Below, piece after piece: positions 1 to 64,000 of a stretch of 64,000 bases of DNA. How positions within the stretch are numbered: the first letter of the stretch is position 1; each line of letters opens with the position of its first letter. The notes under the pieces were generated by a model. That model did no database searches, was not told the origin of the DNA, and saw only the letters and a list, made by a program, of their open reading frames with translations. The stretch covers positions 62,001 to 126,000 of IMG/VR virus record IMGVR_UViG_3300033997_000136; one strand, 5' to 3'. The position numbers were made by a program, and so were the translations under genes.

Positions 1-1437
1 AACCTGTTCATAAAACGCAGCAATGGATAAATACAATCCTGTTTGAGGTGTATTGTCACGAAGCATATTGAGTTCCGCATCCGTCACATACCCAGGTATA
101 CAGACTGCTTTTAATTGAGCTAACGTGGGTATTTGTGGATTCAACACAAAGTTGACTTTAAAACGAGGAATACGTTCTATGTTCAACCCGTTACGTCGCG
201 CCACAATAAACCAAGCCGTTACCCATGCTTCTCGTGCAGACAAGTTAATCCGTTGACCAGTGATAGGGTGTGTGACGTTAACAAACGCGTTTAAGCGATT
301 TGTAGCTGCGTAATACTGCCAGTGTTCTAACAACAAATCCTCAAACGAATGAGGTACACTATCTGTTGCATCAAGAAGCGCTGATTCATACACCTTTGTA
401 TCTAACCGGTTAATCTGCGAATACGCAAATGCTGTTTCAGCTTCAACGATAGCTGTATCCACAACCCGTGGATTGTGGCGTGCCATGGAGTTCTCTAAAC
501 GCATCACGTAATCTACTGACTTCTCTGGATTACTACCATCACCAGGGTGGTCGTTGACCGGTTCTCTAAACACCTCTATCATTGGGATAAGTTCATCCGG
601 CATGTTGTCTAAACGATGCTTAATGACATACCGAGCCAATGGTAAGTTTCTGTCATTGATAATGTTTTGCAAGAGCAATTCAAAGGTGCTTTGTTTACCG
701 ATGTGTTGCATGATGTATCGTAAATTACGATACAAGAACAGTTGTTGTTTTAAAGTTAAAAACGACATGTATTTATCAAGTCGACCATTGGAGGCTAAGT
801 ATTCACGAATGTGAAACGAGTGCACCATTGGTGTACCACAGTTCTCCACACGTAAGTTTAGAATCTCAGCTAAAATGGCACCATACAAGATACCTTGCGC
901 AACTGCAGGGTAATAGTCGTCTGTGATTTCATATCCTGTTACATTCCAACGCGTTGATACGTTGTAAATGTGTTGTTGCAACCGAGGAATTAAATTCTCT
1001 TCTTGTGGTTCAACTAATGTTCTATCGTAATAAAGAATAGTACCATCAGGTGCATCAATGGCATATTGTCTATCAATAGGGTTTAATATCCCTTGAATCA
1101 AATCTTCTTGCAATGGAAATTTTTTGACTAAATCTCTGTAATAAAAACTACCATACGCGTAGGCGCGTGCTGTCGCTTTATGTATCTGTAAATTCTCTTT
1201 AGTGAACTGAATAGTTTCTAAAGTATCTAATGAGACTACTTCCATCATGCTGTCAGTGATATGGTAGTCACCTGCTAAATTCGCATAATACTTATATTGA
1301 CGAACGTCTTCTTCAGAATAGCCGTGTGAGATTAACATGTACTGATTAACACGTTCAGCAGTGATTGTTGATTTTACTATCATGGTAAATGCAAGTTGTA
1401 GACATTTAGCACGGTATACGTTAAAAAAGCTTGACAT
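1..1437 (-). CDS. Virion structural protein, phiKZ gp128-like (3' end runs off the window; absent from the ORF track)
   Basis: Manual translation from ATG 1437 (GGAG upstream): MSSFFNVYRAKCLQLAFTMIVKS...YKYYANLAGDYHITD..MEVVSLDTLETIQFTKENL..HKAT. Divergent from the portal, as I recall for phiKZ-like phages. Confidence 0.8.
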   Translation of the reverse strand, partial: MSSFFNVYRAKCLQLAFTMIVKSTITAERVNQYMLISHGYSEEDVRQYKYYANLAGDYHITDSMMEVVSLDTLETIQFTKENLQIHKATARAYAYGSFYYRDLVKKFPLQEDLIQGILNPIDRQYAIDAPDGTILYYDRTLVEPQEENLIPRLQQHIYNVSTRWNVTGYEITDDYYPAVAQGILYGAILAEILNLRVENCGTPMVHSFHIREYLASNGRLDKYMSFLTLKQQLFLYRNLRYIMQHIGKQSTFELLLQNIINDRNLPLARYVIKHRLDNMPDELIPMIEVFREPVNDHPGDGSNPEKSVDYVMRLENSMARHNPRVVDTAIVEAETAFAYSQINRLDTKVYESALLDATDSVPHSFEDLLLEHWQYYAATNRLNAFVNVTHPITGQRINLSAREAWVTAWFIVARRNGLNIERIPRFKVNFVLNPQIPTLAQLKAVCIPGYVTDAELNMLRDNTPQTGLYLSIAAFYEQV

Positions 1438-1559
1438 GAGGGAACTCCGTTCAAGTCGTCATTCAATGGCTATATTATCCCCGATTAATGTTTATAGTAA
1501 TCACCAATAATCTGAGCCTATCTTATTTTTTAACCACATCGATGTGAGTAGGGATTTTT

Positions 1560-4292
1560 ATGACTAAAAGAGCCGATATTCGGACAGCTGATCACCGTCG
1601 ACGTGTTCAAGCATCGATTATTCGTAAGCTAGTGGCAGACCCACAGCTAAACCCGTCGTATGACAGCGAAGGGAACCGTAGACTTGGCCAACCACCGACA
1701 ACGTTAGCTAACACTATTTCAACGACAACAGCGCAGATATTGGATGATGTAGAATCGTTACGTCAGCTATTGCCTGACGTTGAAGTTGTAGACCAAATTT
1801 TGATTAGCAGTATCTTATCACCCAAAGATTTGTCTACACCTCATTTGACGTACTCTGCTGAGATTGAATCAGAATCCACAGAGTTATTGGGGTTAATGTT
1901 AAATTACGTGGAAGACTTTTTCACTAAAACATATCAGATTAACAAGAAGCTTCCTACGATGCTTCGTGATATGTTGTTTAAAACAGGTAGTCACATTAGT
2001 TTGATTATCCCTGAGTCGACGATTGACCGTTTAATCAACGGTGGTTCATTTACATTAGAGTCAGCTCAAAATATTGTGAATGAACATTTCGTTTTAAACA
2101 CAAGTCGAGTCCAGAACATCGGATTGATTAGTGACCCTGAAGAGATTGCAAAACGTACTAATAAAGAAGTAGGAGCATTAACACTCCAAAGTTTTATGAG
2201 TACAAGCACCTCTGACCTTACACAAGAAATTACGTTGTGTAGATATGTCAATGTCATTGATAACCCTGAAGCGGTAAAAGTACCTAGTTTGTTTGACCAG
2301 GTTCGTAAAGAAAAAGCCAATCGCCAACTTTCGAGTCAGTACAGCATTTTAGGTAAAACACCTACGGCAACGTTACAAGCTGAGAAAGACCAACCAAAAG
2401 TCAAGAAGTTAAAGATAGAAAAGTTAGGTGCAAACGATGCTGAAATCGAACGTACATTAGCTGACCATCGTGACCGTAAAACTGAACAGATGGTTGAGTT
2501 AGGTGTGGACGATTCTGCACCCAACGTAGGGTACGCTGTTGAAATCAACGTCGGCGCTGATGCAGTTGTTCCTATCTGTGGCAACACTCCTGACCAACAT
2601 TTAGCGTATTTGTTTATTCTTGACCAACAAGGTCAGTTTATCAATACACGCGTTGCACAAGACCACTACCGTGACTTGCAACAAAACTACAGCCGTCGTT
2701 CTGATGAAATGAATAGCTCTGTAAGTTCTATTTTACAAGAGCTTCGTGGTTCCAGCACATCAGGAGGTACATCAGGGTTTAGTAGCTTTGAAGAAGCCAC
2801 TCGGGTATTCTCAGAGGCTATGGAGCGTCGTTTATTTAACATCGCTCGTACTGGTGCAGGTACTGAAGATATTAGTATCGGTGATATTAATAACATCAGT
2901 CAAGTCATGTTGGCTCGTATCCTTCAACAGAAGCAAACGCAGATTCTTTATGTTCCTGCACAACTTGTTTCATACATGGCGTTCTTTTACAACAACTACG
3001 GCGTAGGTCGTTCGTTGATGGAGAACACACGGGTACTTGCCAGTATGCGTGTACTGGTTATGGTAACCAACTTACTGACTGCAATTCGTAACAGCACCAC
3101 AGATACAGAGTTAGACATTCAGTTAGACCCAACAGATAGTGACCCAGAAGGAAGCGTTGATGCTGTAGTTAATACCGCACTTCGGATGCGTTCTGCTGCA
3201 ATTCCTCTTGGTCAAGGTAATATCGGTAGCATGATGGATTTTATCAATCGTGCAGGTATTACCGCTGTTGTATCAGGACACCCTGATTTGCCGGAAATGA
3301 AAGTAACGAAGAATGAGAAATCTCGTTCTATGGTTCGTCCTGATACTGAGTTGATGGAAGAACTACGTCGCTTACACTTACAAGGGTTTGGTTTAACACC
3401 TGAAGTCGCTGATGCGTCTAAAGACATCAACTTAGCAACAAGCGTGATTCAATCGAGTTTGTTACTAACCAAACGCACATTGGTTATGCAGTCTGAATTT
3501 GAACCTCAAGTCAGTGACAGATTGCGTAAGTTTGCAACGATGTCCGAACCTATTGTTTCTAAGTTGCGTGAAATCATTCAAACCAATGGTTCATCAAAAG
3601 ACAAAACTAACATCGATTTATTGGTTGCGAAGTTCTTGGAAACGTTAGAAGTAACGTTACCTAAACCTGAACTGGTGAGCTTCCAAGCGTTGATGTCAGA
3701 ATTTGATGAACGTATCACGGGCTGGGAAAAAGCTTTAGAATCGTACTTTGCTGATGAAGTGGGTCAAACTACTTCAAATCCGTTTGTGAATGAAAACATG
3801 GAGATGTTAAAACAATCCGTGCTTAACCATTTAAAACGGACATGGTTACGTAGCAACAACGTGTTCCCTGAATTGGATGCATTGATTGAGAAAGACTTAG
3901 ATGGGAAGACCACATTTAAGTTAGGTGATATTCAATCAGAGCACACGAAAACCATTGACGATATCTGTAAATCGTTTGTGGCATACTACGAAAAACAGGC
4001 AAAGAAACGTGAAAAAGCACAAGCAGCCGAAGGTGATGAATTTGGTGGTGACGCAGGAGGTGGATTTGGTGGTGAAGAACCTGTAGATGCAGGTACAACC
4101 GAAACACCAACAGATGAAACTGCGGGTACTGTGGATGAAACTTCAGATGAAAATGTTCAAACAGAGAACCCTGTTGAAACATCTGGAGATGGTGCTACAG
4201 ATGCAGAACCTACTGAGAGTAAAGATGAACCGAAAGAGGGTGCATCCGATACTCCACCTGAGCAACCTGATGATACTGACTTAGGAATGTAA
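1560..4292 (+). CDS. Portal protein, phiKZ gp129-like, with long acidic low-complexity C-terminal tail
   Basis: 910 aa. Motifs LLPDVE..QILISSILSPKD, YVPAQLVSYMAFFYNNYGVGRSL and GLTPEVAD match my recollection of phiKZ-like portals; head-to-head with the gp128-like gene. Confidence 0.8.
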   Translation: MTKRADIRTADHRRRVQASIIRKLVADPQLNPSYDSEGNRRLGQPPTTLANTISTTTAQILDDVESLRQLLPDVEVVDQILISSILSPKDLSTPHLTYSAEIESESTELLGLMLNYVEDFFTKTYQINKKLPTMLRDMLFKTGSHISLIIPESTIDRLINGGSFTLESAQNIVNEHFVLNTSRVQNIGLISDPEEIAKRTNKEVGALTLQSFMSTSTSDLTQEITLCRYVNVIDNPEAVKVPSLFDQVRKEKANRQLSSQYSILGKTPTATLQAEKDQPKVKKLKIEKLGANDAEIERTLADHRDRKTEQMVELGVDDSAPNVGYAVEINVGADAVVPICGNTPDQHLAYLFILDQQGQFINTRVAQDHYRDLQQNYSRRSDEMNSSVSSILQELRGSSTSGGTSGFSSFEEATRVFSEAMERRLFNIARTGAGTEDISIGDINNISQVMLARILQQKQTQILYVPAQLVSYMAFFYNNYGVGRSLMENTRVLASMRVLVMVTNLLTAIRNSTTDTELDIQLDPTDSDPEGSVDAVVNTALRMRSAAIPLGQGNIGSMMDFINRAGITAVVSGHPDLPEMKVTKNEKSRSMVRPDTELMEELRRLHLQGFGLTPEVADASKDINLATSVIQSSLLLTKRTLVMQSEFEPQVSDRLRKFATMSEPIVSKLREIIQTNGSSKDKTNIDLLVAKFLETLEVTLPKPELVSFQALMSEFDERITGWEKALESYFADEVGQTTSNPFVNENMEMLKQSVLNHLKRTWLRSNNVFPELDALIEKDLDGKTTFKLGDIQSEHTKTIDDICKSFVAYYEKQAKKREKAQAAEGDEFGGDAGGGFGGEEPVDAGTTETPTDETAGTVDETSDENVQTENPVETSGDGATDAEPTESKDEPKEGASDTPPEQPDDTDLGM

Positions 4293-4296
4293 CGTG

Positions 4297-4318
4297 AAGC
4301 GGGTGGTCTCACCCGCTT
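4297..4318 (+). terminator. Hairpin terminator after portal
   Basis: AAGCGGGTG-GTCT-CACCCGCTT. Confidence 0.65.
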
Positions 4319-4323
4319 GTTAT

Positions 4324-4332
4324 CCTATGTAA
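4324..4332 (+). promoter_or_regulatory. Putative late promoter (TATG)
   Basis: CCTATGTAA lies between a terminator and a structural gene. phiKZ non-virion RNAP late promoters carry TATG at the start site. Similar sites at 7219, 11232 and 26973, and on the minus strand at 59441 and 62912. Confidence 0.45.
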
Positions 4333-4366
4333 CTCCTTCTTTATTTTCTTTTATGAGAACAGAACA

Positions 4367-5215
4367 ATGGAAAATGTAACTCCAACCGTGTATGCTGCAG
4401 CAATACAAACGTACAATCAATTGGGGTTAGTGCCTAAGTTTGATCCAGGCGCGACCTTTAATGACTATTTAGGTGTATTCGGTGGCGAAACATTAACTGC
4501 TACAGACCGTTATACCACTGGTTACATGAGCATCGGTATCGGTGGTCACACCAACGAAACTGGTCCTGATGGTTTCCCATTAGGTGGAAGCAACATTCAC
4601 CAACCGGGTGATGTTCGTGCGTTTAAACCATTTCCGTTTATTATGCGGTTAATTACCGATGGATTAAATACCGAAGAACGGAAAAAGTACCGTGGTCGTC
4701 GTATTGAATCACATCAAGGTCGTCAGTATGAGTGCTGGTACATTCGCGTTATTGACAAAACACCTTTACAGGTAAACAAGTGGCGTCAAATTAACAACAA
4801 CGGTCAGATTAGTACGGTGTTGTTTACACCGAATGATGAGAACATTAATCCGACTCCTGTGACACCTACTACATCAACAGGTAGCACGATTCAAGCGACA
4901 GGTGATTTCCTTTACACAAGTTGCGTGTACAACTTTGTACTGGATGAAAACGATGCGGCTGAACTTCGTAACTGCGCTGAGATTATTTACAATAACGAGC
5001 GTTATGCTGTTATTAGTGAAGTGGTTATTCAAGCAGGTACAGACCGTTTAAAAACAGGTCCAGGTCCAGGTCAAACAACAATCAACTACACAGAAGCTGT
5101 TTGTGTTCAACCCATGGCGTTCCTTGTGACTGAATCATCTATGGTAGTCAATAACAAAGGCTACACATGGACGATTGACTTAGGTGCAACTGAACCTCTG
5201 GCATCAGCAACCTAA
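4367..5215 (+). CDS. Conserved phiKZ-like virion structural protein (possibly gp139-like)
   Basis: Motifs YMSIGIGGH, PFPFIMR, ELRNCAEIIY and YAVISEVVIQAGTD, ending DLGATEPL; located between portal and RuvC. Confidence 0.65.
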   Translation: MENVTPTVYAAAIQTYNQLGLVPKFDPGATFNDYLGVFGGETLTATDRYTTGYMSIGIGGHTNETGPDGFPLGGSNIHQPGDVRAFKPFPFIMRLITDGLNTEERKKYRGRRIESHQGRQYECWYIRVIDKTPLQVNKWRQINNNGQISTVLFTPNDENINPTPVTPTTSTGSTIQATGDFLYTSCVYNFVLDENDAAELRNCAEIIYNNERYAVISEVVIQAGTDRLKTGPGPGQTTINYTEAVCVQPMAFLVTESSMVVNNKGYTWTIDLGATEPLASAT

Positions 5216-5241
5216 TCCTTTGTAAATTAACTTAAGGATAT

Positions 5242-5267
5242 CGAGAGAGTGGTCACCCACTCTCTCG
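5242..5267 (+). terminator. Hairpin terminator
   Basis: CGAGAGAGTGG-TCAC-CCACTCTCTCG followed by TTTT. Confidence 0.75.
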
Positions 5268-5277
5268 TTTTATATTT

Positions 5278-5520
5278 ATGATTAATTTTGATGAAATCTT
5301 ACAGTCTCTTCATCCGTATATTCCCGTGGATTCTACTGAGGCTATTTCTCGTGTGAAGTCAATAAACGGAAGCACATTCATGATTCTTTATAAAGCTCCA
5401 CTTGCGATTGCACATAAGTGTGTGATAGTAACGTTGGAGTTTGCATTCGTAGATAATGTGTTTACCGTGGTGAATAAACAGATTCAATCGTGGTCACGCA
5501 TTCCTTATCAATTAATTTAA
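5278..5520 (+). CDS. Hypothetical protein
   Basis: 80-aa ORF filling the gap in the structural block. Confidence 0.6.
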   Translation: MINFDEILQSLHPYIPVDSTEAISRVKSINGSTFMILYKAPLAIAHKCVIVTLEFAFVDNVFTVVNKQIQSWSRIPYQLI

Positions 5521-5535
5521 TGTTCGGAGTACGTT

Positions 5536-6591
5536 ATGTTAGAAATGGCCCCAGTTATTGAAGCGCAAACATTAAAATATCAACAAATTACAGGTTATGG
5601 TTTGACATCAACTAGTGTTATGCACACTCATCCAGATATAGATTATTTTATAATCTATACACCAGGAACAGATCAAACCAGTCTCCAATTTTACACTACA
5701 GTTGACGGCAGCCCGATTTTCTTTGCGTTTGCTCAAGCAGATTATGCGGAGTTATCGACTATGCAAGTGCGGTGTATGGAGTATATTTCAACGTATGACG
5801 TTTGGGTGGTCTTAGGTAGAAACGGTGACGCCGCAATGCTTCGCATTTCAGATTTAGATTCGTTTCCAACTGTAGAAGTATTATGGCGTGGAACAATTGT
5901 TGGATTTGAAGCAGTATTACCTAGAAATATGATACACGGTGGATTTGGTTCCGATTTAATCTTTGTAACCAACGGTTCAAGTATTTATAGATTAATAATA
6001 ACTCCAACCAAACCAGGTTCACAATCACTAGATTTAACGTACGACAGCGTAATTGCAATTACAGGTAGTCGCGCAATAACTCATTTTCATCGTCTTGATG
6101 GTCAAGATATCATTTTAGCATATGGAACCGATACAAGTACCACAAATAAAGTAGTCATTATAAATGGTTACAGCGTTGTTGTGTCTGGTGGTATAAACCC
6201 AACCTCTAGTTTATTTATAGGTGCGTGGTATGATCCAAACTGGGACCGTATTTGTGTAATGCTTTCGAGTGGCGGATGGGCTTGTTTTTCAAGAACAACA
6301 GGTGCTATTCAATCTCTTGGTGGTGGTACGATTAGTATTAGTGTAAGTAGTCCAACCGCGTGTTTTTACGTAAAGAAAAGTAAAAAGTTATTTATTGCAA
6401 GCACAGGTGCAACGCGGTTAATTTATCAGTGTTCACTCGCATCACCCGCAGCATCAAGTGGTACACCCACACTAACTCTTGAACAGAGCTATGCAACAAC
6501 TGCAACTAATTTAGGTCTAGCTCCAGCTATATTCCTTGCTAGATTAAAACAATTAGTGTTTAGTGGTGGTCATTTATTAAAGTTTAAATAA
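5536..6591 (+). CDS. MLE-family beta-rich (beta-propeller-like) putative virion/tail accessory protein
   Basis: Starts MLE; GGAG RBS; repeated short beta-strand pattern, S/T/G-rich. Confidence 0.55.
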   Translation: MLEMAPVIEAQTLKYQQITGYGLTSTSVMHTHPDIDYFIIYTPGTDQTSLQFYTTVDGSPIFFAFAQADYAELSTMQVRCMEYISTYDVWVVLGRNGDAAMLRISDLDSFPTVEVLWRGTIVGFEAVLPRNMIHGGFGSDLIFVTNGSSIYRLIITPTKPGSQSLDLTYDSVIAITGSRAITHFHRLDGQDIILAYGTDTSTTNKVVIINGYSVVVSGGINPTSSLFIGAWYDPNWDRICVMLSSGGWACFSRTTGAIQSLGGGTISISVSSPTACFYVKKSKKLFIASTGATRLIYQCSLASPAASSGTPTLTLEQSYATTATNLGLAPAIFLARLKQLVFSGGHLLKFK

Positions 6592-6600
6592 GGTAACACT

Positions 6601-7182
6601 ATGCTGTATCATCCTTCACAACAACCGTATTGGCATCGGTTCGCTGGGTTTGACCCTGGTAGTCACAATTTAGGTGCAGCTATTGTTGATATTAACTTTG
6701 TTACATCTGAGGTGTACGTAGCCGATACACGCACCTTTGTCTCTGAGAAGTTTATTCAGATTCATCAGCGACATGATTTAACAATTTATGGTGATAGACA
6801 AGGACGTTTACTGAGTATCGAAGAGTTTGTGTATCGTTACTTATGCGACCATCAACCTGATGTGATTGCAAGTGAAGGTCCGTTTTTACAAATGAGTGTT
6901 GATGCTTATGCAACCCTTATTGAGTGTGTTGCAAGTATTCGAAACGCCACGCGTAACTATACACTTGAAATACCGCTTCTTACGTATCAACCACGTAATG
7001 TAAAATCAGCAGTCAATGCAAAAGGAACTGAGAAATCAGATATGTATGATGCAGTGTTAGTCTATCCAAAGATTAGTTTTGCGCCACACATTCGTTACGA
7101 GAACTTAACTGAACACTCCATTGATGCGATTGCAGTTGCTATTACTGCTGCACTTGATTGGGGGTTTAAACCACAACCGTAG
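6601..7182 (+). CDS. ruvC: Holliday junction resolvase RuvC-like
   Basis: GFDPGSHNLG, IASEGPF, VKSAV...KSDM and EHSIDAIAVA, i.e. the RuvC acidic catalytic pattern. Confidence 0.88.
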   Translation: MLYHPSQQPYWHRFAGFDPGSHNLGAAIVDINFVTSEVYVADTRTFVSEKFIQIHQRHDLTIYGDRQGRLLSIEEFVYRYLCDHQPDVIASEGPFLQMSVDAYATLIECVASIRNATRNYTLEIPLLTYQPRNVKSAVNAKGTEKSDMYDAVLVYPKISFAPHIRYENLTEHSIDAIAVAITAALDWGFKPQP

Positions 7183-7207
7183 AAGAAGGGGTAATTCCCT
7201 TCTTCTA
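7180..7207 (+). terminator. Hairpin terminator
   Basis: TAGAAGAAGGG-GTAATT-CCCTTCTTCTA plus T-rich tail. Confidence 0.7.
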
Positions 7208-7229
7208 TTTCCTTTTTCTTATGTAAGAA

Positions 7230-7700
7230 GTGAGTATCATTATGCCAACATTTTTACTATCATTGAAAAAAAACGCATTAAAAATTATTGCAGGGATTGC
7301 AGTAATCCTTTTACTTGGATGGTACATTCAATCGTTAAACCGAGATATTGCTACACTTCAAAGTGAAGTAACCTCAACAAAAGAAAAAGTCATTGATAGC
7401 AATGCCGTCGTGGAGTTTGAACAAAGCAAAGCGGCTATCACTGATACTGTAACAACCGCGACTGTGGAAGAGAAAGAAAAACTTACCACAGAAACTAAAA
7501 CCATCATTGTTGAAGTGGAGAAGACCGTTGAACGCATCATTCAATCTGCACCTGAAAAGAACCACGTGCCTGCTGTTACTCACACTGTTGTTAATGGGAT
7601 GTGGAACCAATACTGTTTACTTGCAAAAGACGACCCTGGCTGTACCGCCGAATCATCTCCTAAAGCCAGTGAAGGCAGTACCACCCCCACCTCGCGGTGA
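7230..7700 (+). CDS. Inner-membrane spanin (Rz-like); start may be ATG 7242
   Basis: N-terminal TM (IIAGIAVILLLGWYI), coiled-coil periplasmic part, C-terminal cysteines; overlapped by a lipoprotein gene. Confidence 0.75.
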   Translation: MSIIMPTFLLSLKKNALKIIAGIAVILLLGWYIQSLNRDIATLQSEVTSTKEKVIDSNAVVEFEQSKAAITDTVTTATVEEKEKLTTETKTIIVEVEKTVERIIQSAPEKNHVPAVTHTVVNGMWNQYCLLAKDDPGCTAESSPKASEGSTTPTSR

Positions 7701-7884
7701 ACTTGACAACCAACGTGCTGAAAAGATTATTGAAGCACTTGGTAAGTTGTACAACGCTCAAACGGCTGTAGTGGGTCAATGTAACATTCAGCTCAACGGC
7801 ATGGACGTATGGATACGTGAGGCCAAAAAAGAATTGGAACGGATTGATAAGAAAACCAATGAGCAAAAGTTGGACAACTTATGA
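7528..7884 (+). CDS. Outer-membrane lipoprotein spanin (Rz1-like)
   Basis: Lipobox LLLMG-C, proline-rich segment (VPP..PPPPR), overlaps the i-spanin in another frame; TTG 7528 has a GGAG RBS. Confidence 0.78.
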   Translation: MNASFNLHLKRTTCLLLLTLLLMGCGTNTVYLQKTTLAVPPNHLLKPVKAVPPPPRGELDNQRAEKIIEALGKLYNAQTAVVGQCNIQLNGMDVWIREAKKELERIDKKTNEQKLDNL

Positions 7885-8321
7885 TAGTTCTTGATTTATT
7901 AGACGAAGACTCCGCAGTCCCACTTGTTGAAGTCCCATGGGGTGTACCACTCATCCACTATGTGAACAAATGCGTAGGTGAATCGCTCTTAGGTTTATCT
8001 ACACGGATATGTGATGTTCGTCCTCTTCTTGAAACAAAAGATAGCCAATTGCAATTTGAAGTGCTTACACGTGAAATTGTAAAAGGTGATTTTTACACTG
8101 GTGAAATCTGGGCAAAGCTTCAGACAGAAACAAGTGAGGTTCAGAAGAAATCTACTGAAGTGACGTATCCACTTTTTACACCTAAGGCTATTATCTTGTT
8201 TGCATTGTTGTTTTTAGTTGTACTTAAGATGTCGTACGAGTACGCATTGACTGGACAATTGAATCTGGAGATACTAAGTAAGGTTATAGACGCACTCTTA
8301 TCGTTAGTTGGTTTAGGGTGA
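7881..8321 (+). CDS. Membrane protein next to the spanins (possible lysis accessory)
   Basis: C-terminal hydrophobic helix IILFALLFLVVL; translationally coupled to the o-spanin. Confidence 0.45.
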   Translation: MIVLDLLDEDSAVPLVEVPWGVPLIHYVNKCVGESLLGLSTRICDVRPLLETKDSQLQFEVLTREIVKGDFYTGEIWAKLQTETSEVQKKSTEVTYPLFTPKAIILFALLFLVVLKMSYEYALTGQLNLEILSKVIDALLSLVGLG

Positions 8322-8335
8322 TTCTATAATCTTAC

Positions 8336-8355
8336 AGATATACATTATCTCTATG
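8336..8355 (+). promoter_or_regulatory. Phage early promoter motif, copy 1
   Basis: AGATA-TACATTAT-CTCTA-TG; consensus ARAYMTAYATYA-N6-TG seen 8 times; resembles the phiKZ early TATATTAC element. Confidence 0.7.
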
Positions 8356-8383
8356 AGTTGATAACATAAACAAGGAAAGCTCG

Positions 8384-8695
8384 ATGGATTACAGTAAGTT
8401 AAATAAACGGCTTGTAAAGGCTGTTTCAAAAGGCTGTTCGTTTTCTGGTATGACCACGTTAGATATGGACTCCATGCGTATTATCATTGAAGTAGATGCA
8501 TCTGTAAACAAACACGCTGCTAAGAATGTGGGCGATTACTTCACTGGTGCAACTGCAAGTGCTATAGCGTCTGCCGCAGGGTTGCGTGGTAAGCTACGTG
8601 TTGTGTCATCTCCAACGTATTTGTTTGTTTGTGTGAAAGATGAGAAGGGTAAAACCACTCATGAGTTAAAATCATCGAACGAAGTAGTCGCATAG
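8384..8695 (+). CDS. Hypothetical early protein
   Basis: AAGGA RBS; monocistronic between promoter and terminator. Confidence 0.75.
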   Translation: MDYSKLNKRLVKAVSKGCSFSGMTTLDMDSMRIIIEVDASVNKHAAKNVGDYFTGATASAIASAAGLRGKLRVVSSPTYLFVCVKDEKGKTTHELKSSNEVVA

Positions 8696-8722
8696 AGAGA
8701 GGAGCTAATGCTCCTCTCTCTA
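8693..8722 (+). terminator. GC-apex hairpin terminator
   Basis: TAGAGAGAGGAGC-TAAT-GCTCCTCTCTCTA. Confidence 0.8.
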
Positions 8723-8742
8723 GCTTTATATACCTTTTCTAA

Positions 8743-8762
8743 CAGCATACACTTAATGTATG
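8743..8762 (+). promoter_or_regulatory. Early promoter motif (divergent copy)
   Basis: CAGCA-TACACTTA-ATGTA-TG with the same spacing. Confidence 0.5.
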
Positions 8763-8787
8763 GATTATAATTAAAAAGAGAAACACT

Positions 8788-9594
8788 ATGAAAACACTGC
8801 GCATTGGTCAGGTTACGTTTACGCAAATAGACCCACATGAGCCTATTCCTGTACAAGATGGTTACATTCTTGTGCGTGAAGAGATTACAAAACAAACATA
8901 CGTGTGTCAAACAGACAACATGGCAAATTTCTATGCTCGCTCTGTATTGGATACAGAGTTTCATGACAATGTGTTCAGAGCAATGATGTCATTTGTAAAA
9001 CAACAAAAACGTAGTCGACTCACATACTGGTACAGCCCTCGGGGTTCGTTACGTATTTATCGAACGGCTGAGTTCACAGGAATGATAAACGAGTTACGAC
9101 AACGAAGACTCTTAGTGACAGAACGAGTCCATAGTGATTTACATGCACGTGGGTATTACTTATTTTGCATCACTGCACTCGACCGTGAATGGTGTTGGTA
9201 CACGATTCGTAAGATGACTCAAGGTCAATACAATCAAGAACGTTGTGATTTTATTGATTATTTTCATCAACGCTTAGTCGATGGTTACTCTATTGACGGT
9301 GACCAATTTATCATGCATCGTAATCGTAGTAGTCTAACTCCTAACCGAGTAAAGAATGAGCAACGATTATTTGAAGCAGGTCTTTTTGAAAGAAATGAGA
9401 TTATAGTCACCACAGTGGCAAAGTGTTTACCAACCATCAGTGATGTAAAAGATAAACTACTTCGTCATCACGAACAACACACCCCTCATTTTCATGTATT
9501 AGAAGACCGTATCTTTTCACCAAACAATCCATTGTTTGTGTGTGACAAACCTTTATCAAAACAATTACCGCAAAAGGAAACCCCAGTATGTTAA
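8788..9594 (+). CDS. Degenerate GIY-YIG-like protein (paralogue of 24727)
   Basis: DGYILVREEITKQTYVCQTDNMANFYAR resembles the GIY..N..TGK.YIG.T.N...R pattern. Confidence 0.45.
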   Translation: MKTLRIGQVTFTQIDPHEPIPVQDGYILVREEITKQTYVCQTDNMANFYARSVLDTEFHDNVFRAMMSFVKQQKRSRLTYWYSPRGSLRIYRTAEFTGMINELRQRRLLVTERVHSDLHARGYYLFCITALDREWCWYTIRKMTQGQYNQERCDFIDYFHQRLVDGYSIDGDQFIMHRNRSSLTPNRVKNEQRLFEAGLFERNEIIVTTVAKCLPTISDVKDKLLRHHEQHTPHFHVLEDRIFSPNNPLFVCDKPLSKQLPQKETPVC

Positions 9595-10844
9595 GTTATA
9601 CAGCGATTGACTCTATCATTAACGTGTTAAAACAAAACGCATCTGCTTTAGGTGCACTCCAAAATGCAGCAACACCCATACCACAGCTTGAATCGGCTAT
9701 TAGCTTTTTAAAGAATCAACAACACCAGGCAGCGTGTTCGTTAGAAGCATTCTTAAAAACAGATTACCACCGTGTGACACAAGCGCTTTTAGGGTTAAAT
9801 GGTTTAACGTATTACAACTTAAGCCAACAAAAACAAGAGTTCTTTGCTTTGTTAAGACAACACTTAATGTATCACCAAACAACACTTGTCAGTAACCAGT
9901 TTGTTCAGGTAGAAACAAAAGAAGGGTCTAGTTATCTGACTATTACGTTAGAACCGAAAGACGATTCACGTAACCCTCATGACAACAATTCTATTCAAAT
10001 ACCTAGTCCCACTATTGACGTACGCATTTCAAGTCGCAGTGTGTACGATGTTAATCTATACACTCCTGTAGTTCATCCATTTACAGGAGACCATATTAAC
10101 CTTAACATCTGTACAGTCTCCGATAGTGAAATTGACTTTATGTTAAGTCAACTGCAAAGTAGCGTGGGTATGATTTCGTACGAACCACTGGAGTTTTACA
10201 TTACCTCTATCGCCAACTTACTGTACGAGTATGAACAGCTTCTGTATAAAAACAGAGCGTTTCAAATTCACGGTAAGGAAAGTCGTGGTAAGACAAAGAT
10301 TAGTCAGTTGGATATGACGAATCGAGAAATTGCAGTCAGTCACGAAGTAGATAGCATTTCTAGCTTCATAGCAAATCAAGGCGATGTATTTATTACTGTG
10401 GATAATGCTGAATCGTACGGTGTGTTGGATTCAGGATACGCATGGGAGTTATTACTTGATGGAAGTTTAGTGCTTAACCATCAGTTTAATAAGTACATCG
10501 ACTATCGTTACTGTCGTTCAGAGGAGGATAAGAAATACGGTCGTGTATCTAATCCATTTGGTTCTCGTAACAACAACACTGATTTACGTCCGTTCTATAA
10601 TCCAATCCGGTTTTTAGAACAGATGTTTAACGATGATACACCAACGTCAATTCGTGTGCTGTTAAACGACAATGGTGTAGTTCATCCATGGGCGCGTAAT
10701 TTGGATATGACTACGTTTGAACCGCTGCAAGAGTATAAACCTGAAGATGTTGTAAAATTGAATCTGATGCGTTTAGAACTTATAAAGCGTGTCAGTGTTC
10801 AGTATCTGAAAAACAAATCAATGGGGGTATTCAACGATGTTTAA
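9588..10844 (+). CDS. Hypothetical protein
   Basis: 418-aa ORF, AAGGA RBS. Confidence 0.8.
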   Translation: MLSYTAIDSIINVLKQNASALGALQNAATPIPQLESAISFLKNQQHQAACSLEAFLKTDYHRVTQALLGLNGLTYYNLSQQKQEFFALLRQHLMYHQTTLVSNQFVQVETKEGSSYLTITLEPKDDSRNPHDNNSIQIPSPTIDVRISSRSVYDVNLYTPVVHPFTGDHINLNICTVSDSEIDFMLSQLQSSVGMISYEPLEFYITSIANLLYEYEQLLYKNRAFQIHGKESRGKTKISQLDMTNREIAVSHEVDSISSFIANQGDVFITVDNAESYGVLDSGYAWELLLDGSLVLNHQFNKYIDYRYCRSEEDKKYGRVSNPFGSRNNNTDLRPFYNPIRFLEQMFNDDTPTSIRVLLNDNGVVHPWARNLDMTTFEPLQEYKPEDVVKLNLMRLELIKRVSVQYLKNKSMGVFNDV

Positions 10845-11217
10845 AAACAGCAAACGTTTGCCTCTAGCAATTATACTTGTGAACTTGTTCACTTGTTTAT
10901 TGTTATTGGTTACATTACCGTCTAAAGCGAATGCTAATGCGTTTTACACCACGTTAACTAAAGGAGGTGAAAGTATACCTTGTTTAGAGAAACAAGCGTG
11001 TAAGCTCGTTGTAGCGCGTTATAACGGCAATTTAAAAGTGACAGTGCATCTAAATGATGCACGTTGTCAACGACTGACAGCATTTGTATTAGATGAAACA
11101 AAACTTCCTATGTTTAACGACTATTTTATTATCGAAAAACATAAGTGGTCACCTATCCAACCTGCTACGTTAAAATCATGGGAATGTGTGGCTGGAGTGC
11201 GTACTACATTAAGTTAA
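10837..11217 (+). CDS. Hypothetical secreted/membrane protein
   Basis: Basic N-terminus, hydrophobic core, A-x-A cleavage-like site. Confidence 0.6.
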   Translation: MFKNSKRLPLAIILVNLFTCLLLLVTLPSKANANAFYTTLTKGGESIPCLEKQACKLVVARYNGNLKVTVHLNDARCQRLTAFVLDETKLPMFNDYFIIEKHKWSPIQPATLKSWECVAGVRTTLS

Positions 11218-11231
11218 TAATTGACTTATTC

Positions 11232-11369
11232 TATGGTTGCACGCCATTACACCTCATGTAGGTATACCGAGAGATAGCGCTAAAGGACTCGTGTCTTTTT
11301 CCTGTCTCTCGGTTCATCTTTTTATTTTTTCAGATACTTATTTTTTGTTTAGTGTAGATGAGGTTGTAT
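11232..11369 (+). promoter_or_regulatory. Structured leader / sRNA upstream of the MLE gene cluster
   Basis: TATG, then a long two-part hairpin at 11266-11313 with a U-rich tail; 11248-11257 is complementary to the RBS at 11358-11368. Confidence 0.5.
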
Positions 11370-12137
11370 ATGTTAGAACTTGTTCAGTTCGCAAAAGATA
11401 GACCACGATTTATTCAAAGTGGGTTAAAGTTGTATCTAGATGCATCAGACCAACGTTCTTACAACGGTGGTTCACAGTGGAATGATTTAAGTGGGAACAA
11501 CAACCACATTGCATTTACAGGACCTATTGTAAAAGAAGGCGCGTTTTTACATGGCAATGCTATTAATAGTTTTGGTCGAACTATTAATACGTTTGATTTA
11601 ACAAACAAACGTGCTGTCACTATTTTTTGTTTGATGAAACACCCTGACACAGGTACTGCTCCAGCTATTGATGGGATTGTGTACGAACACACCCCTGATT
11701 GGAACGCAGGTAATACCTATGGGTCAGTAACATACGGTGGTTTTGGTGTGGCTATGAATACAAGTGGTACTGCACATTTAGCACACGGTATTCATGCTCA
11801 GTATCAAGGTAATTCCCCTTACTCAGGTGTAAATATCTTATCACCAGATATAACCAAAGAAACACTGTACACGTTTATCCACGACACCAATCAAGTTACA
11901 CCACCTCAATCTAAAGCGTATATTAACGCTGTTGAATTTACAGGTGAAGTGGGAATACCTTACAATGGTATTTCTAATCAATCCATGGGAAATGATTATT
12001 TGTTCTTATGGACTCGTGGCGGTGTAGGGTCATTTAACGATACACGAATTGCGTTAATGTTGATTTATGATAGAGTCTTAAGTTTGTCGGAGATTCAATA
12101 CACGCGTTCTATCTTGTTAGATAGATTTACTTTGTAG
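11370..12137 (+). CDS. MLE-family LamG/concanavalin-like lectin domain protein (putative tail adhesin)
   Basis: Start reassigned to ATG 11370 (GAGG RBS); GLKLYLDA..SY.G..WNDLSGNNNH and IYDRVLSLSEI are typical of phage LamG domains. Confidence 0.75.
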   Translation: MLELVQFAKDRPRFIQSGLKLYLDASDQRSYNGGSQWNDLSGNNNHIAFTGPIVKEGAFLHGNAINSFGRTINTFDLTNKRAVTIFCLMKHPDTGTAPAIDGIVYEHTPDWNAGNTYGSVTYGGFGVAMNTSGTAHLAHGIHAQYQGNSPYSGVNILSPDITKETLYTFIHDTNQVTPPQSKAYINAVEFTGEVGIPYNGISNQSMGNDYLFLWTRGGVGSFNDTRIALMLIYDRVLSLSEIQYTRSILLDRFTL

Positions 12138-12163
12138 CTCGATAATTCCCCATAGAGACTATT

Positions 12164-12688
12164 ATGTTAGAATTCTTCAAACCTTCCTACATTTCCAATA
12201 TAGACGATGCGTTACTTCATTCGTTTTCATTGCGAAATACATTACGTGATGAAAGGACTCCCACTATTTTAAGCGCACCTAAAGGTACGATTCGCTCTAC
12301 TTACTTAGATGTGAAAAGTGGAGATGTTAGCATACCAGGCGATACAACGGATGGTTATGATGTGTTAACAATAGGGTTCTGGTTGCGTTACAAAACGGTG
12401 AAAGGATTCAACACAAATTCATTATACACCCCCACAGATACCTTGTGGCATTTTTGGGTAATGGTGGTCACACGTGAAGAAGATAAATTGCGATTTGATT
12501 GTGTTATAGATAATGAGAGTGCGTTTACGCTCACATGGGATAAACCCAGAGAAAAAGCGTCTATGATGTTAAAACAGTTGTTTAATAAAAAAGATGTATC
12601 ACTTGCAATGTTGCGTGTGTATACGCAAGGAATGGTAATGTCTGATGCCCGTACGTTGTACGGAAAAGCTCAACGTGTAAAACCTTAG
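12164..12688 (+). CDS. MLE-family degenerate LamG-like protein
   Basis: LTIGFWLR, WHFWVMV and LRVYTQGM...ARTLY parallel the LamG strands of 12706. Confidence 0.55.
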   Translation: MLEFFKPSYISNIDDALLHSFSLRNTLRDERTPTILSAPKGTIRSTYLDVKSGDVSIPGDTTDGYDVLTIGFWLRYKTVKGFNTNSLYTPTDTLWHFWVMVVTREEDKLRFDCVIDNESAFTLTWDKPREKASMMLKQLFNKKDVSLAMLRVYTQGMVMSDARTLYGKAQRVKP

Positions 12689-12705
12689 TATTTAGGTGGT
12701 AGTGT

Positions 12706-13371
12706 ATGTTAGAAATAACGCGGCAACGAGATGCGTTTCAAATATTGGGAAAGAAATTAAAAGCACATTTCCCGTGTCGTAATTTGAATGATAGTAAAGG
12801 TGGTAGTCCTCTACTAGGTGATGGATTAGTTCAAACTGATTCAATTAATGTACAAAACCGTTCTATCACTATTCCATCTGCATCCATGCCACAGAATGTA
12901 TTTACGTTAGCATTTTGGATGAAGCACAATACTTCTCCAACGGGTGGTTGGGATAGACCGTTATTAATGCGGCAATCAAGACAGCCCGGAATGTGGTTGT
13001 ACGATGGAAACAACGCGCTTCACATGTCAACATTTTTAGTTGACACACAAGGCGGACAACATAATTGTACTCCAGACAACCCAAGTCTTCCTGAAAGTCA
13101 AGTTAATCCAAATGTCTGGGTACATGTGTTGTATCGATTTAGATACAATCCACAAAACGGTGTAAGCAGTATGTCACAGTTTATCAATGGTGTAAAGATA
13201 GGACATAGTGACTATCCATATGCACCACTAGCCGCAACGACTGATTTAACGATTAGCACGTGGTATCCATGTAGCATATCTGATATAAGAACGTATGGAC
13301 ATTACTTAACAGACATTGAATGTGGGTTAGTCTATGCGCAATCGAATAAGTTAAAACCGGTAGGGAGTTAA
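12706..13371 (+). CDS. MLE-family LamG/concanavalin-like protein
   Basis: FTLAFWMK, NVWVHV, FINGVK, ISDIRTYGHYLTDIE. Confidence 0.75.
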   Translation: MLEITRQRDAFQILGKKLKAHFPCRNLNDSKGGSPLLGDGLVQTDSINVQNRSITIPSASMPQNVFTLAFWMKHNTSPTGGWDRPLLMRQSRQPGMWLYDGNNALHMSTFLVDTQGGQHNCTPDNPSLPESQVNPNVWVHVLYRFRYNPQNGVSSMSQFINGVKIGHSDYPYAPLAATTDLTISTWYPCSISDIRTYGHYLTDIECGLVYAQSNKLKPVGS

Positions 13372-13373
13372 TC

Positions 13374-14096
13374 ATGTTAGAAGTAATGAGTGGCACTGAT
13401 TTACGTCCTATTGATAAAACGCTAATTCATGCTTCAGATTGGAGTTTTACACAATCTCAGTTTTTTACCTTAAGAGGATATTACGAACCTATGTTAGTAG
13501 GTCCTCACGGTCAGAAGCAAGTATTGCGTTCATTATCGGATGGATCTAATGGATGGACCGGTGGCTGGGATAGTTATCTTGTGAAAGCTAATCCTAATGT
13601 ATTACATCGTATCACATGTTGGGTTAAAATAAAAAATAAAGGTGGTGTTGTTCCAAACGGTGTGTTACGTGGGTATATTTACCTTGGTACAAACTGGTCA
13701 GGTAATGAACCAGTACAAACATTGCGCGATGGTTCAGATAATTTTAATCCTTATTTCCATGTCACCTTTGTAGATAACTTACCTGAAAACGAATGGTTAT
13801 TACTTGTAGGATATGTGCATCCTGTAAATACACCATTCGGTGGTCCTCGTAGTGAGTCTGGTATATGGCAATTATCCACAAATCAGAAAATAGTAAATGC
13901 ATGGGATGATTTTAGATTTAAATCTGGGACGACCAAAATCTTAAATCGTTGCTATCACTACTACGACCAGATTCCCGGAATCGAAGTATTGTACAACGAC
14001 CCACGAATTGATGTGTGTGATGGAAGTGAACCTACCATAACTCAGTTATTAAACGGGTATGGTGTCAATATGCGAAAACGTCCAATCGTAACTTAG
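13374..14096 (+). CDS. MLE-family carbohydrate-binding-like jelly-roll protein (phage tail-type domain)
   Basis: GGW, NPYF, LPENEWLLLVGYVHP and PRIDVCDGSEPTITQLL, a domain I recognise from phage tail proteins. Confidence 0.6.
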   Translation: MLEVMSGTDLRPIDKTLIHASDWSFTQSQFFTLRGYYEPMLVGPHGQKQVLRSLSDGSNGWTGGWDSYLVKANPNVLHRITCWVKIKNKGGVVPNGVLRGYIYLGTNWSGNEPVQTLRDGSDNFNPYFHVTFVDNLPENEWLLLVGYVHPVNTPFGGPRSESGIWQLSTNQKIVNAWDDFRFKSGTTKILNRCYHYYDQIPGIEVLYNDPRIDVCDGSEPTITQLLNGYGVNMRKRPIVT

Positions 14097-14126
14097 AGAA
14101 GAGAGAGGCAACTGCCTCTCTCTTCT
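14097..14126 (+). terminator. GC-apex hairpin terminator
   Basis: AGAAGAGAGAGGCA-AC-TGCCTCTCTCTTCT. Confidence 0.8.
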
Positions 14127-14148
14127 ATGTCCTTTTTTATCTTTTTAT

Positions 14149-14168
14149 AAACATACATTATCATTGTG
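14149..14168 (+). promoter_or_regulatory. Early promoter motif
   Basis: AAACA-TACATTAT-CATTG-TG. Confidence 0.7.
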
Positions 14169-14241
14169 TATTAATCACCTGTGTATAAAAACACAGAATG
14201 ACATTATCATCATGGAAGTAGTTTCCATCAGGGAGTTGAAT

Positions 14242-14742
14242 ATGCGCGATAAGTTAATAAAACTAATTCACAACTTTAAAAACGCACATCGGTTAAATGA
14301 CGAAGATGTGATTGTTAACTTCGGTGCTGCGATGGTTATCTTGTACTTACGAGATAGTTGTAATGACATCGACATGTGTGTTAGTCCACTTCATTATAAA
14401 GCAATCAAAACAGCGTATGAAGATGACATTCGTGGTGGTGAGCTATGTACAGTTCAAACCTGTATTGACATTATTGATGGGAAAAGTGTTTCAAAAGAAT
14501 ACCTTGAGATACAGTTTCAAGGTCACACGTTTGAAGTGCATAGTGATGATTTTAATCGTCGTCAGTATCATCAACTACAAACTGTTGGCTTACAGGTTGA
14601 TAGTGCGTTTCAAATTTTAGAAGATAAGCAGCGGTTGAACCGTCCTAAAGATGCAGACGATATTTCTCGTCTGCAAAAAGAAGTGAGTCGTCTAAGAGCA
14701 GAGTTAGATGAACAAAAACAATGTTCTGTGTTTAAATCATAA
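14242..14742 (+). CDS. Nucleotidyltransferase-like protein
   Basis: GAAMV..LRDSCNDIDM (G-x-A...DxD) and C-terminal K..LNRPKD..DI; start moved to ATG 14242 (GGGAG RBS). Confidence 0.55.
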   Translation: MRDKLIKLIHNFKNAHRLNDEDVIVNFGAAMVILYLRDSCNDIDMCVSPLHYKAIKTAYEDDIRGGELCTVQTCIDIIDGKSVSKEYLEIQFQGHTFEVHSDDFNRRQYHQLQTVGLQVDSAFQILEDKQRLNRPKDADDISRLQKEVSRLRAELDEQKQCSVFKS

Positions 14743-14763
14743 TAATTGAAAAGGTAAATCCCC

Positions 14764-15924
14764 ATGACCGTATTATCCGCAGCAATGCAATTTGCATTAA
14801 ACATTAAAGACCCTGTTGTGTTTTCTATGTACAACCCAGTCATCCAACACACGGTGCAGACATTCACGTCGTTTAACGACCACTATCCACCAAACAAAGC
14901 AAACCAGTTAGTCTGTCAAAGTCTGTTCTTTCAAGACCTGTCTGCGTTGTTACAGATACCTATACCACCTTTAAGACAAACAGAGATGTTGATGTACGCA
15001 CCATCGTTACCCCTGTATTTCTTTGGCCCTGAATTTTGTAACATGATTCATCGTTCTATCATGAACGAAATTCATCGTACGGCAGGACCTACTGTACTTG
15101 GGAACATCAGTACCTACAACACGTATGCGCAGTACACTGATGTCTCTTTAATTATTAAAGATGTGTTGTCGTATTACTCAGCACAGTATGACGATATATT
15201 CGGTCATCTGTATCCTCTTTTGTTTTGTATTTACAAAGAGGTCTTTGCAAAACCATTTACTGATTTTTCAGACTGGGAGTTAGTTCCATTAGACCTTCCT
15301 GATAGCTCACCATTAAAAGAGCACTCAAACTATCTGTTTGAGTTAAAGGAGAGTGACCCTGTTGCATTTCAGTTGTGGTTAGACATGGGGACGATGGTGA
15401 TTCAAAGCCTTCGTGATTATTTACGTGCTGCTTTAGTGGTGAATGAATTCGCTGAGTTTTATTATCATACGGTTCATAAGTCAAAAGTTACATTTGACTA
15501 TGCAGGTGATATTAACATTCACGATTCAAAAGTGAAGCGGTATATTGAAGCATTCAGTCACCAATCCATGTATGTATCTAATCGTCGCTACCTGTATCGT
15601 ACGTTTATTGCAAACATGGTAGAACAGTTATCACACATCTTAGATGCAGGCATCACCACTGCATTTGGTGTAGTACCTATCTACTTTACACCACATGGAT
15701 GGGTATTAGCTATTTGCAGTGACCAGCTATTGGTTGATGCGCAGAAGGTCATTCCTACTATCAAAACTAAAGATGATTTGATAGAGCATTTGGTAGCCTC
15801 TGAGCACAACCCGTTTAGTTTAAGTGATGACCAGACTGTGTTTATCATGAGTTCGGTTCCATCTGCATCAATACACGTTACACCTGTTAATTCAGGTGCA
15901 CCTTCGCTTAAAGTGGTTCAATAA
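14764..15924 (+). CDS. Hypothetical protein
   Basis: 386-aa ORF with RBS. Confidence 0.8.
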   Translation: MTVLSAAMQFALNIKDPVVFSMYNPVIQHTVQTFTSFNDHYPPNKANQLVCQSLFFQDLSALLQIPIPPLRQTEMLMYAPSLPLYFFGPEFCNMIHRSIMNEIHRTAGPTVLGNISTYNTYAQYTDVSLIIKDVLSYYSAQYDDIFGHLYPLLFCIYKEVFAKPFTDFSDWELVPLDLPDSSPLKEHSNYLFELKESDPVAFQLWLDMGTMVIQSLRDYLRAALVVNEFAEFYYHTVHKSKVTFDYAGDINIHDSKVKRYIEAFSHQSMYVSNRRYLYRTFIANMVEQLSHILDAGITTAFGVVPIYFTPHGWVLAICSDQLLVDAQKVIPTIKTKDDLIEHLVASEHNPFSLSDDQTVFIMSSVPSASIHVTPVNSGAPSLKVVQ

Positions 15925-15935
15925 GGAAAACCCAC

Positions 15936-17297
15936 ATGACTATTAAAAATAATGCTGACAAACAGTACCGCGATTTAATTCAGTACATCTTAACGAACGG
16001 TCGTTTTAAAGGTGACCGAACTGGCGTAGGTACAAAGTCAGTCTTTGGTTACCAGATGCGTTTTGATTTAAGTAAAGACTTTCCATTGATTACAGGGAAG
16101 TTTACATCATTCAAAGCGTTAAAGGCGGAGAACATCTGGTTTGCGTCTGGTTCATGCAACAACAAAGACCTGAATGAATTAGGTGCTACCATTTGGGATG
16201 AATGGGATGTTGTTCCTGAGAACTTTATCACCTTAGTTAATCGTATTCGTTTAAATACCGAACATGAAACATTGTGGTTAGAACGCACCGGTCAGCTTAG
16301 TATTGAAATGGCTAACCTTAGAGAAATGCCAGCATTTACATTAGATAGCAACACAATAAAAGTCAAAGAAACACATTCAGCTAAAAACGTTCAGGGTTTA
16401 ACTGCACGTGAATTACTGATTAGCGGCCCTTTCACAGACAAATGTCTGGAAGACGGGTTCAGTGAGCATTTGATTAAATACAATCAACTACAACATCAAC
16501 TGTATAAGGAATCCATTGCGTTTTGTCAGGAACACAACATTCCATGGACAATCGGCGATTTAGGTCCGGTGTATGGTAAAATGTGGCGTTCATGGCCTTG
16601 TGTTGACGGTACAACTGTTGACCAGTTAAGTCGTGCGATAGCGACACTCAGAACAAATCCGACATCCCGTCGTATCATTGTTACTGGTTGGAATCCTGAG
16701 TTACTGCCAGAAGAAGGTCAGTCACACGCTGTTAACGTAGTTAACGGTAAACAAGTATTGCCACCATGTCATTTGTTGTTTCAGTTCTATGCTGAAGAGT
16801 TGACTGTTGGTGAACGAGATTGGTATGCTACTCGTCTGAAAAACAAAGACGGTGTGTACTATGATGAAGCAATGGAAATCGCTGCATTATTGAATGAACA
16901 CCAAGATAAATCTGAAGAAGAACGCGATGAGTTGTTGACAGCTCTTCTTAACAGACTGGGTGTGCCTAAACATCGTTTATCGTGTCAGATGTATATTCGG
17001 TCTAACGATGTGTTCTTAGGTACTCCGTTTAACATCGCTGGTTATGCTTTAGTAACGTTAATGGCTGCACAGGTAGTCGATATGGTTCCAGGTGATTTAG
17101 TGTACACCATTGGTGATGCACATATCTACACCAACCATATGGAACAGATTGAGCAGTATCTGGCACAAGAAACGTTTCCTTTACCTACAGTGAAGTTAAA
17201 TCCAAACGTAAAAGAAATAACTGATTTTACGATGGATGATATCGAACTCATTGGTTATCAGCATGGCGGTAAGATATCTGCACCTGTAGCTGTTTAG
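15936..17297 (+). CDS. thyA: Thymidylate synthase with two large in-frame insertions
   Basis: DRTGVGT, FPLIT, IWDEW, LGPVYG, SRR, LPPCH, RSNDVFLGTPFN, GDAHIY, C-terminal APVAV. Confidence 0.97.
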   Translation: MTIKNNADKQYRDLIQYILTNGRFKGDRTGVGTKSVFGYQMRFDLSKDFPLITGKFTSFKALKAENIWFASGSCNNKDLNELGATIWDEWDVVPENFITLVNRIRLNTEHETLWLERTGQLSIEMANLREMPAFTLDSNTIKVKETHSAKNVQGLTARELLISGPFTDKCLEDGFSEHLIKYNQLQHQLYKESIAFCQEHNIPWTIGDLGPVYGKMWRSWPCVDGTTVDQLSRAIATLRTNPTSRRIIVTGWNPELLPEEGQSHAVNVVNGKQVLPPCHLLFQFYAEELTVGERDWYATRLKNKDGVYYDEAMEIAALLNEHQDKSEEERDELLTALLNRLGVPKHRLSCQMYIRSNDVFLGTPFNIAGYALVTLMAAQVVDMVPGDLVYTIGDAHIYTNHMEQIEQYLAQETFPLPTVKLNPNVKEITDFTMDDIELIGYQHGGKISAPVAV

Positions 17298-17303
17298 CAA
17301 AAT

Positions 17304-17330
17304 AGAGAGAGGAGCATTGCTCCTCTCTCT
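17304..17330 (+). terminator. GC-apex hairpin terminator
   Basis: AGAGAGAGGAGC-ATT-GCTCCTCTCTCT. Confidence 0.8.
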
Positions 17331-17354
17331 TATCCGTTTTGATGAGGTTAAATT

Positions 17355-18020
17355 GTGGATAGCGCAATAGAATTGTTAAGCTTCTTAGAAAAATTGCAAG
17401 ACAATTCAAAATACAAAGTAAACTGGTTTATTAAGTTAAGTGAGGCAGAAGATTTTCGAATTGTGTGTGGTGTGGATTCTGATTCAAAAGAACCTATCAT
17501 ACCTACTAATCTACATGCTGAACGAGTGATTGTCACACATGATTCTCGAATGTTTAATTTAGCCATAGTGGTGAGTAAAAATGCTGTTGATGAGGTTGAT
17601 GTTGACCCATTAAGATTTGGTGCATATTTGCTATTAAACGAACCAAAACCATTACCTAACGTTCCCAAAGTTGTGTTCTATGGTAACGGTGGTGGTATTG
17701 ATAATCATCTTGCTAACGCAACTGTAGTGCGTTATGACACCATCAACGAGTATGTTGCTGATTTAATAAAAGAGTTAGCGAGGTATAGTGAATGTAAGTT
17801 AGTATTCGGTATAAAGAATCCGAATCTACGTTGTCATGCGTATGATTCGCGCATCAACAAATTTGTGTGGATGTTAACTGCTGACCATATTGGCCCATCT
17901 CATATTACACCAAGTCAGTTTGTAAAATGGTGTTATTTTGAAGATGGTAGCGACCGCACTATGTCGTTAAATAAAGAAATCATTAAACAACAACTCAGTT
18001 GTTTAACAGCTAATAATTAG
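17355..18020 (+). CDS. Hypothetical protein (paralogue of 18278)
   Basis: Shares G.DS...E.I.P.N, D.RM.N and D..P.RFG motifs with 18278. Confidence 0.75.
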   Translation: MDSAIELLSFLEKLQDNSKYKVNWFIKLSEAEDFRIVCGVDSDSKEPIIPTNLHAERVIVTHDSRMFNLAIVVSKNAVDEVDVDPLRFGAYLLLNEPKPLPNVPKVVFYGNGGGIDNHLANATVVRYDTINEYVADLIKELARYSECKLVFGIKNPNLRCHAYDSRINKFVWMLTADHIGPSHITPSQFVKWCYFEDGSDRTMSLNKEIIKQQLSCLTANN

Positions 18021-18027
18021 CGGTGGT

Positions 18028-18258
18028 GTGCAAATGTTTAAAGATATTTCTGTGGTTCTATTAACAGTAGTTATTTGTGCTGCTGTTTACATTGCTGCTG
18101 TTTGTTTAACGTGGCAAACGCTAGTGTTTATACAAGGCGGTGTTTCAGGATACGATTATTACACTGGTAGTATTGTAGGACTTGTAACTCTTGCTTTGTC
18201 TAATAAATGGATATTAAAAGCTGTGTACAAGTTGATAGATTGGTTAAAACTTGATTAA
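18028..18258 (+). CDS. Small two-TM membrane protein
   Basis: Two hydrophobic segments. Confidence 0.65.
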   Translation: MQMFKDISVVLLTVVICAAVYIAAVCLTWQTLVFIQGGVSGYDYYTGSIVGLVTLALSNKWILKAVYKLIDWLKLD

Positions 18259-18277
18259 CTCTATTAGGAGAATTTAA

Positions 18278-18715
18278 ATGTCAGCATCATTAACTGAGCA
18301 ACAAAAGTTGGAAATCACAATTGAGTTTTGTGACTTTATTGAACAGCGTATAAAAAGTCGCAACACAATGGCAGCAACATTAACTGCTGCTATAAAACCA
18401 GAAGTGTTACCGTCTGTTCATTTGTTTGACTTTCGTTCTAATTTTGTAGACACTACTGTGATTGTTGGGATTGATTCTGTTACAGGCGAATCTATTCTAC
18501 CATCTAATTTTACACTAGATAACGTAAAGTTAGTATTCAGTAGCGACGAACGTATGGTTAACCATTTGATTATCATTGATAACGAAGATACTCAGATTAC
18601 CGCAATAGACGATATCCATCCAGATCGTTTTGGAACTGAGACTATGTTGTCTGGTTCTATACCTATCGGCGTCACTTGTGCTAGTGATTTGTTAAAAAGA
18701 ACAGTCGTTCCGTAG
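18278..18715 (+). CDS. Hypothetical protein (paralogue of 17355)
   Basis: AGGAG RBS; shared motifs. Confidence 0.75.
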   Translation: MSASLTEQQKLEITIEFCDFIEQRIKSRNTMAATLTAAIKPEVLPSVHLFDFRSNFVDTTVIVGIDSVTGESILPSNFTLDNVKLVFSSDERMVNHLIIIDNEDTQITAIDDIHPDRFGTETMLSGSIPIGVTCASDLLKRTVVP

Positions 18716-18757
18716 ATGTGTTTTAATGCATCTACTTATAAAAAAGAGAGAATCCCC

Positions 18758-19432
18758 ATGCAGAACAATGTCGTTGATTTATTTTCTAGAAAACCACATA
18801 TACCTACAACTACTCAGTGGGAGTTAGAAGCACTTTCTGCGTTTCTGAATCAACCCTTGATGCCTAATAAACTAAAAGGTATTAGCACAGAAGAACGTGT
18901 AGGTTTGAATCAAGTAGGGTATTACGTTCGTCAATACCGCAGTGAAATGGATGCTATCTCAAAAACATTTGATGGTGGAGTTAACTACGGTTATTTCTAC
19001 CGAGTCATCAATGGTCAAGAAGTAGACTACATTGCAATTGGCGAAGTTCACTTTGCAAGACGTACCACTGAGACGTCAATACTTGAGCAACTTCATCATC
19101 CGATTATGTATCTGTCTATGCGACGTGTTCGCAGTGAAACAGATTACCAATACACACCTAACAGTAGTGCGATAGATAAATGCGTAAGTTTATCCCTTAT
19201 GAATGACATCGTGGATGATTTTAATCCTCAGCACTATTCGATTGGTAAACGTAATCTTCAGCGTATCATTGAACTATTTGTTCGAAACGCTGAAACCACA
19301 ATAGGTGGTGCTGTCGTTGAGAAAAATGACAGTAAATACATACTGGCTCACTACTTCACTATGAGCGTGTTAAAAACAATGTGGGTTGTAGAAGCCACGT
19401 TAGTTATCCCAAGAAACAAACGGAGATTGTAA
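18758..19432 (+). CDS. Hypothetical protein
   Basis: Start moved to ATG 18758, whose leader is identical to that of 30222. Confidence 0.7.
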   Translation: MQNNVVDLFSRKPHIPTTTQWELEALSAFLNQPLMPNKLKGISTEERVGLNQVGYYVRQYRSEMDAISKTFDGGVNYGYFYRVINGQEVDYIAIGEVHFARRTTETSILEQLHHPIMYLSMRRVRSETDYQYTPNSSAIDKCVSLSLMNDIVDDFNPQHYSIGKRNLQRIIELFVRNAETTIGGAVVEKNDSKYILAHYFTMSVLKTMWVVEATLVIPRNKRRL

Positions 19433-20049
19433 TGGATAAAGAACAAATGAATGGAATAACAATCACACCGATGGTTCCTGTGTACCGGATATGTATCGAT
19501 ACTGAACACGGGGACTACGGTCCATTTAGTGCAAACTTTCACACGGATGACTTGGTTGTGAAAGATGTGTGTGATGCATACCGCTTTCACTTTGCGATGC
19601 AAAAAGAACCACGAGAGGATGGAATTCCAAATCCATCAGGGTATCGGTCTGGGTTTTTACCTAATACACAACAACTTTATTGGTTACAGAATCCATTCTT
19701 TGGAACCAAAGGTCGTTTGTTAAACAAAATGCAAGAGGTAGGATTTGTCATTCGTGAATATCTTGTTCCATTGAAGTATATCCACATTGGCGAACATCAA
19801 GTTATGTTTCACCCAGAACGAGCTACGTTTGTAAAGAACCACGCTATACTGGATGTCCTTGATGAAATGGACGAACATTTAGACCCACGTAACTTAGATA
19901 CCGATGTATTGATTAAACAATACAAAGAAGTTCATGGTATTTTAGTATCCACATCTAAATCTCCATCTATTCTATCTCGTTTTCAACTTAATCAATCTGT
20001 TCGGAAATACTTCAAAAAGTACAGGAACATGTTGGCAACGTCTAATTAA
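19432..20049 (+). CDS. Hypothetical phage protein (VYR..GP..P.ED..GF..QVMF family)
   Basis: GGAG RBS with TAATG coupling; motif pattern common in phage proteins. Confidence 0.7.
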   Translation: MDKEQMNGITITPMVPVYRICIDTEHGDYGPFSANFHTDDLVVKDVCDAYRFHFAMQKEPREDGIPNPSGYRSGFLPNTQQLYWLQNPFFGTKGRLLNKMQEVGFVIREYLVPLKYIHIGEHQVMFHPERATFVKNHAILDVLDEMDEHLDPRNLDTDVLIKQYKEVHGILVSTSKSPSILSRFQLNQSVRKYFKKYRNMLATSN

Positions 20050-20076
20050 CTTTTACCCACAACTAGGAATCAATGT

Positions 20077-20700
20077 ATGTTTCCAAACCGCATATCGCTA
20101 TTTTTAATTGGTACAGCGCTTACACTGTTGTACATAATGTTTGTTGATTTGTTACCTTACGTTCAACGTGTTGATGAGAGGGATTGGAACTCTCTTCAAG
20201 TGGAGCGACGTATTGAAACTACTGTTCTTGAGAAGTATCAAGACTTGACACCCATCACAGGTGTCAAACACTATCTTCATTTACAGTGGCGTGACTTACG
20301 TGTGAAGATAGATGTTCCTTCAAGTGACTATCATGACGCAGTGAAAGGTCAGATGTATGAGATTCGCTGCTACGAAGATTTCTTCTCGTTTGATTGTACG
20401 TACCCTGCGTACTTTGATAACGGTGCTGAAGTCTGGTCGAAACTTATTATTCCATTTTGGCTAGGTGTATTTCTACTCTTGGTTATCATTGGTTTATTGA
20501 TAACATCGATATATCGTCGTCGTGAGCTTGATATTCACAATCGGGTATTTGGTAACTACGTAGACAAGTATCAGTTTGATGAAGCTAAAGTGGAAGAGAT
20601 GTTGGTAGGTACGATGAATGATAAACCTATATCACCAGCAACGTTAGCCAAACAATTTGATAACGACGATTCAGTTAAACAAGAGGAGAGGACTTCGTAA
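20077..20700 (+). CDS. Two-TM membrane protein with periplasmic beta domain (paralogue of 31223)
   Basis: TM - (V...Y....KG....C......C) - TM architecture. Confidence 0.7.
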   Translation: MFPNRISLFLIGTALTLLYIMFVDLLPYVQRVDERDWNSLQVERRIETTVLEKYQDLTPITGVKHYLHLQWRDLRVKIDVPSSDYHDAVKGQMYEIRCYEDFFSFDCTYPAYFDNGAEVWSKLIIPFWLGVFLLLVIIGLLITSIYRRRELDIHNRVFGNYVDKYQFDEAKVEEMLVGTMNDKPISPATLAKQFDNDDSVKQEERTS

Positions 20701-21104
20701 TGGAATTACCTGAGAACTTTAATCACGACTTGATGAACAACGCATTTAAACCTCCTGAAGATTTTCAAGCATGGATAGATAAAATGCGTTTATTAGGCGA
20801 TGTACGAGAAGTGCGTGAACTTGCGTTAGAATATTCTCAAGCAAAGGTACGTAAATCTACATTGACTGTTCTTCGCATGAAAGCAAAAACGCAGATGTGG
20901 TTAGAGAAATCTAAATCACATACGGTGGTGTTAAATCGCTATACGTTAGGTGAACATTTCGATGTCTTTCATCAACTGACTACTTCACAAATGGTGGAGT
21001 TGTTAAATGAGTTGGTTGATGATAACTCAACCCACATTACGCTTAAAACCCGTAAATTCAAAACACGTAACACCTTTACAGTTACGTTCCACAAACTAAA
21101 CTAA
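20700..21104 (+). CDS. Hypothetical protein
   Basis: Coupled ORF with RBS. Confidence 0.7.
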   Translation: MELPENFNHDLMNNAFKPPEDFQAWIDKMRLLGDVREVRELALEYSQAKVRKSTLTVLRMKAKTQMWLEKSKSHTVVLNRYTLGEHFDVFHQLTTSQMVELLNELVDDNSTHITLKTRKFKTRNTFTVTFHKLN

Positions 21105-21127
21105 TAGTGACAGGGAGTTAATCATCG

Positions 21128-21454
21128 ATGCGTAAGTTACACTATCTGGTTGAGTTCATTTATAAAGGGCGTTCGTTTACGCTCTGCATACAAGCAGAAC
21201 TTCAAGAGTTAGGTCAGTTGATGTTTATCCAGACGTGCATTGAAGAGCAGTTGAAAGAAGGTATCTTTCGAAGCATCATTTATGTTGAAGGAGATACACC
21301 ACCTGAGTATGAAGTGCTTCCGCAATTTGAACTTCGTGATGGTTTTGTTTTACAGGTGTGTAATCAAACACATGTGTTAAAACACGGTCAGCGTTATGGT
21401 CGTGACCAATTGGTGAAGTTCATTAAAGAACAACTGAAGTTAGAAACTGAATAA
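21128..21454 (+). CDS. Hypothetical protein
   Basis: ORF with GGGAG RBS. Confidence 0.7.
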   Translation: MRKLHYLVEFIYKGRSFTLCIQAELQELGQLMFIQTCIEEQLKEGIFRSIIYVEGDTPPEYEVLPQFELRDGFVLQVCNQTHVLKHGQRYGRDQLVKFIKEQLKLETE

Positions 21455-21487
21455 GACGGAGGGCAATTGCCCTCCTCTTTATTTTTT
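21449..21487 (+). repeat. 39-bp stop+terminator unit identical to 58590-58628
   Basis: GAATAAGACGGAGGGCAATTGCCCTCCTCTTTATTTTTT at both sites. Confidence 0.9.
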
Positions 21488-21510
21488 TATTTGTTTTTTA
21501 ACAAAAAATC

Positions 21511-21530
21511 AAACCTACATCATCGTTGTG
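21511..21530 (+). promoter_or_regulatory. Early promoter motif
   Basis: AAACC-TACATCAT-CGTTG-TG. Confidence 0.7.
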
Positions 21531-21562
21531 TTAACCGTCATTATAACTAAAGAGAACTATTT

Positions 21563-21820
21563 ATGTTACCAACAACTATTTATAGCGTAGAAGAACTCCG
21601 TGTGTTTTTATCAAAGCAATTGTTAGAAGCACGTAAGAAAACTGGATTGTCGCAATTAGAATTTGGTTTACTTGTCAATCGCTCATCTTCTCAAGTGTCC
21701 CGTTGGGAAAATATAGCCAACGGAAAAGCAGTGAAAACACTACCCTCAAACGATTCACTATTGATTACCTTATTTGGGTTAAACCATAAGTTAATCGTTA
21801 AAGCAGAACCTAAACCTTAG
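21563..21820 (+). CDS. XRE-family helix-turn-helix protein
   Basis: LLEARKKTGLSQLEFG..VNRSSSQVSRWEN. Confidence 0.85.
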   Translation: MLPTTIYSVEELRVFLSKQLLEARKKTGLSQLEFGLLVNRSSSQVSRWENIANGKAVKTLPSNDSLLITLFGLNHKLIVKAEPKP

Positions 21821-21882
21821 ATTTCTTTACGGTGTTGATTTAAGGTATGTATCTTAATTAACTACTACTCCAGTGAGGGTGT

Positions 21883-22473
21883 ATGAAATCTATGGAATTT
21901 GTGACGTCAGACTTACATCTTGACCACAAGAAAGCAATCCCATTAAACAACAGACCGTTTGAATCATTGGAAGAACAACGTGCTGTGTTTTTAGAACAAG
22001 TAAAAGAGTTACCTGAGAATGCTATTCTGTATATCTTAGGTGATATGTTTACAAAGAGTAACACCAAGTGTCATGAAGATAATTTCATCTACTGCACACT
22101 TGAAATGATACATGCGGTGCATCCAACCATTACATTAGTGTTTGTTGTTGGAAACCATGACAAACAGTTACGTACACTGTACGAGTGTTTTGGTCAAGTC
22201 CATGACATGCTTTATCTTCGTTATAAAACTCACAGGATAATCATGTCTCATTATCCGATGATGGAATGGGATAGAGGGCAGTATGGAACGATGCACTTCT
22301 TCGGACACTGTCATGGTCGCATGGAACATCCAGGTCGTGCATTGGATGTAGGTTGGGATGCACATCAGTTGAAGATTCAATCGATTGATACACACGTTGA
22401 AACTTTATTGAAGAAACCTATTTACCAACCGTGTCATGACAAGAACAATGGTAAACTTAGTTTAACGGAGTAA
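21883..22473 (+). CDS. Calcineurin-like metallophosphoesterase
   Basis: SDLH, LGD, GNHD, SHYP, GHCH. Confidence 0.92.
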   Translation: MKSMEFVTSDLHLDHKKAIPLNNRPFESLEEQRAVFLEQVKELPENAILYILGDMFTKSNTKCHEDNFIYCTLEMIHAVHPTITLVFVVGNHDKQLRTLYECFGQVHDMLYLRYKTHRIIMSHYPMMEWDRGQYGTMHFFGHCHGRMEHPGRALDVGWDAHQLKIQSIDTHVETLLKKPIYQPCHDKNNGKLSLTE

Positions 22474-22476
22474 TAT

Positions 22477-22599
22477 ATGTATCCACATCCAAGTCGTGTG
22501 AAACAAATGTGTAACGATGGTAAAGTTGTTGCTATTGCTTGTGTTATTGCAACGCTGATTCCAGTCGCTGCGTTCTTTTACGGTGTATTCACTAACTAA
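22477..22599 (+). CDS. 40-aa single-TM protein (not in ORF track)
   Basis: MYPHPSRVKQMCNDGKVVAIACVIATLIPVAAFFYGVFTN; GGAG RBS; fills the gap exactly. Confidence 0.65.
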   Translation: MYPHPSRVKQMCNDGKVVAIACVIATLIPVAAFFYGVFTN

Positions 22600-22610
22600 A
22601 GGAAACTGTT

Positions 22611-22826
22611 ATGCACCACAATCAACAGATGGTAGATAACTGCTGTGTTACGGCAACTACCATGTGTAAACGTTTAGGGATGAATCGGCAACAAATCAAC
22701 GTTGTGGTTCGAACCATTGAAACGCTTGACCCACAGATGTCTGTTTTACAAGACTTCTTACGTGATTTATCAATGTTAAAAACGTCACAAGATGTCAGTG
22801 ACTTTATTACTAAACTAGAAGGATAG
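22611..22826 (+). CDS. Hypothetical protein
   Basis: AAGGA RBS. Confidence 0.65.
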   Translation: MHHNQQMVDNCCVTATTMCKRLGMNRQQINVVVRTIETLDPQMSVLQDFLRDLSMLKTSQDVSDFITKLEG

Positions 22827-22830
22827 TCCC

Positions 22831-23304
22831 ATGTCTATTGAATTAAACGATAACGTAAAGAAAGGGTTGTTGTTATTAACGTTAGTAGCTGCTCTTATTG
22901 CTGTAATAGCGGTATTACGCTTTGGTCGAATAGTAGTTGCGTTTGACAGACCTACTGCATTTGCTACGTTTACACAAGAAGCACAATTTAGTACACAACA
23001 TCCGGTGCATCGTTGTTTGATGAATGAACGCTGTGTTGTGTACTTATACCCGACATACCGTGGTGTGCAAGCACTTATGTTTACTGAGGTAGGTGGTGAT
23101 AAAGATATTCATTATGCAGCACCTCAGGGTATTAACCAAATCCTAGCACCTGCTATTGTCGGAAGTGGTTTGCACTTACGTCCATGTGGTGAACGCGTTT
23201 GTGTCAGAACTAGCGAGATGAGTCCTGCCTCTGTTGCATTATTAAGTACGATGAATCTAAGTGGTTCTGTTGAAATAGGTTCCAGTATAAACGTGTACAG
23301 ATGA
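22831..23304 (+). CDS. Membrane-anchored hypothetical protein
   Basis: N-terminal TM. Confidence 0.7.
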   Translation: MSIELNDNVKKGLLLLTLVAALIAVIAVLRFGRIVVAFDRPTAFATFTQEAQFSTQHPVHRCLMNERCVVYLYPTYRGVQALMFTEVGGDKDIHYAAPQGINQILAPAIVGSGLHLRPCGERVCVRTSEMSPASVALLSTMNLSGSVEIGSSINVYR

Positions 23305-23311
23305 GGTCACT

Positions 23312-23623
23312 ATGAATACAAAAAAATTACCGAACATGACTGAGTTATCGTCAGGTAATTATTTGTGTAGAACTCAAGCTGGGTTTAAGAAAGCTTGCAA
23401 ACTTGAGTATGATAAGCGAAGCTGGGACACTGATATGGTTAGGGAAGGATTCCCAAAGAAATATCCATGTGTGGTTTGGTTCAGTGAGTTCTATCGTGGT
23501 TATGAAGGTGTTGCTGTTCACTCAATGTCTCTTAACCGCTACGCTAAAAACGTATTCAAAGAACTTCAGGAGCTTTTAGATTTAGACCCTGTGCTTTGTG
23601 AAACAATCAAATTACCTAAGTGA
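23312..23623 (+). CDS. Hypothetical protein
   Basis: GAGG RBS. Confidence 0.7.
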   Translation: MNTKKLPNMTELSSGNYLCRTQAGFKKACKLEYDKRSWDTDMVREGFPKKYPCVVWFSEFYRGYEGVAVHSMSLNRYAKNVFKELQELLDLDPVLCETIKLPK

Positions 23624-23630
23624 GGGTATT

Positions 23631-24056
23631 ATGTTCAACTGCCCTAAATGTTGGGATAATCCATGTACATGTGCATTGGATAGAACCATCGTGCTCCCTG
23701 AAGCGCTTCATCCAGATACTGTGAAAACGTTAAAGACAATGGCTGAGGATTTAGGAAATAAACTTCTAAGTTCTCAAGTCAAACTCAATCTAACAAACGG
23801 GTGGAAACACCCACCTCAATCTGGTGATATGAATCAAGGTCGTTTCTTTACTACCAGAGAAGGGTGTATTGAAGCGGTTATCAAACATTTTGAAAAAGGT
23901 GATGTTCTAGATGTGATTGCCTATCTGATGTTTATGCGGGAACTTGGTTGGTCGTTGCCGTGGATTGCTAAAGTAAATGACGTGATGTTATCTGAAAATG
24001 ATAAACTCACGATTGAACAGATAGCACAACAAACGCAGAAAGAAGAGGAAGAATAA
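23631..24056 (+). CDS. Zn-knuckle plus all-alpha phage domain (LHPDT...KGD..DV..Y..F) protein
   Basis: CPKCWDNPCTC N-terminus; helical domain seen in Ead/Ea22-associated phage proteins; start moved to ATG 23631. Confidence 0.55.
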   Translation: MFNCPKCWDNPCTCALDRTIVLPEALHPDTVKTLKTMAEDLGNKLLSSQVKLNLTNGWKHPPQSGDMNQGRFFTTREGCIEAVIKHFEKGDVLDVIAYLMFMRELGWSLPWIAKVNDVMLSENDKLTIEQIAQQTQKEEEE

Positions 24057-24057
24057 A

Positions 24058-24483
24058 ATGGAATCTATTCTGTTTGCTGGGGTTCTTATTCTAAGTTGCG
24101 TGGTATTAATCCAACAGCTAAAAATAAGAAAGATGTATTTGGATTGGCGGACAAATCAGGATTTATTTAAATTCATCACTGAGTTGTCTGATAAAGTAGC
24201 ATCTATCAATGGGTTACATGTCCACATCCCCAGTGCGTATTATGATAACCGAGTGGATGAGTACCAGTTCACACCTATTGGTGCAGTCCACTCACCAATC
24301 CTTTCTTTCTCTGTGTTTGTGAAGTTCAACTGTGGTGAACGTTATTTTGTTGGTGTTATTGAAGTACACCGACACGATGTGCAATACACCAACTTAGACC
24401 CTGCAAAACTATTTCCTTTATTGTTTAATAAAATAGACAAAGAGTTAATGGTGCAGGTATGGAACCATGAGCGTGAGTGTTAA
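24058..24483 (+). CDS. Membrane-anchored hypothetical protein
   Basis: N-terminal TM. Confidence 0.7.
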   Translation: MESILFAGVLILSCVVLIQQLKIRKMYLDWRTNQDLFKFITELSDKVASINGLHVHIPSAYYDNRVDEYQFTPIGAVHSPILSFSVFVKFNCGERYFVGVIEVHRHDVQYTNLDPAKLFPLLFNKIDKELMVQVWNHEREC

Positions 24484-24525
24484 CACTCACCTCGTTTTAT
24501 TATTTATAACAAAGAAGAGATAATC

Positions 24526-24708
24526 ATGGCTAAATATGACCCCCTATTGACGAAAACAATAAACCCTACACAGGTTGTTGATACTCCCACTCACGTGAAA
24601 ACTCCAGAGCCTGTTTCTGACAAGAAAGCACAAAAGTCAGAAGACAGTTCAAAGACCTCTAAACGTTCAAGTAGTTTAGACCACAGAGAACAGTATTGGT
24701 TTTTCTAA
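24526..24708 (+). CDS. Small disordered protein
   Basis: 60 aa, S/T/K-rich, ends YWFF. Confidence 0.55.
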   Translation: MAKYDPLLTKTINPTQVVDTPTHVKTPEPVSDKKAQKSEDSSKTSKRSSSLDHREQYWFF

Positions 24709-24726
24709 GTAGAAAGGATTCTTCAA

Positions 24727-25383
24727 ATGAATACATTAACCTTAGCAGGGTTTACTTTTAAACAGATTGACCGAAGTACCGTGAACTTACCTGAGTTGTC
24801 TGATTTGCCGGGACTTATTTTGCTTCAACATAAAGTCACTAAAAAGATGTCAGTCAGTGCTGTAAAAAGTATTCGGCAATCCTGTGCATTTTATGACTTT
24901 AGTGCGTTTGTAACGAATCATCAAGGTCGTAGGACACATTCACGTGAACATGGGTTTCATTGGGATATGTTTATTGGTGAACGCTTGTACACTCATGCAC
25001 AAAAAGTAACAAATGCTTTACGTCAAAGTAGTGAGTTAATCTTCTCACCGCAAGGTACTGAAGCACACTCAAGTCGTAAAAGCAAACAATACGGCGTGTA
25101 TCGCTTTCTCATTGACATTGATGGTCGTCGAGCATATTACCTTAGTGCTACACCAAAGACGCATTACGAGGTTCTGGTGTGGCTTAATCGTGTAAGAGAC
25201 GGTGAAGTGAATCGTGGTACAAAAGAGCTTCGTGAGTTCTTAAGTACCCTTCCACGTAAACTTCTTGCAGGTGATGTGTATCCACTTAGTGTCACAGAAA
25301 CGTTTGAGTACATGATGCAGGCACGTAATGCGTTGTATGAAGAACGTCGTTCATTAGAGAAGCGAGGTTGTAAAGTGGTATGA
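24727..25383 (+). CDS. Degenerate GIY-YIG-like protein (paralogue of 8788)
   Basis: MNTLTLAGFTFKQID vs MKTLRIGQVTFTQID; second motif YGVYRF...YYL. Confidence 0.45.
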   Translation: MNTLTLAGFTFKQIDRSTVNLPELSDLPGLILLQHKVTKKMSVSAVKSIRQSCAFYDFSAFVTNHQGRRTHSREHGFHWDMFIGERLYTHAQKVTNALRQSSELIFSPQGTEAHSSRKSKQYGVYRFLIDIDGRRAYYLSATPKTHYEVLVWLNRVRDGEVNRGTKELREFLSTLPRKLLAGDVYPLSVTETFEYMMQARNALYEERRSLEKRGCKVV

Positions 25384-25841
25384 ATACACAACAGGTCATT
25401 CTAGACTTACATCCAATTGAACCACTGATGCAAGAACTTGCGGATTTATATCCACCGGGTGCACATTGGTTAGAACGGTTTTGTGTTGAACTTTGTCCAG
25501 ATGTCATGACTGCGTATTACTATCACTTTGATGATCAACCTTATAGCCCAGGGTTTAATTTTGGTGATTCGATTAAGCAAATCGCCGCTATTTCAGTTGT
25601 TGAAAGTGCCACTACGTGGTTACATGAACACCTTGAAGAACATGACATGCTTGAGATGTTTAATGCTGTTTATGACGAACGCGCTATTATTGAACTCATT
25701 GTGTGTATTGTGATTGAACTTGCAGCACCCCTTATTCAACATGCGTATCGGGATAAGTGGGTAGATGTACTTGCAGACACTACGGTATATGTAGAAGAAA
25801 TAAACCGTTACACTGCATGTATTGTTTTTGAATATTATTAA
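25380..25841 (+). CDS. Hypothetical protein
   Basis: Coupled ORF. Confidence 0.7.
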   Translation: MNTQQVILDLHPIEPLMQELADLYPPGAHWLERFCVELCPDVMTAYYYHFDDQPYSPGFNFGDSIKQIAAISVVESATTWLHEHLEEHDMLEMFNAVYDERAIIELIVCIVIELAAPLIQHAYRDKWVDVLADTTVYVEEINRYTACIVFEYY

Positions 25842-25852
25842 AAAGGACTATC

Positions 25853-26449
25853 ATGACTATCAGACCCCTTGTTGTATCATTTGATTTAGATGATACTCTC
25901 TTTAATACGTCTACGTATTTTAAAGAAGAGTTATTAAAAGTAGGTGCACATATCACGGGTGAAGAAGGGTTTTACACCCCTGAAAACACACAAGGTAAAA
26001 TCACTCCTTTATTAGAGTCTGCAGACTTTATGAAAGAAGCGGATATTTATCCTGCGTTTAAAGAACTATCACAGTGGATGAAATGGACGCGTACGATGTA
26101 TCCAACTATTCAGTTTGTTGTGTGTTCTCACCGTGGGTTTCATGAACGTGGCAAAGAGTACAGTCAAATTCAACTGAGCAAACACAATTTACAGTTTGAC
26201 TTTGAGTTTTACATTTGCCATGAAAAAGAACCGTGTAAGTTGGACTTTTTAAATGTTATGTTTAGCGAAACTGTTTATCTACATGTGGATGATAAACCAA
26301 GCCATTCAGCGACGGAGCTTTCAGAACGTATTATTATCGTTGATAAGCCATGGAATCAACACTACACAGGAGCCTATACCCGTGAAACAACAGACACCAT
26401 ATTACCCCATCTCACCAAACGAATCGCCGACTATTATACCGGTGTCTAA
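25853..26449 (+). CDS. HAD-superfamily 5'(3')-deoxyribonucleotidase-like
   Basis: FDLDDTL (motif I), S/T-x-R, K, DDKP, and DKPWN. Confidence 0.8.
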   Translation: MTIRPLVVSFDLDDTLFNTSTYFKEELLKVGAHITGEEGFYTPENTQGKITPLLESADFMKEADIYPAFKELSQWMKWTRTMYPTIQFVVCSHRGFHERGKEYSQIQLSKHNLQFDFEFYICHEKEPCKLDFLNVMFSETVYLHVDDKPSHSATELSERIIIVDKPWNQHYTGAYTRETTDTILPHLTKRIADYYTGV

Positions 26450-26966
26450 TGACCACCCATCGATTGTTCAAATCACAGGGCGTTCTATCGTAAACGAACC
26501 TCTGCGGGCTGTATCTATTCTTCTTGTAGATGAAAGCGAATGTGTGTTGTATTCGTACGAACCTACGGAAGTACAGGTGATGGGAGATATGGAAATTGTG
26601 ATGAAGTTTGCAAAAGAACACATCAATGGTGACTTTAGTTTGTATATCCCTGTAGCAGATAGCACAGTTGGACATTACATGACTGGTGTGTCTCTTCAGT
26701 TAGTTGCACGTAAACGTTCAAACCAATATCTGTATCCACCACAACAACCTGACCATCTGTTAAGTGTGTTTACAAGCCCACCGCAATGTGTACATGGATA
26801 CAATCCGTATGCTGTGTCAAAAGAGTTGACCTCAGTTGTGGATTCTATCCAAACAAAGAACCCAATACTTCATGCTACGCTTTCTGAGTTTAGTGTAGAA
26901 GAGCTAGGGTTGTTGTTTGTAAGTGCGCTCTTTACCATTCCGTTAGACAGACATAGAACACATTAA
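26442..26966 (+). CDS. Hypothetical protein (start uncertain)
   Basis: 3' part of the 26253 ORF; GTG 26442 overlaps the upstream stop. Confidence 0.55.
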   Translation: MSNDHPSIVQITGRSIVNEPLRAVSILLVDESECVLYSYEPTEVQVMGDMEIVMKFAKEHINGDFSLYIPVADSTVGHYMTGVSLQLVARKRSNQYLYPPQQPDHLLSVFTSPPQCVHGYNPYAVSKELTSVVDSIQTKNPILHATLSEFSVEELGLLFVSALFTIPLDRHRTH

Positions 26967-26975
26967 TGTGCCTAT

Positions 26976-27215
26976 GATATGTACGAATACCGTACACTGA
27001 AGTGTACGTGCTTCTTTAACAATTTGGTAAACCACAGACAAACCGATTCGATTCGGAGTAATGCAGTTGTGTATCCACCTCACAGACCACGATGAACCTA
27101 CATGTAGAGTTTTGACACAGGTCGTGTTAGGGGTAACGTAGTGATGCTTGTCACAAGTGATTGTACTTAGAGGAAACTCTGGTGCAGTTGCTTGTGACAT
27201 TATTTTCTTTTTTTC
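26976..27215 (+). ncRNA. Putative structured non-coding RNA of about 230 nt
   Basis: No RBS-led ORF; several hairpins; a 23-bp GAAA-capped stem whose non-Watson-Crick pairs are all G-U on the + strand; TATG at the 5' end and a U-run at the 3' end. Confidence 0.6.
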
Positions 27216-27246
27216 CCTTTTTATTTTTTTGTTTTTATAATTTTAC

Positions 27247-27266
27247 AGATATACATTATTAGTGTG
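27247..27266 (+). promoter_or_regulatory. Early promoter motif
   Basis: AGATA-TACATTAT-TAGTG-TG. Confidence 0.7.
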
Positions 27267-27304
27267 GTAACATCCTGTTAATAACTCATAGAAGAATAGG
27301 GTAT

Positions 27305-27634
27305 ATGGATAGAGAAATCATTGTAGACTTGTATGAGTTTTATGGCGATACAGTGAACGCAAAGTACGCTAAAGATAAGTTAAGTGCCTTACAACTGGTG
27401 GTGCATTCAGCACAAGCAATTGTCAATGGAGACACTACATTTACGTATCGTCCTGAAAAAGACAGTTCACTTAATCTGTTTATGAATCATGTTGTTTATC
27501 ATGTTAAGAAGTTGATGATACAAAACAATGTGATTCGAGTTCAGTTGATTGCATTTGATTTAACAAAAGACAGTATCACCATTCGTGTGACAGCATTGAA
27601 GAAGGTTTCTGATGGAAAAAATACAAGCGATTAA
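27305..27634 (+). CDS. Hypothetical protein
   Basis: First ORF after the promoter. Confidence 0.7.
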   Translation: MDREIIVDLYEFYGDTVNAKYAKDKLSALQLVVHSAQAIVNGDTTFTYRPEKDSSLNLFMNHVVYHVKKLMIQNNVIRVQLIAFDLTKDSITIRVTALKKVSDGKNTSD

Positions 27635-28214
27635 ACTGGACATTATGGATATTCAGTATTTTGTTCAGCAAATGAATATCGATGATGAACACATCCACAA
27701 CATCTTACAATGGGTGTTGTTAAAAACACCAGAGCTGGTGACGTATGTAGAACACCTTCGTTATCATGGTAAGGTTCATGTGTCTAAGAACCAACACTCA
27801 CAACACGCGAATGTGCGGTATAAACAACCTGCAAGTTCAAGTGTTATTAACGATTTGATAGAGGACTTCAAAGAAACCTTTACCAATAAAATTGTGTTCA
27901 ACGGCTATGACACACTTGAGAACAACACAGTAGATTTCTCGTTAACGCAAAACAGAGAAGTCACTGAATACATCACACGGCACGTGTATGCTGCACTTGC
28001 CATGATGTGTGAATTATTACAGACGTTTGTTTCGTTAACGTTAAGCCGTGTTCATGCAAACGAAGTAAAACAGTGGGAATTAGATAGACCTGATTGCCCA
28101 TTCCAATTTGACGTCATTGACTTTGAACTTGCTGAGTTTGAATACAGTGATGTCACATACACCATCACGTATGCTACGTCATACGACCAACCCATAGACC
28201 CAGTAGAGGAATAA
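27612..28214 (+). CDS. Hypothetical protein
   Basis: Overlapping ORF in operon. Confidence 0.7.
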   Translation: MEKIQAIKLDIMDIQYFVQQMNIDDEHIHNILQWVLLKTPELVTYVEHLRYHGKVHVSKNQHSQHANVRYKQPASSSVINDLIEDFKETFTNKIVFNGYDTLENNTVDFSLTQNREVTEYITRHVYAALAMMCELLQTFVSLTLSRVHANEVKQWELDRPDCPFQFDVIDFELAEFEYSDVTYTITYATSYDQPIDPVEE

Positions 28215-28216
28215 CC

Positions 28217-29155
28217 ATGTCAAACGGAAAAGTCAGCTCGTTACCGTTATTTGTTTTACACACCGCAGTCAGTGCCGCACGTATCGTAGGTGCTCGTCAT
28301 AGTGACACACCACGGTTTCTTACGTTAACACTTCAACCCGATGAACACTCACCAGAAACACTTGAGATTGAAGTGTCTCATGCGTATCTGCGTGAAGTGC
28401 CTGGTGGTCGCGTTCCACATGAAAGTCTGGAACGTTGTTTCACGTACCATGAAACAAAAGCGATTGGTGGGTTTTACGTACTGATGCACCACGGCGTCCA
28501 GCGTCAGGAAATGTGGTGGACTGAAGAGATGGTGAACGACCATCTGAAGAAAATCGGTAGCGTTGAAAAGCTGTCAGTGGCGTACTCGTTGCCACAGTCT
28601 ATTGTGGAGTCATTCGCTAAGTTTTCAGGGTTTGATGCTGTCAAATACATCAACGATTTGGTTGGCAATGAATTAGTTATTGACCCAGTGGGTGCTCATG
28701 CACCTATCGGTTTAGAATATGTATCACCGGATGATCGCCGTCGTTTATTGACACAGCGTGATTTTGTTCTACACGAACTGAATGAATTGACTGAAAACCT
28801 AGAGCTGAACAACACAGCATTATTAGGTGATGATGTTCAGGACCTTCTGTTCACATCTAATGGTGTCGGTTATTTAATCGGTCAGGATTCAGATGCCAAC
28901 AATGTGCATGTGAATTTATCCAACATGACCAAGTTCGACACAACCCGTGAAGACTTGGAAAAGACCATCGTTAAGTATGAAAGCAAAGGTCTGGATATCT
29001 TAGTCGTCCAAAAACAATGTACATTCGGTGATGAAGAGTTCACCTTCTTTATTGTCATCTCTGCAAAAGACCAAGCGGATGACCGGGGTCACCCAGCACC
29101 AAAAGGGAAGTGGTTAAAGTCGCATAAGTTTGTAGAACCGAAGTACGGTATGTAA
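28217..29155 (+). CDS. MazG/PRA-PH-like nucleotide pyrophosphohydrolase with extra N-terminal domain
   Basis: HELNEL...DDVQDLLF..G....VNLSNMTKF and C-terminal GKWLKS..F.EP. Confidence 0.7.
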   Translation: MSNGKVSSLPLFVLHTAVSAARIVGARHSDTPRFLTLTLQPDEHSPETLEIEVSHAYLREVPGGRVPHESLERCFTYHETKAIGGFYVLMHHGVQRQEMWWTEEMVNDHLKKIGSVEKLSVAYSLPQSIVESFAKFSGFDAVKYINDLVGNELVIDPVGAHAPIGLEYVSPDDRRRLLTQRDFVLHELNELTENLELNNTALLGDDVQDLLFTSNGVGYLIGQDSDANNVHVNLSNMTKFDTTREDLEKTIVKYESKGLDILVVQKQCTFGDEEFTFFIVISAKDQADDRGHPAPKGKWLKSHKFVEPKYGM

Positions 29156-29163
29156 GTGTAGTC

Positions 29164-29187
29164 AGGAGTAGGGTATACCCTACTCCT
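29164..29187 (+). terminator. Palindromic hairpin terminator
   Basis: AGGAGTAGGG-TATA-CCCTACTCCT. Confidence 0.75.
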
Positions 29188-29210
29188 CTTTCTATTCACA
29201 AGGAATCATC

Positions 29211-29615
29211 ATGAGATTAAAAGAAATCGACGTTGAAAAATGTCAAGAGATTCGTGACGAAGTAGCTCGCCTTATTGAAATTGTGAAGACGGGTAATTAT
29301 CCAAATGCTAAAGCCACCATTGGACTGCTGTATGTGAAGTATTTGGTAGGAAAAACATTTACTGAAGATTATGTACGTCGTTTAGCGGAAGCGTCATACA
29401 CACCCAACACATGGGAAGCCTACGCTGCTGTACGTCGTTTATTTCAACACAATGGCTTTACAGCGATGTTTCCGCACAACACGCGTCGTTACCCTCACCC
29501 ATTGACACACTTCCCTTGGTCATTGGACTTAGAACTTACCCCTGAGCAGAAAACATACATGGTCGAATGTGCATGGTCTGTCAAAGCGATGCGCGTTAAG
29601 AAAGAAACGGTGTAG
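29211..29615 (+). CDS. Hypothetical protein
   Basis: AAGGA RBS. Confidence 0.7.
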   Translation: MRLKEIDVEKCQEIRDEVARLIEIVKTGNYPNAKATIGLLYVKYLVGKTFTEDYVRRLAEASYTPNTWEAYAAVRRLFQHNGFTAMFPHNTRRYPHPLTHFPWSLDLELTPEQKTYMVECAWSVKAMRVKKETV

Positions 29616-29621
29616 TGTTCT

Positions 29622-30206
29622 ATGTGTCGAGTAAAAACCCCACTTCCTTTACACATTCGTGAAGCACTGTCTGATGAACTTATTTCTATTTTAAATGAAG
29701 ATAGACACTGCATGTCATTTCCTAATCAACATTTGATTCAGGTACGGATGCAATATCAGAAGAAAGTCATCTTCAAAAAATCATACTCGTTAAAATCATT
29801 TGCTTCTATTCAAGAAGCGGTTGAGACGATTATTGTTGAAGTAAAAACTCAACGACAGACGGTACTTACGAACTATGTTCCTATTCACACATCTGCACGA
29901 GGTTTGAATGGATTTAACCAATACACAAAAGTAGACAAACGTCGAAAACAAAACAACGTCTATTATGCGTATTACTTTAACTACAAATGCCCACAAGCAA
30001 ATAAATGGAGACAACGTATCTTCCATCACGGTGCAACACCACCTACACCTGCGCAACATTTACACGTGTTACACACCGTCTTATTCTTAAGACATGAGCT
30101 TCGCCAAAAGAAAGAAGCATTTCGAATGAGTGATTACCCAGAATGGCGTAATTACCGGTATTACAATACACCCCACGAACCAATTGATTATTTAAACCTT
30201 CATTAA
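29622..30206 (+). CDS. Possible AP2-like DNA-binding protein
   Basis: QVRMQYQKKVIFKKSYSLKSF.S..EA resembles AP2 beta-sheet/helix; basic. Confidence 0.4.
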   Translation: MCRVKTPLPLHIREALSDELISILNEDRHCMSFPNQHLIQVRMQYQKKVIFKKSYSLKSFASIQEAVETIIVEVKTQRQTVLTNYVPIHTSARGLNGFNQYTKVDKRRKQNNVYYAYYFNYKCPQANKWRQRIFHHGATPPTPAQHLHVLHTVLFLRHELRQKKEAFRMSDYPEWRNYRYYNTPHEPIDYLNLH

Positions 30207-30221
30207 AAAGAGAGAATCCCC

Positions 30222-30653
30222 ATGCAAATGCCAAATGTAAAAGATATGTTAACTCCACAACAAAACCTGTTCAATGAAACAGTAGTGACTATTTATCAGC
30301 GCACATCAGAACGGTTAAATAAAAAAGGAACTGAACATCGTCAGGTCTTAGATAGTGCTATTGTGCGCATTTTTGCTGCGTATGTGGAAGGTGTACAAGA
30401 TGGTAGTGATTTACCAACGTACAATCGAACAGAACGGATTGCTGATTTATATCCCTCATTTCGCTTAGCGATGTCACGTTTATTAAACGCGTATGGAAAC
30501 AAACCATTGACGTTTGGACGAGACACTAAGACACCCGATATTAGTGCATCTATCAAACGTAGTCTTTTGGTATTTCGTGAACATCAAAGCGCACTGTTTC
30601 CAAATCAGAATGAACTTCCGTATGTTCAGATTCTTTTAGATAGACTGTTATAA
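30222..30653 (+). CDS. Hypothetical protein
   Basis: ORF; leader shared with 18758. Confidence 0.7.
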   Translation: MQMPNVKDMLTPQQNLFNETVVTIYQRTSERLNKKGTEHRQVLDSAIVRIFAAYVEGVQDGSDLPTYNRTERIADLYPSFRLAMSRLLNAYGNKPLTFGRDTKTPDISASIKRSLLVFREHQSALFPNQNELPYVQILLDRLL

Positions 30654-30663
30654 GGAGAGTAGT

Positions 30664-31200
30664 ATGTCTACCGTTACCGCAATTGAATTATTTTTAGAAC
30701 AACCCCGGTCGTTAAAGATTCGTGGTGTGACGTATGAACTCATTCGCGATTTTAGCCAACAGGAGCTTCTACAGAACACGTGCTTATTAATCCTTACTGA
30801 GTTAGGGATGGCAATGTTTGTAGCGACTACGCCTCAGGTGCTTACGTTTGATGACATTCAAGAAGCCAATGCTCAAGCATTTCCAATGATGGTTGATGAT
30901 TGGTATGCATATCACATTGTGTGTGCTGAAAAATCACTTCGTGTCATGACGACTGAAAACGCATCCTGGTACGTTGTTGAAACCGTTCACGGAAAACGCC
31001 CTTTTGGAACAACGTTCTTAGGTGTGTCTACTTCTAAAGAAGAAGGAACGGCAGCGATTGCTATCTCACCATCAGTTGTAGAACGTGCTAAAGCACATGC
31101 TCGTTTAGTAACAGGCGTTACTGAACACTTAGAGTCCATGACTGGGTTAGCACTTCTTCATCGACAATGGGTTCGTTTCATTGAGACTATGAGCGCGTAA
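30664..31200 (+). CDS. Hypothetical protein
   Basis: AAGGAG RBS. Confidence 0.75.
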   Translation: MSTVTAIELFLEQPRSLKIRGVTYELIRDFSQQELLQNTCLLILTELGMAMFVATTPQVLTFDDIQEANAQAFPMMVDDWYAYHIVCAEKSLRVMTTENASWYVVETVHGKRPFGTTFLGVSTSKEEGTAAIAISPSVVERAKAHARLVTGVTEHLESMTGLALLHRQWVRFIETMSA

Positions 31201-31222
31201 GCGCTCTTCTTAGGAAAAAGTC

Positions 31223-31735
31223 ATGTACAAAATATCAAGTAAAGTAAAATGGATAGCAACGTGTATTCATGCGTTATTTATCTTTGGTGTTATTTGTGCT
31301 AACGAACTATTTATCGCACCTAAAGTTATCGCACACGATGCTCGTATTGTTCAGGAGTTTGTAAGTCTTAATAAACCAGTGATTACTGTAGAAACAAAAC
31401 TTGTTGAATACGATAGACATGGGACAGATTACTTTGTTTTGGATAAAGAAGGTAACAGTGTGTCTGTCACTCGTGGAACCTATGCGACGTCTAAGAAAGG
31501 TGATGTGCTCACATTCATGTGTGACCAAGGTCCATTTTTAGTGACGTGTATAAAAATTGAAGGTGGTTTTGATGGAACCCCCTTAATCACGGGTTGGTTG
31601 TATTCTTTGTTGATTGCTGGTGTGATTGTTCTACTGTGCTTTTGGTCAACTACAGTACGAGCAGTCTGGTGGATTCGTACTAAGTTTTACGCATGGCGTG
31701 AGGCTAGAAAATTTATTGGGGATATGGACGTATGA
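31223..31735 (+). CDS. Two-TM membrane protein (paralogue of 20077)
   Basis: Same architecture and cysteine pair. Confidence 0.7.
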   Translation: MYKISSKVKWIATCIHALFIFGVICANELFIAPKVIAHDARIVQEFVSLNKPVITVETKLVEYDRHGTDYFVLDKEGNSVSVTRGTYATSKKGDVLTFMCDQGPFLVTCIKIEGGFDGTPLITGWLYSLLIAGVIVLLCFWSTTVRAVWWIRTKFYAWREARKFIGDMDV

Positions 31736-32406
31736 AAACAAAGCTGTTTGCGTTTATGGGAAGACTGGGTGAAATTGAAACAGGGTATTTGTACACTGCA
31801 TTAACGCCACAAACGTTGTTATTAATCCAACGCGACGTAGCTGTCATTGTAGTCACTAACTTACCCATCCGTACACTGGACTACATTGATTTTGAAAAGA
31901 CGTCGTTTGAAGAGGTATCTCGTTTTCCAACAAACAACTTCTTTGCACAGTACCCAGTATTGTTGCGGCGCACTGTCTTTGATAAAAGCTTTTATCAGTC
32001 ACTGGATGATGACAGACATCGTGTTATGAATTGGCAACCTAGTGAGATATCTACATTGGGTCAATTGTCTCATCCATCGACTGTTTTATTAAACCCACAG
32101 TTTACGAAAGATGACGAACGTAGTCCTAACTTTCATCAGACTAAACTGGAAGTACAGTGTAAACATTTAAGTAAAGTAAATGCTTCACTGTCTATGGCTC
32201 GGTTAATGGTAGCTGAAGCTACCACGTTGTCAGACATCATTACTAAAAATGATTTTGACCTACTGTGTACTAAGTACAAGCCTCTCTCAACTAAACCTGT
32301 ACAGGGTGCTGACCGGTTTGTTACACAGTTACCAGACAACTCAGAAGTTGTTTCTGTTCGTGAAGAAGGTGAAACATTTAGACTATTTGTTTCAGAAAAA
32401 TTTTAA
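31732..32406 (+). CDS. Hypothetical protein
   Basis: Coupled ORF. Confidence 0.7.
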   Translation: MKTKLFAFMGRLGEIETGYLYTALTPQTLLLIQRDVAVIVVTNLPIRTLDYIDFEKTSFEEVSRFPTNNFFAQYPVLLRRTVFDKSFYQSLDDDRHRVMNWQPSEISTLGQLSHPSTVLLNPQFTKDDERSPNFHQTKLEVQCKHLSKVNASLSMARLMVAEATTLSDIITKNDFDLLCTKYKPLSTKPVQGADRFVTQLPDNSEVVSVREEGETFRLFVSEKF

Positions 32407-32429
32407 ACTATTCAAAGAAGGAAATTAAG

Positions 32430-33110
32430 ATGAACGCAGTTACTACAGAAATCGTTACTAATGATAAACAGCAAAAAGTTGCGATTGCTAGAATTGGTAA
32501 TCAACAACACACATTAATTCTGGACAACCACGAAGAACATCTCGCCGGGATGATGAAGTTGTTATTTCATCGCACTGATTACCACAAAGGGATGTGTATT
32601 CGCGTACACGATGAAGCAGTTGAAGTGAACATCATTAACTTCCAACCAGGTGAATGGATAGATGAGTCTATCGACTCGATATTGTTGGCGTTAATTTCAA
32701 CAGTTGAGCACTGGATGCCGTTTAAAGATGTATTCATTGACCGCGACTTTAAAGGTGGCGTTGTAAGCCTTGTTTTCAAACACAGCGGTTATGTCACTAC
32801 AGTGAATACAATTGTTTCGTATATCCAGACGTTAACGGGTTGCCGTCTGAATTTACCGCCAGTGTTTATTGCAGCACAAGCTCAACAAGGGTCTATTGAA
32901 TTGCCAACGCAATGTATCGGTTACGTTGACCATGTGGATTTAACTGACATCAGCAGTTCGTTTATTGCAAACTTTAACTACGGTGAATTTACACATCATG
33001 TTGGTTTGGCATCTCGCGACTACGGTAGTGTCAACGTTGAACGTATCCCCAATACATCGTTGTGGATGGTTATCGAATCGTTAATCAAGAAAGTGGGCGT
33101 ACTTAAATAA
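32430..33110 (+). CDS. Hypothetical protein
   Basis: AAGGA RBS. Confidence 0.75.
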   Translation: MNAVTTEIVTNDKQQKVAIARIGNQQHTLILDNHEEHLAGMMKLLFHRTDYHKGMCIRVHDEAVEVNIINFQPGEWIDESIDSILLALISTVEHWMPFKDVFIDRDFKGGVVSLVFKHSGYVTTVNTIVSYIQTLTGCRLNLPPVFIAAQAQQGSIELPTQCIGYVDHVDLTDISSSFIANFNYGEFTHHVGLASRDYGSVNVERIPNTSLWMVIESLIKKVGVLK

Positions 33111-33122
33111 CGGAGTAGGTAC

Positions 33123-33719
33123 ATGTTCACATTATCGTTGGAAACTATGTTGTCTACGATGGTTGCTGGGAATGGTTTCTTGTTTATTTCACTAAGGAAT
33201 AAACAGATATCCCATCCACCAGAGATTCATTCAGACCATATCCCACAAGCGTATGTTCCTAGTGTTCAGAAATGGTTAGCTGCTTTAACTGAAGTTAGTG
33301 TAACCAAATGGATAGAAGTAGCTATCTATCCAAAAATCTCTGAACAGGATAAAAAGGATATCGATTCGATTTTAAAAGAGTCGGAATATTGTCACGTGAT
33401 TGCGACTATCGATGGGTATCTTTTTATTTGTGACCGGGATAAGAAACATGTGTGTATTGACTTGTTGACTGTAAATTGCGGTTTACATCCTGTCTTTGAT
33501 ACGTTTCGCTTTAACCGTGTGTACAAAGGTCCTTCACAGACTGCATACTTAATGGTGTGCGTAGGTCCTGATGGGAACTGTGTTTTAAAACCACAGACTG
33601 AAGAGTTGAGTCTTGCGTCATTAAAAGACTTACCTGTACTTCGGTTTCATCCATACAGTAGTCAACAACGATTTATGCGACAGTATGTATCTGCTGATGT
33701 GTGGTCAAGACTACCTTAA
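33123..33719 (+). CDS. Hypothetical protein
   Basis: ORF with RBS. Confidence 0.7.
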   Translation: MFTLSLETMLSTMVAGNGFLFISLRNKQISHPPEIHSDHIPQAYVPSVQKWLAALTEVSVTKWIEVAIYPKISEQDKKDIDSILKESEYCHVIATIDGYLFICDRDKKHVCIDLLTVNCGLHPVFDTFRFNRVYKGPSQTAYLMVCVGPDGNCVLKPQTEELSLASLKDLPVLRFHPYSSQQRFMRQYVSADVWSRLP

Positions 33720-33731
33720 ACCCATAGACAC

Positions 33732-33763
33732 ATAAGAGAAGGAGCAACTGCTCCTTCTCTTAT
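33732..33763 (+). terminator. GC-apex hairpin terminator
   Basis: ATAAGAGAAGGAGCA-AC-TGCTCCTTCTCTTAT plus T-run. Confidence 0.85.
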
Positions 33764-33785
33764 TTTTTCAAGGAAATAAACAAGT

Positions 33786-34805
33786 ATGAAAAAGCAAACT
33801 TCTATGTCTACTTTTAGTGAAAATGAACTGATGATGGCGTTTATTCTTATACGGTTTGGTCTTAGCCACAAACTTCCCTATGTCCAGTACATGGATGAAA
33901 ATGGCGTTACGAACACTAGTCTCTTTACCGACCTTACTGGTGCTTATAGTGCATTATCCTTTATTGAATTTGTAACGTGGGCCAATGGAATCTCATTATC
34001 AATTGATAATGAAGAACGTCGCTCTTTTATATCTACTGTTAATGAACTCATTCCTGCTGAGAAAGAGTTTTACAAAGAATTACCTGAAGACAAATGGGAT
34101 GATACATACTTAGTTGATGAATCTACCCAGGTACAGATAGCAAATATTTTATCACCACATTTCTACTCATTAGTTCATCCTGCAATGTCGTTGTTAGAAA
34201 AACAAATGATGCGCACATTAGCCATGCACCAACAGATTGATATGATTTTGTTTTTAGACCCAGTGCGTGAGTTACGCTCTTACGGAACGATTCATGAACA
34301 TGATGAATACATTGATATCATGGCAACACCGATGTACTGGCGTAATGCCAGTGACCGCGCTGTTGCGCACATGATGGCATACAACGTCATGGTGCATCCT
34401 CTGTTAACTAACGTAGGGTATTTTATCGATGATTCCCGATTAAAAGATATTGAATTATATCGACCAATCGCATTACCGCACCAACACCAACAACGATATG
34501 ATGATCGTAGAGTTAATGATACGTTTATTGTGGGGATACTTACGGATTATGAACCTACCACGCCGTATTGTGATGTTGTTCTTTATTGTTACACATCCAA
34601 AGGGTTCTGGTTTGTAGATTACGATAGTCGTCTGTTAGTTAAAGTTAACCCCGGTGAACTGCAGGAAAGTTCACTTAACTTAACAAAGTCTGTTTTAGGT
34701 GAACGCACAATGGCTGTAGATGCGATTCTATCAGAGAAAAGTTCTACAGGTGATGGCTTGGTTGATGTGTTAAACGACATAAATCAAACGTTACGTAAAT
34801 CATAA
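33786..34805 (+). CDS. Hypothetical protein
   Basis: 339-aa ORF. Confidence 0.8.
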   Translation: MKKQTSMSTFSENELMMAFILIRFGLSHKLPYVQYMDENGVTNTSLFTDLTGAYSALSFIEFVTWANGISLSIDNEERRSFISTVNELIPAEKEFYKELPEDKWDDTYLVDESTQVQIANILSPHFYSLVHPAMSLLEKQMMRTLAMHQQIDMILFLDPVRELRSYGTIHEHDEYIDIMATPMYWRNASDRAVAHMMAYNVMVHPLLTNVGYFIDDSRLKDIELYRPIALPHQHQQRYDDRRVNDTFIVGILTDYEPTTPYCDVVLYCYTSKGFWFVDYDSRLLVKVNPGELQESSLNLTKSVLGERTMAVDAILSEKSSTGDGLVDVLNDINQTLRKS

Positions 34806-34824
34806 ACAATAGACGAGGTGGTAC

Positions 34825-35154
34825 ATGTCTACCGTAAGTCCAGCAGGAAGTATTGTTACGCTAGGTTGCAAATACTATCACGAATATGACCTGATAGTCA
34901 AATGCTTAAAAGAAATCGACATCGTTATTGAAGTCCAAAAGGTTAGGACCACATTAGGTGTTTTAGATGAACCGATTGACGATTACCTTCCTCAAGTTAT
35001 AGTGGAGTTACAACGCAGTGGTTTAATTGAACTTGTGCGGCCTGTTCACCACATACATTGGGATATTGGTTCGTCAGATATCAACTTGTTATTTAAAGAG
35101 GCTCCGTTTTTCTACGATGAAGTAGTAGAATTGTTAGAAAAAGAACCCACTTAA
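34825..35154 (+). CDS. Hypothetical protein
   Basis: GAGGT RBS. Confidence 0.7.
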   Translation: MSTVSPAGSIVTLGCKYYHEYDLIVKCLKEIDIVIEVQKVRTTLGVLDEPIDDYLPQVIVELQRSGLIELVRPVHHIHWDIGSSDINLLFKEAPFFYDEVVELLEKEPT

Positions 35155-35164
35155 AGATATATAG

Positions 35165-35192
35165 AAGAGAAGAGGCACATGCCTCTTCTCTT
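35165..35192 (+). terminator. GC-apex hairpin terminator
   Basis: AAGAGAAGAGGCA-CA-TGCCTCTTCTCTT plus T-run. Confidence 0.85.
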
Positions 35193-35219
35193 TATTTTTT
35201 GTCGATTTAACTAGATTTC

Positions 35220-35239
35220 AAACCTATATCAATACGGTG
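35220..35239 (+). promoter_or_regulatory. Early promoter motif
   Basis: AAACC-TATATCAA-TACGG-TG. Confidence 0.65.
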
Positions 35240-35296
35240 ACATAGTGCAATGAATAACAGCGCACTACTTAACTTCACTTAAAAGGATATACAATC

Positions 35297-35554
35297 ATGA
35301 AATTAACAAAAAGAGAAATCTTAGAAAACGCTCCTATTTACTTAAACGAAGTAAATGGTTGGTTAGACCGTTCATTATCACCAAGTAACGAAGACTGGAC
35401 TATTGGTCACTTCGTTGTGTTCATCAAAGCGTATCGTTTTAATGCTGACAATCACAAGTCACGTTACTACGTTCGTTTAATCAAAGCATTAATCACTCGT
35501 TTCCCTAGCTGGAAGAAAGTGATTGAGAATGCTAAAGCGTACATGCAAGCGTAA
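35297..35554 (+). CDS. Hypothetical early protein
   Basis: AAGGA RBS, first gene after the promoter. Confidence 0.75.
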   Translation: MKLTKREILENAPIYLNEVNGWLDRSLSPSNEDWTIGHFVVFIKAYRFNADNHKSRYYVRLIKALITRFPSWKKVIENAKAYMQA

Positions 35555-35603
35555 GAGGGTGGTTATGAAAACACCCTCTGTCTTTTCATAACCATCTTTT
35601 ATT

Positions 35604-35653
35604 AGTAGTTACATCAAAGAGTTTTATCAAAGACTCTTCTATTGTAATTATTT
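35604..35653 (+). promoter_or_regulatory. Structured RNA element, copy A
   Basis: AGTAGTTACATCAAAGAG-[hairpin]-CTCTTCTATTGTAATTATTT; homologous to 37449-37497. Confidence 0.6.
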
Positions 35654-35685
35654 CAATTACAGTTAACCAACAAAAGGAAAGTCCC

Positions 35686-36201
35686 ATGATAACTTTAAAC
35701 GTATTAACAAAAGAACAACAACAAACTATTTTCAACTCAACTGTCCGTACATTCAAACGCGTTGTTGAATGCATACGCGCAGTAAACGTTGAGGAAGCGG
35801 TTGAAACACATCGTGTTGAGTTTACCACATATCGCACCACTATCGATACCATCATTAACAAAAACGTAACTGCGTTGGTTGAGGTGAGTATAATTGGCAT
35901 GATTGCTACATTGTACACTATCCCATTGGTGTATCCAACAAAACCAACACTTGCAGCAGACGTTGGTTTCATTCAGATGAAGTCTTATCTGAGAGAACGT
36001 ATCACAGATATTCGTCTGATTGAACAAACTGAACAAGAATTGATGTTCTTTGGTAAATCACAATTCATGTTCAGCGACTTGAACACACACCAGTTAGAAG
36101 AAGCACAAGCGCTTATGGACGATTATGCTCCGTATGTACTTGCGATGTTTGAAAACATTGAAGCAGCACCTGGTTTACTTCAGTTAACTGTGGAGGTATA
36201 A
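35686..36201 (+). CDS. Hypothetical protein
   Basis: AAGGA RBS. Confidence 0.75.
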   Translation: MITLNVLTKEQQQTIFNSTVRTFKRVVECIRAVNVEEAVETHRVEFTTYRTTIDTIINKNVTALVEVSIIGMIATLYTIPLVYPTKPTLAADVGFIQMKSYLRERITDIRLIEQTEQELMFFGKSQFMFSDLNTHQLEEAQALMDDYAPYVLAMFENIEAAPGLLQLTVEV

Positions 36202-36205
36202 GCTA

Positions 36206-36583
36206 ATGGTAACGCAAGGTAATTTCGATAAGACTATCGTAAAAGGTCAAAAGGTTGTCGTTCGGTTAGACGATAACAAAACCATTGTATTGGTTGGTAC
36301 TGTGTTTCGCAACACAGGTAAAGCACTGTATGTTACACATGCGGATGGTTTGTGTATCTGTTTTCCATCGCAGTATCCAAACCATGTTCAGTCAACTATC
36401 TTCATGACTGCTAAATTTGCAGCGAAACATTTAAAGAATATATCTTTAGATGAATTAACTGCGTTTGTAGCAGCACATCCATCCACAGTTATGGCGTCTG
36501 ATTTTAAAACAGACATAGACGCAGCAGAATATGCTGAAGTGGTCGCATTAGAGGGTCAGTACAATGACATTACATCTATCTGA
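36206..36583 (+). CDS. Hypothetical protein
   Basis: GGAGG RBS. Confidence 0.75.
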   Translation: MVTQGNFDKTIVKGQKVVVRLDDNKTIVLVGTVFRNTGKALYVTHADGLCICFPSQYPNHVQSTIFMTAKFAAKHLKNISLDELTAFVAAHPSTVMASDFKTDIDAAEYAEVVALEGQYNDITSI

Positions 36584-36974
36584 GTTAGAACTGCAACTGT
36601 TGTTAAAACGTGACAGTGGTGATTTAGACATCTATGGGTTTATTAAAAAATGCATAGAAGAGGATTGCGTGGTTGTACTCAGAGCTGCGTCAATACCTAA
36701 TTGGTTTGGAAATGATGAACCGATATCGCTAGTTAGCTTATCTAGCTACAGTACGTTGTTATCAGGTCCTGAAGAATCAACCACAGCAGTCATTACACAG
36801 GACGACAACATTCTGTGGTTTATTTTAAATTTGTGTCACACCATCACGATTGGTCCTGAGAAATACAGTGACTGTACGTATGTGGTAAGTGGTGTGGATG
36901 CGAATATCAGTTTACTGATAAAGCGTACAACTGCACGATTATTGGCTGACCACCGGGTTGAAGGAGTAGATTAA
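36564..36974 (+). CDS. Hypothetical protein
   Basis: GAGG RBS. Confidence 0.7.
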   Translation: MTLHLSELELQLLLKRDSGDLDIYGFIKKCIEEDCVVVLRAASIPNWFGNDEPISLVSLSSYSTLLSGPEESTTAVITQDDNILWFILNLCHTITIGPEKYSDCTYVVSGVDANISLLIKRTTARLLADHRVEGVD

Positions 36975-37450
36975 TGTACTGGAGTCCAGAAGACACTAAA
37001 CGGATTGCTATCACGCAACTTCAACGAAAGTCTATTTTAGCGCCATTTGTAGTAAATACAACTGTTCCTGAATTAGATGTAAGTGAGTTTAATAATCGTA
37101 AACTCAATTGTTTGCTTGTTTACTGGACAACCATATCGGAAACGTACCCGATAACATCGTATCCTCAATTGGATGCGTTGATGAATCAAGTAGACAAAAC
37201 AACATCAGAGTTTCCGACTACTGTAGTGATAGACACGCGTCCAGGTAAAGGGGAGACTGAATCACAATCACGTGATAAGTATCTTCGCCAACGACGAGAC
37301 AAAGAACAACATCTTGCGTGTATTGAAGCTGGAAAGTTATTGGTGGAGTTATTTAATGATCCTGATGAAAACAAGAGGATAATTCAGTTTATGAAATCTA
37401 TTGTTTCTATAAGCACCCGAAGTAAACAAACAGTTGTACCGTCTAAATAG
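36974..37450 (+). CDS. Hypothetical protein
   Basis: AAGGAG RBS, TAATG coupling. Confidence 0.75.
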   Translation: MYWSPEDTKRIAITQLQRKSILAPFVVNTTVPELDVSEFNNRKLNCLLVYWTTISETYPITSYPQLDALMNQVDKTTSEFPTTVVIDTRPGKGETESQSRDKYLRQRRDKEQHLACIEAGKLLVELFNDPDENKRIIQFMKSIVSISTRSKQTVVPSK

Positions 37451-37497
37451 TAATTACATCGAAGAGATTCTGTGAGTCTCTTCTATTGTACTTATTT
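37449..37497 (+). promoter_or_regulatory. Structured RNA element, copy B
   Basis: AGTAATTACATCGAAGAG-[hairpin]-CTCTTCTATTGTACTTATTT. Confidence 0.6.
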
Positions 37498-37536
37498 ACA
37501 CTTCCGTAAAAAGTCAACTTGATAAAGGAAATCACT

Positions 37537-38046
37537 ATGTATTTAAAAGCTTTAATTCAACTCATCATGAACCCATCACTGGTTGGTGTGGGTTCACATA
37601 TTGACAAACTGTGGGAAGTCTATGAGCAGGAAGTTAATCCAAAAGTAAAAGCACCCGGTAGCGTAATGAAACGCTACTTCGAGCAGATTAAAAACCCATC
37701 CGCCATTCATGGTGAGTCTCTGCTTATTTCACATCAGTACATTATGAATGGGGTAAACATTGAAACGTTTCCCTTTTCACAGATGGTGTGTATTGAGCGT
37801 TTAACCGGCGATTTAAATCGATTAGACAATGAGCAGTTAATGGCATTGTGGAATCGTGCTCTTCGTGTGGACGCACGGTATGCAAGTGGTCTGATTAACC
37901 TAGATGGTAAACCATTAACACCACGTACTAACCCGCGTACACACATTCAGTGGATAAACTGGGTGACGGTGAACTGTTCTCGTTTATTTGTTCAAGGTGA
38001 AACAACGATTGATGAATCGTGTTTATTTGTAAAAGTCACTAAGTAA
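37537..38046 (+). CDS. Hypothetical protein
   Basis: Start moved to ATG 37537 (AAGGA RBS). Confidence 0.75.
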   Translation: MYLKALIQLIMNPSLVGVGSHIDKLWEVYEQEVNPKVKAPGSVMKRYFEQIKNPSAIHGESLLISHQYIMNGVNIETFPFSQMVCIERLTGDLNRLDNEQLMALWNRALRVDARYASGLINLDGKPLTPRTNPRTHIQWINWVTVNCSRLFVQGETTIDESCLFVKVTK

Positions 38047-38073
38047 TTCAACCCCTATCTGGAGATATGACCT

Positions 38074-38952
38074 ATGAGTCTTACAGCAGCAGAAGTACAA
38101 GCGTTCCATTCGTATTTAAACTCGGTCGATTGGACGTACAATTACAGCGATGACATTACAGCATGGCGTCGTGGTGAACAGCAACAAACTGAATTAAAAC
38201 AGCAGTGTGAAGAGCACTCGTGGAAACACCGCCATTTTGTGTTATACAAAGCGATGCGGAAGATTCTACAAGATGCGTGGGAAAATGCAGGGTATGGTAA
38301 AAACCACCGTCTGTATTATCGCCAAGCGTATTTAAATATGCAGGCGTTTGTAGATACCGTAGAAGAACTCTACAAAGACGTGTTCTCAGTAGAATTAGCT
38401 CGTTATCAAAAAGAGCGAATTGCTACATGCAGTGATGAAGAGTACACGCAAGTGAGTTCTATTTACTTAGCTTTAACAAAAGAGTTGTATGAGCATCGCG
38501 ATAAACTCAATCTGAGTATATACGAGAACTACGTTGAGCGTCATATGCGTGACTATCTAAAACTGTGGCCTGATGCACGTGCTGATTTAGCACCAACATT
38601 TATGATTGGTGTAAGTATTAACCACGTCGCTTTGCCTATGGAAATTTACGATGCTATTAAACGAGTAACGTTAGATATCCGTAAATTAGGACCTGTGGAA
38701 TCGTTGGATATTCAGTTCCATCACAAAGTGATGCAAACTGTAGACTATCTGTTCTCAGAAGAAGTTCCTGAGTATCGCAAATACTGCGCCAACAATGGTC
38801 GTTGGGGTCCTTGGTTTAGTATTCAACCAAAGTATCTCATTACTAGTTCCATTAGTCGTTCAACTGATTGTGAGTTCAGTAGTAAAGCACAGTTTAAACT
38901 AATGAACTGTTTACCAGCATTCATGGTTGGTAAATTAGGTTTTTATATTTAA
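38074..38952 (+). CDS. Hypothetical protein with N-terminal DW.Y.YSDD..W..G phage motif
   Basis: DWTYNYSDDITAWRRG. Confidence 0.75.
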   Translation: MSLTAAEVQAFHSYLNSVDWTYNYSDDITAWRRGEQQQTELKQQCEEHSWKHRHFVLYKAMRKILQDAWENAGYGKNHRLYYRQAYLNMQAFVDTVEELYKDVFSVELARYQKERIATCSDEEYTQVSSIYLALTKELYEHRDKLNLSIYENYVERHMRDYLKLWPDARADLAPTFMIGVSINHVALPMEIYDAIKRVTLDIRKLGPVESLDIQFHHKVMQTVDYLFSEEVPEYRKYCANNGRWGPWFSIQPKYLITSSISRSTDCEFSSKAQFKLMNCLPAFMVGKLGFYI

Positions 38953-38954
38953 TG

Positions 38955-38976
38955 AGAGGGAGCAATTGCTCCCTCT
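38955..38976 (+). terminator. GC-apex hairpin terminator
   Basis: AGAGGGAGCA-AT-TGCTCCCTCT plus T-run. Confidence 0.8.
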
Positions 38977-39006
38977 TTTATTCCGTCTTATTACGAGGTA
39001 AGTTTT

Positions 39007-39984
39007 ATGTACCATTTAATTATTAACTTAAGTTTTCGAGAAAAAATAGTACAACACCCATTAAACAACACCCCAACGCTTACGTTAGAAGACAGCATCA
39101 CTGTTCCGTTACTGGTAGACCCGTACAGTATTGTCAGTGGTATCGAATTGATTAAACGTGCTGTAGCAGAACATTTTGAGTGCAGAGAAGGTATGAACCC
39201 AACGGGTCTTTTCGCATCAATAGCTCAACGTGTACCTACGAATGCAATAGGTGCTGCACGCGTGTATTGGAAACAACTGCGTAGTATTTGTAACGAACTC
39301 AACGAAGTGATAGGTGAAGGGTATTTACCTACATGGCACGAAGTCATTGAAGTGAGTAATTTACAATGCGGCGTCCAGTTTATGGTTGTAAGACATGGTG
39401 ATATTATCAATGACTTCACAAGCAATACTGGTTTTATTAACTTACAAGCCGCGATAAACGCAAATTCTGAACTGTGGATGAAAGATGGGTTAACAATGTC
39501 TGTTATTCCACCAGCTCGTGACATGGTTCTTATTTTTAATAACAAAGAACAGATGGATACGTTTGTTCACGTTATTAAATTAATGGCACCATTTAACAAA
39601 GTACAAGTTATCATCCGTAACGCAGAAGGTACTGCACTTACTGCACCGGCAGTTGTGAATCACCCAAGTGTTTACATTCGCGCTGGTTGTATTGACAATG
39701 ATAAAGATGTTAACGAGTTAGCGGGTTTTACTGAGAATCTTGAACTTAACGAACATCAATTAGAATCAGGTGTTCGTGTGTACTTTAGTTCTGAAGTAAA
39801 AGATGCTGTTGATATTGTTTCTAACTTAGAATACGCAATTGGTTTTGTGCTTTCTGAGAATAACTATCATGGCGATACATATCGTCGGGTTGTGACAAAG
39901 GAATCATATCCACTTACACGTCGCAACTCATCGTTACGCCCACATCGTTTACCATTAGAACTTTTTAGTCGTGGGTTCCAATAA
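39007..39984 (+). CDS. Hypothetical protein
   Basis: 325-aa ORF, GAGG RBS. Confidence 0.8.
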   Translation: MYHLIINLSFREKIVQHPLNNTPTLTLEDSITVPLLVDPYSIVSGIELIKRAVAEHFECREGMNPTGLFASIAQRVPTNAIGAARVYWKQLRSICNELNEVIGEGYLPTWHEVIEVSNLQCGVQFMVVRHGDIINDFTSNTGFINLQAAINANSELWMKDGLTMSVIPPARDMVLIFNNKEQMDTFVHVIKLMAPFNKVQVIIRNAEGTALTAPAVVNHPSVYIRAGCIDNDKDVNELAGFTENLELNEHQLESGVRVYFSSEVKDAVDIVSNLEYAIGFVLSENNYHGDTYRRVVTKESYPLTRRNSSLRPHRLPLELFSRGFQ

Positions 39985-40003
39985 ACTGATTCAAAAACAA
40001 GTT

Positions 40004-40023
40004 AGACCTATATCACTAATGTG
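40004..40023 (+). promoter_or_regulatory. Early promoter motif
   Basis: AGACC-TATATCAC-TAATG-TG followed by a 5' hairpin ACCCTCG/CGAGGGT. Confidence 0.7.
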
Positions 40024-40090
40024 ACCCTCGCGTTGGAAATCTATCCGAGGGTTATTCACTTATCTTTAATTACTGTAAAAGGAAATCATC

Positions 40091-40891
40091 ATGAATGGTT
40101 CAGAAATGTTAGAGAAGTTACACGCTCGTTGTGAAAACAAAATTGACTTCAAGTCAGAATGGGAAAATGGCACTGGGTATTTAGATGGTGCTGTCCACAT
40201 GCAGTTGAAAGGTGCTGACGGTACAGTGTATGCATCTGTTGATGATCATCAGCGTAAAATCATTTTAGTCAAAACCTGTTTTGGTAACGTCGTTGTATTT
40301 CAACGTTATAAAGATGGAGCACATGGCGCAGTCGTAGGTAATGTACCTAGTGAGTTACGTACGTGGTTACCGACCGGTGCATGGTCTGCTGATGCGTTAG
40401 AGATGAACACCAATACGTATCAAGAACCAAGTCTCAATATCGGTATACGTTTAAATGTATTACGTAGAGATTTTGACCGTATCGGATACAAAACGTTACA
40501 GACGGTTAACGGTACACCAATGAAAAAGGTGATGGTATTGTTAGGTAACTCAACAGACACCGACGGCATCACTATCTCTGAAGGTATTGTCGTTCGAGAA
40601 GACAAAAATGGGCATTCATTTGCCATTGCATTACCTTACGGCGTGTGCATTGCTACAAACATCGTGGAAAAAGTAAACGAAACAGACGAGTATTATTATT
40701 CTACTTCGTCGTTACCGTTAAGTGCGACTAATTTAAAATATCGCACTGCTATTGAAAACATGTATGGTGTTCCGTATAGTGATGAATTACTTTTAGCTAT
40801 GCGTAGTGTCAAAACGTTAAAGACATTCATTCGCTCTAAACAAGAAGCGATGAAGTACATTTCTGAACGTTGTGAGTTTATAAACGATTAA
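40091..40891 (+). CDS. Hypothetical protein (related to 49884)
   Basis: T.F.N.VV.Q and VP.EL...LP...W motifs shared. Confidence 0.75.
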   Translation: MNGSEMLEKLHARCENKIDFKSEWENGTGYLDGAVHMQLKGADGTVYASVDDHQRKIILVKTCFGNVVVFQRYKDGAHGAVVGNVPSELRTWLPTGAWSADALEMNTNTYQEPSLNIGIRLNVLRRDFDRIGYKTLQTVNGTPMKKVMVLLGNSTDTDGITISEGIVVREDKNGHSFAIALPYGVCIATNIVEKVNETDEYYYSTSSLPLSATNLKYRTAIENMYGVPYSDELLLAMRSVKTLKTFIRSKQEAMKYISERCEFIND

Positions 40892-40904
40892 TCGCTTGTA
40901 ACAG

Positions 40905-40930
40905 ATAAGGAGAGGTATACCTCTCCTTAT
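40905..40930 (+). terminator. Palindromic hairpin terminator
   Basis: ATAAGGAGAGG-TATA-CCTCTCCTTAT plus T-run. Confidence 0.85.
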
Positions 40931-40962
40931 TTTTTTATCTCTATTATAAAAAGGAAAATGCC

Positions 40963-41397
40963 ATGTCTGGTATTGCTTTAAACAAACAATTGTTGATGAT
41001 TTTAAACAAAGTCAATGGTTATGAAAAATTACCTCTGTCTGAACACTTTGGTAGTCGTATGCAACGTACCATTTACATTAAAGGTGAAGGCGAAACGACG
41101 ATTGCTGTAATAGATTCAATTGTAGTGGGTGATTGGGCATTAATTTCTACACGCTACATCACTCACCCTGTTGACTCTTACTTAATTGTGGCGGTGAGTA
41201 GAGCAGAAATGTATCGTCGAATGGCATGTATTTCTGAATTTGATGCACCTCTTTATGTCACAGAAGAAGTAGCTAGACATGTGTTAAAACAAGTGACTTA
41301 TTCAGCATCGCAAAGTTTATGTTGGAGAATCGGTGAGTATGATTCATGTAAAACAACCGATGTGTTTTTAGAATTAATGTTAAGGGGAATCAAATGA
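40963..41397 (+). CDS. Hypothetical protein (paralogue of 46493)
   Basis: QL..IL....G...LP.....G...Q.T.Y...VVGD shared. Confidence 0.75.
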   Translation: MSGIALNKQLLMILNKVNGYEKLPLSEHFGSRMQRTIYIKGEGETTIAVIDSIVVGDWALISTRYITHPVDSYLIVAVSRAEMYRRMACISEFDAPLYVTEEVARHVLKQVTYSASQSLCWRIGEYDSCKTTDVFLELMLRGIK

Positions 41398-42062
41398 CAA
41401 CGACTGGTTGGTGGATAGTTATATTCATTTGTGTACTTGTTATTGCTGTAGACGCTACACGTTCACTACGGAAGATGCACAAGCGTCAAATTGAACGAAT
41501 TGAACGCAACGCACAAATTCATTTAGAGCAATCTGTGTTTAATGACCTACTTCCTCAACTGAACACGTTTATTGTAAACTGGATACATTCTTTTGAACGA
41601 ATATCTGGTATGGCACCTAATCTGAAAGAGAGATTAGCGGCGTTAGATGAGGCAATCCCGGACAAGATTCCGCACTTCTGGTTTGTCCGAGACACTGGTA
41701 TTGAACTGGAAGATTCATTTAAACTATCGGTAAAGATGGATGATGACGGCATTGAACCAGATACGTTTAAACAGCAGTTGAATCAAAAACAAACTGATGT
41801 GAACACGCTGCGTGCTGACTTTGTTTTAACAACGCTGTCAAAGGTTACAGAAGACCGTTTACTTGGGTTTGATTTGTATCCTATTTTAGAGTTGATGTTT
41901 AACTTAGTGCATCGTGTAGGTGGCTCTATACACGATGTGTACCCAGTGTACAACGATGGTCCGTTAGATGGCTTTGCGTTAAGAACAAAACACCATGTTG
42001 TTTATTTAACAGGTGTTTATCCTACCGATAAAGAATTTAAATTAAAAGGAATTGTATCGTGA
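41394..42062 (+). CDS. Membrane-anchored hypothetical protein
   Basis: N-terminal TM; resembles 45273 and 47601. Confidence 0.7.
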   Translation: MTTTGWWIVIFICVLVIAVDATRSLRKMHKRQIERIERNAQIHLEQSVFNDLLPQLNTFIVNWIHSFERISGMAPNLKERLAALDEAIPDKIPHFWFVRDTGIELEDSFKLSVKMDDDGIEPDTFKQQLNQKQTDVNTLRADFVLTTLSKVTEDRLLGFDLYPILELMFNLVHRVGGSIHDVYPVYNDGPLDGFALRTKHHVVYLTGVYPTDKEFKLKGIVS

Positions 42063-42577
42063 GAACAGTTTCAATTAAATGGGGTGGAAATATGGATGCT
42101 AATCAAGTTCATCCGTCAGGGTTATTAACTGAAGAACAAAAGGATAAGTTAAACGAACTAATGACATATGGCGTACCTTCATTGGTAAGTTATGCAGGTG
42201 TGTTCTTTGCAGTAATGGATGAAGGTGAAGTGGAGGAGGAAGTAGTTACGTTTCCACTAGAGATGCTTTCTGGTACAACTGAAGCATTTACTCGTGTGTT
42301 ACGTGTTATCACACCACATGTCGATGACCGAATTCCTGCGGGTGGTATTTCTATTAACGTTGTTGTATCTATAGACGGTATCTCTGAAGCCAGCGTATTT
42401 GATTTATGGTACGTGGGTCGTCAACTGATGATACCTCAGCGAGTATTGACTGAAGTTCAAAATCACATGTACGCAAGCGCGAATGCGCTGGATGAACAAC
42501 TGATTCAACAATTGTTAACCTCGGATTATAAAACAATTATTGGTGATAGTAATCCGTTTATTCACGTAAAGCTGTAA
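42059..42577 (+). CDS. Hypothetical protein
   Basis: Coupled ORF. Confidence 0.7.
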   Translation: MRTVSIKWGGNMDANQVHPSGLLTEEQKDKLNELMTYGVPSLVSYAGVFFAVMDEGEVEEEVVTFPLEMLSGTTEAFTRVLRVITPHVDDRIPAGGISINVVVSIDGISEASVFDLWYVGRQLMIPQRVLTEVQNHMYASANALDEQLIQQLLTSDYKTIIGDSNPFIHVKL

Positions 42578-42635
42578 CTACGCTACAACAAGGGAAGAAA
42601 TGTCTCTTCCCTTTACTCTCTATAAGGAGAACCTT

Positions 42636-43886
42636 ATGTCAGATTCTAAAAAACCGCCAGTTAAAATCAATTTACCACAACCTGAAGTCACTACGTTAAA
42701 TGCATATCGTCCTAATCCAGTGCGTGACAATGCAGATAATGAATTGCGGTCTGAATTGTACAGTCGCTTCTTATTGCCTGGTGAGACGTTAGAAGAATGT
42801 GAAGCACGCATGAATAAAGATTTGCGTGAATCGCGTAAAGCATCCCTACGCTTACTTTCGGAAAAAAGTGGGATGGTCAAGCCGGGTGTCTTCAGAAAGC
42901 GAAAAGTCAAAGAACGGTCACAAGTTGCAGGTAGTGTAACAATGAAGTTCTTACTGGACAATGGGTTTACTCAGGAGAAACCATTAAACATTGTACTGTC
43001 AAGAATAGACCAAGTTGTAGCACAAGGTCGGTTACACATCATTGTTTCACCTACTGCTAAAGATGGATACAGAACAGTAGTCACTCGTTCTGAACCATGT
43101 CTAGTTGATACATTTGGTGTTTATTTTATTTTGATGCCTGTAAATGTGGAAAATGATAGCGTAAGCTGTCAACAGTCTAACGTTTTGGATGACTTGGTTC
43201 GCAGTCACACTGTACCTGAAGACCAAGCATTTGACGTGATAGTTATACCAATGCACTTACCACTACGTGCTTATAAATCATTAAGTGGTCCAAACAAAGA
43301 TATGGATAACTGGGTGCAAGAAATGGATGCGCTTATTGAACAAGATGTATTATCTCGCGCACGACATTGTTCTGCATGGGAAGAGGTTCGAAACAAACCA
43401 AACTACCCAGAAGAGTTACAGGACAGTGTTAGTCTGGCTAGTGATGACTTTGTTGAAGGGATGGAAATCGTGGGACAACCTACCAATAGAGATTTGTTGT
43501 TTGGTTCACAAGCAGATAAAATGTACGTACCCGAGTTGGTGGAACGTATAAAAGAATCTTGCAAAGACAAACCGGTTGTTGTAGTTACACCACGTCGCCC
43601 AAGATTTCCTTCGTTCTTTGCAGGAAATGTTGCAATGGATAGCGAAGCGGATGTTGTATTCTCCATAAGCAACACTGTGTTTAGTGGTGATACGCATTTA
43701 GCGATACATCAACCTAAGAAACGTCCAGAAGGTATCTCTGGTGTTCAATTAAAACAAACACCTAAACGTGTGTTTGTGCAATTAGGAAATGGTGCTGTGT
43801 ATTTTGCAGCAAATCATCAACATGCTGAAGAGGTACATCGCGTCATTATTGATGCAGTTAAGCCTATTCGAAACAGTAAGTCGTAG
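42636..43886 (+). CDS. Hypothetical protein
   Basis: Start moved to ATG 42636 (AAGGAG); C-terminal HQHAE motif shared with 44778. Confidence 0.75.
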   Translation: MSDSKKPPVKINLPQPEVTTLNAYRPNPVRDNADNELRSELYSRFLLPGETLEECEARMNKDLRESRKASLRLLSEKSGMVKPGVFRKRKVKERSQVAGSVTMKFLLDNGFTQEKPLNIVLSRIDQVVAQGRLHIIVSPTAKDGYRTVVTRSEPCLVDTFGVYFILMPVNVENDSVSCQQSNVLDDLVRSHTVPEDQAFDVIVIPMHLPLRAYKSLSGPNKDMDNWVQEMDALIEQDVLSRARHCSAWEEVRNKPNYPEELQDSVSLASDDFVEGMEIVGQPTNRDLLFGSQADKMYVPELVERIKESCKDKPVVVVTPRRPRFPSFFAGNVAMDSEADVVFSISNTVFSGDTHLAIHQPKKRPEGISGVQLKQTPKRVFVQLGNGAVYFAANHQHAEEVHRVIIDAVKPIRNSKS

Positions 43887-43898
43887 GAGAACATTCTC

Positions 43899-44135
43899 AT
43901 GAATGAAGTTACTAAGTTTTTAGAACAACAAGTAGAAGCACGGCGCAAAGCAAAGAAACAACTGCTTCAACAACCTAAGTGTAGTGTTATCACGATTCAA
44001 AACGATACACGTCCTTGGAAAGCGTGGGGTGAAGATATTTCAGCTAACGTGGTCTCTATTTTGGGTGATGGTACGATTCGTCGTTACACGTCTCACCAAT
44101 CAGCAGAGATAGGGAATAAACTGAGCAGACAATAA
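43899..44135 (+). CDS. Hypothetical protein
   Basis: AGGAG RBS. Confidence 0.65.
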   Translation: MNEVTKFLEQQVEARRKAKKQLLQQPKCSVITIQNDTRPWKAWGEDISANVVSILGDGTIRRYTSHQSAEIGNKLSRQ

Positions 44136-44164
44136 CGTCTGCTCGATTATTGTGAGGATGTCGT

Positions 44165-44503
44165 ATGTTTAAAAAGTGGAATGAACGCCGTAAACTCTGT
44201 AAGTTAGTTGAGATGTATAATGCAAGACTACCTTCAGGTCGTCGTGCTCCTGAACTGGTGCTAAAAACAGTGAATGAAAATACGCTTACAGGAACTTCGA
44301 TGTTTAGTATTGATGTCGTCAATTTCATTCAGAAAGCATTACATAATGCGCAGGTCACAAACACAGTGACTGAAGCACACATTGCACTAGAGAAACAAAC
44401 AAAGCGTTGGTTCTTTAGACCTGCAGCGGATGCTGGACATTGGAATGTATTTATTTATCATTTCAAATACCACGTTGTTGAACTGTTTGTTAGCTTAGAC
44501 TAA
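44165..44503 (+). CDS. Hypothetical protein
   Basis: GAGG RBS. Confidence 0.7.
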   Translation: MFKKWNERRKLCKLVEMYNARLPSGRRAPELVLKTVNENTLTGTSMFSIDVVNFIQKALHNAQVTNTVTEAHIALEKQTKRWFFRPAADAGHWNVFIYHFKYHVVELFVSLD

Positions 44504-44512
44504 GGAGGTGAT

Positions 44513-44785
44513 GTGGACAGTGCATTTAAAATAAAACTTCAACAGATAATCGGTTCTAACGCTCGTTTGAGTATTGTAACTGATTCTGTAGGTTCTGTGA
44601 AAGTAACTGTGAAGCGAAAGCTTAAACAGTTACCTAAAACACAAATGGTAGAAAAGGTTTTAACTGAAGCCAATCCGTGGTTTGATGGTGATGTGTTAAA
44701 CACATTAAAGTTTCAAGACGCGTACGTATTTACCGTCCCTAGTTTATTAATTCAACAATCTGTAGGAGTAGATTATCGTGGTTAA
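44513..44785 (+). CDS. Hypothetical protein
   Basis: AAGGAGGT RBS. Confidence 0.7.
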   Translation: MDSAFKIKLQQIIGSNARLSIVTDSVGSVKVTVKRKLKQLPKTQMVEKVLTEANPWFDGDVLNTLKFQDAYVFTVPSLLIQQSVGVDYRG

Positions 44786-45257
44786 AATTCAAAACTCTGG
44801 TGTTTATGGTCAACACGTAACACCGCGTGGTATCACTGAAGAAATGGCTGATGAATTTAACAGTAAGGTTCTAAAGACATTTGGTTTACCGCAAACCATC
44901 CTTAAATCAAAGAACCACCCTGACATCATCAATCAAGCAGCACATGTTCATTATGTGCCTGACACTGAAGTTAATTATTCAAATTCAGTGGCTCGTTTGC
45001 AGGCTAAATTCTTGTTAACCAAAATCAAGAACTTTAATCCAGCAAATCCATCCTTTATGTTGTTAGCACAACGCGCTGGTCCTATCTGCGTTCGTTTAAG
45101 TTGTGGTATCACGTATCGTGTGTTTTCGCATCAACACGCAGAACGTTTACGGCGGTTGAACTACATACCTAATAAGAACGTGAATCAAGCTTCGCTTGAT
45201 GACATGATACTTTCATTGGGCGTTGATTTATTCAATCCACCCAATACCCCTTGTTAA
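44778..45257 (+). CDS. Hypothetical protein
   Basis: AGGAG RBS; HQHAE motif. Confidence 0.7.
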   Translation: MVKIQNSGVYGQHVTPRGITEEMADEFNSKVLKTFGLPQTILKSKNHPDIINQAAHVHYVPDTEVNYSNSVARLQAKFLLTKIKNFNPANPSFMLLAQRAGPICVRLSCGITYRVFSHQHAERLRRLNYIPNKNVNQASLDDMILSLGVDLFNPPNTPC

Positions 45258-45272
45258 CTGGAGATAAATAAG

Positions 45273-45857
45273 ATGGATAACGTGTTTTTGTTTGGTACTT
45301 TATTGATAGTTGGATTTGTAATTGGTGTAGCGACTGGCTTGCCTCTTGTGTACAAATACATTCAACATAAGCAAGGTATCGCAGGTACTGAAGAGGAAGT
45401 GATTACTGTGGAAAAGTTTGAAGCAGAACCTGTTGTCGATGCTGGTTTTGAAGTAGAACTTAAAACCATTGGTCCACTTTTTGTTAAGCTGTGGAAGTGC
45501 ATTGTACAAAAAGAAGCCATGTTAGGTTCAAAGTTAGAGAAGCACTATCGACGTTTTGTTGTGCGAGGTGTTGAACTTAACGAACATCCAAAAGATGATA
45601 AATACAATTGCACTTCATGTACTGAAGCGTTTGCGATGGATTATCTTTCAGAACAATCGTTGATACTTCATGCGATGCCTCTTGACTATTGTGAAGATTT
45701 CTTAAAGTACGTCACCAGAGATGTGTTTGAACGATTGGGTATTGACCGGACTATGTATCCTAGTCGCTGGTTTATCTTAAGCTACAAAGACATTGATACA
45801 CGTATTGTGGGTGTACGGATGCGCACAGCGAATGTGTGTATTGACTACATAGCGTGA
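45273..45857 (+). CDS. Membrane-anchored hypothetical protein
   Basis: N-terminal TM. Confidence 0.7.
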   Translation: MDNVFLFGTLLIVGFVIGVATGLPLVYKYIQHKQGIAGTEEEVITVEKFEAEPVVDAGFEVELKTIGPLFVKLWKCIVQKEAMLGSKLEKHYRRFVVRGVELNEHPKDDKYNCTSCTEAFAMDYLSEQSLILHAMPLDYCEDFLKYVTRDVFERLGIDRTMYPSRWFILSYKDIDTRIVGVRMRTANVCIDYIA

Positions 45858-45864
45858 GGTCAGT

Positions 45865-46479
45865 ATGTCAGCATCAGTGACAAGTCACTTCACGTACCAC
45901 AGCCTCGAAAAGGTCAAAGTGCGAACAGCGTTGACTGCGGAACAAGTGGCATGGATACTCCACTACAGACTTGCATTAAAGCTCGGTACAGATGTAGGTA
46001 CTGTAAAGATGCGTTTTCTATTATGGTCACCGGTTGATAATGACTACTTTGTGATTTTACAAGACACCTTAAACGGTGATGTGATTACGCTGTTACCTAT
46101 CGAGTACCATGAAAATCTAGCGTATAAAATTGACGATGTTAAACGCGAATACGCAAAGCGGTTACTTCCGTCAATGGAAGTGTTAGATTATTGGATGTTA
46201 ACGCAGGAGCAACAAAGTAAGCCTAGTAACTTCTTTGTAAATGTCTTGTACACCAATAGTGAAGGGTTAGCTAAAGCAAAACAATTGTTTAGTTGTCCAA
46301 TCACTGACCAGTGTTCAACCATCGATGAGTTAATAAAACACGGCTTATCTAAAAAAGATGTAGAACGTGCTATCGCCTCACTTGAAATAGACCCTAGTTC
46401 AGTCACTGGTCTATCTGTTCGAATGGGTCGAAAAGGAAATCCACTGTATCAGCCACTGTCGGCAATACAAACCAAATAG
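45865..46479 (+). CDS. Hypothetical protein, N-terminal half possibly a BECR/RelE-like RNase fold
   Basis: FTYHSLEKVKVR ... YFVILQD...VITLLP pattern. Confidence 0.4.
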   Translation: MSASVTSHFTYHSLEKVKVRTALTAEQVAWILHYRLALKLGTDVGTVKMRFLLWSPVDNDYFVILQDTLNGDVITLLPIEYHENLAYKIDDVKREYAKRLLPSMEVLDYWMLTQEQQSKPSNFFVNVLYTNSEGLAKAKQLFSCPITDQCSTIDELIKHGLSKKDVERAIASLEIDPSSVTGLSVRMGRKGNPLYQPLSAIQTK

Positions 46480-46492
46480 AAGGTAAAACGTT

Positions 46493-46906
46493 ATGACTAT
46501 TTTAGAACAACTAATGATTATCCTTGCTCAACTGCCTGGACATAAAACTTTACCTATTTATAACAAAATAGGTGCTATTCATCAATCTACTGTCTATGTC
46601 CCAGATACAACAATTGGAACTGAAGTTTTACTTGTAACCGCATGTGTTGTGGGTGACGCCAGTGTGTTCTGGATTCATGATGTGAAAATGAAAACACCAA
46701 ACATGTTGTTAGGTATTGGTAAACGCGAAGACTTTTATACAGTCGTTAAAGCGTTTCCTTCACTAGGTCAAGTATTGATTCGAACGAATGACGAGATTGA
46801 AACAATACTTGCAGAACTTAGTAAAGTGTATCACTCTGGAATGACAACAAAAGTAGGTTTGACCACACAAAGTGTCACTGACGAATTTTTAGCTCTTTTT
46901 CAATAA
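46493..46906 (+). CDS. Hypothetical protein (paralogue of 40963)
   Basis: Shared motifs. Confidence 0.75.
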   Translation: MTILEQLMIILAQLPGHKTLPIYNKIGAIHQSTVYVPDTTIGTEVLLVTACVVGDASVFWIHDVKMKTPNMLLGIGKREDFYTVVKAFPSLGQVLIRTNDEIETILAELSKVYHSGMTTKVGLTTQSVTDEFLALFQ

Positions 46907-46917
46907 GGATAGTCGAT

Positions 46918-47517
46918 ATGTTAAATAAATTAAAACTACCTAGTTTTAAACTTTCCAACGGCAATACGCACGTTACGTTACACATGCCACTTATTCCAAA
47001 TACAGCCAATTGGGACGTAGATGGAGACATTGACTCAACAGATGGTCGTGCAGTGTACTACGACGACAAACAACAATCGTGGGTGAAAGTATACGGCGGT
47101 GAGTTGTTTAGTGAAACAGCTTTGAATGACCAGGCTGTAGTAAAATGGGTAGGTAACACAGAACCACGGATGTTAACCTTCAGCGACCGTTACAGTTGCT
47201 TATCTCCAGACAATGGTTTTATTACGTTAATTACGTGCGAAAATTCATCAGTTAATTTAAATCAATTAGAAGATGATTTAACGTACAAATACACGTTTCA
47301 TGATGCGTCTAAACATCTACTAAATCAACTTGAACGGAAGAATGTGCAATTTGGTTCTGGTGAGACTTTGCAAGAATCGGTGCAACATGCAGTCTACATG
47401 TATTCTGCAATCGCATTAAAGTACGTATTCCCGTTAAACTACACTGATGATTTGGTGTACATGTTCTTAAATGAATATGCGCAAAAACTAAACAGCGGTA
47501 TAGAGTCTGATGTTTGA
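46918..47517 (+). CDS. Hypothetical protein
   Basis: AAGGA RBS. Confidence 0.7.
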   Translation: MLNKLKLPSFKLSNGNTHVTLHMPLIPNTANWDVDGDIDSTDGRAVYYDDKQQSWVKVYGGELFSETALNDQAVVKWVGNTEPRMLTFSDRYSCLSPDNGFITLITCENSSVNLNQLEDDLTYKYTFHDASKHLLNQLERKNVQFGSGETLQESVQHAVYMYSAIALKYVFPLNYTDDLVYMFLNEYAQKLNSGIESDV

Positions 47518-47600
47518 ACTAGGGGTTTATACTCCTTAATCAATCCAAAGTAAATAACAACATGGGGATGAGTATTTATTCATTCCCAAGGGAGTGTGTT

Positions 47601-48314
47601 ATGAATGGACAGGTGAATGAACTTGTTGTGGGAATCATAGGTGCTATTGTTGTTTTGTTTATGATTGTTGCTATTGTATCAATCATTCGACAAAGAGACG
47701 CAGCTAGTCGGATGGCGGTGTTGCATCAAGAGAAGCTGTTAAAGCAGAGATTGCGTAAAGAGGAACATCTTCGTTTTGAACCGTTTGTTCGTGATTTTAA
47801 CGAACGTATACGTAAACATCTCGATGGGATGGTGACTCAAAATGCGTTATCAGGATGGATTGAACCCCATCCTCGTTTCTTGTTGCTTGAAAAACATATT
47901 CCAATTGTAGATGTACTTAATAACGTTTACTACGGAGTGTGGAGTTCTTACTCTCTGAAGTGGTTCTCTACCGATTACATTGAAGATGCTAAATTGTTAG
48001 ACAATGAAAACTCATTACATACCTACGTTAATCAGGTTGTTTCTAGAGATAGGAACTCAGATGACCAATGGACAGTGGATAAGTGTGATGCTATTATTCT
48101 ACATTTAGCAAAACAATGCATACTCAAGTATCGTGTGTTAGACCCTTCCACTTACTTTAATGAGCTACAAGAAGCTGCAAGACGAACAACGCTGGATAAT
48201 CGTTACCCAGTTCAGGTTATCACTGGGCAGACGAAAGATGTCCCTTCTCAACACTACATACGTGGTATTGTGCTTCACCTCACCTATCACAAATTAGTGT
48301 TCTTAATTGACTAA
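47601..48314 (+). CDS. Membrane-anchored hypothetical protein
   Basis: Start moved to ATG 47601 (GGGAG); N-terminal TM. Confidence 0.7.
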   Translation: MNGQVNELVVGIIGAIVVLFMIVAIVSIIRQRDAASRMAVLHQEKLLKQRLRKEEHLRFEPFVRDFNERIRKHLDGMVTQNALSGWIEPHPRFLLLEKHIPIVDVLNNVYYGVWSSYSLKWFSTDYIEDAKLLDNENSLHTYVNQVVSRDRNSDDQWTVDKCDAIILHLAKQCILKYRVLDPSTYFNELQEAARRTTLDNRYPVQVITGQTKDVPSQHYIRGIVLHLTYHKLVFLID

Positions 48315-48332
48315 GGTATATTTGGAGTTTTT

Positions 48333-48953
48333 ATGGCACTCTATTCTGAAACAAAACCAGCGGTTGTTATTCTGAAAGACTACAGTCGCTTACCCGTAGT
48401 AGCAAAGTACGTTGCGTTTCTTGCTGTTGACGATGTATATATGTTAGTTGCCACGCAGGAAGTTGCACATGGGGATGTGGTTACACAGCTTTATCACACA
48501 CCACCTGTGGATATGTCAGAAAACCATATCCCGTTGACGGTGACTGGTTTACTTCACCGGTATCAAGTGGAAGATGTCTTTTCAGATATTTTTCGCACTG
48601 ATAAGGTGGTGGATAAACGATTCTTTGCTAAAGTAGAACCTTACGTTAGTTTCTTTGGTTTACATCAATTCTTTAGTGATAGAGCCAGCCATGAGATAGA
48701 CGACGAAAAACCGTTGAGTGCTTTAATCCGCGAACGACAACGGGATGCTTTCTATCAACGTGACCAGTTGGGTGAGTTTAGCACGTATGAACCTGTAACA
48801 ACCAACACACATTTACATGACTTAGTAGTTCAGTTTGTTGAACAGAAACAACACATTGCGCTCACTATTCCTGTAAGTGAATTTAAGTCCTTTAAACCAA
48901 CTGTAGCTGGATGGGTGTATTGGCATACAGGACATGCAACAGAAGACGAATAA
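48333..48953 (+). CDS. Hypothetical protein
   Basis: GGAG RBS. Confidence 0.75.
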   Translation: MALYSETKPAVVILKDYSRLPVVAKYVAFLAVDDVYMLVATQEVAHGDVVTQLYHTPPVDMSENHIPLTVTGLLHRYQVEDVFSDIFRTDKVVDKRFFAKVEPYVSFFGLHQFFSDRASHEIDDEKPLSALIRERQRDAFYQRDQLGEFSTYEPVTTNTHLHDLVVQFVEQKQHIALTIPVSEFKSFKPTVAGWVYWHTGHATEDE

Positions 48954-48988
48954 GAGGAAGGGCAATTGCCCTTCCCTTTATTTTTTGT
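48943..48988 (+). repeat. Stop+terminator unit, 42/46 identical to 58585-58630
   Basis: AAGACGAATAAGAGGAAGGGCAATTGCCCTTCCCTTTATTTTTTGT. Confidence 0.8.
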
Positions 48989-48997
48989 CTTTTTTTC

Positions 48998-49017
48998 AAA
49001 CATACATTATACTCATG
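48998..49017 (+). promoter_or_regulatory. Early promoter motif
   Basis: AAACA-TACATTAT-ACTCA-TG. Confidence 0.7.
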
Positions 49018-49049
49018 ACACGATTGAATAAAAACAAAAGGAGGTTATC

Positions 49050-49301
49050 ATGTCAATTCTATTTATTAAAGTTCTTTACGTTTTACTATTAAATACAACG
49101 GCAAGTTACTTTGTTAAGAAAGGTCTTTTAAAAGCAAATAAGACAGAGGTGGTGTGTATTTCATTTTCACGTATTTATCTTACGACTGAAAAGAAAGCAC
49201 TTGGGTATTTACCTCCTCATGCGATTCGTTTTGTAAAACACAAACAAGAGATTCGTATCTATCCTCATTTACTTTTAAAAGGGTTTTCTCTTATTAAATA
49301 A
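49050..49301 (+). CDS. Hypothetical basic protein
   Basis: AAGGAGGT RBS. Confidence 0.65.
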   Translation: MSILFIKVLYVLLLNTTASYFVKKGLLKANKTEVVCISFSRIYLTTEKKALGYLPPHAIRFVKHKQEIRIYPHLLLKGFSLIK

Positions 49302-49320
49302 TCAAAAGAAGGAACATCAC

Positions 49321-49821
49321 ATGTCAACAAATAAATCAACACAATACACGATACCACCTGAGCTTATCGCTCAGTTTGGTACAGATACAGTTCGAGACCA
49401 CATGGCTCGCTCTTTAGGAAGACCTCCATCAAGTGATGAGTTATTGGCTGCTGTAAAGATGAAAGATGCGTATGCTTTTCCTAAAGACATTTTCTACGCG
49501 TATGAACATGCTCAACATTACTTAAGTCAAGACCGACGTCTTGCACTAGGGTTAGATTCGAATAAACAATACTTTGTTCGCATACAACCACCTGCTGATA
49601 ATTCAGCAGGTATTTTTCCACCCAACGAACTTAGACAACGTTTGTCATCTATTTATGAACAATATGTTGAATACAACATACCTAAAGCAGGACCCTACGG
49701 TAGTCATGTTGTTCATCGAAGTTGGGGTATGTTATCTTTGGTCGCAAAAGCTGTTAATAAAGCATTAAAGCTTACATGCAGTGGTCAATTTGGCGCACCC
49801 ACGCCATATATTCGAAACTAA
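49321..49821 (+). CDS. Hypothetical protein
   Basis: AAGGA RBS. Confidence 0.7.
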   Translation: MSTNKSTQYTIPPELIAQFGTDTVRDHMARSLGRPPSSDELLAAVKMKDAYAFPKDIFYAYEHAQHYLSQDRRLALGLDSNKQYFVRIQPPADNSAGIFPPNELRQRLSSIYEQYVEYNIPKAGPYGSHVVHRSWGMLSLVAKAVNKALKLTCSGQFGAPTPYIRN

Positions 49822-49883
49822 AAACATACAGGGTAGGTACTTTTTATAGTCAACTACCCCTTTTCTTTATAAGGATTATAACG

Positions 49884-50414
49884 ATGCCCACTTCAAAAGA
49901 TATACCTGCACAACAGTTTGTGAATCTTTTTGGTTCTACGCCATTTCAAAATATTGTTGTGATTCAAAAACGTTCTATCGCATCTCGCAGTGATGCGTTT
50001 GATAACGAACCCTACTACCGTGGTCTTACGTTAAGTAAAGGGTGGTTAGAACACGTTATTCTTTTATTAAAGAAACCGTACGTTGCTGCAATAGACGATA
50101 TTACAGCATATTCTATCCTTCGTGCAAGCGATTCAGATATCAAAGCATCACCGTGGGTGCTTACTCATGCGGCTATCGCTATAGTGACGCCATACGGCCC
50201 TGTGGTTGCGTATACAGTGGCTGGTGAGGAGATTATTCGTTCTCATGTACCAAATGAGTTAAAGTGCTACTTACCTTCTGAGTTTTGGGTAGGTGAATCA
50301 TTGAATTACTTCATCCCTAAACTTGCTGATTTCTGCAGACGAAGAGCATTGGATGTTGCAGCGGCAAAAAATCCAACATTAGAAACAATCAAAGAATCGG
50401 TAGGTAACTCGTGA
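49884..50414 (+). CDS. Hypothetical protein (related to 40091)
   Basis: Start moved to ATG 49884 (AAGGA). Confidence 0.7.
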   Translation: MPTSKDIPAQQFVNLFGSTPFQNIVVIQKRSIASRSDAFDNEPYYRGLTLSKGWLEHVILLLKKPYVAAIDDITAYSILRASDSDIKASPWVLTHAAIAIVTPYGPVVAYTVAGEEIIRSHVPNELKCYLPSEFWVGESLNYFIPKLADFCRRRALDVAAAKNPTLETIKESVGNS

Positions 50415-50728
50415 GTACATTAATTGTTGAAGCCTTTACCCATCAAGCCCTTTGGTCTGCAAAGTCTCCATTTCGAAATAGTCCGCTTGCAAAGAGCACA
50501 GACCGTTTTATAAACCACGTTCGTATCGAGTTAAACTTAGAAGGTGTGTATTACGTCATTACTAAGTTGATGAAGAAACAGTATGCAGGTGGTCGTCCTG
50601 CGGTGTTAAAACATTTAGCCATGTTAACTAAGGTTGGTACACTTACTCGTATCGAAAATGGTAAAGAAACAACGTGGATGATGATGGTCGATGTATCACA
50701 ACAACAAAATCAAGGAGCGACGTCATGA
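50411..50728 (+). CDS. Winged-helix-like protein, tandem paralogue 1
   Basis: LI..AF ... GGRPAVLKHLAMLTKVGTL. Confidence 0.55.
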   Translation: MSTLIVEAFTHQALWSAKSPFRNSPLAKSTDRFINHVRIELNLEGVYYVITKLMKKQYAGGRPAVLKHLAMLTKVGTLTRIENGKETTWMMMVDVSQQQNQGATS

Positions 50729-51195
50729 AAGACATTATTTTAACAGCCTTTGCAGACCATGCAAAGAAAGCGTTGGGTGAAGGTCAAGCTCAATTAAGTA
50801 AACCAGATGTGGTACGCAATACCGTCAAAGCAACACCTGGGTATGTCGTTGTTACTCCACAAGGTGACATTGTAGTACAAAAAGCATTTAAAGATATTGT
50901 GGATGTGATTCGTACTGTATTAGGTAAAGATGTACCCGGCGGTAAACCTGCAGTCAGTCGTGTGGTTGATACCTTAGTACGACAAAACGTGTTTAAACGT
51001 GTTGTTTGCAATTTAACGGGCGGTACGTTGCTTGAGTACAAGTTACCTAACAACGTCAAGGTAGATGTACTTGAGTATGCTACGCATCGAATTGCAGCAA
51101 ATCAATTAGCAAAACAACAAATGCGTTCGTCATTAGGTCAGTTGACCTCAAAGGTGATTCGAACCGCTAAACAATTTATCCGAGGTAGTGAATGA
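50725..51195 (+). CDS. Winged-helix-like protein, tandem paralogue 2
   Basis: IILTAF ... GGKPAVSRVVDTLVRQNVF; start ATG 50725. Confidence 0.55.
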   Translation: MKDIILTAFADHAKKALGEGQAQLSKPDVVRNTVKATPGYVVVTPQGDIVVQKAFKDIVDVIRTVLGKDVPGGKPAVSRVVDTLVRQNVFKRVVCNLTGGTLLEYKLPNNVKVDVLEYATHRIAANQLAKQQMRSSLGQLTSKVIRTAKQFIRGSE

Positions 51196-51605
51196 AAGAG
51201 TTAATTTTAAAAGCATTTAAGTCGCGATTAGCGGGTGTGCTGCAAACACGTTTACTTAAACAGTCACCGTTTTATCATGAAGTAAATGGTAGTCCAGTTG
51301 CAGTGATTGCATTAGATTTAAATGGTATCTTCTACGGTGCGACTGAGCAGAAACCAAATGAGCGTGTTCGGTACATTCCAGGTGGTCGTCCAGCGCTTTT
51401 AAACCATCTAAAGAAGTTAGTAAACGATGGCGTATTGATTGACCAAGGAACCAATTGGGGTCCTCGGTATTGGGCGTACAAATTTACTGGTGAAGAGTTG
51501 GAAACTATCGTTGAAGAAACGAAGCGTCCACGTGAATTTGCTGAAGTATTCTTTCCAGTTAAAACTGAAGAGGTGAATCAACATGAAACGAGTGAACAGC
51601 TCTAA
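51192..51605 (+). CDS. Winged-helix-like protein, tandem paralogue 3
   Basis: LILKAF ... GGRPALLNHLKKLVNDGVL. Confidence 0.55.
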   Translation: MKELILKAFKSRLAGVLQTRLLKQSPFYHEVNGSPVAVIALDLNGIFYGATEQKPNERVRYIPGGRPALLNHLKKLVNDGVLIDQGTNWGPRYWAYKFTGEELETIVEETKRPREFAEVFFPVKTEEVNQHETSEQL

Positions 51606-51840
51606 AGAGCAAACTATCACTGAAGTGACTCGCGACGATGGTAGTGTAGTTCGTTTTAGAAAGTTATTAACAGCTAAAATGGTGTGTGAGCTTTTAAGCA
51701 TTAGTCGTTCAACGTTAGAACGTCATCTCAAAGATGGAAAGTTAATGTCTCCAACATTCTATCTAGGACAATCACCTCGTTGGGCTGATATCATGTTAAT
51801 TGATTGGCTAAAACAAAAGACAGGAGGTCAATGTGGCTGA
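51583..51840 (+). CDS. AlpA/excisionase-family HTH protein
   Basis: LLTAKMVCELLSISRSTLERHLKDG...P....G.SPRW....IDWL. Confidence 0.8.
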   Translation: MKRVNSSKEQTITEVTRDDGSVVRFRKLLTAKMVCELLSISRSTLERHLKDGKLMSPTFYLGQSPRWADIMLIDWLKQKTGGQCG

Positions 51841-52600
51841 AGGGTCTATTCAAGCTTATCTACATCAATGTAGGGCTGCTAAAGGTATCATTGGTTTTAC
51901 GCCAGAAGAATTGGCCACTGAAACAAAAACAGATGCGTTGTTAAAGCGCATTGTGAAACATTTAGACGCAGTTGTTGAGATGGGTATTAATTGCGCAGAC
52001 TCAGATACGGTACTTACTAACCATGCTGAGTTCTGTGAACTTGCAAGTCTTATCCATGATGTACCTACCATTGAGTTCATTGAGGCAGTAGTCAAGAACG
52101 ATTATCGCTGTTCAATAGAACATCACTTTGGTTTATTATCAATGATGGTCATGTTAACCACCTTTAGAAACAAAGGTCAGATTTCAATCCTAGAATGGAT
52201 GCAGTCTATCTTGTTGTGGGGTTGTTTAGCTGACCATTCACGTCAACCTATCAAAGACAATATTGTAAAACACGATTGGGGGCGTGCTGCTGCTTTCTAC
52301 ACTAAACTATTGGCTAAAGAAATAGCAATGGCACCCATTGTTCATTTCACAGCCCCTAAAATGGTAGATGTGTACGATGAAGTGGTTAATGGATTAACTG
52401 ATATGGTTGGACAACACTTTGTAGATGCTGGAATTGCAAAGCGAATCAACACTAAAGTAGTCGTTATTGGAAGCGTTGGACACCCCACTATAACGACAGC
52501 GTGTCGTGTGCCGGGTAAGTTGTTGGAACCATCATTCTCAGCAAAACCATTTTGGGTTCAACGTCAAGAAAAACAGTCTCGTCGACAACATCGACGTTAA
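51833..52600 (+). CDS. Hypothetical protein
   Basis: AGGAGG RBS. Confidence 0.75.
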   Translation: MAEGSIQAYLHQCRAAKGIIGFTPEELATETKTDALLKRIVKHLDAVVEMGINCADSDTVLTNHAEFCELASLIHDVPTIEFIEAVVKNDYRCSIEHHFGLLSMMVMLTTFRNKGQISILEWMQSILLWGCLADHSRQPIKDNIVKHDWGRAAAFYTKLLAKEIAMAPIVHFTAPKMVDVYDEVVNGLTDMVGQHFVDAGIAKRINTKVVVIGSVGHPTITTACRVPGKLLEPSFSAKPFWVQRQEKQSRRQHRR

Positions 52601-52616
52601 ATTACAAGGAGTGCGT

Positions 52617-52916
52617 ATGGATTTAGACAACCACAAAATGATAGCGTTTTTTGGTGAAGAATTTACTCAGTTACTACTCGTTGTTTTTAAACTATCACCA
52701 ACTACTACAGTGAAATTACTTCGTCATCACGACAAACATTATAGAATCGAAGTAGTTTCACCTAATCCGATTTCACTTGAATTGGAGCAAGTTATACAAA
52801 AATTAGTAACGTCAGCGGTACTTAGCGATTACATTCAGAAAAGGTTGTTTGTAAGTGGTGAATTAACGATATGGCAAACTAGTGATTCACCACCTAGTAT
52901 TATGTTAACAAGTTGA
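52617..52916 (+). CDS. Hypothetical protein
   Basis: Start moved to ATG 52617 (AAGGAG). Confidence 0.65.
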   Translation: MDLDNHKMIAFFGEEFTQLLLVVFKLSPTTTVKLLRHHDKHYRIEVVSPNPISLELEQVIQKLVTSAVLSDYIQKRLFVSGELTIWQTSDSPPSIMLTS

Positions 52917-52929
52917 TCTAATATAAAGG

Positions 52930-53250
52930 ATGGATATGAGTAACTTTAAAAAACTATGCAGTGGTTATGGTGCTTATATCCATCTTTGGTTTCTATTTTA
53001 TAAAACAAGGAGGTGGTTACGAAAAGACCTTACACCATTAAAACGAATGGTTATTGAACTTCAGTATCAAATGGTAGTAACAACATTCTTAGCGATAAAA
53101 GGAAAGCGTAAGTGGATACCTATCCCTTCTGAATGTAATGCAATCAAACCAGACATTACGGAGACCTATGAGAAAATAAACAAACGGCAACTTGCTGTAG
53201 AAGCAATACGTGAACGACAAACCATTCAACAACAACAAAAGGACCTCTAA
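52930..53250 (+). CDS. Hypothetical protein
   Basis: ORF in operon. Confidence 0.6.
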   Translation: MDMSNFKKLCSGYGAYIHLWFLFYKTRRWLRKDLTPLKRMVIELQYQMVVTTFLAIKGKRKWIPIPSECNAIKPDITETYEKINKRQLAVEAIRERQTIQQQQKDL

Positions 53251-53334
53251 CTCTTTTATTTATTCTTTTTGTTTTGTGTAAGATGTACGCGCTCATACTT
53301 ACGCAAATTGACTTCCAATAGAAAGGACGATGTG

Positions 53335-54063
53335 ATGAAAACAGTATTATTCTTATTATTAACCCTGGTTGCATTCAACTCGAACGCTTCATTCGATCAA
53401 TTTGGCACAACAATTATCAAAGCCGCACAAACTGTTAACGTAGACCCATTGGTACTTAGTGCGTTTGCTCACAAAGAAACAAACTTCAGAAACGTGAAAG
53501 CAACGTATAAAAAATCTACCGCTGCTGGTCTTTTTCAAATTAACAACAGAACCTGGAAAGGTCTTCTTGAAAAGTATGGACATGAAGTCCATTTAGATAC
53601 AACCGCAAGTAAATTTGACCCACGTGCTAATAGCTTAATGGCTGGTATCTATGTACGTGAAAACGCAAAAGCATTGAAACGTGTTTTAGGTCGTAAAGCA
53701 ACCCCTGCTGAAATGTACATGTCACATCTACTAGGGTTAGGTGGTGCTATTAAAGTATTAACCGCTAAACGTAGTAAAGTCATCGCTGATGTTGTAGCTT
53801 ATGCCATCGCTGGAAATAAACGTTTATTTGTGACTGAAAAAGGTAAGTTCAGAACCGTTGGACAATTCCGTGATTACATGCATTGGAAGTTTAGTCAGGT
53901 GATGAATGATATCAAAGATACTGTAGATACCACTGTGGCTAAAATAGAAGCCCAGAAGCACTACAATGAAATGAAACGCAAAGCCACTACCTATGTGTCA
54001 AGTATAGGTGATGTCTCGTTAAAATTGATTACCGTGTCCATATTTGGACGAACACTAACCTAA
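53335..54063 (+). CDS. Lytic transglycosylase (SLT, phiKZ gp144 catalytic-like) with signal peptide
   Basis: Catalytic E in AHKETNF, STAAGLFQI...TW, DPRAN..MA, YMSHLLGLGGA; N-terminus MKTVLFLLLTLVAFNSNA. Confidence 0.85.
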   Translation: MKTVLFLLLTLVAFNSNASFDQFGTTIIKAAQTVNVDPLVLSAFAHKETNFRNVKATYKKSTAAGLFQINNRTWKGLLEKYGHEVHLDTTASKFDPRANSLMAGIYVRENAKALKRVLGRKATPAEMYMSHLLGLGGAIKVLTAKRSKVIADVVAYAIAGNKRLFVTEKGKFRTVGQFRDYMHWKFSQVMNDIKDTVDTTVAKIEAQKHYNEMKRKATTYVSSIGDVSLKLITVSIFGRTLT

Positions 54064-54065
54064 GA

Positions 54066-54095
54066 AGAAGGACAGAGCAAATGCTCTGTCCTTCT
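54066..54095 (+). terminator. GC-apex hairpin terminator
   Basis: AGAAGGACAGAGCA-AA-TGCTCTGTCCTTCT. Confidence 0.8.
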
Positions 54096-54124
54096 CTATG
54101 CTTTTTTTATAAAAGGACCCCACA

Positions 54125-54823
54125 ATGAACATTAGAAACCCATTAGTTATTCCAAAAGAAGTGTACAATTCATCCACGTGTGATGATGAGACCTTTAAAG
54201 AATTTACAGCAACGCTTCGTTATATGCAGGGAATCGGAGAATCTCCTATTCGATTGATTCTACCAGAAGACTACGATGTAAATCAAACAAGGGCGTTTGT
54301 AGAACGTCTGTGCCTACGCGAAGGGATGATGTTGAGTTGGTTCTATTACGACCGTATTCAAATGTTAACTCCTGAACGTCAAGTGGAGATGTTAGGTGTC
54401 AACATTTCTCAATTGATTGCACACGATGTAATTCGTGATGTACAACATCTTCTTCGCAGACGGTTGTCTGAGACTATCATGAAAGACATTCATGTCAACC
54501 CAGAAGAACCTGACGTAGGTGCCCCATTGTTGGACCAATATAAACTTACGAGTGATTTAGTTGCAGGTGGGTATGATGTTAAGATTACACCGATACCTGC
54601 GTATATCTGTGGCTTACACCCACTTGTTGTACATGTGTCTGTAAATACACATCAACTTAATCACCGGTATGAAGAATACGCTTTAGTCGTCAATCAATCC
54701 TTCGTTGTGTTTGAACACATGTTAGAAGGTCAGGTGACTTCAGCATCGCAACATTTATCTCATTTGTTTAAAGAATATTTTAAACAGATTAAATCACAAA
54801 TTAAACCAAAACAAGAAGGCTAA
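54125..54823 (+). CDS. Hypothetical protein (weakly related to 56544)
   Basis: F...LC.....L.....R pattern. Confidence 0.7.
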   Translation: MNIRNPLVIPKEVYNSSTCDDETFKEFTATLRYMQGIGESPIRLILPEDYDVNQTRAFVERLCLREGMMLSWFYYDRIQMLTPERQVEMLGVNISQLIAHDVIRDVQHLLRRRLSETIMKDIHVNPEEPDVGAPLLDQYKLTSDLVAGGYDVKITPIPAYICGLHPLVVHVSVNTHQLNHRYEEYALVVNQSFVVFEHMLEGQVTSASQHLSHLFKEYFKQIKSQIKPKQEG

Positions 54824-54830
54824 TCTTTTT

Positions 54831-56141
54831 ATGGAAACAAAACGTGTCTTTGTCCCAGACAACAACCGCTTTATTTTGCAGACGTTAAATCCATCTCCGG
54901 TTGCTGAGAAGCTACCACCAAAAATATACCGTGCTTGCTTTGACCCACAGACAGGTACTATCTTTGTTGAACACCTGTATGACAAATTTGTTCTGCCAAA
55001 GAAGATATACGGTAGTTTACACCATCAGCGTGTTCAGCGCGTATTAGACCATCATGCCACAAGCAAAAGCTCGTTAGGTGTCTTATTGATGGGTTTAAAG
55101 GGAACAGGGAAAACACTGTTTTCCTTTCTTATCTGCAATAAGTTATTGGAGAAAGGGCATCCTGTTATTTACTTTGATACCCCTATCCCAGCGTTTGTGG
55201 CTCGCCATCTGATTGAGTTTATTGATGATGGTGTGTTCTTACTGGATGAGTTTGGTAAGTTGTTTAAAGCGTATGCTAATGAGCCAAATGGAAGTACAGT
55301 AGATGCACAGTCGCAATTGTTAACTGCGTTCAGTGACCGCAACTTAACACGTCGCATGATTTTGGTGACAGATAACAACGAATCTAATTTGTTGTACGAA
55401 CTGAAAGACAGACCAGGTCGTTTTCATTACCGTTTCATGTATGCTCGTTTACCTAACTCAGCGATTGAAGAGCGTGTAGATGCAGACATCACCGACCCTG
55501 AACAGGCGTTATTGTTGAAGTATTACGGGTTCTATCAGGAAGTCTCTATGGATTGCTTAGATGCAGCTGTGGGATTGATGAAAGAAGTCAATGATGTGGA
55601 TACATGGTTAGAACAAATCTCATGGATTAACATTCCTGTGATGCGTTTCTTCCGCTTGTATTGCTCACCTAACGTAAACTATTCATCAATGCGTCACCAG
55701 TACAGCAAAGATAAAGACGAACAGCCTGAGTACCCAACCTACAGTTGCCAAATCACCATGACAACAGCAACCAGTGGTCAGGTTTCTTTATTGAAACTCA
55801 ACATGGATGAAAATGGTAAACAAATCGGAGCTGAACTGTTAGACACAGTAAGTTGGCATTACAACGATACATTGATTATTGGTGATAAGTACATTACTGA
55901 TAAACAGTGGATACGTATGGACCGCCCAAGTCGTATTGTTGCAGGTCGTGTTGAGAACATGGTGTTGTTCCCTGATTTTCCGTTAGTCACGTGTACTATC
56001 TTTACACAGCTCACTATGGAGCGTTTGCACTACCCACTGGTGTTAGATTGTCCAATGGGGATGATGTTAAACGACAATGGTGAACCTGCAAAAGGTAGTT
56101 TGGATGGGCGTTCTTCCAGATTCCTTGAATCACATTTCTAA
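54831..56141 (+). CDS. AAA-family ATPase
   Basis: Walker A GLKGTGKT, Walker B FLLDEF, arginine finger DRPGRF. Confidence 0.9.
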   Translation: METKRVFVPDNNRFILQTLNPSPVAEKLPPKIYRACFDPQTGTIFVEHLYDKFVLPKKIYGSLHHQRVQRVLDHHATSKSSLGVLLMGLKGTGKTLFSFLICNKLLEKGHPVIYFDTPIPAFVARHLIEFIDDGVFLLDEFGKLFKAYANEPNGSTVDAQSQLLTAFSDRNLTRRMILVTDNNESNLLYELKDRPGRFHYRFMYARLPNSAIEERVDADITDPEQALLLKYYGFYQEVSMDCLDAAVGLMKEVNDVDTWLEQISWINIPVMRFFRLYCSPNVNYSSMRHQYSKDKDEQPEYPTYSCQITMTTATSGQVSLLKLNMDENGKQIGAELLDTVSWHYNDTLIIGDKYITDKQWIRMDRPSRIVAGRVENMVLFPDFPLVTCTIFTQLTMERLHYPLVLDCPMGMMLNDNGEPAKGSLDGRSSRFLESHF

Positions 56142-56152
56142 GAAGGTTTTGT

Positions 56153-56506
56153 ATGGACTTTGAAACATTCCTTTTAGTAGTGAATGCACGGGTCATCAAT
56201 GCACGTTTAAATGCTGAAGAACAAAAAGAGCGCTTCAATCGAAAAGAAGCGCTTTACCATGCGTTGCTGTATGTAACCAACAACTTTAAACTTGATGCTG
56301 AATGCAATCAAGCGATAACACGGTTGTTAATTACGTACGGTTCAACAAAGACGAATTATGGTGTCACTCAAATAGAGTATCACTTTGATTCGTACATGGT
56401 GATGTTGTTTGGTCGTCAGTATATTCCTAATGACGGTGCTAAGTTACCTGAGCACATCTTAGCGGATTTTGAATCATCAATAGCACGAGGTGTAGTAGTG
56501 GGTTAA
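56153..56506 (+). CDS. Hypothetical protein
   Basis: ORF in operon. Confidence 0.7.
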   Translation: MDFETFLLVVNARVINARLNAEEQKERFNRKEALYHALLYVTNNFKLDAECNQAITRLLITYGSTKTNYGVTQIEYHFDSYMVMLFGRQYIPNDGAKLPEHILADFESSIARGVVVG

Positions 56507-56519
56507 CCCACTACTACAC
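56490..56519. repeat. Perfect 30-bp palindrome centred on the stop codon of 56153
   Basis: GTGTAGTAGTGGG-TTAA-CCCACTACTACAC. Confidence 0.85.
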
Positions 56520-56543
56520 TCTTATACCCCACAGGAGTTTATC

Positions 56544-57185
56544 GTGAATATAAATCGACTTATGCAATCAGGGTTTCCAGTTGAAGCAATGAAAAACTTA
56601 GTTGCATCTATTAACCATGCAATGAACACCAATCAAACCTTTGAATTAGAGTTTGATGAGACTATTTTACGCAGTGCATTTGCTATCAAAAACTTTATTC
56701 GAACGCTGTGTTTTGATTATGACTTACCGCTGCATTATATCGTCAATAATCGACTCACGTTAAAATCATCTAAAGTGATTACGCAGGAATTTATTAACGC
56801 TGCTAAAGCATGGACAGACGATGTTGTTGCGATCATTCGTAATGATGTTATCATTGCCATTCCAGAACTGGTTGCTAAATGGAAAGAAGCTGAAAAGAAT
56901 AGCGATGCATTAATCTCTATTGAGATTGACATTGTTACGTCAAACAACGCTTTAGGTTCTGTAACATTCAAGACTATTCCTGTGAACAACAAACGTTGTC
57001 TGATAGGGTTAGTGAGAATGACACATCCTCACCTTAAAGAACCGTTTAAAGATGTAATCATTGAACTGGTGGAAGGTGTGTATTTAGCTCAATCAGACTT
57101 AACTGAATTGGACTACATAAAGACCGACTTAATTGAGTTCTCTAAACTGGTGGACCAACAGTTAAAAACAGAAGGTGTAAATTAA
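56544..57185 (+). CDS. Hypothetical protein
   Basis: AGGAG RBS, GTG start. Confidence 0.7.
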   Translation: MNINRLMQSGFPVEAMKNLVASINHAMNTNQTFELEFDETILRSAFAIKNFIRTLCFDYDLPLHYIVNNRLTLKSSKVITQEFINAAKAWTDDVVAIIRNDVIIAIPELVAKWKEAEKNSDALISIEIDIVTSNNALGSVTFKTIPVNNKRCLIGLVRMTHPHLKEPFKDVIIELVEGVYLAQSDLTELDYIKTDLIEFSKLVDQQLKTEGVN

Positions 57186-57186
57186 A

Positions 57187-58191
57187 ATGGATGCACTGTG
57201 TATTGTTAATTATTATTGCAGCGAAATTGGTCGTGAGATAGATGTAGAACTATCAACACTTTCACAGTCAGAAACTGGTACATTTCACATCAAACAAACA
57301 AACGGTGATGTGCATGTATTTCACTCACATGAAGATATCTATTCACACATTGTTCACAGCGTGCTTAGATTCTGTGGGTGTGGGATGCCTGAAGATGCAA
57401 TGCATTTTTACATGCAGCAATTAATGGCTTTGGAAGTAACTCCTATAAAAGACTATAATGGTCGTGTAGGTGGTTTGGATTTCTTTATCCACATTGCTGA
57501 ATTGCAACAGATGTTTGATAAAGCGACTCAAACCTTAACACCTAAAGCAAGAGCCATTCTTCACGCGCTGTCTATTCTTTTTCCAGTTCATCTCAAAAAC
57601 GAAGAACATGAGTTGTGTCCGTTAAATGAATTTGTGATGGACAAAGAAGCGTATGATGCAATAATCCATACGGAGATTGATCCTGTATGGAAAAAAGCAC
57701 AAGAAGATGCAGGAGTATCGTTTGAAAAAGAACAACTGCCTATTCACTGGTATGTGTTTAACCATGTGAATGTATTAGGTTTCCATCTTTTATTGGACAT
57801 CTATAAACACATAGATCAAATAAAGAACCCTGAGTGTGCAAAAATTCAACGAAGTGAATGGTGTTCATCTAACTACGGTGCTCAGTATTGGACGTGGTAC
57901 ATGATTGACAACATTTTAGACCTTGAACAACACGGCGGTTCATCGCCTGGGTGGTTAAGTGAAACAGGTCAGAAAACGATTGTACATTTACATCAATTGT
58001 TTGTGGCCAGTCCATTACCGTCGTATGTTGAAGAACTGTTGGTGCATCGTTGTGAGTTTAGTGTTGTATCTGATTACAAAGCGGACTACGTTAAAGCGGT
58101 GTTATCTATTTTGAAACAACGGTTTACAAAAGAAAATAATACAGTTGGTCTTGAATCAATTGAGGGTATTCAATACGAGAAGAGGAAATAA
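57187..58191 (+). CDS. Hypothetical protein with FCGCG.PE and HGGS..GWL motifs
   Basis: Motifs seen in a recurring phage protein family. Confidence 0.7.
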   Translation: MDALCIVNYYCSEIGREIDVELSTLSQSETGTFHIKQTNGDVHVFHSHEDIYSHIVHSVLRFCGCGMPEDAMHFYMQQLMALEVTPIKDYNGRVGGLDFFIHIAELQQMFDKATQTLTPKARAILHALSILFPVHLKNEEHELCPLNEFVMDKEAYDAIIHTEIDPVWKKAQEDAGVSFEKEQLPIHWYVFNHVNVLGFHLLLDIYKHIDQIKNPECAKIQRSEWCSSNYGAQYWTWYMIDNILDLEQHGGSSPGWLSETGQKTIVHLHQLFVASPLPSYVEELLVHRCEFSVVSDYKADYVKAVLSILKQRFTKENNTVGLESIEGIQYEKRK

Positions 58192-58595
58192 TGAAAGCAA
58201 AAGACTATTGGCGTTACAACACTCCAGTAACTGCGTTTCGCAACTGCCCAGAAGACGTTGCGGAAGGGTGTGGTGAAATCGATGGGTCTATGTTAGATTT
58301 AGATAACGTAGTTCCATCTGTGGCAGCTCGCAAGAATCAAACCTGTAATATCTTTGATGATGGTATTCCTGAAGACCAGACTCAAGAGCAATTCTTTTTA
58401 ACTGCAGCGAATATGCATCTGGAATTAGCAAAAGGTTTTTATGAATTGAGTCAGGGTTTAACCACATCTGTAGCTCCGCACGACAAATATTTACCTGATG
58501 TTGAAATCGTTACTGATGAAAACGTAGCAAATGTTCGTAAACGTTGGGCCATGCAAATGGGTACGGGTTTCATTGCTTTACGAAAAGACGAATAA
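58191..58595 (+). CDS. Hypothetical protein
   Basis: TAATG coupling, GAGG RBS. Confidence 0.7.
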   Translation: MKAKDYWRYNTPVTAFRNCPEDVAEGCGEIDGSMLDLDNVVPSVAARKNQTCNIFDDGIPEDQTQEQFFLTAANMHLELAKGFYELSQGLTTSVAPHDKYLPDVEIVTDENVANVRKRWAMQMGTGFIALRKDE

Positions 58596-58628
58596 GACGG
58601 AGGGCAATTGCCCTCCTCTTTATTTTTT
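58590..58628 (+). repeat. 39-bp stop+terminator unit identical to 21449-21487; lies between convergent genes
   Basis: Exact match. Confidence 0.9.
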
Positions 58629-58630
58629 GT

Positions 58631-59113
58631 TTACCATTTAGACCAATGACTTAATCCAAGGCTTACAGCAGGTGGTACACTACAGGTTAATTGTAATTCA
58701 TTGACTACCAGTTGAAGCACAGGGTCATTCACACGCTGTAATTCATAAACAGATTTAAACGCTAAATCAGAATGCATCTCTGGTTCATTGTTTACAATTG
58801 GTCCATCAAAGGCAACTACCATAAACACATGTGTTGTGTAATGAATATCTTGCACTCCATTGGCTTGTTTCTTTACAGCAGAGTGTTCAATCTCATACAG
58901 TTTATGAAAGTCAGTCACATCAATATTGAGTTCTTCCTTTAACTCACGAACTAATGTAGTCTCAGGTTTCTCACCTGGGTCTATTGTTCCTGTAGGTAAA
59001 CTAATACTTCCACGACTCTTATGAAAGAGCGTAAAGATTCTGTCTTTCTTCTTAGAGAGAATAACCGCTGCGATTCCTGATTGGAAAACAGGGTGTGTGA
59101 CAAGTTTAGTCAT
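58631..59113 (-). CDS. Nudix hydrolase
   Basis: Nudix box GTIDPGEKPETTLVRELKEELNI; NNEPEMH. Confidence 0.9.
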   Translation of the reverse strand: MTKLVTHPVFQSGIAAVILSKKKDRIFTLFHKSRGSISLPTGTIDPGEKPETTLVRELKEELNIDVTDFHKLYEIEHSAVKKQANGVQDIHYTTHVFMVVAFDGPIVNNEPEMHSDLAFKSVYELQRVNDPVLQLVVNELQLTCSVPPAVSLGLSHWSKW

Positions 59114-59426
59114 TTTTTGTTCCACGCATTAAAGCTGAACCTGTAAGTAGAGCACCGTATGCAATATGAATCAAGCCACTGTTTTGAAGTGTGTAAGGAA
59201 TATGTGCTCGGTATGCAGTTTCCATAATACGCAGTTGCATGTCTGGTGTGAACGTCTGCATCTGAGTTAGCAATTCACTCATTGAGGGGCGATGCCAACC
59301 TAACCATGCAGGGACTATAATAAAGTCAAACAGACAAATAAGGCTGTAGACAAAAGCAAGACCTGCCTTCCAGTGTGATGCCATCCACGTTTTTAATTCA
59401 GGCTTTGTTTGATTTTCTTCATCCAT
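59106..59426 (-). CDS. Holin-like membrane protein
   Basis: W...LAFVYSLICLFDFIIVP ... PYTLQNSGLIHIAYGALL resembles the 3TM holin-like family; start ATG 59426 (GAGG RBS). Confidence 0.65.
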   Translation of the reverse strand: MDEENQTKPELKTWMASHWKAGLAFVYSLICLFDFIIVPAWLGWHRPSMSELLTQMQTFTPDMQLRIMETAYRAHIPYTLQNSGLIHIAYGALLTGSALMRGTKND

Positions 59427-59537
59427 TTGACTATCCTCATACATTCAGTGGGCTATACGATGATTATTTTTAAATGCTGACGTTATCTTACGAGACCTTT
59501 ACGCATTTATTTCGAATTAAGACAAAGGACGTTTGCT

Positions 59538-60266
59538 ATGAGCACACCCATTATTTCTGTTCGTCTACGTGACTATGTGGAGAGCACTGTAGGTATACTT
59601 ACATGCATCGATGCTAAACGTATTGTCAGAAAAATAAAAGAAGATATACAACAGGACTATGTAGAACAATTGTCAGTATCGTTAACTGGGTACAACCGTT
59701 GGACTCGTAGTTTTTTAAATGCTGTTGTAGATGAGATGTATAAACAATTTGAGTGGACAAAACGTCCGTCGTATCATTTACAGTTTCATCATCAATTAAT
59801 ACAATCGTTAGCTACGCTTGCAGCAATGCAAACACCACATCCCCATACACTTCATGCAAATATGTTGTCTGTAATAAAAGAAGACATGGAAGAAATATGG
59901 TGTGAAGATATTCCATTCTATTTCTGTGTGGATGAACATCATTTATCTATGCATCCTGTATTAGTAGATGATGATGAACTAGGTGCAATGACATGCGCTT
60001 ATGTCAATAGTGTTGTGTTTCAAGGTGTAGATGGAATTGATGTTCATGTAGTTCCTGATGTGGTCTTGTTTCACAAAGGTCAACTCTACAGTTATTTAGC
60101 TGTACATGCATTAGTTTATGAAAAACACCTAACAGAACACCACAAACTTTTACTTCGTTGGTTCCAATCGATTTTAAAGCATCTGGAATTGACGGAGGAC
60201 TACTTTAAAGTAGAACTAACACATATACTGCCTGATGGTGGTAACTTAGCACAGGAGCGCGTATGA
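59538..60266 (+). CDS. Protein with N-terminal STAS-like (DUF4325-type) domain
   Basis: DAKRI..KI......VSLTG....RSFLNAVV..MY. Confidence 0.5.
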   Translation: MSTPIISVRLRDYVESTVGILTCIDAKRIVRKIKEDIQQDYVEQLSVSLTGYNRWTRSFLNAVVDEMYKQFEWTKRPSYHLQFHHQLIQSLATLAAMQTPHPHTLHANMLSVIKEDMEEIWCEDIPFYFCVDEHHLSMHPVLVDDDELGAMTCAYVNSVVFQGVDGIDVHVVPDVVLFHKGQLYSYLAVHALVYEKHLTEHHKLLLRWFQSILKHLELTEDYFKVELTHILPDGGNLAQERV

Positions 60267-60796
60267 GGCGTTTTGATGCATTAGAAACATTCTTCAATAA
60301 ACATTTAGCGGATAATGACTTCAGTCCATTAAATGTATTGTCTGAACAAGACTTGTATATCCAACCCGGTGAATACGTTGCTCACTATTTATACAACCTT
60401 ACTCAGAAAAAAGAACTCGTTTCTTTTATGAAAGAACATTACCCTGAAGTTGTTGCTGAGATGGAAAATCATTGTGTAGATGTCATGAGTACCTTCTGCA
60501 CTTTATTCACTGCACTTCGTACAGGTGTTGAACACGATGTTGGTTTCTATGGTTACTGTGCTAAACGCATTTCGCCGAATGAAGGTGATGGTCGTTCTTA
60601 CAATCAGTTAACCAAACAGTGTCAGCTTTGGTTTTTTAATAACAGAGAAAAAGCCAAGACGATGTTTGAAGCGTTGGAATTTAAAGACGCACTATTTGAC
60701 GATGCTCACGTAGACGAGTTTGTTTTATTAGTAAGTTATTCTACGTATGCAAATAACGTGATTAAATTAAATCATGTATGGGTATGTGGTCCTTAG
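60263..60796 (+). CDS. Hypothetical protein
   Basis: AGGAG RBS. Confidence 0.7.
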   Translation: MRRFDALETFFNKHLADNDFSPLNVLSEQDLYIQPGEYVAHYLYNLTQKKELVSFMKEHYPEVVAEMENHCVDVMSTFCTLFTALRTGVEHDVGFYGYCAKRISPNEGDGRSYNQLTKQCQLWFFNNREKAKTMFEALEFKDALFDDAHVDEFVLLVSYSTYANNVIKLNHVWVCGP

Positions 60797-60805
60797 ACAG
60801 AATAG

Positions 60806-60839
60806 AAGATACAGAGGAGCTGATGCTCCTCTGTATCTT
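60806..60839. terminator. Bidirectional GC-apex hairpin terminator
   Basis: AAGATACAGAGGAGC-TGAT-GCTCCTCTGTATCTT between convergent genes. Confidence 0.85.
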
Positions 60840-60843
60840 TATA

Positions 60844-61395
60844 TCACCAATTTAAACTCAAACGAGGACTTTCTGATTGAAGTGTAATCTCTCCACGTTT
60901 TTGAAGACGTTTAAGATTCTTCTCACATTGTTCATCCGTAAACTTTGTATCACTATTCCAAGCCCATTGCAACAACCCTTGTCGCTGTCGTGTATTGCAA
61001 GATTTATCGCCTACCTTACACTTCGCTTGAACTTGTGCGTTGTGTCTAGCAACAAAACTTCTCCAACGACCAATCTGCCATTCATCTTCTTTTGGGATAC
61101 GACGACCTAAGTAATAAAGACAATACCAACCAAACCATCCGTAGGGTGAGTCCTTAGTAAGCCACCCATTCTTCTTCCACTCAGATAATCCTTGTCGAGA
61201 CTTTACACCGTAGTAATTAATGCTTTCATCAGGTTCATCGTTAGGTCCTAACACCTTAGGAAGTTTATACCACGACGCAGGTAATCCTTTTATTGCGTTG
61301 ATGTACTTCCCTTCAAAGACACCCATCTCTAACATTTCAAGAGGTGTATAACTTGGTGCAAAACGAGGGTCCCACACGCTATCTTTTTTTATCAT
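60844..61395 (-). CDS. Conserved uncharacterised Trp-rich protein (TP.EML..GVF / PYGWF.WYC.YY.GRR / RQ.LLQWA family)
   Basis: Distinctive motif set; function unknown to me. Confidence 0.8.
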   Translation of the reverse strand: MIKKDSVWDPRFAPSYTPLEMLEMGVFEGKYINAIKGLPASWYKLPKVLGPNDEPDESINYYGVKSRQGLSEWKKNGWLTKDSPYGWFGWYCLYYLGRRIPKEDEWQIGRWRSFVARHNAQVQAKCKVGDKSCNTRQRQGLLQWAWNSDTKFTDEQCEKNLKRLQKRGEITLQSESPRLSLNW

Positions 61396-61412
61396 TACGT
61401 AACCCTCGTTTG

Positions 61413-61877
61413 TTAATGTAGGTAAACACTCTTTGGATTTGAATCATTCACATGATTTCCATTAGTTAATGTAAAGAAAAACATTGTAAATGGTTTCTGA
61501 ATCAAACCAGACGAATGTGTTTGGTCAGCATAGCCGGTACTGGTATGGGTATAAGTTGAACCACCTATTGTGATTTCAGTAAAATCGATAGGGGTGTTTC
61601 TATGATCACCATCGACAGCAATCTCCAGCGTTGTTGAAAGGGCACCAGATGCGGTTTCATGCATGATACCGATAGTTAAGACTTTCATCCTGGGTCGAAT
61701 GTACAGAGTTTTGTTAGAAAACCCTTGTGGTGGTGAGTTTAAAACCCATTCTTCATAATTATGGATTCTGTAGGTTAAAAAATCATTCCACCAAAAATTA
61801 GATGCTCGTTCAAATGCGATAACAGCTTTTAAATCTAACCCGCCATTTTTTGTAAAAGAAGAACTAAACTCTAACAT
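61413..61877 (-). CDS. MLE-family beta-rich putative virion accessory protein
   Basis: Starts MLEF; lies in the late minus-strand operon near the tail-fibre genes. Confidence 0.55.
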   Translation of the reverse strand: MLEFSSSFTKNGGLDLKAVIAFERASNFWWNDFLTYRIHNYEEWVLNSPPQGFSNKTLYIRPRMKVLTIGIMHETASGALSTTLEIAVDGDHRNTPIDFTEITIGGSTYTHTSTGYADQTHSSGLIQKPFTMFFFTLTNGNHVNDSNPKSVYLH

Positions 61878-61888
61878 ATCGTTCTCAC

Positions 61889-62254
61889 TTATTGACCGTA
61901 GTCTAATTTAACCAATTGACTACCACGGTATCCAAAGTTACTGTACTTTACATCAGAACGAAGAAACTCTTCTGCGAGTTGACTATCTTTTATCATTCGT
62001 TCTAAATGTAACCAAAATAAACCAGTGTGGTGGATAGGTCTTACTCGTTCCTGTATTAAGAACCATCCACCTGGACACATCCAATACACTTTGGCCAATT
62101 CTGGAAAACCACAGCGACCAAAGGTGTGTTCTTGTATGTTGCAAAGTAATCCTGTTAGGAATAATTTCCATGAACAGAACGAAGGGAATTTAATCGCATA
62201 GTTAGAAACTAATAACACATAGCGCGTGGTTCCCTTGTGAAACTGAATAGACAT
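61889..62254 (-). CDS. Minimal protein-kinase-like fold protein
   Basis: G..R.V, AIK, E (alphaC), LIQE hinge, D.K..N catalytic loop, DYG. Confidence 0.7.
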   Translation of the reverse strand: MSIQFHKGTTRYVLLVSNYAIKFPSFCSWKLFLTGLLCNIQEHTFGRCGFPELAKVYWMCPGGWFLIQERVRPIHHTGLFWLHLERMIKDSQLAEEFLRSDVKYSNFGYRGSQLVKLDYGQ

Positions 62255-62275
62255 GTCACCACCTATTTATTCTAC

Positions 62276-62899
62276 TTACGGATAACGAGCAGAGATGTAA
62301 TGTGCAAAACGTTTTAACGCTTCCCATGTACGGTTTTTCCAACCGTTCATAAAATCTTCATTGGCTTCACGCTTCAATGAGATTTCAACGTAATGTACGT
62401 TTTGGAATCCATCTAACAACATGTACAGTTGGTCTACTGCTTCAGAACTACCTTTGTTGCGTTTGAAATACGCATTTAAAGAACTGATGGTTTGACCGCC
62501 AATTGAACCATCAATGGTAATATCAGGATAATCCACACTACGGCGGTTTAACACATTCAGTATTTTTTGGATAGATGTACCGACGTTACCACGACCAGCG
62601 TTTACACCAAAATCCAATACCTTCTCAGCCAACATAGGACTTAATGCGTATATTTCGTGACAACGCATTTTCTCCCACCATGAGGTACGATATATCTCTT
62701 GTGCCAATGCGATTGGAAGGGTTTTCATATCTCCATCCCAATTGTATTTTGGCCACAGGTGTTTGTGTTCTAATGCAGTAGCCACTGTGATACCATGATT
62801 AGTGGCTTTCCCTGTATCGCTAGGATGGTCGACATATCCTGATTCAACACCACATAAGTGGTCGATAATTTCTTGTTCAGTCATTGCTTTAACTGGCAT
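62276..62899 (-). CDS. Endolysin, glycoside hydrolase family 108 with PG-binding C-terminus
   Basis: ESGYVDHPSDTGKATNHGIT, DFGVNAG, IDGSIGGQT, F.NGW.NR; likely start ATG 62899. Confidence 0.9.
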   Translation of the reverse strand: MPVKAMTEQEIIDHLCGVESGYVDHPSDTGKATNHGITVATALEHKHLWPKYNWDGDMKTLPIALAQEIYRTSWWEKMRCHEIYALSPMLAEKVLDFGVNAGRGNVGTSIQKILNVLNRRSVDYPDITIDGSIGGQTISSLNAYFKRNKGSSEAVDQLYMLLDGFQNVHYVEISLKREANEDFMNGWKNRTWEALKRFAHYISARYP

Positions 62900-62929
62900 A
62901 ATAAACTCCATAACAAAAAAATAAAAGAA

Positions 62930-62949
62930 GAGGGAGTTTTCACTCCCTC
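62930..62949 (-). terminator. Hairpin terminator (minus strand)
   Basis: GAGGGAGT-TTTC-ACTCCCTC with an A-run on its left. Confidence 0.75.
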
Positions 62950-62961
62950 ACTTTTAAACTA

Positions 62962-63216
62962 TTATTGATTAAACAAAATACCAGAACGACTTTGCTCTAA
63001 TAAAGTGTTTAACTCATCTGTAGATTTCCCATCGCAAACCTTTGTTACATCTCTTAAAAATTCACGACGATTAAGTGCTGATATTTTTAATTCATCATCA
63101 CCTAATGCTACAGCTAACGTAATCTGACGATCATTTTCTTCAAACTGCCTTACTCGACGAAGACGAATGTCATCTTTGACCAATTGAGTAGCGGCGTCTA
63201 AGTTTACTTTAAACAT
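62962..63216 (-). CDS. Tail-fibre assembly/chaperone-like protein
   Basis: V.LDAA...KD.IR..R...F..ND ... R..LRDVT; start ATG 63216 (GGAG). Confidence 0.65.
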   Translation of the reverse strand: MFKVNLDAATQLVKDDIRLRRVRQFEENDRQITLAVALGDDELKISALNRREFLRDVTKVCDGKSTDELNTLLEQSRSGILFNQ

Positions 63217-63484
63217 CAGAAGCAACTCCTTCAAATGTATCATGTATTGAACCTACACCACTTGGTGGTCCAGCTTCTTTTTCATCGATAACCATGGCAT
63301 CTAACAAAAATTCATCATTAGGTAGCTGTGATTCATCAATAATCCAGAATGGAACTTTAGGTGGAACATCTTTTTTACCGATAACTTCCAGCGAAAAATG
63401 TTGCAACGCTTCAAGTGTTGGAATGAGTAAAATAACCCCAGCGGCAGCGTCAGGATTGTTGTAAACTATGACTTTTGACATCAA
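63209..63484 (-). CDS. Tail-fibre-associated protein (KDVP family)
   Basis: IVY.N..G.....P ... IGKKDVP..VPFWII....LP.D. Confidence 0.65.
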   Translation of the reverse strand: MMSKVIVYNNPDAAAGVILLIPTLEALQHFSLEVIGKKDVPPKVPFWIIDESQLPNDEFLLDAMVIDEKEAGPPSGVGSIHDTFEGVASDV

Positions 63485-63497
63485 TAAGCTCCCTAAA

Positions 63498-64000
63498 TTA
63501 ATTAACGGCCATCACAGACACGTATGGTAAATCGCGCGCATCAAAACCGTTAACGTTCGTACTTACGTTCAACGAGTTAACAGGTCTTGTATCACTAGAT
63601 TGTTGACTCACCGTACCGTCACCAGACGCATCATTATCACTAGCAAAACCAAATACAGCATAGTTAGTATTCGCTATAGAGTTCAGATAATTTATGCGAT
63701 AACGACCTTGTGAGATTCGAGTAATTGATGACACATTGCTTGAACGCTGGATAGAAGGGGTTGAGTTACCAGAACCCGTACCTAGCCATGCGACAAACAT
63801 AACGATGTTACCACCACCAGTTAACAGTGAATTTAACTGTTGCACTTGTGTAGCAGTCATCACACCCGCATTACCAGTGGTTGCAGCAGCGATAGCTACA
63901 GCACCGCCTGTGGACGAATACAGAGTGACATTACTACCGCCATATGCAGCACTTAGGTTAGTGCCCACATTGACCTGTGCACCGGCTTGGATGCCGTTTA
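63498..64000 (-). CDS. Tail fibre protein, C-terminal part (5' end outside the window)
   Basis: Frame open to the window edge: LNGIQAGAQVNV..AATTGNAGVMTA repeat, then receptor-tip domain NVSSITRISQGRYRINY. Confidence 0.8.
   Translation of the reverse strand, partial: NGIQAGAQVNVGTNLSAAYGGSNVTLYSSTGGAVAIAAATTGNAGVMTATQVQQLNSLLTGGGNIVMFVAWLGTGSGNSTPSIQRSSNVSSITRISQGRYRINYLNSIANTNYAVFGFASDNDASGDGTVSQQSSDTRPVNSLNVSTNVNGFDARDLPYVSVMAVN

What the first reader, a model, noticed from the sequence alone, without database searches (positions are those of the whole stretch)
5536..61877. Six otherwise unrelated lectin/beta-rich proteins share an N-terminal Met-Leu-Glu tag: candidate plug-in adhesin display system
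Seen: 5536 (MLEMAP, propeller-like), 11370 (MLELVQ, LamG), 12164 (MLEFFK, degenerate LamG), 12706 (MLEITR, LamG), 13374 (MLEVMS, CBM-like jelly roll) and 61877 minus (MLEFSS) all start M-L-E-hydrophobic. Five use the identical codons ATGTTAGAA and the sixth ATGTTAGAG. None of the ~90 other accessory genes starts this way. The genes sit at three separate loci in late-gene contexts. Each protein looks like a bare receptor-binding domain with no fibre shaft, trimerisation coil or signal peptide. Inference: the 4-residue tag is a common anchor that docks interchangeable glycan-binding modules onto a shared virion scaffold (tail sheath, baseplate or fibre), so any captured domain becomes displayed once it gains the tag. 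The nucleotide conservation leaves open a translational or RNA signal instead.
Basis: partly seen in the sequence, partly recalled or inferred. Interest (0 to 1): 0.8.

Follow-up and report, generated by a model that had tools for sequence, protein, structure and literature searches.

The report
Shared Met-Leu-Glu start on phage tail-accessory proteins
In an uncultured phiKZ-like giant phage, at least nine small sugar-binding-type proteins encoded near the portal, baseplate and tail-fibre genes all begin Met-Leu-Glu; related phages keep this start at the protein level, so it looks like a real short N-terminal signature, but its job is untested.

Summary
All six window genes start ATG-TTA-GAA/G. 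Three more MLE genes lie just past the right end of the window, in the baseplate/fibre module. That makes 9 of about 165 genes sampled over about 131 kb of the genome.

The identical codons add nothing, because TTA and GAA are the default codons here. In related phages the same starts are spelled TTG-GAG, TTG-GAA and CTT-GAG, so the constraint is on the peptide, not the RNA.

"Otherwise unrelated" is only partly true. Three of the proteins are LamG jelly rolls in tandem. The gene at 13374 has a paralogue outside the window. The propeller (5536), the orphan at 61877 and two further families are unrelated to these by sequence.

After collapsing paralogues, and allowing for having searched all residue pairs, the excess is moderate: permutation P is 0.004 to 0.015, and it is not significant under the harshest collapse.

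Orthologues in four related phages keep M-L/I-E at 23-50% body identity. More distant phages have MLH or MIN instead.

In a confident AlphaFold model of the 11370 protein, residues 1-4 are the only disordered part.

The docking-tag idea fits the context: the genes lie near homologues of the phiKZ portal (gp129), gp130 and the gp131-like fibres. It remains untested. Paralogy plus chance, or an effect on translation or protein stability, are still open.

The parts
5536..6591 (+). g5536, 351 aa, starts MLEM. A stand-alone seven-bladed beta-propeller.
   Evidence: The ESM Atlas holds its model (pTM 0.74), which matches WD40/lactonase propellers at TM 0.66-0.73 over residues about 10-351. It has no homologue other than itself among 5.8 billion proteins. 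It is absent from the syntenic site in the related phage L012. There is no Pfam or PHROG hit.
11370..12137 (+). LamG-A, 255 aa, starts MLEL. A ConA-like/LamG jelly roll with a 16-residue N-terminal extension.
   Evidence: AlphaFold2 with a 27-sequence alignment gives pLDDT 89.6 and pTM 0.90. Residues 1-4 score below 50 and the first strand is residues 19-24. Foldseek matches lectin-like jelly rolls in the PDB and LamG proteins of cyanophages, including proteins of phage S-PM2 named virion structural proteins. Orthologues start MLEL (L013, 82% identity), MLEL (L011), MLEM (L012) and MLHI (L022). The homologue P0007 hits Pfam Laminin_G_3 at 4e-9.
12164..12688 (+). LamG-C, 174 aa, starts MLEF. 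A short LamG_3-fold protein.
   Evidence: The Atlas feature score to Laminin_G_3 clusters is 0.96 and the structural TM is 0.67-0.74. An internally deleted 83-aa remnant in another phage (P0011/L035) still starts MLEF, spelled ATGTTAGAG.
12706..13371 (+). LamG-B, 221 aa, starts MLEI.
   Evidence: Pfam Laminin_G_3 at 1.4e-9, 38.7 bits against a cutoff of 27.6. Orthologues at only 28-29% identity start MLEL in L011 and L012. A more distant homologue, P0015, starts MINN.
13374..14096 (+). Family D, 240 aa, starts MLEV. A beta-rich domain of the fibre-tip type.
   Evidence: Residues 44-240 match (32% identity, 4e-15) the C-terminal end of a 1042-aa 'virion structural protein' of Vibrio phage F86 that lies next to tail-fibre genes. 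It has a paralogue, g7, a 429-aa MLES protein just outside the window (BLASTP 7e-21). [quoted passage not shown] A link to LamG is not demonstrable by profile comparison.
61413..61877 (-). g61877, 154 aa, starts MLEF. An orphan of unknown fold inside the fibre/endolysin module.
   Evidence: It matches only itself in the protein database. The Atlas model has low confidence (pTM 0.20). There is no hit among PDB sequences. The LamG family profile does not hit it (E = 3).
1560..4292 (+). Context: homologue of the phiKZ gp129 portal protein, 910 aa.
   Evidence: tblastn matches phiPA3 gp148 and relatives at about 28% identity. phiPA3 gp148 is annotated as similar to phiKZ gp129. gp129 is the portal in the phiKZ structural atlas (PMC13250141).
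62276..62911 (-). Context: endolysin with GH108 and PG_binding_3 domains.
   Evidence: Pfam 7.7e-19 and 1e-8, and PHROG 315.
63498..64000 (-). Context: the C-terminal end of an 847-aa gp131-like fibre protein that runs off the window.
   Evidence: The gene call on the full contig is L030:16716-19258. It hits PHROG 2163, 13857 and 11355, which are tail, fibre and virion families.
15936..17297 (+). Context: thymidylate synthase directly after the LamG cluster, which shows the neighbourhood is not purely structural.
   Evidence: PHROG 160 at 1.5e-98.

Best explanation
Met-Leu-Glu, usually followed by a hydrophobic residue, is a short N-terminal signature selected at the protein level in one clade of phiKZ-like jumbo phages.

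It marks a class of small, single-domain, lectin-like or beta-rich accessory proteins:
- LamG jelly rolls;
- a fibre-tip-type domain;
- a seven-bladed propeller;
- three families of unknown fold.

Their genes sit in movable clusters near the portal, the gp130-type outer baseplate protein and the gp131-type fibres.

Part of the sharing is common descent: there are three tandem LamG paralogues and the 13374/g7 pair. The same start also occurs on families that show no detectable relationship.

Inferred, not shown: the exposed tip (retained Met, Leu, Glu, then a hydrophobic residue) is read by one common partner. The most likely partner is a pocket or sheet edge on the peripheral baseplate or the fibres, or else a shared assembly factor. 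That would let bare binding domains be loaded onto the tail without an anchor domain of their own.
For: Shown:
- 9 MLE starts among about 165 genes, against 1.4 expected. Permutation P is 0/2000 for all genes and 8/2000 after collapsing to 6 families.
- There are no MLE starts among about 50 genes of the head, inner-body and tail-tube regions and the replication region.
- Peptide conservation with synonymous spelling: ATGTTGGAG, ATGTTGGAA, ATGCTTGAG and ATGTTAGAG in L011, L012 and L035.
- Orthologues keep M-L/I-E at low body identity: LamG-B at 28%, LamG-A at 45-49%, and the g8 family at 23% (MIEL), with MIEF in L035.
- LamG subfamilies so diverged that profile comparison barely links them (E 3e-4 to 0.5) all keep MLE.
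- Unrelated MLE/MIE families lie side by side in several phages. LamG and g8-family genes are adjacent in L022 and L035.
- In the confident model of the 11370 protein, residues 1-4 are the only disordered part.
- Context: homologues of portal gp129, gp130, gp131-like fibres, and DUF4376/DUF1353 chaperone-like genes. [quoted passage not shown]
- Apart from the 9 nt and the Shine-Dalgarno box, no nucleotide is conserved, and folding energy around the start does not differ from other genes.
Against: - No evidence shows that any of these proteins is in the virion.
- No partner has been identified, and no complex could be modelled.
- After the harshest collapse of paralogues (4 families) the excess is not significant. 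MFK is also over-represented, 5 seen against 1.0 expected.
- Three of the nine genes (g5536, g61877, g9) are orphans, so conservation of their starts cannot be checked. The start of g9 is ambiguous.
- More distant homologues start MLH, MIN or MAG, so the tripeptide is dispensable for the fold and perhaps for the function.
- The fourth residue is N or S in two of the new members.
- About 80 kb of the contig was not sampled.
- The LamG cluster is flanked by a RuvC-like gene and a thymidylate synthase gene.
Confidence: 0.4

Rival explanations
1. Descent plus coincidence. An ancestral LamG-type gene that happened to start MLE was duplicated in tandem. The tip is kept for a reason local to that family. 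The propeller, g61877, g8 and g9 match by chance, helped by general N-terminal composition bias.
For: - Four of the six window genes are adjacent. Three are LamG_3 by Pfam, Atlas or AlphaFold, and they share core and C-terminal motifs in alignment.
- 13374 and g7 are paralogues.
- Collapsing to 4 families removes significance.
- Other starts are also over-dispersed: MFK is seen 5 times against 1.0 expected.
- Three members are orphans.
Against: - With 5-6 families the corrected P is 0.004-0.015.
- The g8 family, unrelated to LamG by sequence, keeps M-L/I-E in three phages and sits next to LamG genes in two of them.
- All nine genes lie in two tail-related neighbourhoods.
- A propeller cannot be a LamG paralogue.
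Confidence: 0.27
2. An effect on expression. The first codons or residues tune initiation or early elongation (a nascent-peptide or 'ramp' effect) for a co-regulated set of genes, with no role in the finished protein.
For: The motif is at the very start, and codons 2-3 are A/T-rich. From general knowledge, residues 2-5 can change protein yield strongly in bacteria. Several MLE genes begin a transcription unit just after a terminator.
Against: - The relatives use G-richer synonymous codons (TTG, GAG, CTT), so the amino acids are what is kept.
- The most highly expressed structural genes sampled do not use this start.
- Folding energy around the start does not differ from other genes (P = 0.10).
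Confidence: 0.12
3. N-terminal processing or stability. Leu at position 2 blocks removal of the initiator Met, and Glu at position 3 is either a cleavage point for a Glu-specific phage protease or part of a stabilising or destabilising N-terminus.
For: From general knowledge: Met-Leu N-termini keep their Met; the T4 and phiKZ maturation proteases cut after Glu, in L/I-x-E and S/A/G-x-E motifs respectively. M-L-E loosely resembles hydrophobic-x-E.
Against: The known protease substrates are head and inner-body proteins with longer propeptides. Here the phiKZ_IP-type inner-body genes do not start MLE. Removing three residues has no evident purpose. Nothing here could test cleavage.
Confidence: 0.08
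4. An RNA or DNA signal. AUGUUAGAR would be a translational operator or a recombination joint for exchanging gene cassettes.
For: Eight of the nine genes in this genome share the identical 9 nt.
Against: - The identity is what codon bias predicts.
- Relatives vary only at synonymous positions, including a change of Leu codon family (CTT).
- There is no conserved flanking sequence or structure.
- There is no Rfam hit.
Confidence: 0.04

Closest known systems
phiKZ gp131-gp135 paralogue family (fibre base on the outer baseplate)
   Same: Several proteins with different distal domains, including the seven-bladed propeller of gp131, share one N-terminal part. That part docks them under gp130 on the peripheral baseplate (PMC13250141). 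This phage has such proteins of 682 and 847 aa, and a gp130 homologue, next to the MLE genes.
   Different: Their shared part is a folded domain of about 200-250 aa plus a helix bundle. The MLE proteins have no such domain: none of the six window proteins hit any PHROG family, including 2163/13857. They share only 3-4 residues.
Chimallivirus DUF7941 module proteins (Goslar gp22/gp23 and relatives)
   Same: A common N-terminal module carries carbohydrate-binding, hydrolase or LRR domains and is proposed to hang from the peripheral baseplate. Assembly is predicted to work by a disordered stretch adding a strand to a neighbour's sheet (PMC13742148).
   Different: The shared element there is a whole domain plus a linker, and filament formation was seen by electron microscopy. 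Here no DUF7941 was found in the proteins scanned, and the shared element is a tripeptide.
Short conserved N-terminal anchors of secondary receptor-binding proteins, and T-even gp38-type adhesins (recalled from memory, not checked here)
   Same: Stand-alone binding proteins without a shaft of their own attach through their N-terminus to another fibre protein.
   Different: Those anchors are tens of residues long and are recognisable as homologous sequence. Attachment has been shown experimentally.
Recognition of N-terminal tetrapeptides, such as IAP-binding motifs and N-degron readers (recalled from memory; an analogy of mechanism only)
   Same: Three or four free N-terminal residues on otherwise unrelated proteins are enough for specific docking to one reader domain.
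   Different: These are eukaryotic or proteolytic systems. No reader is known in phages.
T4 capsid targeting sequence and Glu-specific prohead proteases (recalled from memory)
   Same: A short N-terminal peptide shared by unrelated proteins directs them into a virion compartment, and cleavage follows a Glu.
   Different: It is about 10 residues long, sits on head-internal proteins and is removed after targeting. The MLE proteins are lectin-like and tail-associated by context.

Membership tests
Pfam Laminin_G_3 / ConA-like lectin jelly roll | Profile hit above the gathering score. | tested here: met
   12706 scores 38.7 bits against a cutoff of 27.6. Homologues P0019, P0015, P0007 and L011:295-999 also pass. 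11370, 12164 and 13374 themselves do not pass.
Pfam Laminin_G_3 / ConA-like lectin jelly roll | Two-sheet jelly-roll fold. | tested here: met
   The 11370 model (pLDDT 89.6) matches 336 PDB chains and 400 BFVD models at E <= 0.001. For 12164 the Atlas TM is 0.67-0.74. 13374 was not modelled, so its membership is open.
Seven-bladed beta-propeller (as in the C-terminal domain of phiKZ gp131) | Propeller fold. | tested here: met
   The Atlas model of g5536 matches WD40/lactonase propellers at TM 0.66-0.73. A direct comparison with gp131 was not possible.
phiKZ gp131-135 fibre family | The shared gp131-like N-terminal domain (PHROG 2163/13857). | tested here: not met
   None of the six window MLE proteins hits any PHROG family, nor do g7, g8 or g9. 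The 682-aa and 847-aa neighbours hit these families strongly.
DUF7941 module proteins | The DUF7941 domain. | tested here: inconclusive
   Pfam scans of the MLE proteins returned no such domain. I could not confirm that this model is in the Pfam copy used.
Secreted proteins or lipoproteins | N-terminal signal peptide. | tested here: not met
   Read directly from the sequences: there is an acidic residue at position 3 and no hydrophobic stretch of 12 or more residues in the first 30.
   The phage is uncultured and comes from subsurface and soil metagenomes. There are no proteomics data and no multimer prediction was available.
Propeptides cleaved by a prohead protease | Cleavage after Glu in a head protein. 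| not testable with these tools
   Only the loose pattern hydrophobic-x-E is present. The context is tail rather than head.

The most novel reading that the evidence does not exclude
A free N-terminal tetrapeptide, (f)Met-Leu-Glu-hydrophobic, is by itself a sufficient docking tag. One reader site on the peripheral baseplate or fibres of this jumbo-phage clade would recognise it, so any captured binding domain (LamG, propeller or other) would be displayed once it gained three codons. The variants MIE, MIN and MLH in related phages would then be co-evolved tag and reader pairs. The M-V-V-R-F-K start shared by a NUDIX enzyme and its neighbours in a related contig would be a second tag of the same kind for another destination.
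Probability: 0.2. Interest if true: 0.85.

Novelty: new variant of a known kind. Interest (0 to 1): 0.55.

Why it matters
Jumbo phages of the phiKZ type carry large, poorly resolved clouds of peripheral tail proteins. How so many different binding domains are mounted is an open question in the two recent virion structures (PMC13250141, PMC13742148).

A three- to four-residue start shared by unrelated lectin-like proteins, and kept at the protein level across related phages, would be the smallest assembly or recognition signal described for phage tails. It would explain how accessory binding modules can be gained, lost and moved so freely.

It also gives a simple sequence rule for finding such modules in metagenomic phages. 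If it turns out to be descent plus chance, the result is still a clean description of a fast-evolving LamG cassette array next to the portal gene.

Tried and rejected
- **No close relatives in the curated collections.** Megablast of the LamG cluster against cultured phages found nothing. Single-protein scans of IMG/VR found only the source contig. The JGI metagenome scan with the g8 family found only self.
- **Word-indexed protein search.** g5536 and g61877 matched only themselves, and g11370 matched itself plus one close relative, P0036.
- **First AlphaFold run.** 12706 with a 4-sequence alignment failed (pLDDT 37).
- **Homology among the subfamilies.** BLASTP among the six shows no similarity. 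Leave-one-out HMMs and hhalign between subfamilies are weak. Homology of all four tandem genes therefore rests on fold and shared motifs, not on statistics. I dropped the idea that g61877 is a degenerate LamG (a shared VLTIG pentapeptide) because the family profile does not hit it.
- **PDB sequence searches.** g5536, g61877, g7, g8 and g9 gave nothing useful.
- **Reads and contigs from four other runs.** They gave only short fragments of close relatives and no information on the starts.
- **RNA element idea.** There is no Rfam family and no tRNA, and no conserved flank or unusual folding.
- **Strain variation.** All other contigs carrying g5536 are 100% identical. An apparent 236-aa variant of 13374 was only a different gene call.
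- **Walking the whole genome.** About 80 kb of the 213-kb contig is unsampled: contig positions 1-6.3 kb, 49-57.5 kb and 154-213 kb.

Full report
**What the window is.** The 64-kb window is positions 62,001-126,000 of a 213-kb viral contig (IMGVR_UViG_3300033997_000136). The same phage occurs in several subsurface and soil metagenomes, on contigs up to 305 kb. It is a distant phiKZ-like jumbo phage.
- The 910-aa protein at 1560-4292 matches phiPA3 gp148 at about 28% identity. That protein is annotated as the phiKZ gp129 homologue, and gp129 is the portal (PMC13250141).
- Elsewhere on the contig are phiKZ inner-body proteins, a gp91-like protein, a tail tube protein and head-tail joining proteins.
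- No cultured phage is close at the DNA level.

**The observation.** All six starts are as described. Each has a Shine-Dalgarno-like box.
- Five of the six cannot start further upstream.
- At 11370 an ATG lies four codons upstream, but the GAGG box and the orthologues point to the MLE start.
- No other window gene starts MLE. The in-frame MLE strings at 40106 and 61335 are internal.
- The identical codons are not informative. TTA is 45% of all Leu codons and 10 of 11 Leu codons at position 2, and GAA is 73% of Glu codons.

**What the six proteins are.**
- **12706** passes Pfam Laminin_G_3.
- **12164** has the same fold by the ESM Atlas (score 0.96, TM about 0.7).
- **11370** gave a confident AlphaFold model once I had gathered 27 homologous sequences (pLDDT 89.6). 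It is a ConA-like jelly roll whose best viral matches are cyanophage LamG proteins, some of them named virion structural proteins.
- **13374** is a different beta-rich domain. Its residues 44-240 match the C-terminal end of a 1042-aa protein of Vibrio phage F86 that lies beside tail-fibre genes.
- **5536** is a stand-alone seven-bladed propeller.
- **61877** is an orphan of unknown fold.

BLASTP finds no similarity among the six. Profile comparisons between the LamG subfamilies are weak. Alignment nevertheless shows shared LamG core and C-terminal motifs in the tandem genes. So "otherwise unrelated" is half right: there are three LamG proteins, one fibre-tip-type domain, one propeller and one unknown.

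**Relatives.** A profile search of 1.8 billion representative proteins, followed by context look-ups, found fragments of several related phages.
- **L013** (77% DNA identity) has MLELTQF.
- **L011** has three tandem LamG genes starting MLEC, MLEL and MLEL, spelled ATGTTGGAG, ATGTTAGAA and ATGTTGGAA.
- **L012**, a syntenic 27-kb contig, has LamG-A MLEM spelled ATGCTTGAG and LamG-B MLEL.
- **L035** has an internally deleted remnant of 12164 that still starts MLEF. It is followed by a gene of another family that starts MIEF.

LamG-B orthologues are only 28-29% identical in the body and LamG-A orthologues 45-49%. The variation lies at synonymous positions, including a change of Leu codon family. 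This places the constraint on the peptide.

More distant homologues do not keep it. They start MLHI and MINN (L022), MINN (L023) and MAGR (P0007). P0023 has a 115-aa N-terminal domain instead.

**Beyond the window.** I sampled further parts of the same genome using a repeated terminator motif and by walking from known genes. About 131 kb and 165 genes are now covered. Three more MLE genes appeared, all just right of the window.
- **g7** (429 aa, MLES) lies between a DUF4376 gene and a DUF1353 gene (chaperone-like), downstream of a 909-aa tail fibre. Its N-terminal half is a paralogue of 13374 (E 7e-21).
- **g9** (172 aa, MLEF if the second ATG, which has the GGTGG box, is used) and **g8** (195 aa, MLEN) follow a 411-aa gene. 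That gene is the homologue of phiKZ gp130.
- The g8 family has homologues starting MIEL (L012), MIEF (L035) and MINN (L022). In L022 and L035 it sits directly beside LamG genes.

In phiKZ the fibre attachment sites lie beneath gp130. [quoted passage not shown] This phage has gp131-like proteins of 682 and 847 aa. The window's last ORF is the tail end of the 847-aa protein.

None of about 50 genes in the head, inner-body, tail-tube and replication regions starts MLE. The propeller gene is missing from the syntenic place in L012, so it is a lineage-specific insertion that nevertheless carries the motif.

**How much is chance.**
- From the marginal frequencies at positions 2 and 3, 1.4 MLE starts are expected and 9 are seen. 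MST is seen 6 times against 5.5 expected, so it is ordinary. MFK is seen 5 times against 1.0, so it is also high.
- A permutation test takes the most extreme residue pair in each shuffle, which corrects for having looked at all pairs. It gives 0/2000 for all genes, 8/2000 after collapsing paralogues to six families, and 30/2000 for five families. If LamG and family D are merged and g9 is dropped, LE is no longer the top pair.
- The statistics alone are therefore moderate. The case rests on three things together: the excess, the conservation in orthologues and in very diverged paralogues, and the co-location of unrelated MLE/MIE families in tail-related neighbourhoods.

**RNA signal.** Outside the nine nucleotides and the Shine-Dalgarno box nothing is conserved. 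Predicted folding around the start is like that of other genes. There is no Rfam family. Together with the synonymous spellings in relatives, this makes an RNA or DNA signal unlikely.

**Mechanism.** Shown: a peptide-level motif on bare binding-type domains, exposed in the one good model (residues 1-4 are the only ones below pLDDT 50), encoded near peripheral tail genes.

Inferred: it is read by a common partner. The closest known arrangements are two.
- The gp131-135 family shares a folded N-terminal domain that docks under gp130.
- In the chimallivirus DUF7941 module proteins, a common module carries carbohydrate-binding domains and is predicted to assemble by strand addition from a disordered segment.

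The MLE proteins are members of neither family. They lack both domains. Docking by three or four free N-terminal residues has precedents elsewhere in biology (from memory: IAP-binding motifs, N-degron readers) but none in phage tails.

I rate a real, selected, cross-family motif at about 0.7, and docking or assembly recognition as its function at about 0.35-0.4 overall. The rivals are descent plus coincidence (0.27), an effect on expression (0.12), processing or stability (0.08) and a nucleic-acid signal (0.04).

**Verdict.** If true it would be a new, minimal variant of the known theme of a shared N-terminal anchor with a variable binding domain.

Noticed in passing
L022:8406-10925 and L023:2415-2876 (contigs of related phages, not the window): Four adjacent genes start M-[V/T]-V-R-F-K with synonymous codon differences and unrelated bodies; one is a NUDIX hydrolase. 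A RyR-domain gene in another contig starts MTIRFK. This is a second short N-terminal tag shared by unrelated proteins in this phage group. No such start occurs in the window.
   Followed up: partly
window 21458-21475, 48959-48972, 58599-58616: A conserved terminator hairpin, GGAGGGCAATTGCCCTCC plus a T-run, preceded by GAATAAGA. Further copies lie elsewhere on the contig and on a second contig of the same phage.
   Followed up: partly
window 8694-8721 and 17304-17330: A second hairpin family, AGAGAGAGGAGC-loop-GCTCCTCTCTCT, at the ends of two gene blocks.
   Followed up: no
window 15936-17297 (+): The thymidylate synthase is 453 aa, against 286 aa in the related phage L012. BLAST aligns it in three blocks, which implies two in-frame insertions of roughly 100-120 aa.
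   Followed up: no
window 63498-64000 (-): What looks like a 156-aa ORF is the C-terminal end of an 847-aa gp131-like fibre protein cut by the window edge.
   Followed up: yes
window 62276-62911 (-): An endolysin (GH108 plus PG_binding_3) sits inside the fibre module, two genes upstream of the MLE gene at 61877.
   Followed up: no
window 50411-51605 (+); also 40963-41397 with 46493-46906, and 17355-18020 with 18278-18715: Small paralogue sets detectable by BLASTP (E 3e-5 to 2e-6). None of them shares a start tripeptide.
   Followed up: no
window 10837, 18034, 44165, 62962; L030:16269: MFK is the second over-represented start: 5 seen against 1.0 expected. It occurs on unrelated small proteins, two of which have membrane-like N-termini.
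   Followed up: no
L012:1082-2264 compared with window 4367-7182: In L012 the DUF7208 gene is followed directly by the RuvC-like gene and then by an MIEL gene of the g8 family. In the window phage an 80-aa gene and the MLEM propeller are inserted before the RuvC-like gene, and the g8 gene sits 70 kb away by the gp130 homologue. The tagged genes therefore move around the genome.
   Followed up: partly

What the first reader, a model, noticed from the sequence alone, without database searches (positions are those of the whole stretch)
26973..27230. Candidate novel ~230-nt structured ncRNA with its own promoter and a tRNA-elbow-like module
This is the largest non-coding gap in the window. Seen: TATG (26973); hairpin CGTACAC-TGAA-GTGTACG (26991-27008); D-loop-like TTTA-ACAATTTGG-TAAA and T-loop-like CCGA-TTCGAT-TCGG (27043-27056) with no anticodon arm between them; CACAGAC twice; hairpin TTTTGACAC/GTGTTAGGG; and a 23-bp stem at 27149-27199 capped by a GAAA tetraloop, with five G-U pairs, one bulge and no true mismatch, followed by a long U-tract. 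G-U-only deviations indicate selection on + strand RNA structure rather than a DNA palindrome. I cannot assign it to a known family. Hypotheses: a tRNA or Y-RNA-like decoy for host anticodon nucleases or sensors, an antitoxin mimic, or a virion/nucleus structural RNA.
Basis: partly seen in the sequence, partly recalled or inferred. Interest (0 to 1): 0.72.

Follow-up and report, generated by a model that had tools for sequence, protein, structure and literature searches.

The report
Conserved structured RNA ending an early phage operon
Between two small genes of an uncultivated phiKZ-like jumbo phage lies a roughly 250-base non-coding stretch, kept almost unchanged across related phages and ending in a very long terminator hairpin; it is most likely a new phage RNA element whose job is still unknown.

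Summary
The sequence features are real. The window is part of a 213-kb metagenomic jumbo phage distantly related to phiKZ/PhiPA3.

**Conservation.** Four related lineages carry the same element at the same place. Against them the window's 26951-27056 is 94-97% identical, while synonymous sites of flanking genes are 51% identical and the upstream protein 67-69%. The stretch is therefore under strong selection.

**Not coding.** A 1-nt indel and a 28-nt deletion break both candidate ORFs, and codon usage is non-coding.

**RNA structure.** Five base pairs changed on both sides, six changed on one side with pairing kept, and many G-U pairs sit on the + strand. This supports structure in the 3' half: a 92-nt irregular hairpin with an expendable tip, then the 23-bp GAAA-capped stem and U-tract, which looks like an intrinsic terminator. 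A conserved promoter for the next gene follows.

**Known families.** Rfam, ARAGORN and a Ro/TROVE search found nothing.

The proposed D-arm is broken in two lineages, the TTTTGACAC hairpin loses to a covarying alternative, and the CACAGAC repeat is not conserved. An own promoter is unproven.

**Best reading.** A conserved structured RNA domain at the 3' end of an early operon, analogous to phiKZ UTR-derived ncRNAs. No usable RNA data exist.

The parts
26442..26966 (+). Upstream gene (174 aa, unknown function; likely GTG start overlapping the stop of the HAD-phosphatase-like gene 25853-26449). The element lies in its 3' untranslated region.
   Evidence: ORF list and translation; codon score 0.21 per codon; relatives 67-69% identical; no family hit.
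26951..27056 (+). Near-invariant 5' half of the element: 94-97% identical to four other lineages, with about 10 variable columns of 106.
   Evidence: Alignments A2 and A5; identity and binomial test against the 51% neutral identity.
26952..26976 (+). Predicted hairpin H1 (CAUAG..CACA-UUAA-UGUG.CUAUG), holding the upstream gene's stop codon (26964-26966) in its loop. The conserved block starts at its 5' base. Alternatively, this stretch is the -25..-1 region of a TATG-type promoter.
   Evidence: RNAalifold. In L012, C26952>U keeps a U-G pair with G26976, and TAA>TAG changes only the loop. In L006, 26970 G>A breaks one pair.
26973..26981 (+). Two overlapping TATG motifs (26973-76, 26978-81). The second contains the ATG of the 38-codon ORF.
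   Evidence: Sequence. Invariant in 5 lineages. In phiKZ, TATG has G as +1 and is necessary but not sufficient (PMC4666361). Genome-wide in + + intergenic regions TATG occurs 38 times against 21 for CATA.
26980..27008 (+). Three-segment set of mutually exclusive perfect hairpins: A 26980-85 (UGUACG), B 26991-97 (CGUACAC), C 27002-08 (GUGUACG). B pairs with either A or C. B:C is followed by a U-rich run.
   Evidence: Folds. B:C plus its tail was flagged as terminator-like. All three segments are invariant, so there is no covariation information.
27043..27056 (+). T-loop-like hairpin CCGA-UUCGAU-UCGG. The only variation is loop G27050<->A.
   Evidence: Not recognised as a tRNA part by ARAGORN or Rfam.
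27057..27148 (+). P2: a 92-nt irregular hairpin with several G-U pairs. Its base helices are conserved. The tip (27089-27116) is variable and deleted in lineage L006.
   Evidence: RNAalifold and pair counts. Doubly compensated pairs: 27085/27123, 27086/27122, 27087/27121 and 27096/27110. One-sided compatible changes: 27062/27143 and 27094/27112. Stability is not above shuffles.
27149..27199 (+). P3: a 23-bp stem with a GAAA tetraloop (27173-76), five G-U pairs and one bulged U. This is the intrinsic-terminator hairpin.
   Evidence: z = -8.5 on +, -3.2 on -. Compensated pair 27153/27195 (A-U to G-C). Compatible one-sided changes at 27158/27190, 27159/27189 and 27165/27183.
27200..27235 (+). U/T-rich tract after P3. 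The window lineage carries a 16-nt T/C-rich insertion (27203-27218) relative to the other lineages.
   Evidence: and 42 (table 4: 16 nt left out at 27203).
27236..27266 (+). Promoter of the downstream gene. It is the best copy in the record of the motif A(C/T)ATACATTAT-N5-TG, which recurs after terminators across the genome.
   Evidence: PWM score 34.8, top of the genome. 96% conserved in relatives.
27305..27634 (+). Downstream gene (109 aa, unknown function).
26943..27200 (-). 85-aa minus-strand ORF, called as a gene in the public JGI annotation. Judged spurious.
   Evidence: Called gene in L018. Codon score -0.105 against 0.35 +/- 0.11 for genes. Frame and start are not conserved: 70 aa with a different N-terminal frame in L003/L008, split in L006.
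26979..27095 (+). 38-codon ORF without a Shine-Dalgarno sequence, in frame with the upstream gene after its stop codon. Judged non-coding, with one caveat.
   Evidence: Codon score -0.18. The 1-nt indel at 27035 shifts the frame after codon 18, yet the nucleotides downstream stay nearly identical. Caveat: the three substitutions in codons 1-18 are all synonymous.

Best explanation
The gap holds a single-copy, strongly conserved, + strand structured RNA domain of about 250 nt (26951-27199, plus a U-tract). It forms the 3' end of the transcript of the upstream gene and of the early-type operon that gene closes.

**Architecture**
- A near-invariant 5' half with small hairpins. These include one that holds the stop codon in its loop, a three-segment set of alternative hairpins, and a T-loop-like hairpin.
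- A 92-nt irregular hairpin whose tip is dispensable.
- An unusually long, G-U-rich, GAAA-capped intrinsic terminator.
- A separate promoter immediately after the terminator, which restarts transcription for the next gene.

**Shown**
- Non-coding status.
- Purifying selection far above the neutral level.
- + strand base pairing in the 3' half.
- Terminator-like anatomy.

**Inferred**
- RNA polymerase reads from the upstream gene into the element and stops at the long hairpin.
- The product then acts as RNA. It either stays on the mRNA or is clipped off as a stable 3'-UTR-derived small RNA protected by the terminator hairpin.
- The invariant 5' half is the part recognised by a partner (protein, RNA or ligand).

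The partner and the biological role are unknown.
For: **Host genome.** The window is part of a 213,150-bp IMG/VR phage record. Its 910-aa virion protein is 26-29% identical to phiKZ-like phages.

**Relatives.** Four other lineages were found through the flanking proteins: L003, L006, L008 and L012. All carry the element at the same place.

**Conservation**
- Identity to the window is 94-97% in 26951-27056, 83-89% in P2 and 90-92% in P3.
- Four-fold synonymous sites in ten flanking genes are 51% identical (n = 600). Sites next to the element are not specially conserved: 4/7 on each side.
- Another intergenic spacer is 79% identical.
- The window-versus-rest split of the flanks is kept inside the element, so the identity is not recent exchange.

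**Non-coding status.** Codon scores are -0.15 to -0.18 (+ ORF) and -0.105 (- ORF), against 0.35 +/- 0.11-0.15 for genes. Frame-breaking indels occur.

**Structure**
- 359 of 362 cells are canonical.
- 5 pairs are doubly compensated and 6 changed on one side with pairing kept.
- Slid controls give 0-1 doubly compensated pairs and 24-45% canonical cells.
- The P3 fold has z = -8.5 on + and -3.2 on -.

**Genome context**
- The usual intergenic plan of this genome is stop codon, terminator, U-tract, promoter motif.
- No strong terminator (of the GC-rich, 8-15-bp kind usual in this genome) lies between the gene and P3. The only candidate is the weak 7-bp hairpin at 26991-27008.
- GC is 0.42-0.44 in the element, against 0.29-0.33 in the following spacer.

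**Precedent.** phiKZ makes a 3'UTR-derived ncRNA that ends in its terminator (PMC8545117; PMC10914365).
Against: **No transcript evidence.** The only 'RNA' runs holding the sequence are probably DNA, at depth 2-3.

**Limited comparative depth**
- Only five lineages are available, effectively the window against four closer ones. The compensatory changes are few events: the three adjacent pairs of helix 27085-88/27120-23 changed on one branch. Hairpin-templated mutation at the DNA level could in principle produce that.
- An R-scape-type test has no power with this set.

**Thermodynamics.** P2 and the 5' half are not more stable than shuffles.

**The 5' half**
- It is invariant, so it carries no covariation.
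- Its two best hairpins are perfect DNA palindromes, without strand bias.

**Possible weak coding signal.** The three substitutions in 26979-27034 are all synonymous in the small ORF's frame.

**No partner or target.** A scan of phage translation-initiation regions was no better than shuffles.
Confidence: 0.6

Rival explanations
1. Independent ncRNA gene. A phiKZ-type TATG promoter at 26973-76 or 26978-81 starts a discrete RNA of about 225-230 nt that ends at P3. The conserved 26951-26975 block is then promoter DNA rather than an RNA hairpin.
For: - TATG with G as +1 is the late-promoter core of phiKZ (PMC4666361).
- Both TATG copies are invariant in five lineages.
- The conserved block begins about 25 nt upstream of the first TATG's G.
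- TATG is modestly enriched on the coding strand of intergenic regions: 38 against 21.
- Element and terminator stay together when a gene is inserted downstream in lineage L003.
Against: - TATG is necessary but not sufficient, and frequent, in phiKZ.
- Everything nearby is invariant too, so TATG conservation is uninformative.
- The TATGs that follow terminators elsewhere in this genome sit in pyrimidine-rich tails, unlike here.
- No match to the phage's recognisable promoter class: PWM best 4.6, against 12 or more for true sites.
- The L012 change at 26952 keeps pairing with 26976, which fits an RNA hairpin.
- No RNA data exist.
Confidence: 0.2
2. The 5' half is mainly a DNA-level site: operator-like palindromes or another protein-binding or replication-related site. 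It would lie next to an ordinary, if long, terminator, and the RNA would have no function of its own.
For: - TGTACG-N5-CGTACA and CGTACAC-N4-GTGTACG are perfect inverted repeats without G-U pairs.
- The 5' half folds no better on + than on - (z = -1.75 against -2.35).
- There is no covariation information there.
- A very AT-rich tract follows the element.
Against: - No other copy of these palindromes or of the element occurs in the 213-kb record.
- The site lies about 250 nt upstream of the next promoter and just downstream of a gene, an odd place for an operator.
- More than 100 contiguous invariant bases is long for protein sites.
- The adjacent 3' half does show + strand RNA constraints.
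- The U-G change in H1 is compatible only on the + strand RNA.
Confidence: 0.1
3. tRNA- or Y-RNA-like decoy. The T-loop-like hairpin and a D-loop-like partner form a tRNA elbow that titrates a host anticodon nuclease, a sensor or a tRNA-binding enzyme.
For: - Hairpin 27043-56 has loop UUCGA(U).
- Its only change among lineages is G<->A at the position that is a purine in tRNA T-loops.
- A GG lies in the proposed D-loop.
- The element sits in an early-type region.
Against: - ARAGORN finds no tRNA or tmRNA in the window or the record.
- Rfam tRNA/YrlA/Y RNA give no hit even at E up to 10.
- The loop has 6 nt rather than 7, and the closing pair is A-U.
- The proposed D-stem is broken by 27029 A>C in L003 and L012.
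- No Ro/TROVE gene is in the record.
- The neighbour first flagged as polynucleotide kinase is a DxDxT HAD phosphatase with no kinase evidence.
Confidence: 0.07
4. The gap is protein-coding. Either the 85-aa minus-strand ORF annotated by JGI is real, or a small + strand peptide (38-53 codons, shared N-terminus MYEYRTLKCTCFFNNLVN) is made by re-initiation after the upstream stop.
For: - JGI's gene caller calls the minus ORF.
- All lineages keep an ATG-started + ORF of 38-53 codons.
- Its three substitutions in codons 1-18 are all synonymous.
Against: - Codon usage is 3-4 SD below that of genes.
- There is no Shine-Dalgarno sequence.
- The 1-nt indel and the 28-nt deletion change frame and length while nucleotides stay almost identical.
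- Synonymous sites are far too conserved for protein-only constraint.
- The minus ORF's start lies inside the terminator stem, and its N-terminal frame differs among lineages.
Confidence: 0.04

Closest known systems
phiKZ 3'UTR_PHIKZ298 ncRNA and other UTR-derived ncRNA candidates of phiKZ (Gerovac et al. 2021, PMC8545117; Putzeys et al. 2024, PMC10914365)
   Same: - Jumbo phage of the same broad group.
- Non-coding, structured RNA located right after a stop codon.
- The last stem-loop is the gene's Rho-independent terminator.
- No Shine-Dalgarno-preceded ORF.
- Function unknown.
   Different: - No sequence or Rfam relationship.
- The element here is about 250 nt, against about 100 nt.
- Its existence as RNA is not shown here.
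- Its support is evolutionary (extreme conservation and covariation), whereas the phiKZ RNAs are supported by Northern blots and Grad-seq, not by conservation.
Bacterial 3'-UTR-derived small RNAs that share the mRNA's intrinsic terminator (reviewed in PMC9438474)
   Same: - The element shares its terminator hairpin and U-tail with the upstream mRNA.
- It has a conserved region upstream of the terminator.
- No recognisable own promoter was found.
   Different: - Those sRNAs are usually 50-100 nt with a short single-stranded seed.
- Here more than 100 nt are invariant.
- No target was found.
- Dependence on Hfq or RNase E is unknown.
Intrinsic (Rho-independent) terminators of this phage and of phiKZ
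   Same: - Stable hairpin followed by a U-tract at the end of an operon and just before the next promoter.
- Stability is strand-specific.
   Different: - The stem has 23 bp with five G-U pairs, against GC-rich stems of 8-15 bp elsewhere in this genome.
- It starts 182 nt after the stop codon instead of within about 20 nt.
- It is preceded by a conserved structured region.
tRNA-like / Y RNA-like (YrlA) RNAs
   Same: A conserved hairpin with a UUCRA-type loop.
   Different: - No cloverleaf and no acceptor or Ro-binding stem recognised.
- The D-arm is not supported.
- No Ro gene was found.
- No model hit.
Promoter-terminator cassettes (PeSLs) of T4-type phages that mediate gene shuffling (PMC2839356, PMC4122927)
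   Same: - A terminator hairpin, T-tract and conserved early-type promoter form a unit.
- Lineage L003 has a whole extra gene inserted at that unit, flanked by repeated T-tract/promoter sequence.
   Different: - PeSLs are repeated many times per genome and do not include a 180-nt conserved upstream RNA domain.
- This element is single-copy.

Membership tests
tRNA / tmRNA | Cloverleaf (or tmRNA) recognised by ARAGORN; match to Rfam tRNA/tmRNA covariance models | tested here: not met
   ARAGORN finds 0 genes in the window and in the whole 213-kb record. There is no Rfam match even at E up to 10.
tRNA-like elbow module | T-arm with a UUCRANN loop plus a D-arm whose pairing is maintained | tested here: inconclusive
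   The T-loop-like hairpin is conserved, with G<->A at the R position. However, its loop has 6 nt and its closing pair is A-U. The proposed D-stem is broken by 27029 A>C in 2 of 5 lineages. Tertiary contact is not testable in silico.
Y RNA / YrlA | Ro (TROVE) protein encoded by the same genome or locus | tested here: not met
   PF05731 gives no match in the record, and the control genomes ring. The record is only about 77% complete.
Y RNA / YrlA | Match to Rfam Y RNA/YrlA models | tested here: not met
Intrinsic terminator | Stable hairpin immediately followed by a U-tract on the transcribed strand | tested here: met
   P3 folds at -32.3 kcal/mol (z = -8.5) on the + strand. The tail has 13 U in the first 15 nt. 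The - strand fold is -15.0. Pairing is maintained by compensatory and G-U/A-U changes.
Intrinsic terminator | RNA 3' ends actually formed there | not testable with these tools
   The available runs are DNA-like and shallow.
3'-UTR-derived sRNA | Lies between a stop codon and that gene's terminator, with no terminator in between | tested here: met
   The only caveat is the weak terminator-like hairpin at 26991-27008.
3'-UTR-derived sRNA | A discrete stable RNA species released by processing or made from an internal promoter | not testable with these tools
   No RNA-seq of an infected host exists. The phage is known only from metagenomes.
Known riboswitch / cis-regulatory leader | Match to a described aptamer or leader family | tested here: not met
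   Rfam 15, at gathering and E-value thresholds, on the window and two relatives.
Protein-coding gene (85-aa - ORF; 38-codon + ORF) | Reading frame and start conserved among relatives; gene-like codon usage | tested here: not met
Independent gene with phiKZ-type late promoter | TATG with G as +1, plus functional flanking determinants | tested here: inconclusive
   TATG is present and invariant. Its sufficiency is unknown (PMC4666361). There is no transcript data.

The most novel reading that the evidence does not exclude
The element is a new class of jumbo-phage RNA with a function of its own. One version is an early-expressed, roughly 230-nt RNA whose invariant 5' half, including a T-loop-like hairpin, binds and titrates a host tRNA-reading factor or defence sensor. 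The other is a translation- or ligand-sensing attenuator: the alternative hairpins next to the stop codon (26980-27008) would decide whether polymerase stops early or reads on to the long terminator.
Probability: 0.12. Interest if true: 0.8.

Novelty: new member of a known kind. Interest (0 to 1): 0.5.

Why it matters
Non-coding RNAs of nucleus-forming jumbo phages are almost unexplored. The few phiKZ candidates were found by transcriptomics and have no known function or conservation data.

This element comes from the opposite direction. A non-coding stretch is kept at 94-97% identity where neutral sites have dropped to 51%, so a sequence-specific function is very likely. That makes it a well-defined target for experiments.

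The analysis also has practical by-products:
- It corrects a probably spurious 85-aa gene call in the public annotation.
- It gives the promoter and terminator grammar of an uncultivated chimallivirus clade.

If the RNA turns out to act on host factors early in infection, it would add an RNA layer to jumbo-phage takeover or counter-defence.

Tried and rejected
**Known RNA families and partners**
- Rfam on the whole window, on the region at E up to 10, and on two relatives gave only chance hits: snoRNA, Plasmodium RUF6 and similar, at E > 0.5.
- ARAGORN on the window and the whole record found nothing.
- A Ro/TROVE search found nothing.

**Searches for more relatives**
- Three flanking proteins and the 200-aa neighbour in viral contigs gave nothing.
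- Two exact 20-22-mers in viral contigs gave nothing.
- The metagenome scan found only a sibling copy identical to the window over the aligned stretch (26940-27196).
- Genome contigs by DNA and by protein gave nothing.
- GenBank phages by blastn gave no match.
- The all-representatives protein search with the 174-aa protein gave only one weak repeat-protein hit.

**Within the genome**
- Paralogues of the element in the record: none.
- Promoter PWM of the phage's own motif at the element: no site.
- Genome-wide search for the TGTACG palindromes as an operator motif: only noise.
- sRNA-target scan against all translation-initiation regions of the phage: no better than shuffles.

**RNA and interaction evidence**
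- Public sequencing runs: the 'RNA' runs are probably DNA at depth 2-3, and the depth spike at 27144-27311 is low-complexity T-tract cross-matching.
- Complex prediction of the RNA with both neighbouring proteins was not folded by the tool and gives no evidence.
- Protein atlas look-ups of the neighbours gave only weak leads, Tubby/LURP-one-like for the 174-aa protein.

**Explanations tested and set aside**
- A homing-endonuclease co-conversion explanation for the high identity. The gene inserted in lineage L003 has no endonuclease signature. Synonymous sites next to the element are not conserved.
- Group I intron, CRISPR-repeat mimic, T-box and tetraloop-receptor resemblances were considered by eye and dropped for lack of any model or motif match.
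Full report
**What the window is.** The window is bases 62001-126000 of a 213,150-bp IMG/VR virus record, estimated about 77% complete. A 910-aa virion protein at 1560-4292 matches virion structural proteins of PhiPA3 and of Ralstonia, Xanthomonas and Burkholderia jumbo phages at 26-29% identity. The genome is therefore a distant phiKZ-like (chimallivirus-type) jumbo phage. It is known only from subsurface, soil, wastewater and drinking-water metagenomes. Almost all genes around the finding are on the + strand and tightly packed.

**The observation.**
- The 23-bp stem at 27149-27199 has a GAAA loop, five G-U pairs and one bulged U. It is reproduced by folding.
- The stem is very stable on the + strand (-32.3 kcal/mol, z = -8.5) and much less so on the - strand (-15.0, z = -3.2).
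- The other hairpins are not thermodynamically unusual. The 5' half gives z = -1.75 and the 92-nt middle hairpin gives z = +0.9.
- With a crude codon-based gene call, the 338-nt gap 26967-27304 is the largest non-coding gap in the window.
- Its GC content (0.42-0.44) is gene-like up to the stem. It drops to 0.29-0.33 afterwards.

**The surrounding grammar.** Intergenic regions of this genome follow a regular plan. A GC-rich hairpin of 8-15 bp sits within about 20 nt of the stop codon. A T-tract follows, and often a conserved motif: A(C/T)ATACATTAT or AAACCTATATCA, followed about 5 nt later by TG.
- A weight matrix built from 16 copies gives its genome-wide top score (34.8) at 27236-27266, just upstream of the next gene. 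The T-rich tract and this motif are therefore the terminator tail and the promoter of gene 27305-27634.
- The gap is unusual in two ways. The terminator begins 182 nt after the stop codon, and its stem is 23 bp and G-U-rich.
- The neighbour at 25853-26449 hit a PHROG named polynucleotide kinase. It begins with a DxDxT motif and is best read as a HAD-type phosphatase. I give it no weight for a tRNA-repair context.

**Relatives.** Searches with flanking proteins in IMG/VR found nothing. The large protein collection gave relatives of the 174-aa and 109-aa proteins, and their contigs were fetched.
- There are five distinct versions of the region:
  - the window (identical over the element's alignment, or the part of it they cover, in L011, L018, L019, L020);
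  - L003 (= L004, L017);
  - L006 (= L005, L007);
  - L008 (= L010);
  - L012 (= L013, L014).
- Gene order is the same in all.
- L003 has an extra 207-aa gene of unknown function inserted between the element's T-tract and the downstream promoter.

**Conservation**
- Window against relatives: 94-97% identity in 26951-27056, 83-89% in 27057-27148, and 90-92% in 27149-27199.
- The upstream protein is only 67-69% identical, and its DNA is about 55-65% identical over most of its length.
- Four-fold synonymous sites of ten flanking genes are 51% identical (n = 600). The synonymous sites closest to the element are at that level: 4 of 7 on each side.
- Another intergenic spacer (29156-29210) is 79% identical.
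- Against a 49% neutral difference rate, 3-6 differences in 105 aligned bases has a probability below 1e-21.
- The differences that do exist separate the window from the other four lineages, just as the flanking genes do. The identity is therefore not a recent exchange.
- The conserved block starts sharply at about 26951, 13 nt before the stop codon.

**Not coding.** Two ORFs cross the gap.
- *The 85-aa minus-strand ORF (26943-27200).* It is called as a gene in the public JGI annotation. Its codon score is -0.105, against 0.35 +/- 0.11 for real genes. Its start codon lies inside the terminator stem. In L003 and L008 it becomes a 70-aa TTG-started ORF with a different N-terminal frame, and in L006 it is split.
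- *The 38-codon + ORF (26979-27095).* It has no Shine-Dalgarno sequence and lies in frame with the upstream gene after its TAA. It scores -0.18. The window has one extra C at 27035, so the peptide after residue 18 is entirely different from that of the relatives, while the nucleotides after the indel remain nearly identical. L006 also lacks 28 nt (27089-27116).
- *Caveat.* The only three substitutions in codons 1-18 (26990, 27024, 27029) are all synonymous in that frame. By chance this is roughly a 2% event, noticed after the fact. Even there, synonymous sites are more conserved than protein constraint alone would explain.

**RNA structure.** RNAalifold on the five sequences and my own pair counts give 359 canonical cells of 362.
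- Five pairs changed on both sides with pairing kept:
  - 27085/27123, 27086/27122 and 27087/27121 (GAC/GUC in the window, UCG/CGA in all others);
  - 27096/27110 (A-U against G-C);
  - 27153/27195 (A-U against G-C).
- Six pairs changed on one side through G-U: 26952/26976, 27062/27143, 27094/27112, 27158/27190, 27159/27189 and 27165/27183.
- Two pairs have a broken cell.
- Sliding the 3' partners by 1-3 columns gives 0-1 double changes and 24-45% canonical cells.
- L006 deletes the 28 nt inside helix 27085-88/27120-23 and leaves a neat UCGC-UUA-GCGA hairpin. The tip is dispensable and the base is kept.
- The many G-U pairs would be A-C mismatches on the other strand. The constraint is on the + strand RNA, the direction of the flanking genes.

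The limits are clear:
- There are only five sequences, and the window is effectively an outgroup to four closer ones.
- The three adjacent compensations are probably one episode.
- P2 is not more stable than shuffles.
- The 5' half is too invariant to show covariation.
- The two best hairpins of the 5' half are perfect palindromes with no strand bias.

- *D-arm.* The stem TTTA/TAAA loses a pair in L003 and L012 (27029 A>C). A small UGG-UAAA-CCA hairpin puts that base in a loop.
- *TTTTGACAC/GTGTTAGGG hairpin.* It is absent in L006 and disrupted in L003, and its 3' arm is used by the covarying helix instead.
- *CACAGAC repeat.* Neither copy is conserved.
- *T-loop-like hairpin (27043-56).* It is conserved, and its single change is G<->A at the position that is a purine in tRNA T-loops. 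This is one transition, so it is weak evidence.
- *Model searches.* ARAGORN finds no tRNA or tmRNA in the window or the record. Rfam finds nothing at gathering thresholds and only chance hits at E up to 10 in the window and two relatives. There is no Ro/TROVE gene.

**Own promoter?** In phiKZ, TATG with G as +1 is the late-promoter core. It is necessary but not sufficient, and it is frequent in the genome (PMC4666361).
- Two TATGs are present here (26973-76, 26978-81) and both are invariant, but so is everything around them.
- In this genome TATG is modestly enriched on the coding strand of intergenic regions: 38 against 21 for its complement. It often sits in the pyrimidine-rich tail of terminators, a context not found here.
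- The phage's recognisable promoter class has no site in or before the element.
- The conserved 26951-26975 block can be read in two ways. It may be the 5' arm and loop of an RNA hairpin that holds the stop codon. The L012 C>U at 26952 keeps a U-G pair, and TAA>TAG falls in the loop. Or it may be promoter DNA upstream of a TATG start. I cannot decide between these without RNA data.

**RNA data.** Runs that hold the sequence were found and laid on the region.
- The two 'RNA-Seq' wastewater runs are judged probably DNA.
- They cover the element with contigs identical to the window at depth 2-3.
- The apparent depth peak at 27144-27311 is made of short T-tract contigs from other organisms.
- One run of a coded organism carries a further relative of the phage.
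- None of this shows or excludes a transcript.

**Other tests without result**
- No paralogue in the record.
- No other copy of the palindromes.
- No better-than-random pairing to phage translation-initiation regions.
- No further relatives in any collection.
- The complex-prediction job was not folded and counts for nothing.

**Mechanism.** What follows is inference from this anatomy.
- The polymerase that transcribes the upstream early-type operon continues past the stop codon. The last recognisable promoter and terminator upstream are near 21455-21520.
- It transcribes the conserved domain and stops at P3 and its U-tract. The next promoter, about 40 nt further on, restarts transcription.
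- The 3' hairpin should protect the RNA from 3' exonucleases. With 23 bp it is also long enough to be an RNase III substrate (inference from general knowledge, not tested).
- The near-invariance of more than 100 nt, much of it predicted unpaired or in small hairpins, points to recognition by a specific partner.
- The RNA may act while attached to the mRNA or after being clipped off as a 3'-UTR-derived RNA. This is open.

*An untested idea.* Segments A (26980-85), B (26991-97) and C (27002-08) form mutually exclusive hairpins directly after the stop codon. B:C is followed by a U-rich run and was flagged as terminator-like. A ribosome stopping at 26964-66 would cover A. This has the logic of an attenuator.

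**Comparison with known systems**
- The closest analogue is the phiKZ 3'UTR_PHIKZ298 ncRNA: about 100 nt, two stem-loops, the second being the terminator. It was seen by Grad-seq and Northern blot and is of unknown function (PMC8545117; re-annotated in PMC10914365). Bacterial 3'-UTR-derived sRNAs are the more general analogue. The architecture is the same, but there is no sequence relationship. This element is more than twice as long, and its evidence is evolutionary rather than transcriptomic.
- It is not a member of any Rfam family.
- The terminator/T-tract/promoter unit, with a gene inserted exactly there in lineage L003, recalls the promoter-terminator cassettes of T4-type phages (PMC2839356, PMC4122927).

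**Verdict**
- The finding is a real, selected, non-coding element. It is most likely a + strand structured RNA that ends an early operon (confidence 0.6).
- I file it as a new member of a known kind: a phage UTR-associated ncRNA candidate.
- Interest is moderate (0.5). The conservation is striking and gives a clean experimental target, but expression, partner and function are unknown and the phage is uncultivated.

Noticed in passing
window 26943-27200 (-), = L018:1702-1959: The public JGI annotation calls an 85-aa minus-strand gene across the gap. Codon usage, frame-breaking indels in relatives and a start codon inside the terminator stem indicate a spurious call.
   Followed up: yes
window 27236-27266, 8325-8352, 14138-14170, 21514, 35223, 40007, 49002 and others across G000: A recurrent promoter-like motif follows terminators: an AT-rich stretch, then A(C/T)ATACATTAT or AAACCTATATCA, then about 5 nt, then TG. 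It marks a long block of small + strand genes. It is probably the early (virion RNA polymerase) promoter class of this phage.
   Followed up: partly
L003:2545-3470 (also L004, L017): One lineage has a 207-aa gene of unknown function inserted exactly between the element's T-tract and the downstream promoter. It comes with a second small terminator (about L003:2625-2660). The insertion is flanked by repeated T-tract/promoter sequence, so this is a gene-shuffling hotspot resembling T4 PeSL cassettes.
   Followed up: partly
window 25853-26449: This gene hit the PHROG 'polynucleotide kinase', but it starts with a DxDxT motif (VSFDLDDTLF). It looks like a HAD-family phosphatase or nucleotidase rather than a kinase.
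   Followed up: partly
window 27203-27218: The window lineage carries a 16-nt T/C-rich insertion in the terminator tail relative to all other lineages.
   Followed up: no
G000:C1 21635-22180, 50370-50775, 151993-152297, 181169-181539, 182467-182754 (GC 0.50), 193187-193629, 195722-196066: Other gaps of about 290-550 nt in the same phage record, outside the window, show no ORF with gene-like codon usage. They may hold further non-coding elements. No tRNA gene was found anywhere in the record.
   Followed up: no
many + + intergenic regions, e.g. window 4326, 7220, 14126, 54097: TATG often sits directly in the pyrimidine-rich tail of terminator hairpins. In + + intergenic regions it occurs 38 times, against 21 for its complement. 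This may be the late-promoter core known from phiKZ, placed right after terminators.
   Followed up: partly
window 26442-26966: The 174-aa upstream protein is an orphan of this small phage clade. A language-model search gives weak Tubby-C/LURP-one-like leads (score 0.89). An exhaustive profile search finds only one 655-aa protein with six repeats similar to residues 36-87.
   Followed up: partly
run X17 ('organism A'), laid on window 25809-27297: A sequencing run labelled with a single organism contains contigs of a further relative of this phage. It has 28 differences and the 16-nt and 1-nt indels across the element. That organism might be a host or carrier. Its name is coded and could not be followed.
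   Followed up: no
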